A stretch of DNA of 64,000 bases from Fistulifera solaris (Eukaryota), in NCBI GenBank assembly GCA_030295235.1, contig AP026137.1, positions 434,001-498,000 on the forward strand, written 5' to 3'. Positions 1-64,000 of this stretch are shown in pieces. A program made the translations under genes and the position numbers. Under the pieces are notes generated by a model that did no database searches, was not told the DNA's origin, and saw only the letters and a list, made by a program, of their open reading frames with translations. Position 1 is the first letter of the stretch; each line of letters starts with the position of its first letter.

Positions 1-1728
1 CGAAAACGGTGGGAAACGCAAAAGAATCGTCGTCAGCCCAGAAGACTGCACGCGAAACAAAGAGAGCGCATAGCTCGAGAGAAAGCCGTTGCGCAAATAA
101 GGGGCCGTCCTCAGAACGGGATTGAATGGAGAGACAAAGTGTTCGCTTTTCTATTCTTGCTGCAACTGGTTATAATCTGTCTCATTGCCTTACGATTCGG
201 CGTGCAAATGTATCAAAGTGACCCGACATGGCTTCCGTCTGTATTCAGAACCAAGGCGACGGGTGCTTTTTCTGCTGGTGGGCGTCAATTACACTCGGGC
301 GGGAATCATGCTTTTGAGTTCACGATGGACTTTAAAAACTTTATTGACTTGGTCAGTGCTTCGGGAATATATGCCTTCATTATTGTTTTCGTAAGCTTTG
401 GCTTCATGATGGTGTTGGGAAAGGCGCTGATACAATTTATCCTCGTGCTTTCCATCCTTATGGCTTTGGGCTGGCACATATTCGGTTTGACCACAGACCC
501 GTATGGCATCATTTCGATTGTGGGCTTTTCGGCGTTACTGGCGACTCTGGGCTATGCGTTTAGCAGCTGGCACCGCATACCATTCATCGCCACAAATCTA
601 CAAACGGCAATGCACGCGATGCGAAGCACTGCCGACATTACTATCCTGGGGATAGGGGGCCTGACCGTGGCCTTGACATGGATCATCATCTGGTCCATGG
701 CGTTTATTGGTCTCGTGAATACATTTAACAGTGCCGACTGCACAAGTGATTTCAAATGCGAAGCGCATGTGAAGAATGGTCGCCTCCTGCTCTACTTCGC
801 TCTCGCTTTTTCCTTTTATTGGACGAACTCCGTCATTAAAAACGTTGTCCGGGTGACGGTTGCGAGTACTGTTGGCACTTAGTGGTTCCGCCCGGATCAT
901 GTAGATCCGTTCTGTACAACAGCAGTGTCAACGCCATTGCAGCGTTCCGTGACAATGTTACTTGGATCGGTCTGTCTTGGCAGCCTCGTTGTCCAGCCCG
1001 TTTGGTTACTGACAGGACTGTGGACGGTCTTCGGATGCTTCTTTGACAAGGACGATCAGGAGGACACATCTCGTACTTTGAATGATGAAAGAAGACAGGA
1101 TTTGGAGTCAAATCAAGACTTGGAATCGGCTCAGAGTGAGTCGGCTGCTGATTCTATTGGTGCAAGCTTGGAATTAACTGGCTACCGTACAAGGTGTCAC
1201 TCGTTTCTTCGATCATGCAATCGCTGGTCGTATTCGTACATTGGCTTGTGTAAGTGAAAAGAATGATATTTTTTCGTGCATTAAACTTCTTGGTACTGAT
1301 GTGCGTTTTTGCTACCAGACGGATATTCTTTCGAAGAGGCAGGGGAGCGCGCACTTCAATTATTTGAAACGAGAGGTTGGCTAGCACTAGTCAATGATAG
1401 TTTCATCAATAACGTCCTGTTTCTGGCTTGCATTATTATCGCAGGAAGCACGGGTACTTTTTCGGTTGTTATCGAGGAGGTTGATGGCTTCTTCCTCACT
1501 TCCTTTCACAAGCCGGTCATCACGTCATTCCTTGTAGGGTCGGTGGTAGGATATGTCTTGGGGGACATACTTCTATTTGGCCTGGTTGCCGGTGCGGTGG
1601 ACACTATCCTTGTGTGTTTTGCTGCTGCTCCGCTCGATTTCGACAAGAATCACCGATCCCTCAGTCGCGAAATGAGAGAAGCTTGGAGTCAGAATGTCTG
1701 GGATGTCGTTCACAATAGCGCTTGTTGA
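1..1728 (+). CDS. Choline transporter-like (CTL/SLC44) multi-pass membrane protein; 5'-truncated by the window; in-frame TAG at 880-882
   Basis: Frame is open from base 1 (WRDKVFAFLF). About 10 TM segments and CTL motifs (RIPFIATNL, SFYWTNSVIKNVVRVTVASTVGT*WF, GSVCLGSL, N.WSYSYIGLYGYSFEEAG, VDTILVCFA). ORFs 139 and 925 share a frame. GT-AG intron at 1250-1318. Confidence 0.85.
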
Positions 1729-2092
1729 TGCACATAATATGTACTCTATATGCTGAGCGTCTAATATGTAACATTTTTAAAAGATAATTGATTTTTACAT
1801 GTATTTTGAATGGGAAAGGTTACCGTGGTTTTCGGTAAGAATCGGTTAGGAAGTGTCGAATTCTTCGCCGACTCTCTCTACGGGTGAAAAGACTGTTGGA
1901 AAGGCAGCGCGAAACGAAGTTTTGGACAAGTATTCACGGTGTGACATCGGACGACGTGTCTGGCAGTGAGACGGATGGATGGACGGTAGTTGGAAAGAAA
2001 CGCAAACCACGAAAGGCTATTGCGTCAGTCGAGACGAACGAAAGAGCGTGATGAGAAAGAGGACACGATGCGCCGCTCTTCTCACTTTTGTT

Positions 2093-2461
2093 TTAATGGT
2101 TAGCCAATCGTAATAGTATTGCAACTCGTTGTGAATAATTGCGTAGTTTCAACAAAGACGTTCGAGTCAAAAAGGCTTCAATTTTGCGTTCTATCTCCGC
2201 ATTGGCCTGCGCTTTCACCAGCAAATGCGTTGCATCCAAGTCCTGTAAAATGAATTTTTTATCCGCTGGTTTGAGTTCATTCAAATACTGGATAAATTGT
2301 TTCGTGGGCACATCGCACGACACCAAATATCCTGCCGAGGGTATCGCCTCCTCCGACGCTTCCTGTTCTGAGTTTCCTGCTGTTGCTCGTGTGTCTGCAG
2401 TCTTTAGCTTCTTTTCGAAGACATTTGAACTGGTTACAACAAAAGAAGAAGCCTTTAACAT
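2093..2461 (-). CDS. GTF2H5: TFIIH subunit p8 (Tfb5/TTD-A)
   Basis: GYLVSCDVPTKQFIQYLNE...KFILQDLDATHLLVK matches the Tfb5 core. The expected C-terminal 'DSNVF' is present one base out of frame after a T-run near 2170. Start and end are approximate. Confidence 0.8.
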   Translation of the reverse strand: MLKASSFVVTSSNVFEKKLKTADTRATAGNSEQEASEEAIPSAGYLVSCDVPTKQFIQYLNELKPADKKFILQDLDATHLLVKAQANAEIERKIEAFLTRTSLLKLRNYSQRVAILLRLANH

Positions 2462-2932
2462 GTAATTGTCGACAGCGACGAAGCTAATGCGGTCGCGTTT
2501 TCGTTGTTGTCGTTTTTACTCCGAATGGCGTTCATCGCCTGGCATAGAGTTCGGGGTAAGATCGGGAATCGGGAAGCCCAATCTCATCTATTCTATTTAT
2601 TTGCTAAACTATGTACCTCTACTTGCCAGCATCCTATTTACCTTTGAATAAGATCAGGGGATCTGTTGCAAAGTGATTATCTCTTCTTTATTGCCGGATC
2701 GTGTAGCCGAGGCCCAAGCTTGGCACACGACCGTGAGAACGACGACTCCTCGACTACCTATGGACATTCTACAAGAAGGAACAAAGGCGGAAGTAAATTC
2801 ATCAGAAGAAAGCTATTAGGTTACTTCTCGAAATTCACGGTATACAAGAGCCGAAAGAGCTAAGTCTCTTTCATCATGTTGCTTTCTCTCCGTCTTCATC
2901 AATACAAGTTAAGTTTACACTAGCCAAGGAAA

Positions 2933-3330
2933 TCAAGCAACCTGCGGCTTGAGCAATTGGCGTTTCTTCTGTTCCACTTCAAAGACTCGGTTGTATGGAA
3001 TTTCACTGCTGGACGACCTTGTGTGATGATGGCGGTGGCGATGATGGTCGTCTTGTTTATGAATTTCTGTGGCAGTCGGAAACCAGCCGCAACAAGTTCG
3101 GCACTGTAGATGAATATATATGAAAAAATTAGTTAGCGTCATAAGAATCGAGCAAGAATAGCAAGTCTTTAACCTACCGGGCAGCACCAGAATACAGTGC
3201 ACATTCCGCAAACGTCGCAATTAATGCATGCATTACTGCATGCCAACGCTGATTGAAACGGCCATAACCATATACGCTGACAGAACGTATGCTCTGTCAG
3301 ATCGGGAGTGATATCGCACCAGTTCGGCAT
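2933..3330 (-). CDS. Spliced 107-aa Cys-rich/His-rich microprotein of unknown function
   Basis: Exon 3330-3178 (MPNWCDITPD...CSNACINCDVCGMCTVFWCCP). Intron 3177-3104 has a GTAGGT donor, CTAAC branch point and CAG acceptor. Exon 3103-2933 (CRTCCGWF...HHRHRHHH...QVA*). The joined frame is open. Confidence 0.6.
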
Positions 3331-3710
3331 GGTGTTACAAAAGACTTGACGATTCTGTGCTTTCAGCAGTGAAAGACATCATGGAGTGGGCAAAGATAGC
3401 ATTCGAATGAAAAACGAACAAACGTTGAGAGAATCTCCACCCGTTGCACTTGTCGGCGACGACTGCAACGCTTGTCACTCTAAATAAGTTAACGGGTGAC
3501 ATTTCGTGATATGGCGAATTATTGTGTCACACTATTCATAAAACTGTTGTGACACTAATTACATAATTATTTAAGTAGAATACATAGAGGCGAAAATCGA
3601 TGCTATGAATAATTAGGGGATTCGCAGTACCGGTCCATTGGTCAACGGCTAAAGTGAAGTATAGGATAGAATGTACACGTTTGTCAAACCGAGAAGTTTT
3701 GCGCTAGGTG

Positions 3711-4880
3711 CTAGGTCGTTGCAAACTCCAGTCCAGTCACAACTTTCTCCAAAGCACATTCTCGCTTATTATTGGATGCACCACCGCGGATCGACGAGAG
3801 AACAACTTCGTTTTGTTCTCGAAATCGCTTCTTTGCTTCAGCGGCACTGACACGCGCCTTACCAAGTGACCAAATTCCTTGTCGCCGCTTTTTGGCATTT
3901 TTGATTTCTTTCTCAAGTAGCTCTCGCTTATCGAAATATTCCGCGTTTCCTCCCATATATAACTCCGCTAAGCCCTTGCGAGCGAGTTCTACAGACAAAT
4001 CGACCGCACCAAGTCCTGGAATACATCCCAGCAAAGAACCAAATCGAGGCAGCGTCTGGACCTGACAAATAGCTCGTCCGTACTGATCTTTGCGCAAAAT
4101 GTAATCTTCACCATCCGATGCAAAACAAGCTGAGAGATGTATTCTTTCGCTTCTTCGGCAAACGGCTGCGATTTTTGCGATTTCGTTTTGGCGATTTCGG
4201 GGCAGTCAATTCCATAAAAGCGAATACTGAGCGTCGAGTCGGCAATGCCACGTTTTTGCAGCGGTTCAGCCCTTTGGCGTCGAATTGAATAGAGAGGATA
4301 CTGACGAACACGGATGGTATCTCCGTCGATTACCCGCTCAACGAACGCATAAATACTCTTTTGCTGCGTAAAGTAATTTTTAGGAACATCGTCGACTGTT
4401 TGAAACTGTGTAAAAGCATCGAAAGAAGGCAGCACACGAGTATTAGTCACTGCAGCAGCATGAACATCACTTGCTACGAGGATTGTAGATGCACAAGCAA
4501 GAACACTTTGGGCAATGAAACCTCTTCTTGTTGTCGGAAGTTGCAGTGTCCTCGGTATTAAAGAAGTAGACCCCGTTGTGTGATCTCGGTTGAGTAATGG
4601 AGGAACAGGCGTGTCATCGCTTTTCATAGCCAGCAAATTAAGGAAGAGCTTCCACGCATGACATGAGATGACTGACTTATATGTGAAGAAAGCATTGCCA
4701 CAGTCCTCTTACGCTCTTTAAAAGGTGTCAAGGCTCAAGCCTAAATTGTTTTTCGTTACTCACCTGTTTCCAGAACATCATTGTGTCTCCTGGCGACGCC
4801 GATCGCGCGATTACTAAAAGCGAAACGTAGATTGCAATAAGGAACCTCAAATGGCTTGTTCTGAATCGAATGATGTTCAT
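3711..4880 (-). CDS. Staphylococcal nuclease (thermonuclease/LCL3-like) with N-terminal targeting sequences
   Basis: SNase motifs RVIDGDTIRV, IRFYGIDCPE, QPFAEEAK, KDQYGRA, ELARKGLA, AKKRRQGIW. One frameshift near 4097. Probable first exon 4880-4764 is signal-peptide-like with a GTGAGT donor; acceptor tentatively at 4676. Confidence 0.85.
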
Positions 4881-5640
4881 GGCGTTCTTGTGCCGTGTCT
4901 CTTCTTTTGTGATGGATGTTTGATATTTTTGGGAGGATCGTCGGAAGCAAAATCCAACGATATTCTTCAACGGAATCTATAGCCTAAATCTTTAGTTGCG
5001 TTAAGACAAAGCTCTGTTAAACGAGAAAAGGAACATGTTTTAGGGTTACTTCATGACTGAAGTTCAGTCGGACAACAGTTTAGAACTATAGTAAATTTTA
5101 AGGAAGAGATACAGAAACCTTTCATCGAAAAGAATCTTAAACTGAATCGAATATATTCATCGGTCACCAGCAAGCCCAATTTAATCCCTCTACTATGCAT
5201 ATTAATTGCTTCTCGACGGACATGGGCTTTTATTTAGGCTACCATTCAAGTTGAAGGCCAAGAAAGAACACAGCTTATTTTTATTAAAAAATCGTCGGGA
5301 TAATGGATCGTCGTTATACAACGTCCTTTTCCTTCCAATATTGCTGTTAACTAGCCTCATTAACCATCTTTTTGGAAAGAGTCACGGCAAAAGACGGAAG
5401 CGGACGATGGAGAAAAGCAAGCTTGATATCTGATATCTGATATCTCACGTCTCATGACTTGAAATCCAATCATAGATGCTGTAAACTTACATTTTGGACT
5501 ATAGTACATTTTGAAGGGCAGGACGAAACAAAAGTGTCTTTTGTTTTTTTATTGTGAAGGTCATCGTCGACAGCATTATAAAACTGCTGAAGCAACAATA
5601 CATTCTCGAAACTTCACCAACATTGAAAAACTTGTAGAAA

Positions 5641-6659
5641 ATGGCTTCGGGACTTCATGATCGTCGAGGATTCGATTCCTTGTTGCGTATCAACCTCGTT
5701 TTGTTGGCGCTTTCGTTGCTAATGATCTTTGTCAACTGGAAGTTGGGTTTGGCATCGTTTATCTTCCTCTGCATTACATTCATTAGTTCCGAAGCCGCAT
5801 CGGCTCCTCCTGCGAACAGTCCCGATCAGTTTGAGGCGTGGTTGCGTCGCAAGGGCGCTCGCAAACCCGTCCTTTTGTGCCTCGGAGACTCGCTCACGCA
5901 TGGAACTGTCAGTTCGTCGTTCACTCCGGATATTCCCTACAAACTCAGTTCGACGTTGGGTTTATCTCCACCGACGCAAAACTTTTTCATGGACCCTTTG
6001 TGGGTCGTCAACGCGGGTCAAAACTGCATCACAACACACGGTGTCCTTCACGAACGGTTGCATCGAGCACTCGGATGTTTTCCGGATTTTGTACTCATTA
6101 TGATCGGAACGAATGACATGCAGTGCCTCGTCAACGGTACCTTGGCCAAAGCCATTGTGAAGATCAATAAGCTTCCCGAAGTCCCGACGATGGAAGTTTA
6201 CGAGCGTAATTTGACCAAAATCATTGATTACATTCACAATCATACACCGCAAACACATATTGGAGTTTGCACCTTGCCGCCTATGGGAGAAAATCTAGAT
6301 GCTAACCCCAACCGAATCATTCGACAAGCCAATGAGGTGATTGAACGCGTTGTGAAGAAAGCTCCGGAAAGGTCACCTTGATCCCCGTCTATTCTCGTTT
6401 CGAGTCGATACTCGAAAAGAAATCAAAGAAATCCGGTTCCAAGTTTGAATATCATTACATTCTCAGCTCCATTCAAGTTCCCCTCTTTTATATGATCCCT
6501 GCCCTATTTGATTGGAACCGATTAGCGTCACTGTGTGGAAATACTCTGTTGGTGGATGGTTTGCATTTATGTGAAAGAGGACGTGATGAATTGGTCAATC
6601 TGATTGTTGAGTGGCTACTCAGCGCGAATGTCGCCAAAGCCATTGCCGTCAAAAGTTAA
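5641..6659 (+). CDS. SGNH/GDSL hydrolase with N-terminal membrane hairpin
   Basis: Blocks CLGDSLTHG, VNAGQN, IMIGTND and DGLH. Frameshift near 6375 joins ORFs 5641 and 6378. Confidence 0.85.
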
Positions 6660-6789
6660 ATTAGAGTGGTTCTTGAAGAAAAGAATCCCTATTCTAAGCG
6701 AAAGTTAATTTGGTGATGACCCAGAATTCTGGGAATGCGAGAATACGCTCTTTAATCATCATTTCACTAGTAGCGCTTTTGTACATTCA

Positions 6790-8022
6790 TCAAGATCGAC
6801 GTTTTGCAATCGTTTGAGAGGGATCGTTCGATACTGCATCGTCATTGACGATGGTAAATTCGCCCAGCCAAGTCCGTACAACTTCGTAGGTGAGAAACAT
6901 CAGCGCCGAATTGGGAACCACTTTCACCAAGTGAATTCCCATACCTGAATACAGTCCCTGGCGTCCTTCCTCTTTCGCAATCACCGCCATAGTTTGCCAC
7001 ATTCCCTTGTATTTGAAAATTCCTGAGCGCGCTTGTTCTCTCATTCTCGTTCGAGCAACTTCGTGGGGATATGTGCCTATGGAAGCAATCATCTTGGCCA
7101 ACGCCGCTGTCCAGAAAATCGTGAATTTACTCAGCTCCGAATCCGGCAACAAGCCTTGAGCAATTCGATTGTTGTTGTGACGTTTCAATAAACGCGTTTT
7201 CAATTGCTCATAAACGATAAACTGAACGGAACCTTCTAAACATCCCCAGTAACTCGCTTGAATGCCCCTGTAGAATCCCCCCAATACCTTCTTCTTTGAA
7301 AATAGTCTTGATTGCGTCACCATAACCATTGTAACTGCGTTGTCCCGCCGCCGCATCGGCAAATATTTGCATCCGCGTACGTACCATCCAAATCGGATTG
7401 GTGAGTGTATTCCCACAATCCCCGCAAAGAATCCGGCCAATAACGCATTGGGTGGTGATCCCTCCGGAAAATACGGTCCCAGGGCGTGTTTGGATTGTTG
7501 ATACGCATAAAAGTACGCCGATCGACTCGGAATAATACCCACCAGCGTCGGAGGAAGACCCCGGAAGAACCCCGCCAATCCGTCTTGTTGCACAATGCGT
7601 CGAGCAATTTCTATAGGACTACGACGCGCGATCCCTACTGTATTCGATGATTGTAATTGTGTCTTAATTACGTCCAACGGATTGGTGATACATGATGCTA
7701 TTGTTCCAGCTACGCCGCCCGAAAAGATTCTGTGTTCGACGAAAAAAAGAGTGTCAGGAGATCGGTCACATGAGTGATTGGGTAAGATTCGAACGTACTT
7801 GAACAGCTCCATTTGAGTAGCTGTCATGGTTTTCACAGCGGGTTTCGAACCACCACGGGGAGTGGCGTTCTTGTTGGTAGATTGTAAAGAACAACAGGTG
7901 TCTCGCGACTGGGTCGTCCACCGATCGAAAGATTGACCGACACGAACCGCCAGGAGGGAAGCTGGAGAAGCAGCCCAGCAGGCGTGAGCCACACACAAAA
8001 GTAATAAAACATTTGTCCTCAT
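6790..8022 (-). CDS. Mitochondrial carrier family protein (Rim2/SLC25A33-36-like) with signal peptide
   Basis: PLDVIKTQLQ, GFFRGLPPTLVGIIPSRSAYF, YPHEVARTRMRE, KYKGMWQT, VVPNSALMF. In-frame intron 7798-7730. Compensating frameshifts at about 7410-7285 hide the second repeat (TNPIWMVRTRMQ). Confidence 0.9.
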   Translation of the reverse strand: MRTNVLLLLCVAHACWAASPASLLAVRVGQSFDRWTTQSRDTCCSLQSTNKNATPRGGSKPAVKTMTATQMELFKYVRILPNHSCDRSPDTLFFVEHRIFSGGVAGTIASCITNPLDVIKTQLQSSNTVGIARRSPIEIARRIVQQDGLAGFFRGLPPTLVGIIPSRSAYFYAYQQSKHALGPYFPEGSPPNALLAGFFAGIVGIHSPIRFGWYVRGCKYLPMRRRDNAVTMVMVTQSRLFSKKKVLGGFYRGIQASYWGCLEGSVQFIVYEQLKTRLLKRHNNNRIAQGLLPDSELSKFTIFWTAALAKMIASIGTYPHEVARTRMREQARSGIFKYKGMWQTMAVIAKEEGRQGLYSGMGIHLVKVVPNSALMFLTYEVVRTWLGEFTIVNDDAVSNDPSQTIAKRRS

Positions 8023-8481
8023 TTTGGCTATTGAAATAGTCTATGCAAGTAAAAAGCATTCCATAGATTCATGAACTGAAATCTTTATTTGTTGGTTGTT
8101 TTGTTTTTTTGGAGGTGACGCCGATGATGTGCTTGGGTTGATAACCTTTTCCCGCGCAAATTGACCGTATGTCTTTACGGCACCGAGAGCGTACCCGTAA
8201 GTAACCCGTATATCAGGAACTCGTGATTCACGACGCACGACTCAACCTTAAAACGCATTCTGCGAAATCGTGAAGCAACAAAACCTGACTCATTTTCGCA
8301 CCTTTTCTCGATTTGCGTTCGACGATTTACTTTCTCAACGAAAATGCCGACCGCTGTTCTCAAAGGAATCGTATCAGCGAAACCAGAGTGCTCTCTCGTC
8401 CCATCCTTATAATCTAATAGGCGAGACCTCTAGAATTGTTTTCCTTTTTGGCACACGAGGTTTTAACGCTGTTTTTAAATA

Positions 8482-9571
8482 ATGACTCGTTTCAATTCGC
8501 TTCTCTTGTTGTTGTGGCTGGGTCATAGTCACGGATTGTCGATTAGCCCTGCGACTGCGAGTAATTCCGATCGATTGCAGGCCGAGAAGAGTAAACTACT
8601 GGACCTGCTCCAAGCGACTCCCAAAGAAGATCCGGTACTAGCGGACCCCTTGACGAAAGAGCCGCTCACAATTTCGACCTCGTCGCCCTTTCTTGGTGGC
8701 AGTCGCTACTCTCGTCAAACGTATACTCTTCAATCGCCTTCGAATACGTATAGGGGCACGTCCAGTACTTTTCTCGATTTGCTGCAACCTGCTAGTGAGG
8801 AGAAATCGGCGGAGAGTTCTTTTTTCAAAACCGTCGTTCCGCTCATTCCTCCTCCCTTACGATCGGCCATGGCCGGCATGAATGACGAATACATTCCCAT
8901 GAGAGATTTGTTCACGTCTCCCTCGGTGAGCTTTGCCTACGAGAGGGGGATGGCGCCAGGGATTTCGAACCGCGGGCTTTCCCGGACCGGACCAAGAAGC
9001 GGAAATGGCCATGGCGTACTTTGCTCCCAGTATGGCGAAAAGTGACGATAAGGTCTTGGTGGATATGTCGTGTGCCACCGGCTTATTCACACGACGTTTC
9101 GCGGCGAGTGGCAAGTATTCACGCGTGTTAGGATGTGATTATTCCGACTCGATGCTGTTGGAGGCGGGTCGTCGCATCCGGGCGGAACCTTCACTATTGA
9201 AAAGCAAGTCGACCAAACTGGAGTTGATCCGTCTGGACGTGGGACAAATCCCTATGAAGGACAATTCTGTGGATGCGTTGCATGCGGGAGCAGCCATGCA
9301 TTGTTGGCCCGATTTGGATGCAGCCGTGTCGGAGATTTACCGTGTTTTGAAACCCGGCGGGCGTTACTTTGCTACCACATTTCTCGCTTCGTATTTTGGG
9401 ACTCTACAGAGAGCCGAGGGAGGCGCTTCCGGTCCCAGCAAGCAAGCTTTTCAATATTTTGGATCTGTAGAAGAACTTCGATCCCTATTAGTGAGCGGAG
9501 GTTTCCAAAGGGAAAACATTATGATCGAGGTTCTGGGGAACGCGTGCGTGGTCATAAGGTGCGAGAAGTAA
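8482..9571 (+). CDS. Class I SAM-dependent methyltransferase, probably plastid-targeted
   Basis: Signal peptide; SFAYERGWRQGF..GFPGPD; VDMSCATGLFTRRF; DYSDSML; HAGAAMHCWPD; YRVLKPGGR. Extra G in the G-run near 8947. Confidence 0.88.
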
Positions 9572-9666
9572 ATGCGTTTCTTCTAGTGTAGTGAATCTCA
9601 AATTTATAGTAATAGATACAGCTTTTACATGATAAGATAAGATTGCAAAAACATGAGCATGCCCCA

Positions 9667-12125
9667 TTAGGCTGGTGGGGCAACATCGTTTGTATTTCTT
9701 CTCGAAGCAGCATAATCGTCTGCAGCCACATTCATCTCTACAGGTAGACCTTGTTCTCTGCGTATCTCGGCCGCTTCTTTAAAAGCGGAAACAGATTCTT
9801 CAGGTAAACCGCACTCCATACAAAGAGTTCCAATGATATTCTCAATTCGCGCGACAAAAGCATGCCGTTCACCAAAGAACCTTCTGGTCAGCTGGGAAGC
9901 TTCTCGGTAGACTGTGAGCGCTTCCTTAAAGTTGCCCTGCGCGTGATGTGCCCTACCTATGTCAAGAAGAGTTTGAGCCACGTCAAAGGAAATCTCTTCG
10001 TCAGGAGATGTTTTTCTCTGGATAGCGAGGCATTGATAGTAAGCATTCAATGCAAATTCAAACTCTTCTCTAGCAAGATAGGCTTTTCCCAACGCGAAGA
10101 GAGTCTCCGCGGCCAAAGGATGATCCTCGCCGTACTTCTGTCGTCGAATTGTCAATGCTTCATTCAAAGGCTTGATGCATTGATAGAGATCCCCAATCTC
10201 ATACAGAATTTGTCCACGACGGTGTAGCGCTTCAGCAATCTGAGTACTATCGGGGCCTTGCAGAAGTTTCGACATCTCGAGAAACTTGTCGAGATGTTTT
10301 AGCGAGTCCATCTTCTCACCTTTATGGAAGTCTAGTACTGCCATGTTGTACCACATTGCTGCTACTTCGGGGTCATCCATGTTTGTGTGCATCAAGCGAA
10401 GAGCATCTTTGCATGTAGTGATCGCGGCATCGTAGTTGCAATTATAAAAATGAACATGGCCCATGTTCAACAAAGTCCTTGAAAGTTTCTTCCGCAGCCG
10501 TAACGTACGAGAAATATCGTTGGGATTATCGGTTGGTTCATCTGAACAGATAGAGGAAGACGACGAGTTCGGAGAAACAGATTGCGAAGTCGTTGCGTAT
10601 AACTTTGCCAACGCAGCGTTTCCGCGTGTCAGCGCGTCCGAGAGCATCTCCATGGCATCAACCGGTCGCCTGTATTGCAAGTTTATTTGTGCTATGTTGT
10701 TTAAGCAAGCGAGAACGACGGGGTCAAATGCAAGGGCGTCGGTTTGTGGCTTCTTGTGAGAAAGTGAAGCTGCTAGATCGAAAAATTGCACTGCCGAATC
10801 GGCGCTGCCCCAGTGATAATGAATCAAGCCCATATTGTACATGGTTGCCTTTGAACATTGGTAGAGGGGGGATTGTGAACTGCTGGAAGTCGATTGTGTT
10901 ATCACCTGGGGGAGAGTGCAAGTTGATTTTGAAAGGTTCGCCGAAGGATAATGGGTACCTTGTGTGTCCGCTTTTGAACTTCGAGTCTTGAGGGAAAAGA
11001 CCAGGAATACTATTGTCGACACATGAATCATGCTTCATGCCTGGCTTGGGAGTTCCTGGCAAATGCTTCGTAACATTATCGTCGGCGACCAAGTGGTACA
11101 AGGACTTTACACCCTCGACTAATACTTGTCGGCTTTGCTCCGTCAGCACTCCTGTTGTAAACAGGGCATGAAGTTTCTCCATTTGATCTTGTCTCTCTTT
11201 GCTTGGAAGGCCACTTTGACTGTCGCCTTCTACGTACATGAGTGTCTGTAGCGATTCTTGAAAGAGTTTCATGGCTGTTAAGCATTCATTCGCATACAGC
11301 ATGTGCACGCCAAGATTCGTAGTCACTCCGGCATGCCGTAAAACGACAGGATCGGGAGATCGGGACAGCTTCTGCCGCATCACGTTTCTTCGCTCCACCA
11401 TTAACGCCATTGCTTGCGCGGCGTAGTCTTTCAGTTTTGCTTTTCCTCTTCGGTCAAGCCTTGAGGGCGAGGCTCGGGGCCTTCCACACAGAATGTACCT
11501 AGCTTATAGCCTGTAACGAACGTATAAATGCGTACAAGTGAGTGTTGTGTTCAAATCTTTGCGAACTAGGCCAAACGAAAAGTAACTTACCTTCAGGAGA
11601 TATTAGAGGAGCTCCTGCATAAAATCTAAGGCGCGGCCCGTCTGTCACCAAAGGACTTTTCATGAATCGCTCATCCTTCTTCGTATCATTCACAACAACA
11701 ATTCCCTTCTTATTCAAAATTGTGTGTGAGCAAAATGCTACTGCCCGCGAAGTCTCCCGAACATCACCCGGACATCCCGTGTTACTGAATAAAAATTGTC
11801 GGCCCAAATCGATCAAGCTAATCAACGACGTGGGCACCCCAAAGACTTTACACGCCTCTTCTGTCAATTTGTCGAATGCTTCTTCCTTCTCAGCGTCTAG
11901 CAGCAAGTATGATTTGAGTGTTAAGAGACGCTGCAGCTCTCCTTCCACGGTTTGCTCTTCCGCTTCAGGATCCGGAACAGGAAGAATCCAGTCGGGTGTT
12001 TTGGAGTCACCGGAAAGATTTCGCGAGGAAACCGACAGCAAAGCTTCTTTGAGCTCGTCTTCCGTAATATAGTCCTGTACAGAACGCCCAAAGGCGGATG
12101 TTTGTGTTGCCATAGTGTGAATCAA
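9667..12125 (-). CDS. GAF-domain + TPR-repeat protein
   Basis: N-terminal GAF (RLLTLKSYLLLD..EEAFDKLT, ISLIDLGRQ, FCSHTI, LRFYAGAPLISPEG|YKLGTFCV). Intron 11590-11511. Frameshifts near 11440 and 10865. C-terminal TPR array (YGEDHPLAAETLFALG, FFGERHAFVARIENIIG). Confidence 0.8.
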
Positions 12126-13119
12126 ATACTGCCCTCAAGATCGTGTGTATGGTTTTCTCGAAAGACTCCGATATCAAATCAAAGGAGGTCAAGCTGCTAG
12201 TCGGCAACCTTCACGGATACAAATTTTAATCTCTTTTTCCCGAGAGTTCTAAAGCAATAGACAAGTGCTTGAAGACGTTTGTTTTGATTGATATTCTGAT
12301 CGTCGTGACGTGACACAGAGTGGCGATGAGCGGCAAATGGAGAAACCTCTTGCTTTGCACTCGTAGATCCACGGCACCGCACACCGCACTTGCAAAGTGG
12401 AAAGCAACGATCGTTTGAAAGTTGAAAAGACCTTCGTGGTCGTTCGTGGCCATGGAAAGTCTATAATAAAGTAGTGCATTTCTCGCATACGTCAGCACGC
12501 AACGTCACTCTGGACACTTTGGTTGGTGTCCTTTCTAAATGCTGACGTGGTTTGGAGTAATAGACAAGTAGTGCTTTTTCATGTTTCTGTTCTCTGCTCT
12601 ACGTCTGTCTTTGCATCCGGCTTGCTTCGGACATTCGGAATAATTTTTGAGGTGTATTATTAACACTAATCGATCTAAATGTTACATTTACCTATTTACT
12701 AAAGTTTGCCGACAAAACGTTCGTGCTGCGAACCTGTTGCGACTTCGTCAACGACGAGCACGTGACCTTATCGTAATCATTTGTTATCAATCAAATCAAC
12801 AAAAGGTACGGCAAGATAGTAATCGAAAATAAATGGCGAGATACTTCGTAGCTTTCGGCGAACAAAAGCAAGTTTGGTAATTTGCGATTCGACGAGGGGG
12901 TTTTGCTTTATCATTACGGAATTCATTCCATCGACATCTCGATAGTCAGACATGGACAATTGAATTCTATTGAGCTCAATTCCCACATTCCCCTCGGATA
13001 GATGTGTGTTGGATCTCGCGTCTTTTATTGAAACAAAGCCTCAATCAGCGTGTGAAACAACAAATAATGACGTACATTTTCTTACATTTTCTCTTTGTTT
13101 CGTCAATGCAGAATAAAAT

Positions 13120-13308
13120 ATGGTTGAATCACGTAAACCTGATAAGCTCTATGCCACACACCCTTCCGGTTACGGAAAGGGATCTCGTGCTTGCCGCGTT
13201 ACTGGACGATTGGGCGGTATGGGACTTGTCCGAAAGTACGGCATCAACATGAAGCGTCAAGTGTTCCGTGAGCGCGCACTCGATATGGGCTGGGAGAAAT
13301 ACAACTAA
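13120..13308 (+). CDS. RPS29: 40S ribosomal protein S29 (uS14)
   Basis: THPSGYGKGSRACRV...GLVRKYGINMKRQVFRERALDMGWEKYN matches the eukaryotic S29 pattern; 62 aa. Confidence 0.92.
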   Translation: MVESRKPDKLYATHPSGYGKGSRACRVTGRLGGMGLVRKYGINMKRQVFRERALDMGWEKYN

Positions 13309-14034
13309 ATTACTTTAGAAGGAACAACTAGTGCACTTAATAATTTGGAGTGTTGTCATGATATTATCTTGCCATGATTTCACTTAAGGTCGTTCAAAGT
13401 TCTAAGGAGTAGAACTGTGATTTTATGCGTCTTGAATTATGAATGCTTGCATTTCCGGCTTGCTACTCCATCTTTAAAGACTGATAGTTTACTCTCCTTT
13501 TTGCTTGTTGGTGGATCAGATTCTACAGGTACTAGAGCTGGCGAATGGCAAGAAGCAAACTTAGTTTTTAGAAAGCATAAACTCTTTGGCTGTCGTATAG
13601 GTTTTGATCTACTCTAGAATGAGGTTTTGCTGATGCTGTTGTGACTCGCCACACGTACTTTTTGTCCCCGTCGACACGTAGTGCAAACACGTACGTTGTG
13701 TACCGCTGTTGATCATCGGCTGCTTCATGCTTCATCCACCGCAGACGCCGCCGCAGTTGCTGTTGAAAAGACCGAGAGGGGAGGATCCTTTTGCCTTTTT
13801 ATATCGGCGAAGCGATAAATTAGCTTGAATAGTTGCTAGCACGCGCTCCTATTCTGTAATTATTTATTTGCGACGACAGGTTTGGCTGGTGTTGTCTCTA
13901 CCCGAGTCGTAGCGCTTCTGCTGTTTCATAAGAGTCCCCTTCGAATCTGTTATTGATTAAAGCTAAATTGATTCTCCTGTCTGTCTCGTTCCCTATATCA
14001 ATATCTAAAAGAAGCAACAACAGAGGCAAGAGAC

Positions 14035-15372
14035 ATGGGTTGCGGCGTGTCGACAGATCAAGGCCCGAGCGGTGGTCCGCAGAATCAATACGCAGCCCCT
14101 CATAATCCGAAAAAAGATGACCCGCAGGAAGTGGCGAAATCGTCAGGCATTGACAGAGATTTGGACCGAGCGAAACAAAACGAAGAATTAAAAGTGAAAT
14201 TGCTATTACTCGGAGCTGGAGAGAGCGGAAAATCAACCATCTTTAAACAAATGAGGATTTTGCACGGAGCTCCACGAAGTGAAGAAGATCAGCGCATGTA
14301 TGGTGTTGTCATCCGCTCGAATGTAATCACTGCTATGCGAAAGCTATGTTCGCATTTGAGAAGTTTGGGCTTGGAGGGACAGCTGGCAAGAGAGCCTAAG
14401 CCCGATGATAGCGATCTCACACCAAAGGCTGCTTACGATCTATTAGTTGCGCATATAGTCGACAACACAGCATCTTCTGCTGACCTGCCTATTCCTCCCG
14501 AAAATGCTGATGGAAGAGACTGGTGGGTCAGAGCCCAAGGGCTGGGCTTGGTGCTAACAACGATGCAAAACAGTTTCTACAGTTATGGCGCGCTATGAAA
14601 ACACTTTGGGAGGTAAGTAATCGATCATGGTAGACATGCTTGGCTAAGAAAGTCTTCTGATTCAATACATCATTTTTCATTATAGTCGAAGACAATGAAA
14701 GAAGTTTGGATGAAACGGGCGGCTGTCAATGTTATTGATGGTCACAAGGAGTACCTGCAAGATTTATCACGTATTGCATCTCCTTCTTTTCGTCCGACCA
14801 CCCAAGATATCCTCCTCGCCCGTGTCAAGACGACACAAGTAGTAATGGAGCGCTACCGAATCGATGGTATTGAATTTGAAATGTATGATGTTGGAGGTCA
14901 GCGCTCAGAACGGCGTAAATGGATTGACTGTTTCGATAACGTCGACGCTGTCATCTTTGTTGCAGCTTTGTCGGAATACGACCAAGCGTTAGCAGAAGCA
15001 AAACGAACGAACCGTATGGCGGAGGCCCTAGAGCTTTTCCGATCTGTCTGTAACAACAGGGCGTTTGCGAATACTTCCATCATGTTGTTTTTGAACAAAA
15101 AGGACGTGTTTGCAGAAAAGATAATGAGTAGCGACATTGCCGCTCAGAAGCCTTTTGCGGACTACGCTGGTCCGCCGCAAGACTTCAATAGTGGCGTGCT
15201 CTATTTCATTCAAAAGTTCAAAGAATGCTTGATTGATGACGACTTCAATGACTCTTTTATTCATGTGACGTGTGCAACGGACACGAATAACATGGAGTTT
15301 GTTCTAGACTCGACTCGAACAATCATCATGACAGATAATCTTCGACGATCAGGGTTTTTGGGCTCCGGTTAG
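14035..15372 (+). CDS. GPA1: Heterotrimeric G-protein alpha subunit
   Basis: MGCGVS lipidation motif, [40 protein letters not shown]. Intron 14613-14685. Frameshift near 14523. Confidence 0.95.
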
Positions 15373-16017
15373 GTATTCTCGATCATACATTACATCGCGG
15401 AGTCGAAGCTAGGATTCTCGTAAAACACCTTAACCTCTTTCGTGAAGTAATTTAACTGTTCTTTAGATTTCATGGCGTTAGTTTATTATGAATCATTGCC
15501 TCTGACAAACGCAGGTTTCTGAAAGACATTTTTATCTTCTGTAAGGAATTTGTAATCATCTTTTTTAGTCGGATCTACTTGATCATTCCGGGGGCGTAGT
15601 ATGTGCAACTCATGCAAAAGGCGAATTGGTTAAACCTTGATACTAGCTGCCGGGACTGTTATTGAGGAGTCACAGAATGTAGATACCAGGTAGTACACTT
15701 CACATTACATTCATCGTCACGTTTTATACTATTCTACAAAAGCGAAGTGCGACTTAGTTATTTTCTGTCCTTAATAAAATTTCAGTACCGGACGCTAAGC
15801 AAAAATGGTGAGCATTGGGATTACTATGGCGAAGTTGTCTGATACAATATTGTACGAGACTCGCCGGCTGGAAAACCCTGCTGAAAAAAGAAGCGCAACA
15901 TGGATCGAAGCGAAAATGCCGCTCCGCAGCAAAGCAAAAGCAAAGGGAATAATCGACAACACCGATATTCAATCATCCTCTTGACTTTGTTCTCGTCTTT
16001 TCTCTTTTTAATTAATC

Positions 16018-17260
16018 ATGCCGACTGCTCCGCCCAAAGGTGCTACGGGCGATTTGACGACGTTCAACGTCTTTCACGGTTTCCCTGAAGCGTTGGTTCG
16101 GGGTATGCGATCGTCTTTCCTTACGGATGCTGATTATCATCACTTGACGCAGTGCGAGACTGTGGATGATGTAAGACTCAATCTATCGGAAAGTGACTAT
16201 TCTTCTGCACTCGCGGATATGGCAGTCATGACGCCGGCTTCGCTACAAAAGGCGGCTATTGAAAAGGTTAGTGGCTCGAGCGCAAAGAAATGTTTAATTT
16301 GTTGTATTACTTCTAACGCAATCGCCGCTTCGTATTTTAGCTTGTTACTGAGTTCAAGTACTTGCGAAGCCAAGCGGTTGAGCCTTTGTCTACCTTCCTG
16401 GACTTTGTCACCTACGAGTACATGATTGAGAATGTTATGCTTTTGTTGAAGGGTGCTCTGAGCGGTCGCGATATCAACGAATTGATTGCGCAGTGCCACC
16501 CTCTTGGCATGTTTAAGGAAAGCACCATGCGCAGCATCCCGACCTTCGAAAATAGTGCCAAGGGTTACGCGGATTTGTATCAGACTGTGTTGGTTGACAC
16601 TCCGGTGGGTCCCTACTTTGCCATGTTTTTGCAGGAGAGTGCCGAGCACCGCGGTGACAGCCGAAATGTCTTGGAGGAAGTTGAAATCGAAATTATCAAG
16701 TCTTCTTTGATCAAGTACTGGTTGGAGGATTTCGCTCAATTTGTGGAGAAACTTGGCGGTGATACGGCTTCTATCATGGGTGACTTGTTGAAGGTCCGAG
16801 CTGATACAAATGCGATCAATATTACGCTAAACTCCTTCGGAACGCCCCTGAATGAGCCTGCTATGCGTGCTTCCGATCGAAAGCGACTCTATCCTGCTGT
16901 CGGACATCTCTATCCCGTCGGCTCGACCATGTTGGTGGATGTTGCGAACGAAGAAGAGCTCGGACGCGTGCTGGAACTTTTTCCCCAGTACAAAGCGATC
17001 TGGAACATTCATGCTTCGGGACAGGGTGATATCAGTATCGATGATGCCTTTTACGAGCGTGATGTCCAGACTCTTGAATTGGCCTTCGAAAGCCAGTTTC
17101 ATTTTGCCGTTTTCTATGCTTACGTGAAGCTCAAAGAACAAGAGATTCGAAACTTGGTTTGGATTTCGGAATGCATTTTGCAGCAGCAAAGGATGAAATT
17201 TCAAAATTTGTTCCCGTGTTCAGCTTCCATTCGCCGTGGCGTGAAAAGAAGCGATCATAA
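16018..17260 (+). CDS. VMA6: V-type ATPase V0 subunit d
   Basis: FNVFHGFPEALVRG, LTQCETVDD, QCHPLGMF, TVLVDTPVGPYF, AINITLNSFGT, KLKEQEIRNLVWISECI. Intron 16267-16340. Frameshift near 17190; restored end ...WREKKRS* at 17260. Confidence 0.95.
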
Positions 17261-17392
17261 CTTGATTGATATGCGAGCATTCTATGTGATAACATTCTCA
17301 TTATTCTAAGCTTTGGTCAAAAACAATGCATTATGTAGTTCCAAGTTCTTTACTCCGTAGTACCTTATCGATAGAGTGTGAATTCCACGATA

Positions 17393-18916
17393 TTACGCAT
17401 GGTCGGCTCGTTTCTCTTCAAGCTTTTGTATGGTACCCGTTTCGCAAAACTCTTTGATCTTTTGGGCAAAGGCTGCACCGATACCTTCTACTTTCGTTTT
17501 GCCTTTGCTCAAGGACATAGCATTCTCGGCAGTGATTTCGTAGTCCAGGCTTCGGATGGCATCGAGACACTTGGAGTAGGTGAACACCGCTCGTTGATTT
17601 GCTGAAAGAATTTAGTTCAGTTACACGTAGGTAGTAGGAACAAGAGGACTGTGTTGCGGATGTTGGTACCGCACTTACCTTCTTTGGAATAGTATTCGGA
17701 AAGTTCCTGAAAGGCGGCGACCAATTTCGCGTTCGCATCGACTTTGGTCGTCTTTTCGAGTGCTTTGTCTTTTTGTTCTTTCTCTTCGTTCGACAATTGC
17801 TTGCCAACTTCTTTCCAAAGAGTTGCAATGATATCTTCTGGCGTTTCTCGTTTGTGTGCCAAGATCACGGGGCCGATTTTCTGTTTCGCCTTGGTGGCAT
17901 CTTCCGGGAGTTTCGCATTGTACTTTTTCAACAAAGCAATGGCGTCTTCGGTGGCGGAACGAATTCCTTCCTTGCTCGAGAGGTTCCACTCCAAGCTCGC
18001 CGCTTCCTTCTTCATACCAGCTAGATCGCCATTACTGTCGTCCGTGCCTTCACCTGTAGCATCCGCTTCGAGTTTGTCCATCTTTTTCTTTTTCTTCTTC
18101 CGAAGGCTCTTCGGTGAACCTGATCGCACCCAAAATAGTTGAATATACAAAATAATTCCAAGCAATAGTTCAAGAACAACAAAAACTTACCAAGGCTTCC
18201 AACGGGGTGCGTCTTCGATACTGCACTGAAAGGTGCAGGGGATGCGTTGCTGCGCATCTTCATCGAACTGGCCGTTGCATAGCACGACGGAACAGTTCTT
18301 TTCATCGATTTTCAATTTGCCGCCTTGACACAGCTGGCAACGAGCCAAGCGACCATTGACATGACCATCCAAGACCTTGACCAGGAGGTAGTTTTTCGTG
18401 CCAGAGACAAACTGGCGATTCCATTTCAGCACGTCTTTCAGCTCGTCGTTCTTTTCTTTCTGATACACACGGTATGCGGCCACAAACTCGTTCGAGGCGT
18501 AATGATCGTCGCTCTTTGCTTTCTTCGTTTGAGGCTCGTTCTCTCCGTCATCAACTTTTGCCTTGATCTTTTCAATGATAGCATCGGCGGAAGAAGCTGA
18601 ACCCGAAGCCTTGCTCTTCTTCGTGGCTGCCGAGCTTGTCTTGATGGCTTCGACGAGCGCATCGCGTTCTTTCGGCAAGATTTGACCTTCGGTAGCGTCC
18701 CGCAATGTTTCATCGACAAAGTCATCGACCGTACCGGCGAATTTTCGCGGCAAGTTGTAGCATTTCGGATGAAAGCTTTGCGTGACATCAAATCTCCCTC
18801 CCGTAGTAGTCGTCAAGATTTTGATTTCACCTTTCTCGATAATCTCGCCGCATTTTTTTGCACTTGGCGCGGCTCGTCTTGGCAAACTCCACCGCGTAGG
18901 TTGTCTCGGAACTCAT
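17393..18916 (-). CDS. PARP-type zinc finger + PADR1 (Zn3) + helix-hairpin-helix protein with no catalytic domain
   Basis: ATG at 18916: MSSETTYAVEFAKTSRAKCKKC...FHPKC (zf-PARP; A-run frameshift near 18855). LKWNRQFVSGTK..GRLARCQLC..C.G.FDE....C (PADR1). Pol beta-type HhH (KVEGIGAAFAQKIKEFCETGTIQKLEE). Introns 18190-18120 and 17678-17602. Confidence 0.8.
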
Positions 18917-19370
18917 CGTTGATGGTAAAGAGGTGTATCAATTAGTTGTGAAAGTAGGAGGTTGTATGCTTGCGAAAGGTAATGCTCAAAAATGCATTTT
19001 GACATGCCCCTCATGTTTTTCCCGCCAAACAAGCGCGCGAGGGCGAAGATGCGAACGGATCACCAGAGTACACTCGACGGGAGTGTAGAGCGACGGGACA
19101 GAAACTGACGTAGAAAATGTACGGGTATCACTGATGATGATTCATGACGACCTCCTCATGAATGAAATGCAGTCGTGGTCTACTTGAACTAACACTTTGG
19201 GTCCATAGTAAATACGGAAGACAACGTTTTGCAAGGCTCTTCGATGCAAAATATGATCACATGTAATTCAAACGCTGCTAAAGGACGACGCTTTTCTTTT
19301 CTTTACACAAAGCCGTCTTCGGCGTCGAGGGATCGTTCATGTATCTCCCTTCCCGCAAGCGGGGACGATC

Positions 19371-19433
19371 AAATTGTAGACTGAGTAGCACAGAAATTGT
19401 AGACTGAGTAGCACAGTTGGGGGGGGGGGGGGG
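19371..19433. repeat. 23-bp tandem duplication followed by a poly-G tract
   Basis: AAATTGTAGACTGAGTAGCACAG at 19371-19393 and 19394-19416; G-run at about 19419-19433. Confidence 0.85.
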
Positions 19434-20038
19434 CTGGGTTCGATACGGTGGTTGGTCGATCTTGGCGCCCAGCGCCGTAGATGAGAGTCTTGAGACGATC
19501 GGTGATCCCCGGTCGTGTCTGAATCAGATAGGAGCCCCTCTGTTCCCATGGTTTACATGTTTGACCTGGCAGCGGTTCGGTGTTCGGTGGATTTCATCCA
19601 TTGTCCATTGGGTCAGTTGTGTTTCTCTAACTCGATTAGGGATTCGGTTCTCTTGTGGGGATAGGACGTAAGCATAGTAAATTCTAGCCATTTTTTCACA
19701 AGCAAGCGTTACGTCCGTAAAATTCCCGTTTTGTTCCTTGCAATTCTAATTTGAGCGTATTAGGATCATTTGTGGGAAATAATCGTCTTGATTCATACAA
19801 AGCTATCATTGAAAAATAATGCCAATGGCATCGTACTGCTCACATTGGGTTGTTGCTGTCGGAAACTCCTGAACGTAGAACGTAGGCAAACTGTCTCCAT
19901 GACTGGATTTCAATCACTCCCGCCTCACACTTTTATTGAGCCCGCAAAGCGCGCATGGCACGCCTGTTGCGTCTAAGTAATCAAAGTTTTTAGCCACGGA
20001 TGGGGGCATTTTCGTCGAGCAGGGTCATGGCTCGTGAT

Positions 20039-20820
20039 CAGGCCTCTTTATATCCGTTTTCACCCGAAAACACGGAAATAAGGTATTTTCGGAGACCTGG
20101 TAGATTTATTTTCGGTTAAATCCGGATTTTACGTAGAGCTACGTAGAATATGTACTGACTAACACATTAGCCCTGCTAGACAATCGTTTTGCTAAGTTCA
20201 CTTCGTCCAGAACTGTCTACAACAAGCTAAATAATGATAAAAGGATGCACAACCCACAAGTACATAAATCAATTTGATTAGACTAATCAAATTGCTTGCT
20301 TTTGTGCCTTAACGTCGCTTACTGCAAGCCACCGAGATGCGTGGCGCTAACTATTGCCAGCTGCAACTTTATCAATGGAGCACTTGCCATCACGAAAACA
20401 TTTTGTTTTTGACTTTAATTTAGTTTGTGCGCTTTCATGTCGGAAATTATTTCATTCGCAGCACCAATGTCGTCAACTATATTACACAAAGCTTTCGCCG
20501 ATCATTTATCAACCCCTTAAGAAAGATAACATCTTGATTGTAACAATGATGAGGCTTTTTTAGAATCTCTATTATCAGGCTGTTCTATGTTTGCATGACC
20601 TGGTTGAATATAGTTGCAAAGAGCTTCGTATATTGTGTGCTAAAGAACGAACCACCATAGTTTTTACCAAGATTTTGGTACAGGTTCTCATCCGTTACAC
20701 CCTCTCCCACACTCACTCGCAATACGGAAACACGGAATTAGGTTAAATTCGGGGGTCCTGAAACCTTAAATCCGAGTATTTTCGGGATTTTTCGTAAAAA
20801 ACCGAAAATAAAGAGGCCTG
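20039..20820. mobile_element. Non-autonomous hAT-type DNA transposon (MITE-like, 782 bp)
   Basis: TIRs CAGGCCTCTTTAT / ATAAAGAGGCCTG with subterminal CCGAAAA-like repeats. Perfect 8-bp TSD CTCGTGAT at 20031-20038 and 20821-20828. No transposase ORF. Confidence 0.9.
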
Positions 20821-21164
20821 CTCGTGATTTCATGAGTGCAACCTTTCATAGTTTTAATCTTTAGTATACAGATGAAAGTAGAACCAAGACTAAGATTTTC
20901 CATCCAGGGTCATTTCTAGTGTGGTTGACAAAGTATTGGAGGTCTTAGTGGGAGACAATTATAAAATGGAAAGTACAAAGTTATTCCAAAATTCCGAAAC
21001 CGGTACGTCGGACAAAATGGTGGATGCTCGCGTTCCCTCGCGATGCCTCGTCGACGACAGGTCACCAAAACTTGGTGGCAAATATTATTGGGATGGTTCA
21101 AAATAAATGGATGAGCGAAAAACAACCATTTCAATACAATATACGACAACAATAAGAAATTGCC

Positions 21165-22253
21165 ATGAAGTGTACGCATCCGCTCTATTCCGCGCTTCTA
21201 ATAGCTTTAATAAGGATCACATCAGCTGAAACAATACGCGGGGGGAGTCACTGTGGAAGAGGGGAGCATTTTAGAACATGACCGATCGCGGCTGTCGCGA
21301 ATACTGAAACTGTTTCATAAGCAGTCGCGAAGAGCAATGCAGGGAAAAGAAGACTATGATCCTGTGTTTGATCAGGAATACGAAAAGCGGCAAGCAAATT
21401 TAGATCCGTCGTTATGGTACTTCCCGAAATTTATCCCCGTATTTCAGATGAATCCTCCAACAGAGTCTCCGGCCCCTTCCACGCAAGGGCCTACTCTAAT
21501 AAGCGCTACGAATCCTCCTACAACATCGACGGGAGGAGGTGTAACTCCTGCTCCGACGTCTCCGACGAATAGTTTTACGAGTGCGCCGACTCCGCTTCCG
21601 ACGGCGCCCTCCTTCGCGACGCCATCACCGACGGCTCCTGCTCCTCCCACTATTTCGCCCAAACCAACACTCACGAACGCTCCTTCTGCCGTGGGCGTAC
21701 CGATACCGAGCACTCCGCCGTTATTGACGAGTCCTCCGACCATTGGTGGAGGATTTGGGACCCTGCACCCGGGGTGACGGCTACACCGACCTTTGGCCTC
21801 GGCACGCCGGCTCCGACCATGGGTTCTGCCGTTCTTACCAGTGCTCCGACATTTCCTTCGTTTGCGGCAACGACTTTAGCTCCTACGATAGCGAGCTCCC
21901 TATCTTCGACGACCGCTGGATCCATGAGTGCGGTACGACTGTCGTCCATGTCGCCAGTAGTGTCTTCGTTTCCGAGTACGGTTCCGGCGTATTCGAGTGC
22001 GCCCGTGTCTTCCTTGTCTCCGACACCGCCGTCAACGAGCGATGAACCTACGATGGGTTTTAGTAGTTTGGAGCCCAGTCAATCGCTGTTACCCACGTTA
22101 GACGACTCGTCGGAGGATGCTTCACAGCGATCAGAGGCAATCTATTCCGAGTCATTTCTTCTAGGGCAAAAGTCGTACTTGAAAGAGATGAAAATGGAGG
22201 AGTTTTGGTCCACGCTATTTCGACGGAAAGAGGATCCTGTGGAATCTCCATAA
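21165..22253 (+). CDS. Secreted Pro/Thr/Ser-rich protein (array gene A)
   Basis: ATG 21165 gives the signal peptide MKCTHPLYSALLIALIRITSA. G-run frameshifts near 21245 and 21772. RIL site, then PT/PS mucin-like repeats. Confidence 0.7.
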
Positions 22254-22821
22254 CGAGTTGCACGGAGATAGAATAAGACTCGGAGGATGTCTAGTTTTGC
22301 TGCTACAGATATAAACACAATCAGAATGAAATTATGTGCTATTGGCTACGGGCTCAAGCTTGCAGAGAGGCGGTGCGCCTTGCCACGTGGTCGCTCATCC
22401 TATACACTCGTCAAACCAAAATTGTAATGTTTATTAGATGTTCACGATGTCTGTGAGGACATTGAAATATTAGGTTCTTATCTATACCTGGTAGTGGGTT
22501 TATGGTTCGCCTTGAATGTCCTGTGATCTCCTTTTAGCTTGAGTCTTTGCAAAGAGCGCTCCCATTTTTCATAACCTTAGCAATTAGCAACTGCCATTGA
22601 AAACACACCCTACTTTTTACTATCAAATCAAACATGGCCGACCGGTATTTCGTTGTGTACATCAACGGAACAAAAATTTTGAAAATAACCGCTGAGTACT
22701 GTGCTATCCATTCTACCGGAGTGCCGATTTCCATAATATTTCATAGTATATGTTGAGAAGTACAATATTTTGTCACGTGCCCGCCAAATGAGGTGACCAC
22801 TTTTTCGAAGCAAAACAAAAA

Positions 22822-25222
22822 ATGTTGGCATCAAAACGAAGCATTATAAATAATAATGGAGTTGTTACCATGAGAAAGGCGCTCACGGTATGCAACATGC
22901 TGCCGATATACCTGAAGCGGCTGTTGCTTCTTCTGATACCAATTCTATGGATAATATGCGATGAAAACGGGTTTGAGCGTGCGCGGACGGCTTTCACAAG
23001 CATATTCATTCCAATCCACACAAAAACAGGTCGGAGCAACGATAAAAGAGTCAAGGATGCTGATAGAATAAGAGCAAGACGGACAAGAGAGGAGATGTAC
23101 TGGCCGGATTTTGGAAAGAATTTCATTCAAAGTTCGCCCTTCGCACACGATGAGCCAACTCTGAGTCCTAGTCGAGAGAAAGATCCATCCGCTGTCCCGG
23201 CATCGCCGCAAATGCTAGTAAAGAAAGAGTACGAAGATATTCCCGTTTTCTCGTCTTCTTCGGTCGGTCTATCCAAAATTGGAAAAACATTATTCGAGAA
23301 AGACAATGGAGCGGAGGAGGCAAACATCGACCGTGATTCAAATGGAGCCAAAGTAGACATGCTGCCATCTCAGAATACGAATGACCAGTTCACGGCCACC
23401 CCAACACTTGTCATATCTACTTTGATTTCCCCGACTCCCCTAAAGGATGCGGCTTACAAAGAGCCATCAAGTCCTATGAAAAATTCAAATTGGAAACGGT
23501 ATTGACATCGTTGTTTCAGCCTAGAGATAGCACAGACCAGTGGGCAAGTGTGAAGCAACTATCAGACGAGACAAACACAGCTGTCGGAAATAGCCCATCA
23601 GGTATTCCGAATCCAGAGCTTCCGCCATCTCGTCCTGCGGTATCAAATCTTGTGGATAAAGTCATCAGCTCCACAACTCAAAAATACTTTCGCTCAGAGT
23701 CTCCACATCTACCGGTATCATACAAAGCATCTTCTTCAAAGAAGGCAAACGCTTCCCAAAGAAAGGGATTGGGGAAAGCGCAGGCCTCAGGAAAATCATA
23801 TAAATTGACAGGAAAGTCGAAAGCGCCGTCTTCTCAGGAACATTTCGACTCAAAAGGAAAAGGGAAAGCATCTTACGGAAAAGCCCAAAACTCGAAAGGG
23901 AAGGGAAAAGCATCCTATGGAAAATCAAATGGAAAATCAAATGGAAAAGGAAAATCGTCTAAGGGAAAGGGGAAAGGGTCAGAAAGCGAATCGTCTAAAG
24001 GAAAGGGGAAAGGATCAGGAAGCAAATCATCCGCTTCAGGAAAGAAATCTTCCAAATCGGGCAAAAAATCATCGAAAAAGAGCAAACAAAAACAAAGGCA
24101 CCAGCTGCGAGCAATGTACCTAGCGTTATGCCGACTATTACAGGTGCTCCGACAATTACCGCGGGGCCGACGGGTGCACCTACGTCTAGTGTGTCGCCCT
24201 CGATATCGCCCAGACCAACAGCGACAATATTGAGCGAATCTCCAAGCGCGAGCGTAATCAACGACTCGCCTTCTTCGTTACCGACGAGCATAGACCAGAC
24301 TGCTGTCCCGACTATAGTGCCGACTGCGAATCCAACTGCAGGCATAATAAGCACTCCTTCGCCGACTTTAGGATCGACCATCAGTTCCTTTCCGACGAAA
24401 TTTCCCACTGCCCTCCCAACTGCCACGCCTATTATCGGTTCTCCAGAACCAGCAGCTGTGCCGTCTGTTGCCCCTTCAATTGGTTCGCCGGAGCCTTCTC
24501 CTCTAGAAAGTGAGGGCCCCACGTCCACTCCAAGTGCTTCTAGCCTAGCACCTAGCCGTGCACCGGCTTTCATCGCTAGTAGCACTCCCAGTCTGACTGA
24601 AAGTATTACTCCTAGCCAGACTTTGAGTATTGCTCCGTCATCTGCGCCGACTACTATATTCCCATCCGATACACCGAGCAATGGATCTGAATTGCCGACA
24701 TTATCGCCTTCTACACCATGGCCATCGGATGAACCTAGCTTTACACCAACAATAGATGAATCCGGCTCTCCGAGCAGTTTACCGAGTGGTCAGCCAACTA
24801 TACGGCCTTCGCCGTTTCCTTCACAGAGGCCCTCGACGGGACCTAGTATTGAACCGTCTCTCGAGCCGACCTCGCAACCGAGCGAAGGGCCCAGTAGGCG
24901 GCCATCCGTCGAACCTAGTCTTTCTCCTACCTCTTCTCCATCGACACGGCCTAGCATCGACCCAACAAGTCAGCCAGTGGTAGCCCGAATTGGCGAAGAA
25001 GAATTTGATGCGGATTCGGACACTCAGGCTGCCGAACAGGAATCAGGGTTTCTAGGAGGCGCAACTATCATTCTTCATGAAACTACAGGACACGAACAGA
25101 CGTATGAGACTCAGTCGGATAAAAGCCTAGATCCCGCTGGCACGACACAAGTTATTCAGAGACAGAGTCAAGGAGCCAGACCATGGAAGATAATGAGAAA
25201 CAACAAAACGGGAGCTGGTTGA
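22822..25222 (+). CDS. Secreted/anchored Lys-rich (KGKG, KSSK) + PTS-rich silaffin-like protein (array gene B)
   Basis: N-terminal hydrophobic segment, KGKGKASYGK x2, SGKKSSKSGKKSSKKSK, then PSxxPT repeats. Three ORFs joined by frameshifts near 23490 and 24090. Confidence 0.7.
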
Positions 25223-26057
25223 ATCCGATTTGGCTTACCTAATAAAAGGAATTGAGAGAGCTACTTTCAAAAGAGTAGATACTAACAAGGCATTGCAACT
25301 CTCAAGGGAGTCGATGGTCAATGACTTGGTTACTTTTTTTGCTGCGCCTGTCGTAGGTACTTCTTGACTCGACATTAGAGGCGAATCGAGAGCATCGCCG
25401 TCTCTTCACCATCATCTACGGGTAAGGTACCGTATCATGTGTTTCGCAATTCCGTATTACGGAGTAGCTTTAGTTCCAATAGCTGGAAGCTTTCAAATGA
25501 GTGTGAGAGTCTTAGATTTATGATAAGTTACGCAAATCGTTCGAAAGATTTAGTGTTAAGTAGGTCTTGCTGTGGTGCTGTAGGTGCTTGTCTTCCAACT
25601 ATTCCAAGCTCCAAGCTTGCCCTCTCTAAGTTCAAAGATTTCAAGTTTGCACTTCGCTACAGTGCAGACTGACTGGATAAGAAGAATTTTCTCACCTATG
25701 AGGACCGATAAGAAGTGGGCGATAAATCCCTGTTCACAGTTAACAGTTAACAGCTTCGTCTTACGTATGCTGTTACTTTTAGAAGTTACAAGGGCTGGAT
25801 CGATACGGTACCCCGAGAATGACTGTAGCCTACTGCAAGGATCACAGTTACTAATGACTAGTGACTCAAACTTTCTACCAAGATCCAATAACAAGAAAGG
25901 GGTTTCTTGGTTTCTTGTTTTCCGTCCACGGACATTATCACGACATCATAAATCTCCGCATTTTCTCCACCCTTACCTGGTACTTGCCAACATTTTTCGA
26001 AATCTCGACGGCGGGCGCAATTGTTTCTTGTAAATCAGCTGCACGAAGCATTAAACC

Positions 26058-27150
26058 ATGGCAATCTCTCCTAGAATGAAAAGAACACTTCTGATCTGCG
26101 TCCGCCGATCGTGGCTTCTGTTTTTCCCAACTTTGTGGGTCGTGTGCAGTAAAAACGGGTTTGAGTGGGTTCGTAAGGAGTTTGTGCATCATACATCTGG
26201 GCCAAATTTTAAAGAAGCAACTCAAAGTCAACATGACATACGGATTCACACGGGAAAATACAGTGGGAGACTCAATGAAGTATCCGAAAATGGATTTGAC
26301 CAAAGTTCATGGCGTTTTCTCAATTCATTGTCTTGGTCATCTCGCGCGGACGCACCGAGTCCTGAAAAAACGCCTTCAAAGTTCAAGACCGAACGTCGTT
26401 TGTCGAATATATTCTACCGCTTGTATGACCTAACAAATCATCAGAATACAGCAAAGTCTGTAAAGCCTGCCGGAAAGACAAAAACGTCGTCTTCGAAGAA
26501 ATCAAGCAGCCCGACAAAGAAAGCGAAGCCACTCTCTGAAACAAAACCCAATAAAAAGAAACAAAAAGATACGAGCAGCGACGACGACTCTACTAGTAAA
26601 AAAGGAAAGGGAAAAAAGGGATCGAAAAGAGTAAATCAACAAGGAACTCACCTGTGAGTGCACCTTCTCGGAGCGACAGACCTCCTGTAAGAGCTCCCGT
26701 CTTCGTATGGAGGCCAATCGGTCGTGAACCCTCTCCGCCACGTCCTCCAGCTCCAGTTCGAGCCCCGGTTCAAGCTCCAGTTCGGGTTCCGACTTCGACG
26801 CCAGCTCCAACTCCAACGATGACCACAGAACCTGGAAGTCCGCCGCCGGTAATTGAGAATGAGAGTTCGTCTCCGTCGCCCACCACGGAAACTCAAATTC
26901 CGACAATGAATACAAGTCTGGGCTCTTCTGATTTTCCCACTTCACAAATAATTGATCAGTCCTCACCTCGACCATCATCATCCAATCAGCCGAGCGCATT
27001 ATCAAGTTTGGAATCAACTATGGGATCCAGCAATGAGGCAAGTGACGTGCCTACTTTCTTTCTAGCGATCCACCATCTTTGTTACAATCATTCTCTCCAA
27101 CACGAGTCGGCAATCCGGAACGTCTGAATGAAAACCGTAGGAATGGGTAG
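26058..27150 (+). CDS. Shorter paralog of gene B: Lys-rich + PTS-rich secreted protein (array gene C)
   Basis: N-terminus LLFFPTLWVVCSKNGFEWVR resembles gene B LLLIPILWIICDENGFERAR. Contains an RRL site, KKSSSPTKK/KKGKGKKGSK, APVR repeats and a PTS tail. Frameshifts near 26630 and 27060. Confidence 0.65.
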
Positions 27151-28627
27151 AAGAAGTTTGCTTTCCGCCTATTTAATTCGCGAAAATTTGGATAAGAAAT
27201 GGGCATATGCACTGTGCACTGCTCAAAAGCGTACTGTAGTGGAGTAAGTTTTGCATGCAAAGCGAAGAAACTTCATCAATTGGCATCACTGGTATGGTCC
27301 AACATGCGGACATTGCTACCAGACTCTGCTGAATAATTTCTCACTAGATAATAACTATTATGATAAGGATTGAAGAATGGGTGATCAATGCAAACCGATC
27401 TCCATGATTATAACAACCTTATATTTGGAAAGTGATAGTAATAGACTTCTTGTTACCTGGTACCAGCATTATCAGAGACTATGTCGATGGCCGCGGACAA
27501 TCATGACTGTTGCTGACGCCTGTGATGACGGCGGAAAAGTGATTCGATCGAAAACCTTACTCCCGACACGACATTGATGGTACGACATCAGACATCATCT
27601 GTCATTCCTTCGTGGATCTATAAGTATCGGTCCGTTCGATTATGAGAGGAACTAAGTAGATGAAACATTAAATAAAATTAACTCCAAGAGAAGTACGGTA
27701 GCAAGATGGCTTTCATCGCGGATGCAAGAACTTAAAATTCTTGCAGAGAAGAAAACGAATTGACTCATGACTCAATCCAGTCATGACAAAAGGTCGCCTT
27801 CACTATGGGGCTATAGTAAATCAACGTGTAAAATAATGATCTCCTCGAAGGCTTTTTCACGCAACAAATAATGCAATAATTCATCTCAAAGAATGCGGAT
27901 GGCTAATACAATGCTTTCGACAGCTTTACATTTTTATTTTTGTTCGAGCTTTGTGTTGTCAATGCAATCCTTATCGGTGTTTGGAAGTCGAGCTTACACT
28001 TGAGCCTATAGTAAAAAATGGAAAAATCATTCTGAGAAGCTTTTCCACGCCTAAAAAAATGTAATGAAGCATTTCAAGTGAAATTATCAGCTAAATCATA
28101 ATCTTCTATTGTACATGTTTTCATTTATTCATAGAGCTAGATCCTAGACTATGTGTTAGCATTTTTGGTGTCCATCGTTTTCCTCATTTTGACTCAAACC
28201 GAGTCGTGCCATGGTGCCGTAAACTAACACTTTAGTCTATACTACATTAGGAAGTACACATTCGTGCCATAGAAATTCAATTCTCCACATTGGCAACAAA
28301 GCACGTTTGTGATAAAAAGATCGCGACCGAGACGTGCGTTATTTATTTTGCCAAATGCCTTTGATGTCGATGAAAACACATCTTCTCGTATTTTTTGCAA
28401 TCACTCATTAGAGAATTACAGTCGCAAAGTCTTTCATCTTTTCTGTTGGATCTTGATGGAATAGCTTGGTAGCTGCTGTTATTCGAATGAGTGTTTTGAA
28501 GTTATGAATCAACAAAGAAAAAAACAAGATTGCAAGTAAGGCAACGAAGAGACAGCGGATATTATCCCGAAAATGGATTCAGTATAGCTTTTCGTCGTTA
28601 ATACATAGCAACGGAGCTGTTTTCGTT

Positions 28628-29441
28628 TTGCTGAAGCCCTGGCTTGTTCTCCGTGTATTTACACACGGCCTTCTAAACTTCCCACGTGGCTACAGAACAA
28701 CAATCCACCCAACTGGAACAAGCGGCGAGAGCCTTACTGCAAAAGTCGGGTACTTTAACGGAGGTGGAGACTTGATTCAAAAGTGGCACAAACTGTTGTC
28801 CACATTGGATACCGGGCGGCTGGAATTGGCCGTCGAACGCAAGCAGGACTTGTACCAATCGTTACAAGACGATCCACGCATCGATAGTGCATCGCTTCGT
28901 TGTTTCTTACAGGAGTACAATCGTTCTCATTCGAGTGGATCCCAAGGCTTGGCGATTTGGAAGCGTGGAATCTAGTTTGGATTGGTGATACGGAACTATC
29001 TCCGAAGATAGAACGGAAATTATGGAAGGATCACAAGTGGCCATGGAGGCCTTGTAACGACTCCTCCTCGATCAGTGGGGATTTACCATGCAACCCAATC
29101 TGATATCGCATTCGTTGCCTGTTTGCTGCATCTCGAATGTATTTTTCACGGCGACAATAGTCAGGATATACGATCGTTGCATCAAGCATTTCTAATGATG
29201 AAATATGTGAAGAAATTACTCGGCATGTTTTGGAAAACGAGACGAACGATGTTGCTTGGTACCTGGTAACGGTACTCTATACGTTTCTTCCGGGGATGCA
29301 AATCAGTTCAATCTTGACAATCCTACGTTTTACGCTATAATAAAGGTTGATGTGATTCTCGGAAGCGATGGTACTTTTAACGCCTGTAGCAAAACCATCA
29401 ACTTAGTTCAGAGCAACTTGATATTTAGGAGCAACTTATAG
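28628..29441 (+). pseudogene. Fragmented coding-like remnant, family unresolved
   Basis: Four short consecutive + strand ORFs with globular-looking composition. The YAIIKVDVILGSDG segment is faintly ATP-grasp/TTL-like. No intact gene can be built. Confidence 0.25.
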
Positions 29442-30342
29442 ATTTTGACATTAATAGACTTAGGGCATAAAGCAAACCCAGTTATTAGGCGAAAAGAATG
29501 AAGTCATCGCCATCGTCAAGGAAAAAGGAAAGGTTTCTAATTGCAGGCCAACGGATACAGAGATCGTTTTGTACTTAAGCCATAATGGTTTTCAACGAAG
29601 CGATACTGCCCGTTAGAACATGAAGATAAAATATACTATCATCGTAATTTGTCATGATAAAAAAAGCGAAGAATCGTCCTAGACAAAATAGTACAAGGGA
29701 ACAGGTTTTGATGGACTTCTCTATGTGGAATAAAGTAGTGGGAGATGACCCGCCAAGAGTCATTTACACTCTTTTTCCTATACAAAATCGAAATTTGTCG
29801 ATTCGATCTTTGAAATCCTTCCCCCCCCCCACCCCCATCCCCCATGCCAAAACGAAAAGATCACGGAGACGGCTTGGATGCGGGAGTTTGTCGGGACGAC
29901 TCGGGACTCGGGACAAAAGAGCTCGGGAGTCAAATTCTACCGCATTAGGACGTCTTCTCTCCGCACCCGGATAAGGATAAGGCACAAGAAAGGAACACGT
30001 AGACACGGAGACACTGGACACTAAACCACGAAGTAGTGGAGAAATATCCCAATATTTTATTACTACAGGGCAGAAAGGCGCGCCATCGAACGCTGGAAAG
30101 ACTATTGCCCATAGGCCCAAGTCACATTCTTTCCCTATTGTTTTCAGCAATGATTTTCCGTGGGTCCTGGTTCCTAGTCGTAAATCTCGGCTTCGGGCTT
30201 CCATCTTAGTACTTTGTGACGTTTTTCCGGAGCAGGCTCACTTTCTCGTCCACTTCAGTCATCCGGTCACCTTTTCTCGAACACTTTTTCAAAACGATGA
30301 AATTAAATCCATCACAAGAGCACCAACGACGAAAACGAAAAG

Positions 30343-33300
30343 ATGTTGATGGCGCTCAAAGCATCAAACGTAAAAATGATTTGCCTTTTGATACAACTAT
30401 GGTGGATCTTGATGGTGTCATCAAGTGCTGCTCTTGAGAACACAGATACGACAGGGGCCTCGATGCCAATGATTCCACAAGCACCAGGAGACGTCGGCAG
30501 AGAGTCTCATTCCGACGAGCCGACACGACGAAAACAAGCCATCGGTGTTGTGTACGCGGATCAAGTATCAAGCCCAGTAAATTATCCATCTTTACAGGAT
30601 TTTCCGGCTATAACATCTCGACTATTCAGCCCCGATGAACTTGACATTACGGATGCATCCCCTAAATTGACGACCCGTCAACGAGCACTATCTGAACGTT
30701 TCCTTAAAGGTAAAACCACACCGAAAACAAATGGGAAAAACAAGAATAATACGGGGAAAGGAAAACCACCGTCTCCTGGAAAGTCGAACCAACCCCCAAA
30801 AAAGACGAAGAATACCAATGGTAAAGGAGATAAAAAATCAGATAGTAAATCGAAAAAGTCGGACAGCATGTCGAAAAAGTCAGACAAGAAGAATAAGGGG
30901 AAGGATGATGGAAAAATGGGAGCCAAATCACCAGTTCGTTCGCCAGTTCGATCACCGGTAAGGTCGCCAGTTCGATCCCCTGTGCGCTCACCGGCAGGCT
31001 CACCAGTAAGGTCACCCATCCGTGCACCAACCATTTCGCTTCCTGAGCGAGTCCCAACATTCATAAAGAGATTCATTGAATTTGTACCGACAGTGCTTGA
31101 AGAGCTTCCAACATTCAGGAACGATCCTCAAACTAGGGCACCGGTAATCGAGGACAGAGTACCCACTTCGAAGCCGTCAAGTTCACCAAGCGAGTCACCT
31201 AGTCGAGCCCCGATAAAAAGACCATCTTCTGCTCCGTCTCGAGAGCCCTCGCCTGAACCGAGCGCTCGGCCTTCGGCTTCACCAATAGCACAGCCGAGTG
31301 CTGCACCTTCAGGTCAACCTTCGCCTTCACCCACTGACAACCCGACTGCAGCACCAAGCGAGGTGCCAACAAATGGACCCACTAATGTGCCTAGCATGAA
31401 TCCGACGTTAGCACCGAGTACTGCGCCGACTGTCCAACCGAGTCGTCAGCCAACAACCGGTCCTTCGCGAAAGCCGAGCTCTGAGCCGACAATCGAGCCG
31501 TCCAGCTCTCCCACCGCGCTGCCTAGTGGTACGCCGACAGAGAAGCCTTCTCAGTTGCCGACACAAAAGCCGTCGCCCGGACCGAGTGTTGGACCTTCTG
31601 CTGTGCCCACCAGAGAGCCAAGTTCTTTTCCAACTACTCTGCCATCAAGTTCACCGACCGTGGGCCCAACTGTCGCACCAAGTATGAATCCGACCAGAAC
31701 GCCAAGCAATGAGCCTAGTATGAAGCCGTCATCGTCTCCGACAGAAGTTCCATCGCTTTCGCCAAGCAATCAACCTACGAAAGGACCTTCCAGGGAACCG
31801 TCAGGTGTACCAACCGCGGAACCATCCAGTTCGCCAACGTCGCGCCCGAGTGCTGTACCAACTAGTCCCCCATCGACAAGCCCGACTGACAATCCAACGG
31901 AAGCACCAAGTAGGAATCCCACAAATGTGCCAAGTAGTGGGCCTACAATGACCCCAACATCGACACCGACAAAAGTCCCATCTGGTTCTCCGAGCCTTCA
32001 GCCCACAACAAGTCCCTCGCGTGAACCTTCGGCGGCGCCTTCTCCCGGTCCTTCTGCTACGCCCACGTCAAAACCGAGTGTTACGCCATCGGTTCGTCCT
32101 TCAGCTGCACCGACTAACGCCCCGTCTCTTGTGCCGAGTATACTTCCTACTCCTGTAAGAAGTGCGGTGCCGAGTTCAGATCCCACGGTGTCGCCGAGCA
32201 TCGTTCCGTCTGCTTCGCCGAGTCGTCAACCCACGATAGGCCCTTCGATGGAACCCAGCGTTGAACCGACTGTGAAGGCGTCTAACACACCCAGTTTATC
32301 GCCTAGTAGTCTTCCAACTACAAAACCTTCTTCGTCTCCGTCGCAAGAGCCGTCACCAGGACCGAGCATTAGTCCTTCAGCTTCGCCGACGACGAATCCG
32401 AGTGATGTACCGACAAGTCCTCCCTCAACGTCACCGACGGATAGCCCAACCATTATGCCAAGTTCAAGACCGACATCTGGGCCAACCAATGTGCCAAGCA
32501 AGAGTCCGACATCGAAACCGAGCGCTGTGCCGACTAATCAACCGAGTCAGCAGCCAACCAGAGGCCCTTCGATAGAGCCCAGCACAGGGCCGACAACTCA
32601 GCCATCCAGCTCTCCAACCATGTCACCTACTAGCGTTCCAACTCCGCAGCCATCACGCTTACCCTCTCGAGAGCCAACGGTAGAGCCTTCGGCGGGTCCT
32701 ACTGTCGAGCCCTCTGCTTCGCCAACAGCAAGTCCAAGTGGTGTGCCTACTGCACGACCCTCAACTACACCAACGGATGGACCGACCGTTGCACCGAGTA
32801 TGGGGCCGACCAATTCCCCAAGTAATGAGCCATCAGAAAAGCCGTCATCGTCGCCAACCGCAGGCCCAACTCTTTCCCCAAGCGATCAGCCCACAAAAGG
32901 GCCATCCAGAGAACCTTCGACTAATCCAACAACGGTGCCTTCAGCTACACCAACGACAAAGCCTAGCGCTGTTCCAACTTCTCGACCATCGACTAACCCG
33001 ACTGATAGTCCAACGGTTACACCTAGTAGCGGACCCACTACAACTCCGACATCAGCACCGACAATCGTCCCATCCGGGACGCCAAGCCGCCAGCCCACAA
33101 ATAGTCCCTCGCGTGAACCTTCGGCGGCGCCTTCTCCTGGTCCTTCTGCTTCGCCGACATCAAGACCGAGTGTTACGCCTTCGGTTCGGCCGTCCGTTGA
33201 ACCGACTCACACCCCATCTCTTGTACCGAGTATATTGCCAACTCCTGTAAGAAGTGCCGTGCCCAGTTTGGATCCGACCGTGTCGCCGAGCATCGTTCCG

Positions 33301-36300
33301 TCTGCTCCACCGAGCCGTCAGCCTACGACAAGACCAAGCGCTGCACCCACAAGTCGTCCGTCAGTTTCGCCTACTGATAGCCCGACAGTGACACCAAGTG
33401 CGAGACCAACAAGTGGACCAACGGCTGTACCGAGCATGACTCCGACGACGAAACCAAGCGCAGTTCCGACCGTTCAACCAAGTCGTCAACCAACAACGAG
33501 CCCTTCGAAAGAGCCCAGCTCCGTGCCGACAATTCAGCCGACTAGTTCTCCGACAGTGTCGCCATCAAGTGACCCGACTCAACAGCCATCGCATTTACCG
33601 TCGAGAGAGCCGTCGCCCGGGCCTAGCGCCGAACCATCTGTTTCGCCCACTTCACGACCGAGTGTCGCACCCACGGCTCCACCATCGAGTGCTCCGACTG
33701 ATGGACCGACAGTTGCACCCAGTAAGAGCCCTTCCAGTGAACCAAGTAGCAAACCGAGTACGAAACCGTCATCAGCTCCGACAGAAGGTCCGACAGTTTC
33801 GCCGAGCAGTCAACCCACAAGTGGGCCTTCGCGCGAACCATCGGCTGCGCCGAGCAGCCAGCCCACGAAAGGACCTTCGAGGGAACCATCGAGTGCTCCA
33901 ACGACAGCTCCTTCCGTCACGCCAACGTCACGACCGAGTGCTGTTCCTACTTCCCGACCATCGACTAGCCCGACAGAGAATCCGACCGTTGCACCTAGCA
34001 TGAATCCCACGAAGGAACCGTCTAGTGAACCCACGATTACTCCAACATCGGCGCCGACAATAGTCCCATCCGGGACGCCAAGCCGCCAGCCCACAAATAG
34101 TCCCTCGCGTGAACCTTCGGCGGCGCCTTCTCCTGGTCCTTCTGCTTCGCCGACATCAAGACCGAGTGTTACGCCTTCGGTTCGGCCGTCCGTTGAACCG
34201 ACGCGCACCCCGTCTCTTGTACCGAGTATATTGCCCACTCCTGTTCGAAGTGCCGTGCCAAGTTCGGATCCGACCGTGTCGCCGAGCATCGTTCCGTCTG
34301 CTCCACCGAGCCGTCAGCCTACGACGAGACCAAGCGCTGCACCCACAAGTCGTCCGTCAGTTTCGCCTACTGATAGCCCGACAGTGACACCAAGTGCGAG
34401 ACCAACAAGTGGACCAACGGCTGTACCGAGCATGACTCCGACGACGAAACCAAGCGCAGTTCCGACCGTTCAACCAAGTCGTCAACCAACAACGAGCCCT
34501 TCGAAAGAGCCCAGCTCCGTGCCGACAATTCAGCCGACTAGTACTCCGACAGTGTCGCCATCAAGTGACCCGACTCAACAGCCATCGCATTTACCGTCGA
34601 GAGAGCCGTCGCCCGGGCCTAGCGCCGAACCATCTGTTTCGCCCACTTCACGACCGAGTGTCGCACCCACGGCTCCACCATCGAGTGCTCCGACTGATGG
34701 ACCGACAGTTGCACCCAGTAAGAGCCCTTCCAGTGAACCAAGTAGCAAACCGAGTACGAAACCGTCATCAGCTCCGACAGAAGGTCCGACAGTTTCGCCG
34801 AGCAGTCAACCCACAAGTGGGCCTTCGCGCGAACCATCGGCTGCGCCGAGCAGCCAGCCCACGAAAGGACCTTCGAGGGAACCATCGAGTGCTCCAACGA
34901 CAGTTCCTTCCGTCACGCCAACGTCACGACCGAGTGCTGTTCCTACTTCCCGACCATCGACTAGCCCGACAGAGAATCCGACCGTTGCACCTAGCATGAA
35001 TCCCACGAAGGAACCGTCTAGTGAACCCACGATTACTCCAACATCGGCGCCGACAATAGTCCCATCCGGGACGCCAAGCCGCCAGCCCACAAATAGTCCC
35101 TCGCGTGAACCTTCGGCGGCGCCTTCTCCTGGTCCTTCTGCTTCGCCGACATCAAGACCGAGTGTTACGCCTTCGGTTCGGCCGTCCGTTGAACCGACTC
35201 ACACCCCATCTCTTGTACCGAGTATATTGCCAACTCCTGTAAGAAGTGCCGTGCCCAGTTTGGATCCGACCGTGTCGCCGAGCATCGTTCCGTCTGCTCC
35301 ACCGAGCCGTCAGCCTACGACAAGACCAAGCGCTGCACCCACAAGTCGTCCGTCAGTTTCGCCTACTGATAGCCCGACAGTGACACCAAGTGCGAGACCA
35401 ACAAGTGGACCAACGGCTGTACCGAGCATGACTCCGACGACGAAACCAAGCGCAGTTCCGACCGTTCAACCCAGTCGTCAACCAACAACGAGCCCTTCGA
35501 AAGAGCCCAGCTCCGTGCCGACAATTCAGCCGACTAGTACTCCGACAGTGTCGCCATCAAGTGACCCGACTCAACAGCCTAGCGTGAAACCATCTGTTTC
35601 GCCCACTTCACGACCGAGTGTTGCACCCACGGCTCGACCATCGAGTGCTCCGACAGATGGGCCGACCGTCGCACCGAGTATGAAGCCTTCTAGCTCCAAG
35701 CGATAAGCCGAGCGCGAAACCGTCATCGTCACCAACAGAAGGTCCGACTGTTTCACCAAGCAGTCAACCCACTAGAGCACCGAGCAAAGACCGTCTTCGG
35801 CGCCATCTGAAGCTCCAACAAGATCCCCTTCCGAGGCTCCAACAATTTCCCCTTCTGAGTCTCCGACGAAATCCCCTTCTGAGGCTCCGACAAAATCTCC
35901 TTCCGAGGCCCCGACGAGATCTCCTTCCGAGGCTCCGACAAAATCCCCTTCCGAGGCGCCAACGAGATCCCCATCGGAGGCTCCGACGAGATCTCCTTCC
36001 GAGGCTCCGACAAAATCCCCTTCTGAGGCTCCGACGAAATCCCCGTCTGAGGCCCCGACAAAATCCCCTTCTGAGGCTCCGACAAAATCCCCTTCCGAGG
36101 CGCCAACGAGATCCCCATCGGAGGCTCCGACGAGATCTCCTTCCGAGGCTCCGACAAAATCTCCGTCTGAGGCTCCGACAAAATCCCCTTCTGAGGCTCC
36201 GACAAAATCTCCTTCCGAGGCTCCGACGAGATCTCCTTCCGAAGCTCCGACGCGATCTCCGTCGGAGGCTCCAACTCAACTAAACGTGACTATAATTCGT

Positions 36301-36492
36301 CGAATTGTCGAGTCAGTTGGTAGCAGTAAGCTGCGATCACGACGAGGAAACAGAATGCCCAATTTAGCTCAATTGTCAAAGACGTTGTCGGGGAAAGAGG
36401 GGATAGTGTTGATACTCAAGCAGAAAAATGGAATCTCTCTGGATTACCGAACAAGATCACACCTCCTTGTCGCGAAGGGAACAGGCGTCTAA
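30343..36492 (+). CDS. Giant (about 2000 aa) secreted silaffin/mucin-like protein (array gene D)
   Basis: Signal peptide, RAL and RFL sites (30682, 30697), K-rich block (KSDSKSKKSDSMSKKSDKK), (SPVR)n, linker PTFIKRFIEFVPTVLEELPT and about 1500 aa of PSxxPT. After a stop at 35704-35706 and two small deletions, the same frame resumes as (EAPTKSPS)n to 36492. Confidence 0.8.
33050..35580 (+). repeat. 996-bp (332-codon) near-identical tandem repeat, about 2.5 copies, inside gene D
   Basis: Near-identical shadow ORFs are offset by exactly 996 (33569/34565; 33623/34619). Boundaries approximate. Confidence 0.9.
35808..36276 (+). repeat. 24-bp minisatellite encoding (EAPT[K/R]SPS), about 19 copies
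   Basis: GAGGCTCCGACAAAATCCCCTTCT-type units. Confidence 0.9.
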
Positions 36493-37212
36493 CGCGGTCA
36501 ATTCATAGTTTACGAATGTTGAGAAAGGCAACTGATTCGAGTCGACACAATGCTGATGTAAAAACAGAACGGAATTCGATGAGAGTTTTTTCTGTCGGTC
36601 TTTTGGCCATCCTATCGTGTCATTTCATTTCCGGCGGTTCGATCTGCTGCAGATATACATGAAAGTTATATATTCGACTCAAAAAAAACGAAAAGTCGAG
36701 CTGAATGAATAATGCAATGCGTCAACAGCAAATTTTTGTTTCGCAGCAAAGCGTGCGGAACGATCTTTGGGAGGGAAAAAAAAAAAAAACAAAATGGGTG
36801 CCGTCGTCCGGAAACCCTGTCCTTAATGAATATTCAAATGCATGCATAATGAAGCATGAACTGCATAATGTTGTTTTTTATAATTGAATAACTGTATAAC
36901 AATACAACTTTTTGTTTTTATTCAAAAACAATGATTGCCAGCTTTGCTTTTAAACTTAGTTGATTGACAAGATAGCCCGAGGTTCGACAATTTTAGTGCG
37001 ATGTACAGGTTCAACTTTTGTCGGAAGCCGCATCTTCCTTCTTTTCCTGGAAAAAATGAGGATGAGGCCGACTAACCGACTAAACACATGCACACGTAGT
37101 GGTCATTATCTATCTACCTGGTAACCAGCTTACTAAGGATCCATAGCCAGAATTCTAGCTTAACCTCGAAACGTGGAAATTTGGTAACTAGTTAAGAGAT
37201 GAAACAGTTTCG

Positions 37213-37291
37213 GAAACGACGTTAAAATTCTGCCTCGCCGTAGGCGCTACGTAGAAATTTGTACTGAGAGGCAGAATTTTAACGTCCTTTC
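37213..37291. repeat. 79-bp palindromic element, copy 1
   Basis: GAAACGACGTTAAAATTCTGCCTC ... GAGGCAGAATTTTAACGTCCTTTC inverted repeat with 1 mismatch. Confidence 0.85.
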
Positions 37292-37910
37292 CCGTGCTTG
37301 ATTTACGCAATGTAAAAACATTCAACTTCGTTTTGAAACATCATCATGGGGTAAGTCTCGAGCATTTCTCTGTTGTTTTTCCTTCCTTTGAATTAGTACG
37401 GTAAGGTTAGAAATATAGTTTCAAGTTTCAAGACACTACAATGACCTATTGACGACTGATGACTGATGACCGGGCGATGATGATTCTGGTCACTTCAATG
37501 ACATTTGAGTGTACTTCATAACAAGTTTGTTCGTGCATGTAAATAACCATTTCTCTTTTGAGTACACAGAATTAGATACTGTTGGTGCCCTGCCTGTTTG
37601 CATTGGTTGGGAATTAAAGGTGAACAACGGCTAATCCCCACTTCTTAGCTTCTTGGCTTTCCCTATTCCCTATAGAATTCGTGGTCGTAGAACTCATTTT
37701 TTGCTTCTTGCTTCTTGGGTCTGTGTACAAGTAAGCTATACTAATATGAAAAAACGAACTTTTGTGTACTAAGTTTAATTCTGTTCCCTGTTTCCGATGT
37801 CTGTCGGGATGATTTACGATTCCGGAATCAGGTCACCTTTTACGGACGCGTTTGCGAGGAAATAAATATTTTCGCAACAACCAAAGAAAACATGAAGCAT
37901 CAATTGGACC

Positions 37911-40900
37911 ATGATAATGGGCCACAAGCCAGGAAAAATTCAATTTACATGTCTTTTGATAGCAACAATGTGGATCTTGACCGGGTCGTCCAGTCCTACG
38001 GAAAGCGGTGGTTCGTCAACTCTGACATTAATTACACAGTCGACCGACAGCCTCGGCATTGAGAATCAATCCGTCAAATTGTCAAGTCGACAGAGATTCA
38101 CAAGCGGGGTGCACGCAAATCAACAATCGATTCCAGTAGCTGATCTTCCTTTTATTGACGCTCTTCCTCTCCCGACTCAACAACCGTCGCTTGCTATTGA
38201 GCTGAACCGAATCAGAACGGTACCAATGTTGACAACCAGTCAACGAACACTGACGGATGGTTTCTTAAAAGGGAAAAAGGGAAACGAAATCAAGTTCTAG
38301 CGGCAAGAAAAACAAGTCTACAGGAAAAGGGAAGACAAACAACAAAAAGGGCAAAGGAGAGCAGTATTCAAATAGTAAATCAAGCAAAAAGAGTAAAAGC
38401 TCAACGGGTAAAGGAAAGAATGGAGGGAAATCTCCAGTACGCTCGCCAGTTCGGGGCTCCGGTTCGGTCTCCAGTTCGCTCGCCTGTTCGTGCACCAGTT
38501 CGTTCGCCAGTAAGCCCTCCAACCCGAGTGTTTCAAGATAAAGCGCCAACATTTATTAAACGATTAATAGAGTTCGTGCCTACAGTGCTTGAGGAGCTTC
38601 CAACTTTGAGGACTCGGCGAGAAACAAGGGCCCCGGTAATTGAAGACAGAACACCTACTTCAAAGCCGTCAAGCTCCCCGAGCGAGTCACCCAGTCGCTC
38701 GCCGATAAAAGACCTTCTTCGGCTCCGTCTCGAGAGCCCTCGCCTGAACCGAGCGCTCGTCCTTCGGCTTCACCAATAGTACGGCCAAGTGCTGCACCTA
38801 CAAGTCAACCTTCGCCTTCACCGACTGACAGCCCGACTATATCACCGAGCGACAAACCAACGAGTAGACCAACCATTGTGCCTACCACGAATCCGACCTC
38901 GGGGAAACCGAGTACTGCGCCCGACTGATCGACCGAGTCGTCAACCAACGAGCCAGCCATCTAGCTCTCCTATTGTGTCACCTAGTAGAACGCCAACGCA
39001 GAGCCTTCTCAGTCGCCGTCACAAAAGCCGTCTCCAGGACCGAGTGTTGGACCTCTGCTGTGCCCACCAAAGAGCCAAGTTCTGTTCCAACGTCACGACC
39101 GTCAATTTTACCAACCGATGGACCCACTGTCGTGCCAAGCCAGAATCCGTCCAGAATACCAAGCAATGAGCCAAGTATAGAACCGTCAGTGATGCCGACA
39201 GAAGTTCCCTCACTACCGCCGAGTAGTCAGCCAACAATTGGACCTTCAGCGAAAACCTTCGAATGCTCCCTCAACGAATCCTTCCCCGTCGCCCTACGTC
39301 CAATCCAAGTGCTGTTCCCACTACACCGCCATCGAGAAGCCCGACTGACAATCCGACGGTTTCACCAAGTAGGGATCCCACCATGGTGCCAAGCAGTGGA
39401 CCCACCAGCGACTCCGACATCATCACCAAGCTCGGTCCCAATTGGTTTGCCGAGCCATGAGCCCACAACTGTTCCCTCTCGTGAACCTTCCGTGGCTCCT
39501 TCTCGGTCCTTCTGTTTCGCCCCACGTCAAGACCGAGTGCTGAACCCACTACTTCACCATCGTCTTAGCCTACAAAAACTCCTTCAGCAGTACCGACTAT
39601 TCAACCAACACCTGTGCAAAGTGCGGTGCCCAGTTCAGATCCCACCATTTCGCTGTCACCGACGTCTTCACCAAGTGACAAGTTATTTTCGAACCGATGT
39701 GACATCTGATGTGACATCCTGATTCCGGTTCATTGTTTCCTCTCTGTAACTTCCGGATCGTACATTTTGTGTCTGAGTCCACCTGTTATGGACTGACTAT
39801 GGTGTCTTTTGTAGGGAATAGCTGATGAGTCATCGCGGACGTTTCTGGCCACAAAAGCAGCTTTTCCGAGTGATGTTGGATGCACACCTTTACATTACAA
39901 TATTTACTTTTAACTCTTTTTCATTGATTATCATCTTTGTTTATAGGGTCTGAAGGTAATTAGCAGTTGTACTACGCATACAACTGATAGAAAGCTAGTA
40001 AATAGGGTGATTGAGGTCATCCGCCGCTCTCGTGCCATTCAAAGGCATCAACCAGTCGTAAGCCTGCTTTGTCTTGACCGCCATTGTCGGCTTTCAACGA
40101 CATCCTTTCGTTTCAGAGCGCTTTCTTGTCTATATTGAGAACGTGTTCTTTGAAAACGATTGTCACCAAGCTTGGCAGCCCATCTGTATCGCCGAGCTAC
40201 AATCCCACAATTGTTCCATCGGGAGAAGCTTGGCGGTGCCGAGTCATGAACCTTCTGCTTCTAGCCCAGCATTGGAACTAGCGCATTACCCACGAACTTC
40301 CCGTCGACATCCCCCGGCGAAAACACCATCAGAAGTGCCGAGTCTCCAGCCAACACCGTTAAAAAGTGCGGCTTCCAGTTCAGATCCGACCGTTTAGCAG
40401 TCGCCGACATCGCCGCGCCAGCACTGTCCCTTCCGTATCGCCGAGCCACAATCCCACGATTGTTCCGTCGGGAGAAGCTTCGATGGCACCGAGTCTCGAA
40501 CCCTCTGCAACTATAAGACCGAGCGCTTCACCCTCTACTTCACCATCGCTTTCACCTACAAAGAACCCCTCCGAGGTACCGAGTATCCAACCAACTCCTG
40601 TAGGAAGTGGGGTACCAAGTTCAGAGCCGACCTTGTCGGTGTTGCCGACAGCATCACAAAGTGCAATCCCATCTGTATCGCCGAGCCGAAACCCCACAGA
40701 CGCGTCCATCGGAAGGTGGTTCGATGGAACCAAGTTTTGAACCTTCTGTTTCCGTCCAGCACAGGACCGAGCGCTACACCCACTACGTCACCATCGACTT
40801 CCCGGCTACCCCGTCAGCATTGCCGAGTATACAACCAACACCTGTGAGCACTGGGATCCCAAGCTTGAACCCGACCTCGTCGCTGTTATCAAGCATTGGT

Positions 40901-43059
40901 CCATCTGTGACACCGAGCCATCAACCAACGTCAGCTCCTTCGATGGGACCAAGCGGTGAGCCGACTATTGCTGAGTCCGGATCTCCGAGCCTCTCTCCAA
41001 GCAAACCCCCATCCGCAAAACCATCTATTGCCCCGTCCACGAGCCGTCTCCCGGACCGAGCATTGGTCCTTCGCCATCACCGACGTCACAGCCGACTGAT
41101 GGACCCACCACGCCGTCCATCGACTTTGCCAACAGATAATCCAACGGTAATACCAAGTGCAAGACCAACAAGTGGACCGACAACTGTACCCAGCGTCAAT
41201 CCGACATCAAAACCGAGCGTTGTGCCGATAGATGCACCGAGTCGTCAACCCACAACAAGTCCTTCGAGAGAGCCTATTGCCGAGCCGACAATCCAGCCGT
41301 CTAGCTCTCCTACCGTGTCACCGAGTAGCAATCCATCTCAGCAGACATCAAAGCGCGCCGTCGCAAGAGCCATCACCAGAGCCTAGCGCTGGACCAACTT
41401 CTTCGCCCACATCGAAACCGAGTTCTGTACCCACTATTCCACCGTCAAGTTCACCGACCGATGGGCCGACGAATGTACCGAGTGTGGATCCAACCGGTGT
41501 ACCAAGTGAAGAGCCAAGTGTGAAGCCGTCTTCTTCTCCAACAGAAGGCCCGTCGCTTTCGCCGAGCCGTCAGCCAACAATTGGACCATCGATGGAACCT
41601 ACGGTTGTACCGTCAGAGGGTCCCTCGTTTTCGCCAACGTCAGAGCCGAGCACTGCACCCACTTCGTCCATCAATTGCCCCGACTGAGAATCCGACAAGT
41701 GCACCGAGTTTGAATCCGACAAAGGTACCAAGTACTGGACCCACGGCAGCCAACCGCGTTACCTACAAAAGTCCCATCCAGTTCTCCGAGCAATCAACCA
41801 TCTGTGGGTCCATCGCAAGTAGCTTCGATGGCACCCAGTAGCGGACCCTCGAAGACGCCCACAACAAATCCGAAGCTGCACCGACTACCCTAGCATCAAC
41901 TTCACCGACACTGAACCCCACGACAGTGCCGAGTCTGCAACCATCCACTGAGACATCATCACCGAGCATCGTTCCGTCTGCTCCGGCCGAGCAATCAACC
42001 GACGTCAACCCCTTCGATGAGGCCCAGCGGTGAGCCGACTATATCGGGGTCGAGCTCTCCTAGCGTCTCTCCAAGTAGACTTCCAACTGCAAACCCATCT
42101 ATTGTCCCGTCCACGAGGGCCTTCTCCCGAACCGAGCATTGGTCCTTCGCCATCACCGACGTCACAGCCGACTGATGGACCCACAAGTCTTCCATCGACG
42201 CTTCCGACAGATAACCCGACGGTAACACCAAGTGCGAAACCGACGAGTGGACCAACGGATGTACCCAGCACGAATATGACAGCGAAACCGAAGGCCACGC
42301 CGACAGATCAACCAAGTCGTCAGCCAACAACGGGCCCTTCACCGAAACCAAGTAACGAGCCTACAATTCAGCCATCTCGGCTCTCCGACGGTGTCGCCTA
42401 CAAGCGTTCGACGCACCAGCCAACAATTGTGCCCTCACGAGCCTTCGCCAGGACCAAGCGCTGAACCCACGACTTACATCGCGACCGAGTGCTATCCCAA
42501 CTACACGACCATCGATTGCTCCGACACATGGACCGACTGTTGCACCGGTATGAAGCCAACAAGCGCCGTCCTCGTTTCCGACCGAAGGTCCAACCGTTTC
42601 TCCGAGCAATCAACCCACAAAAGGACCTTCAGCGAACCAAGCGCTGAGCCAACTACTAAGCCTTCTAGCCCTCCAAGCTTCTCACCCACTAGTCTGCCGA
42701 CGGCGATGCCTTCGCAAGCACCATCGCGAGAACCATCCCAAGGGCCTAGTCGTGTACCTTCGATTAAGCCAACGTCGAGACCAAGCAGTCGGCCATCTCT
42801 TTCGCCGACCGACAGCCCAACCGTTGCACCAAGTACGAATCCTACCAGTGCTCCTAGCCGTGCACCAAGCTCAAAGCCGTCGGCGGCTCCAAGCAGAAGA
42901 CCGTCCTCGGCGCCTTCTGAGGCACCGGCGAGATCTCCTTCTGAGGCTCCGACAAAATCCCCGTCTGAGGCTCCATCCGTCGAACCAACTTTGAAACCGA
43001 GTAATTCACCGATCGCGAGGCGTACGCTTCTTGGAAGAAGAGACCGATTTAGAAGATGA
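37911..43059 (+). pseudogene. Paralog of gene D (array gene E), heavily frameshifted and interrupted by a 492-bp insertion
   Basis: Signal peptide, RTLTDGFLKGK, K-rich block, SPVR repeats, PTFIKRLIEFVPTVLEELPT, PSxxPT repeats and a short EAPTKSPS tail. Many frameshifts. Non-repetitive insert at 39675-40166. Confidence 0.7.
39675..40166. mobile_element. Small non-autonomous TIR element inserted in gene E
   Basis: Ends GTGACAAGTTATTTTC and GAAAACGATTGTCAC are imperfect inverted repeats. Flanked by CAA/CAA; alternatively by the 8-bp direct repeat TCACCAAG at 39668-39675 and 40163-40170. The interior lacks the surrounding PS repeat. Confidence 0.65.
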
Positions 43060-44237
43060 GTCGTTCGAAGGGAGTAAAACTCGATCCTCATTCGATAAAC
43101 AAAAGCATTTCTCAGCGGCGTTGCCGGGAGAAATAGAGAGTAACGTCATTTCTTTTAATGAAGAAAGGAATATCTCTGGATTCCCGCTTGATGACACAAC
43201 TCCGAGTCGCTGAAAGGAACAAACATTTAGCCCGATCACTTGATATAATAAGAAGGCTAAAGAAGGAGACTGTTAGAGTCGACACAACGGTGATGTTAAA
43301 CAGTCAATAAGTCAGTCTTTCGGCGGTCATTTGTCATGACATTTCCCTCCCGACGGTTCGCCCCTGTTGCAGATGCATAAAGATAATTTTTCGACTCAAA
43401 GGCAACAAAAAGTCGGTATGAATGGATAATGTAACGCGTCAACAGCAAATGGATGTTTTGCAGCAAAACACACAACTTAGACCTACATGGCAAAAAGTTC
43501 GGATGTGTGACATCTTGGTGACATCATCATCTTCTGTCGTCTGTCGTCTGTCGTAAACCCTGTCCTTAATGAATGCTCAAATATATGCATCTTGAAGATC
43601 ATGAAAGAAGCATGAACTATGAACTGCATAATGTTGTTTTCATAAATTTTTATAATAAATAACTGTATAGTCTATTGACCTCTAATTTAAACCATATTCA
43701 ATTGCAGGACCTACGACCTACCAGGTTCTGGCACTGTCGTAGTCGTTAATACTTCATAGATTATCTTGCTCGCCCCTCGCTCTAAACCCTAAAGAGAGGC
43801 AATTAGAAATTGGAAAAACAGATTTGCCTTCTTTGTATTGTGAAAAGCATTGAGTCATGTAATGAATGATGAGTGATGAGTGATAAAAGGAGAAGAGTGA
43901 CGAGTGAACCAGATACTCTAGTGATTTTAAAATTGAAACTCTAGTTGCAAGTTGCAACGCTACAAGCTACAACGCTCCGTCATACAAGGTACTCCAAGCA
44001 GAATGCAAGCTCCAAGCTCTTTCTTCTGTCTACAACAACGTACTGGCATCTTGGATCTTGCTTGTTGGTTTAAAATGTTATTTGTTATTTCCTGGTCTAT
44101 AGTAAGGTTATTCTGGTACGGTACCCTATACCTAATGCCACTCAGATCATAAGGCTCACGATTCACGACTCATGACTCAGTGGGCTGACAATAGAAATAA
44201 AATAATGTCAAAACAAACTATGACCTTCGGGCCTTGG

Positions 44238-44316
44238 GAAACGACGTTAAAATTCTGCCTCGCCGTAGGATCGACGTAGTAATTTGTACCGAGAGGCAGA
44301 ATTTTAACGTCCTTTC
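44238..44316. repeat. 79-bp palindromic element, copy 2
   Basis: Arms are identical to those at 37213-37291; the spacer differs at a few positions. Confidence 0.85.
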
Positions 44317-45139
44317 AACCTTACGGTTTACGCACGGTTTACGTCTTACGTCCTTTTACCTTACCGTACCTACCCTGTCTGCGGTGTAAATACTCCGTAA
44401 TAATGATGGTCACGAGTCATCAGTCATCAAGTACCGGTACCGTAGTCCAATCATTGGAGAAATCGGAGATCGAAGGTGCAAAAAATAAAAAATAAAAACA
44501 ATAACTGTGGTACAGTGATTCAGAAATCGGAGTTTCTGAAAGAAAGAAAAAACCAATATTTGGGGCAAAAGAGAAAAACCAGTGGAAAATTCAGTCAAAT
44601 GTCGAAAATGCATCCGCATTTTAGGAAAGTTAGGAATAAATATTTAGGATTGTGTTAGCGTTATAAAAAAACCAATAAAAACGTCCTGGTCTTGATACGT
44701 CCAAGGGGCTAAATCATAGACTAATGCAACAAGTTTGCACTTCGCTACTTTTCTGTTAGATCTGGTCGTAGAATTCGGCATCCGGGGAAATTTCCATAAA
44801 CAATTACTCAGTGACATGTGACATGTAACGGCACGCAAGCATGCAAGATGCAAGATGCAAGTTGTTAGTTGTTAGTTGTTGTACTGTAGTCAAAAGTGAG
44901 ACGACGACAAATGAGTGTAAATAAGTAGAGAGTAGAGACTGAGTAGAGGAATCCCATGGACCCATAAGAAGGTCAAAAAGTCTGATAATAAATGTTGGCA
45001 AAGAGTTTCACCGTTTCTATCTTTGTTTCCTGACCGGAAGCTGGTCACCTTTTTCGGACACATTTGACAGAATTGAATATTTTCACCCCGGCATCGGCAA
45101 TCGGCAACACAGCAAACGTCGACGATATCGAACAAGAAA

Positions 45140-48100
45140 ATGGAGTTTCAAATACCAAGGAAATTATTTGTTGTTTGTTTCTTAACATTATTCTGGGTCA
45201 ATGTTGGGTCATCTAGTTCGACGGAGAAGAGTGATGCGTCAACATACGAAATGACATCGATTTCATCAATTGACGGAAATCTCGCCACAGAGGCTCATTT
45301 CGATGGACTTTCAAGTCAAGAGAAGATCACAGGCTCAAAGCTTGAGGATCTAGCGTTGGATCTGGTGGACGAGATTACTGGATTGTGGAGTTTTCAGCGC
45401 TCAACCCCGCAGCTATATGAGGAAACAGCTCAAACATCGACACGTAGTCACGGAGCGCTCGCCAATCGCTTTCTTAAAGGTAAAAACAAAGCAAAGTCGA
45501 ACAAAACCGGAAAGAATAACAAGTCAACGGGCAAGGGGATACCCCATCGCCGGGAAAAGCAAAGCAACCCACCAAGAAGCCAAAGGAAACTAAAGGGAAA
45601 GGGGACAAAAGTCAGACAAAAAGCCGTCGAATTCAAAAGACAACGGCAAAAAGGAAACAAAAAGAACAATACTCCAAAGGCCCCAGTTCCCTCGCCAACC
45701 CGTAGACCACCAGTTAAAGCCCCCACTATCGTAAAAGGCTTACTTGGTTTAGTGCCTACAGTCATCCGGGAACTACCAACCGTCAGAAGCGCGCCAAAAA
45801 TAACGTCGGCTCCGGTAATTGAAAATCGAGTGCCTACAAGCTCCCCAAGCCTTGCGCCAATTCCACTTCCAACCTCAAGAATTTCTCCGGCACCGTCGAG
45901 GGAGCCCTCACAGAGGCCCAGCGCTCGTCCGTCTGCTTCACCTCAATCACGACCAAGTTCGACACCCAGTGGCCAGCCAACAAACTCACCGACGGGGGAA
46001 CCGACCATGGCACCGAGTACGAAACCATCAAATTCACCAAGCAGTCTGCCTACTATGAACCCAACTACGCGTCCAACGGCTTCTCCAAGCCTGCTAGCGT
46101 CAGATCCGCCAAGCGATTCGCCAACGACAGGTCAATCGATGGAAGAAAGCATGGAACCAACAATACAAGAATCCGTCTTGACAAACCCGACAGAAAAGCC
46201 ATCTCAATTACCATCTCGCGTTCCTAGCCCGGGACAAACCATAAGCCCTTCCTCATCACCCACATCAAGACCGAGCGTACAGCCATCTCAGGAACCGTCG
46301 ATTTTGCCGACAGAGGACCCTACTGGGGCACAAAATGCGACCCCGTCAAATTCGCCAACTGAGCTACCCAGCAGATTCCTCTCTGTTCAACCGAGTAGTC
46401 ACCCAACAATGGTCCCATCACAAGAACCATCTCTAGACCCTATCATTGGTCCGTCTGCATTGCCAACTTTGATGCCCAGCGCTAATCCTACAATCAAGCC
46501 ATCAATCATACCGTCTAAAAATCCGAGTAAAGTACCAAGTGTGGAACCAACAAGATTGCCTACTGATCAGCCTACTATGAACCCAACCAAGACACCGAGC
46601 ACAGTCCCAACAGTTCAACCAAGTCGTCAGCCAACAACAGGTCCATCAAGAGAGCCTTCACCAAAGCCTAGCGTTGGACCAACTTCTTCGCCCACATCAA
46701 CACCGAGCTCAGCGCCCACGACTCGACCGTCAAGTTCACCTACCGATGGGCCAACAGTTGCGCCGAGTATGAAGCCTTCTAGCGCCCCAAGCGATAAGCC
46801 GAGCGCTAAACCGACATCGGCTCCGACGGAAGGTCCGACAGTTTCGCCGAGCAGTCAACCCACAAGTGGGCCTTCGCGCGAACCATCGGCTGCGCCGAGC
46901 AGCCAGCCCACGAAAGGACCTTCGAGGGAACCATCGAGTGCTCCAACGACAGTTCCTTCCGTCACGCCAACGTCACGACCGAGTGCTGTTCCTACTTCCC
47001 GACCATCGACTAACCCGACAGAGAATCCGACCGTTGCACCTAGCATGAATCCCACGAAGGAACCGTCTAGTGAACCCACGATTATTCCGACATCGGCGCC
47101 GACAATAGTCCCATCCGGAACGCCGAGCCACCTGCCCACAAATAGTCCCTCGCGTGAACCTTCGGCGGCGCCTTCTCCTGGTCCTTCTGCTTCGCCCACA
47201 TCAAGACCGAGTGTTACGCCATCGGTTCGGCCTTCCGTTGAACCGACTCACACCCCATCTCTTGTACCGAGTATATTGCCAACTCCTGTAAGAAGTGCCG
47301 TGCCCAGTTTGGATCCGACCGTGTCGCCGAGCATCATTCCGTCTGCTCCGCCGAGCCGCCAACCTACGACAAGACCAAGCGCTGCACCCACAAGTCGTCC
47401 GTCGATTTCACCGACAGATAATCCGACAGTTACACCAAGTGCGAGACCAACAAGCGGACCGACGGCTGTACCGAGCATGACTCCGACGACGAAACCAAGC
47501 GCAGTTCCGACCGTTCAACCCAGTCGTCAACCAACAACGAGCCCTTCGAAAGAGCCCAGCTCCGTGCCGACAATTCAGCCGACTAGTACTCCGACAGTGT
47601 CGCCATCAAGTGACCCGACTCAACAGCCTAGCGTGAAACCATCTGTTTCGCCCACTTCACGACCGAGTGTTGCACCCACGGCTGGACCATCGAGTGCTCC
47701 GACAGATAGGCCGACCGTCGCACCGAGTATGAAGCCTTCTAGCGCCCCAAGCGATAAGCCGAGCGCTAAACCGTCATCGGCTCCGACGGAAGGTCCGACT
47801 GTTTCACCAAGCAGTCAACCCACTAGAGCCCCGAGCAAAGACCGTCTTCGGCGCCATCTGAAGCTCCAACCAAATCCCCTTCCGAGGCTCCGACGAAAAC
47901 CCCTTCTGAGGCTCCGACGAAAACCCCTTCTGAGGCTCCGACCCGATCTCCTTCCGAGGCTCCGACGAGATCCCCTTCTGAGGCTCCGACAAAATCCCCT
48001 TCTGAGGCTCCGACGAAATCCCCTTCTGAGGCTCCGACGAGATCCCCTTCTGAGGCTCCGACCCGATCTCCTTCCGAGGCACCAACAAGATCCCCGTCGG

Positions 48101-48268
48101 AGGCTCCGACACGTTCCCCTTCGGAGGCTCCGACAAAATCCCCTTCTGAGGCTCCGACGAGATCTCCTTCTCAGGCCCCGACACGTTCCCCGTCCGAGGC
48201 TCCGACAAAATCCCCTTCGGAGGCTCCGACCCGATCTCCTTCCGAGGCTCCAACTTCTTAACCGTTGA
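45140..48268 (+). CDS. Secreted silaffin/mucin-like protein (array gene F)
   Basis: Signal peptide, RFLKGK at 45467, K-rich block, PTIVKGLLGLVPTVIRELPT and PSxxPT repeats. The 24-bp repeat tail reads as (RLRRDPLL)n in the assembled frame, or as (EAPTKSPS)n ending at 48261 if one A is restored near 47838. Confidence 0.82.
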   Translation: MEFQIPRKLFVVCFLTLFWVNVGSSSSTEKSDASTYEMTSISSIDGNLATEAHFDGLSSQEKITGSKLEDLALDLVDEITGLWSFQRSTPQLYEETAQTSTRSHGALANRFLKGKNKAKSNKTGKNNKSTGKGIPHRREKQSNPPRSQRKLKGKGTKVRQKAVEFKRQRQKGNKKNNTPKAPVPSPTRRPPVKAPTIVKGLLGLVPTVIRELPTVRSAPKITSAPVIENRVPTSSPSLAPIPLPTSRISPAPSREPSQRPSARPSASPQSRPSSTPSGQPTNSPTGEPTMAPSTKPSNSPSSLPTMNPTTRPTASPSLLASDPPSDSPTTGQSMEESMEPTIQESVLTNPTEKPSQLPSRVPSPGQTISPSSSPTSRPSVQPSQEPSILPTEDPTGAQNATPSNSPTELPSRFLSVQPSSHPTMVPSQEPSLDPIIGPSALPTLMPSANPTIKPSIIPSKNPSKVPSVEPTRLPTDQPTMNPTKTPSTVPTVQPSRQPTTGPSREPSPKPSVGPTSSPTSTPSSAPTTRPSSSPTDGPTVAPSMKPSSAPSDKPSAKPTSAPTEGPTVSPSSQPTSGPSREPSAAPSSQPTKGPSREPSSAPTTVPSVTPTSRPSAVPTSRPSTNPTENPTVAPSMNPTKEPSSEPTIIPTSAPTIVPSGTPSHLPTNSPSREPSAAPSPGPSASPTSRPSVTPSVRPSVEPTHTPSLVPSILPTPVRSAVPSLDPTVSPSIIPSAPPSRQPTTRPSAAPTSRPSISPTDNPTVTPSARPTSGPTAVPSMTPTTKPSAVPTVQPSRQPTTSPSKEPSSVPTIQPTSTPTVSPSSDPTQQPSVKPSVSPTSRPSVAPTAGPSSAPTDRPTVAPSMKPSSAPSDKPSAKPSSAPTEGPTVSPSSQPTRAPSKDRLRRHLKLQPNPLPRLRRKPLLRLRRKPLLRLRPDLLPRLRRDPLLRLRQNPLLRLRRNPLLRLRRDPLLRLRPDLLPRHQQDPRRRLRHVPLRRLRQNPLLRLRRDLLLRPRHVPRPRLRQNPLRRLRPDLLPRLQLLNR
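47859..48255 (+). repeat. 24-bp minisatellite, about 16 copies, homologous to 35808-36276
   Basis: GAGGCTCCGACGAGATCCCCTTCT-type units. Confidence 0.9.
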
Positions 48269-48967
48269 CTTTATAATGCGTCAAATTGTCTAGTCAAGTG
48301 GTAGCATTGATTTGTCGCTCAGAAGTTGATGAGGACGAGGACACAAAATGGTCACAAGATTGCGTCTGCTTCTCAATAAACCGAGCCGAGGATCCGAGCC
48401 AGCCGCTCAGTTAAAAATAAGTCATCGTGGACAAGCCGAAAGTCGGTAGCTACCCCTCTAAGCGAAAGGACGGTTTCCATGCATTGAAATGCTCACCTTT
48501 TTGTGAAGCTGAAAAATGCCGTGGACTTCACACACCGAAAACTATTATTTCAGTGGCTCAAGAAAGCTTTCACGAAAGATGACACCCTTCCAAACAGAAC
48601 AAAAACTGGCTGTCAAGGAATATTGTATCATTAGAACATGAATGAAGAATGAATCATCATTCATGAGCATCATTGCTCCTCACCCAAAAAGTGTTAACTT
48701 CTTTCATCACAGCGGCGGCTTTCTTTCGAAGATCGAAGTCGTTCCGCGAGCACGTCAAACCCTATTCTTAATTCGGAAAGTTCATAATATTATGAACTCG
48801 CATAACAGACCATTCATGTTGTATGTTCCTCATAAAAATATTTTTTATAAACTAATAAAAGAAACAAAGAAAACCATGTCCTCCTTTTGTAGAATAAAGT
48901 AAACTGCGTCATAACACGGATACCAAGTACGGATAACTTGATATTCTTATATTCTTCCTAATCGATT

Positions 48968-50445
48968 TTAAGGAGCCGCCGCCTCGGTCTTTTCTTCGGC
49001 TAGTTTGACACTCTTGGGGTCCAAATCCGCACACGCTTCCGCACGCTTCTTGTTCCAGAAGGATGCTGGCAAGATTTTCTGCGGGTTGCACCGGCTCTTG
49101 TACTTCTTCACAACTTCCGTCACTTCATCGAACAAACCGGTGTCCAAGGTAATGGGGTCCAGACCGAGGTTGCAGAACTTTTTGTTGGACACGTCGAGCT
49201 CATTCTCATCGGCTTCCTGACGAGGATTCGGGATGTAGTTGACTTCCACTCCCGTCAATTTCGCGACCAAGTTGGCAATGTCCCGAACACGTCGTGTTTC
49301 GGCGACTTGATTGAAGATCTCTACGCGATCACCTGGCTTGGGGGGATTGTTGATGGCGAGTTCAATGCAGCGAGCCGTGTCAGAGATATGGATGAAAGCA
49401 CGAGTCTGACCTCCAGTACCGTAGACAGTAAGAGGAACGCCCATAGCACCTTGCATCAAGAAACGGTTCAACACAGTACCGTAGTCTCCATCGTAATCAA
49501 ATCGGTTAATTAAGCGTTCATCAAGAGCGGTCTGAGGAGTGTTCGTTCCCCAAACAATACCTTGATGCAAGTCTGTCACACGAAGTTGATCGTTCTTATT
49601 GTAAAACTGCCACAAGAGCGCATCCAAACACTTGGTAGCATGATAGACTGATCCGGGGTACGCCGGGTGCAGAATGTTGGATTCGCGTCCTCCCGGGAGA
49701 ATGACATCAATGTATCCTTCCGGAATTTCACCACCCGAAGTGCCGTAACCGTACACACCCATAGTACCCAAATGAACAATATGCGCATCGACCCCGCTGT
49801 CAATCACCGCACAGCACAAGTTGTTCGAACCACCGACGTTGTTGTCGACCGTGTAGCGCTTGGTTTTCGATGTCTTCATCGAGTAAGGAGCCGCACGTTG
49901 TTCCGCAAAATGAACAATCGAGTCGGGCTTTTCCTTCTCGATCAATTGAACGAGGAGATCGTACTCCTTGGCGACATCGAGATTGACGAAGCGAATATCT
50001 TTTCCGGTCACCTCTTTCCAAGCTTGGCAACGGACCTGCGGGGGGAGTACAAAAGAGGAACAGCGACGAGTGAGATAAGTTGAATTTCAAATATAAAAGC
50101 ATTTATCCGCTCTCATCCAGAAGCAAAGCAGATGAATGAAAAATACAGCTCGATGAGACTGACCTCCATGGGTTGAATTGGTGTCAAAGAGTCGCAACCC
50201 AACTCTAGATCGATATTTCTGCGAGACAAGTTGTCTACGACCACAACATCGTGCCCTTGATCGGAAAGGTACAAACTAGTGGGCCAGCCACAGAAACCAT
50301 CACCTCCGAGAACGAGAATTTTCTTGGGTGCGGCGGAGCCATTGGCTTCCGCAAACAATGCCGACGAGGAACGAGGTACACTCGTCTTAGGCACAGAAAA
50401 AGACACGACGGCCTGAAACAAACTAGTCCAGATAATGATCTTCAT
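48968..50445 (-). CDS. SQD1: UDP-sulfoquinovose synthase, plastid-targeted
   Basis: Bipartite presequence (VVS-FSVP), LVLGGDGFCGWPT, VHFAEQRAAPYSM, HLGTMGVYG, YHATK, DGDYGTVLNRF, GTGGQTRAFIHI. Intron 50163-50036. Confidence 0.97.
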
Positions 50446-51519
50446 TCTTATTCGTTTTGTTGAATACTGATAAAATAGCTCAATTCGGCAATCTTCAAAC
50501 GCAAAGTAGACACCAGCAAAGAGATGAAACTCTTGTCAGCGCGCGAGAGTGATGTGCATAAGCGGCGGCAAAAACGTCAAACGTCAAAGGCTCTCACTCG
50601 TCTGTGCGTGCATGCGACACTGAATCTTGATACCTTTCGTGTGTGTGGCTTGTGGCGCGGCTTTCGGCCGAGTGCGTAAGTAAGCGCGCGCCTCGCTTTT
50701 TCGAACTCTGTACGACATCATGTTTATCTAGAAATAACACCTACAAACCAGTGCGATAATAATCGATAACGGATGGGGAGGGAAACTAGATGGATAGCCA
50801 TCATTCGACCTGATAGCTTGGTGATTAACATGTGTCGTTGCCAAAATACATTGACAATCAGCATTGCTCGCCATACATCCTGAATTCTTTATTTCCGAAT
50901 TCACTATACATCATAAATAGAAACGGGACGTAATCGCGGCTGCACCCAGTCATGAATCATGAACAAACTGTTAATGCAGCTCCTTATGTTGGGCTGCCTG
51001 TACCTGGTAGCTTTCCAATTGACTTGATTTCAATTCAGTTATCTTTAGCGGCAATTTCAACGCACGCCTCCACTATTATTCTGGTATTCGTTGAAAATAT
51101 CGTTGTCTTTAATATTCACTATAGTCCAAAGTGCATATTACCTTTTCCAGGACTGAACTTCAGTCATGATGATGTATTCTCATCTTCCTTGATTCTCATA
51201 AATCAACCGAAAACGAGCCACACTATTATTCATTCGTTCCACTCTAGCTTGGTAAGCCATGACCGATTTCATCTTATGAATTTGTAGTTAACAACATTTC
51301 ATGGAACGCCTTCATCGTTTATAGTTCAAAATGAGCGGGCTTAACTATTTTCCAGTCACGAATGAATCATCGTGAGCAAATCAAGTGACTAGACTAAGGA
51401 ATGCCATAGTTGACCTCATCACAACACAAATATATTTTGCAGCATTTGTAATACATGACGACTTGATCGTTTATGTCTTAAATCCTTTAGAATGAAGTTG
51501 TATTTGAGGCTTTTAATTT

Positions 51520-52998
51520 TTACATCTTCTTGCCTTTGATACTAGACTTTTCGCTACCCTTGCCGCTGGAACTACTTTTCTTGCTTGCCTTGCCCTTGCC
51601 CTTGCCGCGGTGTTTTCTTCGTTTCCTTTTCCCTTTTCCCTTTTTAGATTCTTTCCCAGAGACAGATTCACGGTTGCTTCCCATTACTGGTTTGGATACT
51701 GTGTCTTTGTTCTTTCCAAACAAGGAACTGAATCCTTTCTCCTTTCCGTTGCTTAGTACAAACAAATCATTATGGGGGATAGTAATCAGCGGTCGGGGTG
51801 TAGGACGCTGCACGGGTGCGGTAGTGGCAGACAAGGGTGCTAGGGTTGGCGAAGAAGTTGTACTGTTGACCACAGTTGGTGCCGCCGTAGGTAAGGTTTC
51901 TGGCTCCACAGGACTATCGACGGGTGGTCTTTCAGGACAGTCGGGGGGAGGATTTTCTGAAAGTGAGCAAATTCCTTCGCGGATCCAATCTGCAAACGCG
52001 CTTAGGCGAGTGTAAACAGCGGGTCGATTCGGTTGACCGCATCCAATACCGTAGGACACCACACCGTACTGTTGTCCATCGAGACTCAACAACGGACCAC
52101 CCGAATCTCCGGCACAACTAATCGTTGAAAGTGAGTTTTAGCACTTGTATGAAAACTCTGCAATAGAACAGTATCAAGCCCTTGACATCTTACCTATCAC
52201 GACCTCCATCCAGATTGCCTGCACAAATTTGCGAGTCTGCGAAAATCGGTACCCCCAGCAAGGCATCACACGTTTCGAAATCAATAATGTTGATGTTGAC
52301 TTCTTGAAGCTCAATAGATACTGCAGCGTCCTCAGTTTCAGGTTCGGATGTATACCCAAATCCAATTACTGTCACTTCTTCGTCGTCTGTTGGTTCGACA
52401 GGATTAAGATTGAGAGTGACTAGAGACGAATTACTCGAGGATCGAAGCTTCAACAACATGATATCATTTTGTTCCGTTTGATTGGAGTACAGAGGGTGGG
52501 GGAGTGTTATTTCTACTGGTATTCTTTCCGCGCCGTCTCGTCCGAATATGTCGTTGGACCCAATTATTACATCTTCGACAAATGTATCAAAGCAGTGCGC
52601 CGCGGTGAGGACGATATCTTCATGAATAAGTGTTCCGCCGCAAAGGGCTGATCCTGTAGAGTGGACGTAAAAGGAAACGCTCCCTGGGGTGATGGTAATC
52701 CTCCGACAATTCTTGTTTTGATATCCTCCTCGAGAATGACGATCTTGTCCATCCCATCTGGTCGCGGCATGTACTCACGATGAGGATCATTTGCGGCAGA
52801 TTTGATAAGCTGATATTTTAGCTTTCGAAAGCTGTTAAAATCTCCTAAAGATATACCGGAATCAGTCGCGCTATTTTGACTACTCGACCGAGCATATGAC
52901 AAGCCACTAATTGCGCTGTAAGCTAACGATGCTAGGATCACGTATATGACGGCTCGCTTCTGCGTATCCTTTGCACTTGATAGAGCTGATGCATCCAT
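51520..52998 (-). CDS. Trypsin-like serine protease (S1A) with N-terminal anchor, PT linker and Lys-rich tail
   Basis: R-IVGG activation site, LTAAHC, DIMLLKL and [12 protein letters not shown] across intron 52193-52118, [15 protein letters not shown]. Frameshifts near 52670 and 52470. Confidence 0.9.
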
Positions 52999-53564
52999 TC
53001 TTCCAAAAACTGATATTTGAAAGCATTGCGAATTGTAGAAAGAGATAGACGATGAGAGTAAATGTTGATTTGGAGTGAGTTTTTGTTTTTGTTGTTCGAA
53101 TGGAATACGTACCGGCTTGCGCGGAAGAATTTGTGACATTAAGCAATGAGTACCGTACAGGAAAAAGTTATCTACTCTTTCGCTATTTGATATTTCAAAG
53201 CTTGTTTGAATATTACAGGAATCATTCTGTGTATAATATCTCATGTAGGAGAGTGATACACCAATTTGGCGGTGTGACAGTGACGCCGGATGTACTGTTC
53301 TAAAGGGGAGTCAATTTTTGGCCATCGTTTTCGTCTGAACAAGTCACGATTTTGTTGACGAAAAACATTTCATCACCAATGCCCGGGAATGAGCAAGTGT
53401 TGATTTTCAATGATTCACTCAATGCTATGTTTATCTAGAATATCGACAGGTAAAGCTATCAGGCGACAATTTATATTGCGTACTTTTGCGTCTTGAACGT
53501 GGAACGCAGGTAATTGAATTTCTCTGATACAACCAAAAATTAATGTTATTTTATTCAGCTACTA

Positions 53565-55960
53565 TTAGCAAATTACACAGGTATTTTGGCTCGATTGTGA
53601 GCCAACCTGTAAATGATCCTGACCGTTCAGATGTCTAGTCAGCCATGGGTGATGCATCGCTTGTTCGACGTTAACTCGCTCGTTCGGGTCTTTGTGCATC
53701 ATCTTCTTCACCAAGTCCTTGGCAAAGGTGAAACTTTTGACCAATCCTCATCAGGAAAATCTACCTCGGCAACTTTATTGGCCTCCACAAGTTCCGCATC
53801 GGTTTCTCCATAAAACGGTTCATATCCACAGAGCATAACGTATAGTGTCACGCCAGCGGAGAAGACGTCGATCTTGTTATCGTAGCCACCGTAGACACCA
53901 GCAGTGAATATTTCTGGAGCAACGTATCCGGGTGTACCGCACCGTCCTCTCACTTTACCGTCTACTCCAACGAATGTGGCCATTCCAAAATCCCCTACCT
54001 TTATAACAGTATCGGAACCGGAGCTCATGAGGAGATTGGCAGGCTTGATGTCGCGATGAGCAATCCCTGCTTTTTTCATAGCTTGCAGACTTTGTAGCAA
54101 GTCCTTTAGGATTCTAGCGGCGTCCTTCTCTTCCAAAGCACCCTTAGCTTGCGTGATATGATGAAATAGATCGCGTCCGTCTAAAAGCTCCAATTCCAAA
54201 ACAACGTGCTCAGACGTTTCAAAGAAGCCCAGTAATTTAACTAAGGAGGGCACAGTCGGACCGTACTTCACAGTCAATACGCTTTGCACTGATGCTTCTC
54301 TAACAACTGTATCTGCTCGCTCTCTGCCCTTCATGACATGTCTCCAAAACTCTTCCTTTTTGAAAACTTTTAGAGCTCTGTCGCAGTGCTGCGATGGAAT
54401 ACTCCCAATTTGCTTCTGTTTGCGACGCCCTTGGTACACCGAAGAGTACGCCCCAGTTCCCAGCGGCTTCTCTGCATTGAACTCATACATGAAATCAAGA
54501 TTGAGTAGACCAGCCCTGTTTATGCAAGATATCCATAGTTCCCTTTCTTCCGGTTTGGCTAAGCAGATAAGGAGAAGCCTCGCATCTGATTTCGCACAAG
54601 GGCTTCCATAGCATCGAACTTGAAGAGCGTTATCAAACAAAGGGTGCTGTTCTGCAACCGCGTACTGCAAGTGCATGTACCCTCGCGGTCTTGATCCCGA
54701 TGTGCGATCCTCTGTACTGCTGAATTCTAAAAGACAATTTTGATATAAAAGTAGCTCAGCGGAAGACCACTCCTCTGATGACATGTGATCGTTAACCTTG
54801 CTCATGTCACATATAAAACATGGCCCGAGCAATATCGTGTTGTATACGGCAGAGTCGTCGGTGGTAGCGTCTGAGAGATTAATGAGTTGATGTGCCCAAA
54901 GCGATACAGGAGAGTCCGCTACAATCGCCGGTCCCATGAGATATCTACGTGCATTTTGCCATGTTTCCACACCAAGAATAGGCTTCAGCACTCGACTTCC
55001 GGTAGCATTAGAAAAGTCTAAGTGATCCAAGCGATCCACTGAAGCCAATCTGTTCCCTGGCTGCAGTTTACGGGCAAAGAGCCCAGATGTAGCGAGAGCA
55101 CTTCGCTGACGATGAACCCAGGACGTCGACGGGTCGTCACCGAGGAAAGCTGAATTAGCATCACTGCCTGTCGCTGATGAGTTATGAAATTCCGTGAAAG
55201 CTTTTTTCATAGCAGATGCAGATCTACTGAAGGCTGCATTATTTTCTTCTCGGAATAAATCGGCGGTGAGTCCAGTCGACTCAGTGTAGCTAGAAGAGAT
55301 TTGTGTAATATCTTCTTCCTCTTTGCATGTTGCAGGTATCGCTCCACTAGTCTCTAAAGTCAAAGTTGTGGTGGGGCTAGGATTGTTCATTCGAAACGTG
55401 TCATTGACAGAACGCGAACGAGCAAGGCTCAAACTGTGAAGGGATGGAGGAGCATCCATGTCGTAGGGAATGGCGTGCCGACTACTCCCTGGGCTTTTTG
55501 GTGTCCCATGATGCCGAGCTCCATCGAGTTCATCTGTATGGGAAAATGACTTGGCCCGCCGATCATGGCCCTTCCGCATTGTTTTCTCGGATGAACGGAA
55601 CACATTGCCGAAGAAACCGCCTCCGCGAACAGAGTGCTCATCTGCCGTATAATCTCCCTTTTTAACAGCAGTTTGGGTAATTTTCGGTAAATCAGGTAAT
55701 GGTGTTCCTTTCTGAGAAACCGGTCCCTGTCCTTTTGCGCTCTTTTTCGCTAAGAAAGAACGGTACTGCCGCTCCCACGTTTTTCGAACGGGCGAATCCG
55801 GACTCGGAATGGGTAATCGCGGTGTATCATCTTCCTCTATGCTCAACATCGATTGCTTACGATTGACTTCAACACCAGTTCCGCTCGAGATGCTCCGATG
55901 TCGAAGACGGCGCCCTATCAGTGATTTATTGTTCGAATCTATCGAATTGGGTACGCTCAT
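53565..55960 (-). CDS. CAMK-group Ser/Thr kinase with PH-like domain and C-terminal CaaX
   Basis: LGTGAYSSVY, RALK, HRDIKPANLL, DFG, CGTPGYVAPE, DVFSAGV. PH-like segment ending EERELWISCI. Frameshift near 53720 restores AKDLVKKMM...HPWL...QNTCVIC*. Confidence 0.9.
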
Positions 55961-57576
55961 CGCTCTTGAAAGGTAAATCGACAATAAACAGCTCAATCAA
56001 ACTACTTTGTTTCTCAGATGCCACTAAAATTACTTCCGCTTAGCCAGCAGGTAGGCGCTATGTTTTCCGTGCGTTGTGTGAGAACTGCTACCAATTCAAA
56101 GATATTACTATTGACAATACATCTACCACCCATCTCATCCTGTGAATCGATGGCGTCGATGTCGATGGTCCATCAAAAAAAAACTTTGTTCTCCCTGTTG
56201 AAAGAAGTAAACAGTAAACCGGCATCGAGATTCATCGTAAATCTATACTCAGTTAACGTCCGGTACCCACAATATAGCATTATATGTAAAGGGTAGGCGG
56301 ACAAACGGAAGGATGGACTATGACGAACAATGTAGGATGAGAAATGGAACTCTAATCGAGACAAGGGGCAAATGTCCTCGCCTACTTTCTTCCTTCATCC
56401 TCCCTCCACCTCTCGGAAGTTCCGGGACTTTGAAAGAAGTTGGTGACAGGTTCTCTACCACGAACTTCAGGTGTTAGTCTTTGTTGTGCTAGACGTATGC
56501 AGACCGGAGACCGGATAGAGACAGGATACTAAGGGGCTTACCAGGTGCTCGTATTCCAATTCCAGGGGCTTGAGAGGTTAACCTACAAGCTTTTTCTATC
56601 AGCCAATCGTCGACCTTCTTTTTTTTGAAGCTGCGGCCAATTCTCCGTTCCTTAGTTCTCGGCGATTAGCACAAATAGTTATAATCTCAATTAAACCTTT
56701 TCATGATTATTCTGAGACAATGAGGTGATCTTACTTGGGCACAAAGACACTGTTTTACTCTTTGTCGCGGATTGACAATCGATGCGTGATGCGGACGCAC
56801 CTGACTCTAGCTAGAGAGACGCCGAAGGTCGAGCCAATCCCTACTTTGATCTTTCTAAGCCATCCCATTCTTTAATAATGATCTTTTATGTGCGATGAAA
56901 TACAATAGGATTTGTCTTCATTATTGGCGACAACAATTGACACGATGACATTCACTATCTTTCACTGGTTGAATTCTTGGTTGAATTAAAATGCCTAGAC
57001 GATAATTAACGCAGTCATGCATCGTGTGTCACGAGTCTCGCGCGAATAAAGTGGACCGTTACAGTTTAGAGCGAGAAAATGCGCGGTACAAAAAAGTCCG
57101 TTGGATAATCCGGTTAACGTGCCCAACCGAATACGTCACATCCATTACCGGTTGGTCTGTCCTTCCCCCAATCCAGTCCTTCCGTCATCCGGTTTTCGAC
57201 CAATCTTTTCACGCCGGGCAAGCAAAGAAAAAACTGTCGAAGATGTCCGTTGCGATCTAAGTAAATCATCTTACTTAGGCAAACAATCGTTTTTCGTTTG
57301 AAATTTTCCAACAGCCAGTTTTTGGGTGGAGAGTGGAGAGCGCAATCTTTCATTGCACAACCACACAAGCCAACAACGCATAACATCATGACCCATATTC
57401 CATTTACTCTCAATTATTTCAGCAGCAGGAGACTCGTTGCATTTGTTGTAAGTTATTCATCAATTGGTCAATATGATTATTATACCAATCTAACGCCTGT
57501 GTTTGCTGTTCATTTGAACACCGGCATGTGATCGTCTGGCTTTTATCGAGCTTTCAATGTGAAGGACGTCGAAGAC

Positions 57577-58420
57577 ATTCCCTCAATTTTTCAACGTCTA
57601 TTGCAATCAAACAGGTTCTCTCTAGGTTTTCAAGTGCCCTCAAGGTCATCTAGAACCCTCAAGAGTGTCATTTATACCTGCTCGTCGCATTACTCAGGCC
57701 AGTTACTGTTGTCGACAGCGCATCTCATTTTCAAATGAGATGGGTGGAAATGTCTACCACAATTAGCAGTACGTTGAGGCTCTGATAGTGTTGCGGGTGT
57801 TATTGTGGACACAAGAGAAGGCTCTCACGATTGCTTTGAAGACTATGCGGCTTTGGTATTCCTCTCTTCGTTGCTTGATCAAGTTGTTGTTGAAGACGAC
57901 GAACGGCATTCCCTCGACATTTCACCCGTCTTTTGCAATCATACAGGTTCTCTCAAGGTTTTCAAGTGCCCTCAAGGTCATCTAGAACCCTCAAGAGTGT
58001 CATTTATACCTGCTCGTCGCATTACTCAGGCCAGTTACTGTTGTCGTAGACAGCATCTCATTTTCAAATGAGATGGGTGGAAATGTCTACCACAATTAGC
58101 AGTACGTTGAGGCTCTGATAGTGTTGCGGGTGTTATTGTGGACACAAGAGAAGGCTCTCGATTGCTTTGAAGACTATGCGGCTTTGGTATTCCTCTCTTT
58201 CGTTGCTTGATCAAGTTGTTGTTGAAGACGACGAATGGCATTCCCTCGACATTTCACCGTCTATTTGCAATCATACAGGTTCGGGGAGTGTCTACCGCAA
58301 TTAGCAGTATGGGGAAGTGGCTTTAGTCACTTTGAGGCTCTGATTTTGTGGCGGGTGTATCCGTGGACACACTATCGCAGCTTTCGTTTTCCTCTGTTGA
58401 TTGATCGAGTTGTCGTTTAG
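57577..58420. repeat. About 330-bp tandem repeat (about 2.5 copies) inside the MULE
   Basis: CATTCCCTC...TGCAATCA.ACAGGTTC recurs at about 57577, 57907 and 58239. Units contain the hairpin CATCTCATTTTCAAATGAGATG. Confidence 0.85.
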
Positions 58421-58809
58421 TATCATGCACTGTCTTTTGATTGCATATGTTGAACCAGCATTGAATCTTCCAAAATTCGTGCTATCGTTGGGTCAGGTTG
58501 CAGGTTTCGTATGGTATCTTACCTGCAAGGTTTGCGTATCTCGTGTCGAATGATTCTCAGTTTCCAACTAGCTTTCCACTTTCGTGAGGAATTTCGAGCA
58601 TTGATCTCAAAATCCATGCTGTGGTTGTTTGACCAAGCTGTCGGGTTCCTACCCTTTTGAACGAGCAGCTCATGCGTTTTTCGTCCAGGTTTCTCTCTCA
58701 ATCGAGCTCCTTTGCCAATAAATTTGCTTCGATGATGGTAACTAAGTTCGATGTTACATTCTTTGTCACACCTCACGTTAACTGTTATAACATGTGATTA
58801 CATTAAACT

Positions 58810-61800
58810 TCAGAAAGAACTTCTTTTCCCATTATAGCGTCGGTCGAATTCATTTGGTTGCGTTGCCACAGCACTGGACACATATGTAGCCCCTGCAATG
58901 GATGGAGCACTTTCTGATGTCATGCGCTGGACATTCTTTCGTCGAATCAGCTTTTCAAGACATGCTTTTAACTCTATAACATCTTCTTGCGTAAAATTTT
59001 TGTCAAGAACGCGGCAACAATCTTTGTAACTAGCATTCGTAGCATTGAAAAACGAGTGAGCTTCATTTCCAAGGTTGGGAATATTGTCGTCATCATCAGC
59101 ATCGTCAGCAATGTTGCCAGCATCGTCATCCTCTTCATCCGAGGCTTGGGTTGCTTGTGTACATTCTCTTCGAAGTCCAAAGCTATCACAGTGGTAGTAG
59201 GCTTCAATCCATGCTCTGATATCTTCGCCGGATCTTACCACTATTGTCTCGCTCGGTACAGCGCATTGACTAGACGATCAACGACTGGTTTGTCTTGAAA
59301 CTTTGAAGGCACTGCTCTTGGGATGGTAAACATAAACTCAGAAAGCGTTCCAGGAAGCGCCGGTCCTCTTGCATCGCTGGTCTTGAGCTCCTCAAACAGG
59401 CGATGTAGCGATGGAAATTCAACTGGTCTTTCACCGTAGTAAGCATAGGATGAGTGCCAAAAGAGAGCAACATCGTTCTTCTCCGGGCCCTCGTAATTTG
59501 GAAATTCGTCTTTGAGAACTGCAAGTGCATGGCAGCATGGGAATCCAAGCCGTTCAAAGGCACAGCACGAACACAACAATCTTCCTTCTGATACAGTGAC
59601 ATGACGGACGTGTTCAAAAATTGGAATATAACCACTCATTGGAGAGTCATCTTCTTCATGCCCGATTTCGCTGCTTTTGCAATTGTCTTTCACAATAACC
59701 AGCCATTTCTCTGGTAATTCACGGAAGATGGAATAATTGAGCGATCGCTTCCATTGGTTTTCCACAAGAGCAAGGCATAGTTCCGTCACATTGTTTCTCA
59801 ACGGTAGCTGCGACCACAGAACCTCTTTTTTAATGTCATTTGCGGCCTTCTTTTTGATGGAACTACATTTAGCAAACAGTTGCGTGTTCATTGCACTTGC
59901 TGCTTGAGCTATGCTATGACTGGCAAGAACAGCAGCACCATGGCTCTTCAAACCATTGTTAGTTCCTTCGTGAGCTGTATTCATGTGGGAGTCAAAATGC
60001 CGACATCGCTTGCGAATGTAGTGCGCATAGTATGGCTGCAATGGCTCGACGTGCCCTCGAATCCAATGAATTACATCTCTGACTTGATTTTCTCCCTCCT
60101 TGAATATACTTTTCACACGTTCCAATGAAAGATATCTCAACAATAGAGCCTTTGACACCCTAAGCTCTTCCTCTGACTCACAAAATCCTGGTCTCATCCA
60201 GGAGTATACGAAAGCTTTCAAGGTCCTCTGGAATCTTTCGTACTTTTCTTCATTTCCGACAACAACGTCTGACTTTCCTGGACCGTGCCTCGAATACCCT
60301 TTGTGTACAATGTGCCACCCGCGAACGAACACGAAGCAAAGCGTTGGAAGTTCGTGGTGGTGCTGTCCTGTACAACCTGTTCCAACGTCCGCCGCATAAT
60401 TTCCACTTTTTCAAAAGTCTTCCGCATTTCTTCATGTCGCAGATCTTCGATTTCATCCCGCATGTTATCGACTTCAGTTGTCTCTTGCGAGTCACCATCC
60501 GTAATGATCAGATTGATCCTTTGGAGATATTCGCTGTAAGAGGGACGGAAGAACGTCCTGGAATACCCATCGAAAAGAACATGCTTTTTCATCGGGAAGT
60601 AGCACACTTAAAAACACGATTTGATTACCATGACTTTCTCTAATCGAAAATGTGAGGAGGGGTCTTTTCTCTCTGTTTGTGTCCTCTGTAACATCACAGT
60701 AAACAACTTCTGGATAAAGCTTGAATAGGGCGTAATGCATCGTTCACACTCCAAGCGATTGCAACAACCATCTTCTGCTCTGGTTTCAGTCCCAGAATTG
60801 ACCCACGTCTCTCAATGGCTTGTCTTCTCATTTCTGCACGCGCAGGGAGTCGCGAGTATTCTTATCAGCATAGATGTATGTATCATCGGGATCGAGGACA
60901 TCGGAAATCTCCGGCACTGTTTCAACCGCAACAGCAAACGATTGCAAAAAGCCATCTCGGATGTTTGTTTCTTGTGTCAACACCTCGTCTTCAAGAAGGG
61001 CTTGTTCCTGGACATGTGCGGGTATATTCCCAACGTCCTGCCTATTCTCGACATCCTGCCCATCAGGGCGACTCATCGACATCGTCCGGTTGTGAAATGT
61101 TAAGGATCTCATCATACAAAATAGCCCAGCTGTACTTGTCAGAACCTTTAAACTTAGATATCAAATCATCCATGCAGGTAACATTAGCGATACTGGTAGC
61201 ACCAGGATTCTTGGTGTTCTTTCTTGATATGTAGCGGAACTGACTTCTTTCAATGTAGTGCCCAAGTCTCTCTTTGACAATCATACATCCCGCACCATCA
61301 TTGACATTTGCTGCAGCAATTGAGGTCATGATTTCTTTTCATGTGGCTCAATTACACGGGAAGGGATTCTCATGTCTTCCACTCCCAGCCGAGGGTGATG
61401 TTCATGGCTGGCACAGCCAGTGCCAAGCATCACATAGTATCCGATGTCATCCCATTTAACCGTGAAAGCGATAACGACAAACAAGATTTAAATCGGTAGG
61501 TCGGTTAGTCCGAGAAACGCCCTGTCAAGCTTCAGTCCTGCATACGAGTTTTTCTTATTGTTATGCAGAGATGTGTTTCGATACTTTCTCTTGCGGTTTG
61601 GGTTGTTAGTTCCGTCTTTGCCATTCTCTCCAGGTTTATAAATACGGTGCCTAGGACACACAAAGACACGATCGTCAACTGGCCCTCTGGCTTTGTTACT
61701 GGTGCTTCCATTGGGCTTGATTTCGTGACCATTTTCAAAAGCTGCTCTGATGAGATCTGTTTGCAGCTGCTCCAGAACTTTGTCACCCTCGACAGAATCA

Positions 61801-62127
61801 TTTTTGCCGGTCTATTAGCTGGCGGAGGATAAACTTTTGGATCAAGTACAGTCTGCATGATCGGCTGTAATTCTCACCTATGAAAGCATTCAAGTCAAGT
61901 TCTTCAAAGCGATCAGGAACTTGCCCAGCACAAACAGTCAGCTGACACTTAAACGGAAGCTTTGGCGTCCAGCAGGCGTTTGCTCTCAAATCTTCAAGAA
62001 TAGAGGAAATATCCGCTTGGATCGACTCCGTCTCAATGTTGTTTGGATGGAAGGGCATGTTGCTGTTGTCAACTTGTTGCATACAATTGTTTTCATTATC
62101 CTGAATTGGCGTTGACCAGCCATACAA
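58810..62127 (-). CDS. MULE transposase with SWIM zinc finger (frameshifted; may be a pseudogene)
   Basis: YPEVVYCDVTEDTNREKRPL, LIITDGDSQE, C(G)WH, NTAHEGTNNGLK and SWIM CSCCAFERLGFPCCHALAV, spread over several frames. Confidence 0.85.
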
Positions 62128-62673
62128 GTACTAACCCCAGTGCGCACCGCCCAGCTCGTTCATTGGAAAAAAAACCGTTTGTGCGAGCAGGCCGGGTCGT
62201 TTTTTGAACTGGCCGGTTTTAAAAAAGAGGTTGGGAAAATGTTACACGTGGCATTATTAAGTCCCGCTTCGAAACCGGTCCGATGTTTGATATACGTCAT
62301 CATGACGTATTCGGTTGTGCACGTTAACCGGATTAGTTGTTTGTCCGTTTCTGTCTTGGCACTACACTGTACTATCGTAAAGTCTGTACTGTAGCACAAC
62401 ACTGCTTCTCGACCGGCACCCCAACATGCAAAAAAAGATGCGGAGAACCAGAACCAAACAGAGCGCTGTTTATGCGACCGCGCTCTTTGTTTTGCCTGCG
62501 CATCTTTTATTTTTGCTTTTGCTTATATGAAATCGGTAAAGAGCTACCCCGGAGTCCGGAGTACGCTTTTAAAAGATAAAATACAGCCTAGCGGAATACC
62601 CTGTTCAGAGTGTGGTCGAGGGGGCGAAGCAACTAGTAGCTAGGAGTATTAGATTATTTTTTTCCTCGCAATT

Positions 62674-64000
62674 ATGACAAAGGCCTCTTCAGAATCAGCA
62701 AATTTGCACATGGATTTACAAGCCATTGCGTTAGCAATAGTAGCAGGAGAAAAGTCGGGACTGCCGTCAGTGTTAACACCGTTACCTGTTGGATATGAGC
62801 CTCGTAATCGAGATGTATGCTGCGGTCGTGGGAAGCGAAACTGGAATCACGAAGGAAACGTCTGGTTCAGGAATTTGATACAAGCGAACGTAGATCGATA
62901 CGTCCAGGCTCCCTCAAAGACTGATAAGACTGCGGTAGTCATTTCCGTGGTAGAACAGGTGCGACAGGAGGGCGCATTCTTTGTGAAACAAGATGACGAT
63001 TCCGGGAGGTGGTACGATATTGGGGATATTCAGGCCAGAGAAAAGGTGGGGCATTCTCTTCGTGATCAAGTAACGGCACAGAAAAAGAAAGAAAAAAGAA
63101 GGCGATTCACTTTCTCCTCCTCGTTCACGGACTCCCCCTCCAGAAACCGTGCATAGCTTCGTGTCATCTCAACATTCTAGCTCTTCCGTTGCTCAACACC
63201 TTGTCGATCAACATGCTGCTGCGAATCTAATAGCTCCTCAAATGGCTTTTTTCAATGCCTGCGCCCACCATCGGTGGCATCAGTGCAATCAATATGACCG
63301 ATGAAGTTCGCCAGAGTATCAATTTTCTGTATGGAAATTCGCAAGCGTTCACTGACATGCAAAGTCAGCAAGCACCGTCGCATCAGTTACAGCAACTAAA
63401 TGTCGAACAATTACAAGATCTGCAACCAACGCCAATACATCCACAGTTGCAGCAGCAATTCCGGAATATGTATCAGCAGCCGCCTCAACTCAACGCACAA
63501 CAAGTAAACCGAATGCCGCCCCCACTGAACCCTGATTATGGATATGGTGATGTCGACTATTATGCCGAACAGACGAGAAAAACACGCGATGACAATGATG
63601 TCGTAGATCGCCGCCGGTCGTCTCGTGAATCTGTTGAAGTTCTAGAGAAGTTCGGGCGTCGCCCCTCGTGGCGAGCCATGAGTATATCGTCGTCTTCAGC
63701 CAAAGGCCTCGTTAGCGATATACACGACTTTCAGGCCGAGTTTGGAGACGATCTGTTCGATGACTTTGTGTTTGATCGCCGCCGATCTTCGATTCAACCT
63801 TTTTCTATTCAAGCTGGTGCTGTCGATGCACGTCGAATGTCTGCAATGAGTATGGGATCTGCTATGGGGGACTCGTTCGGTGATCTAGACAGCGTTCCAG
63901 GTCTTATGCCGAATGTTCAATTCAACAACAATTTCCGTTCTTCAATTCGAAGAAGCTCGGTTAACTGGATGAGAGACGTTCAACAGCAATTTTATGAATT
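62674..64000 (+). CDS. DUF6824-domain protein, 3'-truncated by the window
   Basis: DVCCGRGKRNWNHEGNVWFRNLI...RY...KTAVVISVVEQVR..GAFFVK...W..IGD..AREKVGHSLRD, followed by Q/P-rich low-complexity sequence after frameshifts. Confidence 0.8.

Follow-up and report, generated by a model that had tools for sequence, protein, structure and literature searches.

Our analyses of a 64,000-nucleotide window of the Fistulifera solaris genome (contig AP026137.1, positions 434,001 to 498,000) have identified a gene, referred to below as D, whose product consists largely of a strict four-residue register, P-[S/T]-x-x, which a comparison of gene copies indicates to be under clear selection. This register is the main feature overlooked in the first-pass annotation of the locus. 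In our estimation the chances are evenly balanced that the products of D and its paralogue F, and of a third paralogue E while it was still intact, are precursors of TLP-4-type glycofibrils. The observed part of this reading comprises the gene anatomy, the single register, the selection on P and S/T and the transcription of D. The combination of RXL, KXXK and PT repeats, and the repeat class itself, are already in print; the extreme length, the lack of a folded domain and a private amphipathic linker are new here.

Organization of the Gene Cluster

The locus had been described as a 27-kb tandem array of six secreted genes of one family. Six P/T/S-rich genes in the same direction are indeed present (Table 1), but no homology unites all six outside low-complexity sequence. 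Genes D, E and F are paralogues, B and C resemble each other weakly (E 1.6e-4 and 0.011), and A is unrelated to B–F; a paralogue of A was looked for and none was found. A profile of the D/E/F N-termini did not match C (probability 0.4%) or A (0.2%), and the single D-to-C match (E 1.2e-5) covers a K/SPV low-complexity region. The earlier proposal, that tandem expansion has produced very large O-glycoprotein precursors destined for secretion, is supported for D–F, three paralogues of which one is disrupted, and not for six genes. The 27-kb span also includes a 2.36-kb dispersed repeat (with a 91% copy on C1 and partial copies elsewhere) that is skipped in metagenome contig X3 and absent from C18, and its end at 48268 is that of a shifted frame. 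Hydrophobic 15-mers (mean hydropathy 1.3–2.3) lie near the N-termini of all six genes, from which, by hydropathy alone, signal peptides are predicted for A–F; in B and C, whose N-regions are long and basic, the predicted signal sequences could be signal anchors.

Table 1. Features of the gene cluster (positions within the window).
Feature	Positions	Strand	Characteristics
Gene A	21165..22253	+	Secreted-looking, P/T/S/G-rich, ~365 aa; C18 copy open for 368 aa
Gene B	22870..25222	+	Hydrophobic N-terminus, spacer, long K/S/G block, P/T/S region
Gene C	26058..27127	+	B-like hydrophobic N-terminus, RFL and RRL motifs, K/S/T block
Dispersed repeat	27508..29863	no strand	2356 bp, TG..CA ends; between C and D, outside the family
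Gene D	30343..36492	+	Fullest member, ~2050-codon precursor; 1787-aa open frame, then tail frame
D predicted signal peptide	30343..30432	+	Hydrophobic stretch ending SSS-AA; hydropathy 2.21; model helix 7–32
D RAL and RFL motifs	30682..30705	+	Close a 90-residue spacer and abut the lysine block
D lysine block, then SPVR repeats	30706..31025	+	25 K in 78 aa, 5 KxxK
D amphipathic linker helix	31054..31116	+	Common only to E and F
D P-[S/T]-x-x array	31162..36279	+	~426 units, one register
Gene E	37911..43213	+	Disrupted D paralogue; 19 frame changes
Element in E array	39676..40165	no strand	490 bp, TG..CA; 5-bp target-site duplication CCAAG on both sides
Gene F	45140..48261	+	Shorter paralogue, 168 strict units; RFLKGK at 45467; tail frame stops at 48261
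F divergent linker	45722-45784	+	
F EAPT tail	47857-48251	+	

Read contigs were compared with the cluster up to 32000, a stretch that ends before E and F. In A and B, the frameshifts checked proved to be errors of assembly (viz. an extra base at 21240 in A that is not present in DNA runs X1 and X3, and a base missing at 23478 in B that is present in both), and the same type of error also affects housekeeping genes. A second frameshift is probable in B near 24085, the C18 copy of C reads open across the shift at ~26625, and the shifts of one or two bases in D at ~35690 and ~35790 are probably assembly errors. Lack of expression had been named as grounds for abandoning the earlier proposal; D is transcribed, as RNA contigs X2 and X4 (two runs, one study) cover 30725-32000 with 0–1 differences.

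A Tetrapeptide Array Held in a Single Register

In gene D, 372 of 377 consecutive four-residue units begin with P and 370 with P[ST], and each register break is itself four residues long. The longest strict P[ST]xx run comprises 82 units, compared with at most 5 in 200 shuffles. Strict units number 416 in D (~1660 of 2050 aa) and 168 in F (~670 of 1040 aa); the pattern is also found in E and is absent as runs from A and C. The long PSxxPT repeats reported earlier for D–F are thus present far above shuffle expectation, whereas the EAPTKSPS tail ascribed to all three is long in D and F (19.2 and 16.5 copies) and reduced to 2.5 copies in E. In D this tail consists of 24-bp EAPT[KR]SPS repeats at the end of the array (35812-36272) and scores 84 bits against PF04886 (cut-off 26). 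PT was the only Pfam family found in the segments scanned. The D product contains 23% P, 21% S and 13% T (67% PTSG in the array), with one Cys and no folded domain.

Comparison of the two chromosome copies, C17 and C18, provides the evidence for selection on this code. Identity is 0.99–1.00 at positions 1–2 of the P codons and 0.92–0.99 at positions 1–2 of the S/T codons, but only 0.57–0.69 at S/T third positions and 0.62–0.89 in the x-x codons. These values bear on an explanation that we regard as improbable, namely that D is an ordinary disordered mucin- or extensin-like glycoprotein forming a floppy hydrated gel with no ordered glycan shell, its period simply following from the way repeats expand. 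Linkers composed of PT repeats (PF04886) occur widely, and unequal crossing-over in a 12-nt periodic sequence would hold the register unaided; near-identical internal and neighbouring copies in the cluster (98% over 0.8–1.6 kb) show such exchange. The D array contains a 996-bp internal duplication of 83 units. However, expansion alone leaves the fixed P and S/T codons unexplained where wobble and x-x positions have diverged by 10–40%, and the equally P/T/S-rich neighbours A and C have no register. Indels in multiples of 12 nt were set aside as proof of selection, since unequal exchange predicts them anyway.

The motif itself is common, occurring in 1171 of 8000 scored candidates, mostly as a stalk in multidomain proteins, and the repeat of PF04886 proteins is identical in kind to that of D. 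Among the best 120 database matches, however, none has more than 45% of its length in array (82% in D), none reaches 15 K per 60 aa within the first 400 residues, every one contains at least 4 Cys, and no single-register tract exceeds 257 units, compared with 378 in D.

The Lysine-Rich Head and the Silaffin Alternative

The N-terminal motifs reported previously were all recovered, viz. RFLKGK in D and F and RTL..GFLKGK in E, K-rich blocks (16–21 K per 60 aa) and SPVR/PPVK repeats in D–F. The W and SSS of the predicted signal peptide are invariant in the D/E/F alignment. An RXL site follows a spacer in D, F, C and the C18 copies of D and E, and none is present past the signal region in B; RFLK is retained in F and in the C18 copies of D and E, and the C18 copy of E keeps RFL where the C17 copy has GFL beside its RTL.

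These motifs raise the possibility, which we consider doubtful but deserving of weight, that D–F encode giant TpSil1-like silaffins, in which the lysine head would direct the protein to the silica deposition vesicle and a phosphorylated, sulfated and glycosylated PT array would regulate polyamine-driven deposition and stay in the wall. The order of predicted signal peptide, spacer, RXL and lysine block is that of silaffins and Sin1 (PMC4557024, PMC5525289). Paired KxxK motifs at most 10 residues apart are present in B–F and in none of 10 housekeeping ORFs of the window. Another silaffin criterion asks that a run of 100 residues contain no less than 18% Ser and 10% Lys, and here the genes divide: stretches of this kind are found in B, C, D and the C18 copy of E, but A has none, nor does F in its assembled form; the C17 segment of E is too short to score. 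The loose pattern of five non-consecutive lysines in 12–14 residues (PMC5501833) follows RFL in D, E and F, and occurs also in B and the C18 copy of C and in 0 of 10 housekeeping ORFs. As described in the same source, PT repeats occur together with RXL and KXXK in 14 Thalassiosira silaffin-like proteins including TpSil1, a valve protein that joins RXL, KXXK and PT repeats with the dihydroxyproline of tpSil1H and thereby favours a role in silica.

The same motifs are not diagnostic. Of 10 housekeeping ORFs in the window, 9 contain an RxL, and lysine blocks with the loose pattern are also found on two trypsin-like proteases, two further secreted-looking ORFs and histone H2A. KGKGKG codons have 173 genome matches compared with 36 for a reversed control, and the head accounts for 4% of the D chain. 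The strict pentalysine pattern, K..K..K.{1,2}K..K (10.1101/2021.09.18.460806), has no match in the segments tested of A–F, a result less certain for F because the assembly places part of its lysine block in another frame. In the Brembu KXXK screen, where X is S or G and repeats are 1–6 residues apart (PMC5501833), only B passes and the giants fail, K[SG][SG]K being counted 0 times in D and F, once in E, once or not at all in C and 4 times in B. In several cingulin constructs, moreover, lysine-enriched regions either could be dispensed with or did not suffice (PMC9650480). TpSil1 and its PT-repeat relatives in Thalassiosira pseudonana resemble D–F, with their predicted signal peptides, in uniting signal peptide, RXL, clustered lysines and PT tetrapeptides in one precursor, yet no sequence homology to D–F was found and the arrays of the latter run to hundreds of units (PMC5501833). 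Because lysine blocks occur on proteases and proteins with RXL, KXXK and PT repeats are already described, the head does not settle silica association. TpSil1 is about 500 aa long.

A Private Amphipathic Linker

The linker reported earlier, PTFIKR.IEFVPTVLEELPT, is present in D, E and F and is confined to these genes and two C18 copies. Its best 11-residue moment is equalled by 1.3% (D), 1.7% (E) and 5.6% (F) of 2000 shuffles, and it is helical in a low-confidence single-sequence model (mean pLDDT 50.8 for D 1-300). Residues 1-290 of D matched none of 6536 candidates among proteins of 981–3122 aa and 12 of 8000 scored among those of 30–981 aa, where the 6 inspected were SPVR low-complexity matches. 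The linker profile gave one match among 1.84 billion representatives, a vertebrate-type receptor phosphatase with ten short-stretch repeats that was rejected as spurious. None of 76 pattern matches for head or linker in metagenome contigs was confirmed, PDB sequences gave one lysine-rich ribosomal tail (E 0.003), and the ESM Atlas, which does not establish absence, gave no usable match for D 1-420 and a best value of 0.79 for A. At the sequence level the family is therefore uncharacterised, as had been stated, head and linker having no homologue in the searches made; searches of the openly accessible literature did not list these genes as described.

Relationship to TLP-4 Glycofibrils and Diatom Adhesives

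The structure of the orphan TLP-4 fibrils was determined on material from pond water; they are 8-nm fibrils with a 12.4-angstrom rise in which 3,4-dihydroxyproline bears two O-glycans and Ser/Thr a third (PMC11725842). PT/Sxx diatom proteins are named as candidate cores and Fistulifera and Craspedostauros entries are listed; the Fistulifera entry, GAX28955.1, may or may not be D, E or F. Like D, candidates such as Nitzschia inconspicua KAG7367681.1 (667 repeats) have a linear repeat with a fixed Pro beside Ser/Thr and two variable positions, and the candidates and the D-type genes alike come from diatoms. The Fig. 3B criterion, by which the repeats must exceed 600 aa and take up over 50% of the protein, describes D and F as well (PMC11725842). 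The conservation profile of D, with P and S/T fixed and x-x drifting, is that described for TLP-4 and supports the TLP-4 reading, although the likeness is by repeat pattern, and RXL, a lysine head and an amphipathic helix are not among the features described there. Against this reading, the P[ST]xx proteins have the standing of candidates for the TLP-4 core, S/T-P-x-x is equally allowed because the fibril direction is not fixed, and the P[ST]xx motif is, as noted above, a common one.

In the proposed mechanism, the predicted signal peptide would bring the chain into the ER and the spacer would be cut off at RXL, as in silaffins and Sin1, exposing the lysine-rich head. Proline at position 1 of each unit would be (di)hydroxylated and, like the Ser/Thr that follows it, O-glycosylated, as TLP-4, tpSil1H and diatom adhesive composition suggest. 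Glycan packing would stiffen the chain into a single thread, for D of ~426 x 1.24 nm = 0.53 micrometre if the TLP-4 rise is applied. On the acidic cell exterior, the silica wall or polysaccharide, the thread may be anchored through its cationic head and amphipathic helix, giving a coat or mucilage fibre. PF13640, a 2-oxoglutarate oxygenase family that presumably takes in prolyl hydroxylases and is not specific for them, has 46 genome matches among 50 scored.

The Craspedostauros adhesive contains 17% dihydroxyproline, 22% Ser and 12% Thr together with giant PTS proteins, proposed for C. australis to be glycosylated extended strands (10.1101/2023.03.06.531300). CaTrailin4, Ca5609 and CaFAP1 resemble D as very large secreted PTS-rich raphid-diatom proteins, and the PTSG content of two Craspedostauros giants (69–78%) is near that of the D array. 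They possess either CAA domains or, between their PTS blocks, six-cysteine units, whereas the array of D is uninterrupted. The modules of known trail proteins (CAA, GDPH or Cys-rich) were all missing from D in the segments scanned, by Pfam for the domains, and this counts against the TLP-4 reading. RXL is absent from the text of the same preprint.

We think it unlikely, though worth stating, that D and F are silica-anchored glycofibrils, with the RXL-freed lysine head in or on the glass wall and a TLP-4-type rod projecting from it or lying along it as a ruler. Rod length would then be gene-encoded, ~0.2 micrometre for F and ~0.5 for D, and biosilica targeting and the orphan TLP-4 fibrils would be joined in one molecule; TLP-4 would thereby acquire a gene, and one from a diatom in culture. 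According to the literature, little is known of what PT repeats do in the wall and adhesive proteins of diatoms (PMC5501833). Being transcribed, nearly all repeat, with a selected code and a unique taggable head, D is a clean handle for testing such arrays: it could show whether they form ordered glycofibrils, which enzymes make dihydroxyproline, and whether the lysine head decides between wall and mucilage.

Integrity of Genes E and F

D, E and F had been presented as the fullest versions; the motifs named for them are real, but E is not intact. The only firm lesion in E is the 490-bp insertion, which resembles a solo LTR, is missing from the C18 copy and has a second copy with identical ends at C17:1160195. 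The sole GT..AG reading noticed that would splice it out leaves the frame shifted. The indels of E were rejected as proof of decay and may be consensus errors, because its P codons are still conserved (0/155 and 3/275 positions changed). E ends, in a shifted frame, in R-x-L-L-E-E-E and an acidic tail. It is very improbable that the cluster is mostly decayed repeat DNA whose products are immaterial: the insertion and 19 frame changes in E, 12 frame changes in its C18 copy, the lack of a separate F copy where one was sought on C18 and the mobile elements between genes fit such decay, but D is transcribed, the frameshifts checked are assembly errors, P and S/T are strongly constrained, and the order A–D is conserved on C18 and in an independent metagenome.

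Genes A, B and C

The neighbouring genes A, B and C encode smaller P/T/S proteins, predicted to be secreted, that are incapable of building a fibre of this kind. A has neither lysine block nor tetrapeptide register, and shows RNA contig depth in its 3' bin. B, by its K/S/G block the most cingulin-like of the six, has one P[ST]xx run of 17 units in its P/T/S region, and the P/S/T tail of C is short. None of the RNA contigs examined lies over B or C, which is not evidence against expression. Elsewhere in the same genome, at least 3 further stretches carry arrays of similar size.

Gene content of the cluster and relationships of its members

Our analyses of the Fistulifera solaris genome (51.7 Mb, 62 contigs) have identified a cluster that consists of a lineage-restricted trio of P-[S/T]-x-x giants (genes D, E and F), which are domain-free and bear an RXL-lysine head, and three smaller P/T/S genes beside them (A, B and C); two of the trio are apparently intact on the C17 chromosome. 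Within the window (C17:434001-498000), the cluster is flanked by eukaryotic housekeeping ORFs (viz. G-alpha, a V-ATPase subunit, an epimerase, a trypsin, a kinase, DUF6824 and others), and a colinear second copy of the region on contig C18 (DNA identity 77-88%) was used as an internal comparison for the C17 genes.

The first-pass annotation had described six co-oriented genes forming a single tandem family of silaffin-like, biosilica-associated or adhesive glycoproteins. All six genes were located on the forward strand and the motifs named for D-F were found in their sequences, so that this observation is partly confirmed, but the single family is not upheld. The amphipathic linker is restricted to D, E and F together with two copies on C18, with no other significant match (six candidates scored, the sixth with E 0.36); B and C match each other weakly, and A, which has no paralogue, finds its sole genomic match in its own C18 copy. 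In profile comparison the N-termini of D/E/F gave a probability of 0.4% against C and 0.2% against A. Distant kinship of C with D/E/F may exist, because they share an R-x-L-x-x-x-F look and D has a hit to C, albeit a composition-driven one.

Positions of the genes, elements and related loci (window coordinates unless a contig is named)
Feature	Position	Strand	Strict P[ST]xx units	Description
Gene A	start 21165	+	0	Secreted-looking P/T/S gene, smaller
Gene B	start 22870	+	17	P/T/S gene, smaller
Gene C	start 26058	+	0	P/T/S gene, smaller
Gene D	start 30343	+	416	Giant P-[S/T]-x-x array gene
Gene E	start 37911	+	194	D paralogue, disrupted
Gene F	start 45140	+	168	D paralogue
Element inside E	39676-40165			490 bp; starts TG, ends CA; 5-bp duplication on both sides
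Palindromic element	37212-37292 (upstream of E); 44238-44316 (upstream of F)			81 bp, arms 30-31 bp, loop 19 bp
Dispersed repeat	27508-29863			2356 bp, TG..CA ends
High-depth repeat	19176-19700			Upstream of A
Inverted-repeat stretch	20036-20823			790 bp, upstream of A
Trypsin-like protease	51523-53310	-		3 kb from cluster
Tandem duplication and ORF	57560-60410			332-bp duplication, SWIM zinc-finger ORF
Second giant secreted P[ST]xx family	L095 C3:2002001-2012000; L096 C4:1944001-1954000; L097 C25:599001-609000; L104 C26			Four loci
L081 and L082	C5:107510-117303			Adjacent secreted-looking genes

A single-register tetrapeptide array

The long PSxxPT repeats noted in the first-pass annotation are present, but the strict single four-residue register of D had not been recognised. 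Between residue 274 and the first frameshift, the D array comprises 377 four-residue units in one register; P is the first residue of 372 of them, P[ST] opens 370, and the interruptions are themselves four residues long. The longest perfect P[ST]xx run extends over 82 units, compared with a maximum of 5 in 200 shuffles, and by DNA length the array holds ~426 units. When C17 and C18 (1027 and 2635 aligned bases) are compared at each position of the 12-nt unit, identity is 0.99-1.00 at positions 1-2 of the P codon and 0.92-0.99 at positions 1-2 of the S/T codons, with 0.57-0.69 at their third positions and 0.62-0.89 in the x-x codons. Because the P and S/T positions 1-2 are conserved while the third and x-x positions have diverged, this comparison indicates that selection is purifying at the first two residues of the unit only.

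Internal 996-bp copies in D are 98% alike, and on C18 (388160-399009) D and E have 1560 bp and 857 bp in common at 98%, these two genes differing by ~15-20% from their own C17 counterparts. The 98% identities suggest homogenisation by unequal exchange (for the C18 pair, gene conversion), although assembly collapse may also account for them. D contains one Cys and matches PT as its only Pfam family; a low-confidence structure model of its residues 1-300 depicts coil with four short helices, two of which lie at the RXL stretch and at the linker. A terminal R-x-L-L-E-E-E with an acidic tail is common to E on C17 and D on C18; the ends of D on C17 and of F are different.

The P[ST]xx repeat is widespread, being present in 1171 of 8000 database candidates scored. 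Among the best 120 database hits, none is more than 45% array or has a lysine head, every one has at least 4 Cys, and single-register tracts extend to 257 units at most, compared with 378 in D. Within this genome 39 of 55 PF04886 matches lie inside the cluster (150 of 674 candidates scored). Database searches with the head and linker of D-F detected no homologues, and no publication on these genes was found in the openly accessible literature.

Three of 11 other stretches examined bear arrays of a second giant secreted family, with at least 469 (L095), 425 (L096) and 337 (L097) units within those stretches. This family has a Cys-rich N-terminal motif and GGAKLPTF repeats, with Cys modules between array blocks in the C3/C4 pair; the N-termini covered by these stretches lack a lysine head. 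It is closer in plan to CaTrailin4-type proteins.

Comparison with a glycofibril and with silica-related proteins

TLP-4 is described as an 8-nm fibril whose sole protein is a linear tetrapeptide repeat (12.4 angstrom per unit), each unit consisting of dihydroxyproline with two glycans, an adjacent Ser/Thr with a third, and two unconserved residues; the same source names diatom PT/Sxx proteins as candidates for its core (PMC11725842). The passages considered from two later works (10.1101/2025.09.30.679562; PMC12956863) name no gene for it. D matches the linear repeat pattern, with a predicted length of ~0.53 micrometre at the TLP-4 rise. The Craspedostauros adhesive is reported to have a high content of dihydroxyproline, Ser and Thr, with giant PTS proteins among its components (10.1101/2023.03.06.531300).

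Our favoured reading, held with about even credence, is a secreted, RXL-processed glycofibril whose cationic head would keep it on the outside of the cell. A D-type precursor would be secreted and cleaved at the RXL site, after which its array would be modified and form the fibril, retained at the cell exterior via the head.

That D-F are instead silaffin-type silica proteins is, in our judgement, somewhat unlikely, yet this alternative is serious because Thalassiosira proteins already combine the same features: 14 silaffin-like proteins, including TpSil1, bear PT tetrapeptide repeats, and tpSil1H contains dihydroxyproline (PMC5501833). The combination of RXL, lysine block and PT repeats is thus already in print. 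The predicted order of elements in D-F is that described for silaffins and Sin1, viz. signal peptide, spacer, RXL and lysine block (PMC4557024, PMC5525289). Motif tests of this alternative are divided: the loose pentalysine rule is followed by B, D, E and F, and paired KxxK occur in B-F as against 0 of 10 housekeeping ORFs. However, the strict pentalysine pattern set out in 10.1101/2021.09.18.460806 occurs in none of A-F, and K[SG][SG]K repeats occur in B alone. These signs are poorly specific, with RxL contained in 9 of the 10 housekeeping ORFs. Codons for KGKGKG have 173 genomic matches versus 36 for the reversed control; among the 11 loci inspected (of 30 returned), one encodes a trypsin-like protease and another histone H2A, while an HExxH motif lies downstream of two more. 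The trypsin gene adjoining the cluster also has a lysine tail. For cingulins, mixed targeting outcomes are reported for lysine-enriched regions (PMC9650480). The first-pass interpretation is supported in part. Joining the TLP-4-type reading to silica attachment, as a silica-anchored glycofibril, appears improbable.

Expression, reading frames and the disruption of gene E

Contigs from four sequencing runs (X1-X4) were placed on positions 13000-32000 in 30 bins. X1 and X3 cover all 30 bins and behave as DNA, while X2 and X4 (12 and 9 bins), two runs of one study, are RNA, because they skip GT..AG introns, cover the bins partially and, in X2, show a poly-T end. These RNA contigs, which carry neither strand nor level, cover 30725-32000 of D with 0-1 differences.

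Indel errors in the assembly are evident from one-base differences to the run contigs: each of the four runs corrects it at positions 14521 and 17187, within the genes for G-alpha and V-ATPase, and runs X1 and X3 do so at 21240 (gene A) and 23478 (gene B), among the 12 of 43 indels viewed. Hence, frameshifts in this genome need checking before any gene is called broken. On C18, both A and C have an uninterrupted reading frame. Frame changes per kb of array number 0.4 in D and F, 4.4 in E and 3.3 in its C18 copy, with the read comparison reaching to 32000. A separate F copy is absent from C18, where the last gene ends like F.

The 490-bp element in E, which resembles a solo LTR in shape, occurs a second time on C17 and does not interrupt the C18 copy of E. 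The RFL of E has become GFL on C17 and is retained on C18. Its proline codons are still conserved between C17 and C18, and the comparison therefore indicates either a recent disruption or that most of the small indels are errors.

Neighbouring elements and other loci

The 81-bp palindrome resembles a very short MITE and has at least 40 genome-wide copies at 94-100% (40 of 407 candidates scored). Neither C18 nor metagenome contig X3 contains the 2356-bp repeat; no target-site duplication was seen at it, and its one scanned ORF had no Pfam hit. Upstream of A, the high-depth repeat reaches a depth of ~280-465 in the DNA runs, against a level of ~20, and the 790-bp stretch has 35-bp terminal inverted repeats. 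The 332-bp duplication and SWIM ORF, both missing from C18, resemble a Mutator-type transposon remnant.

In addition to an RKL motif that precedes its enzyme domain, the trypsin-like protease has a P/T linker and, at the C-terminus, a lysine block (18 K in 60 aa); it resembles a protease at L084 and is a candidate for RXL processing or for a wall-targeted protease. In L081 and L082, a K/S/G block and a P/T stalk precede a domain followed by HExxH; L081 matches the strict pentalysine pattern, and both are possibly wall-targeted metalloproteases.
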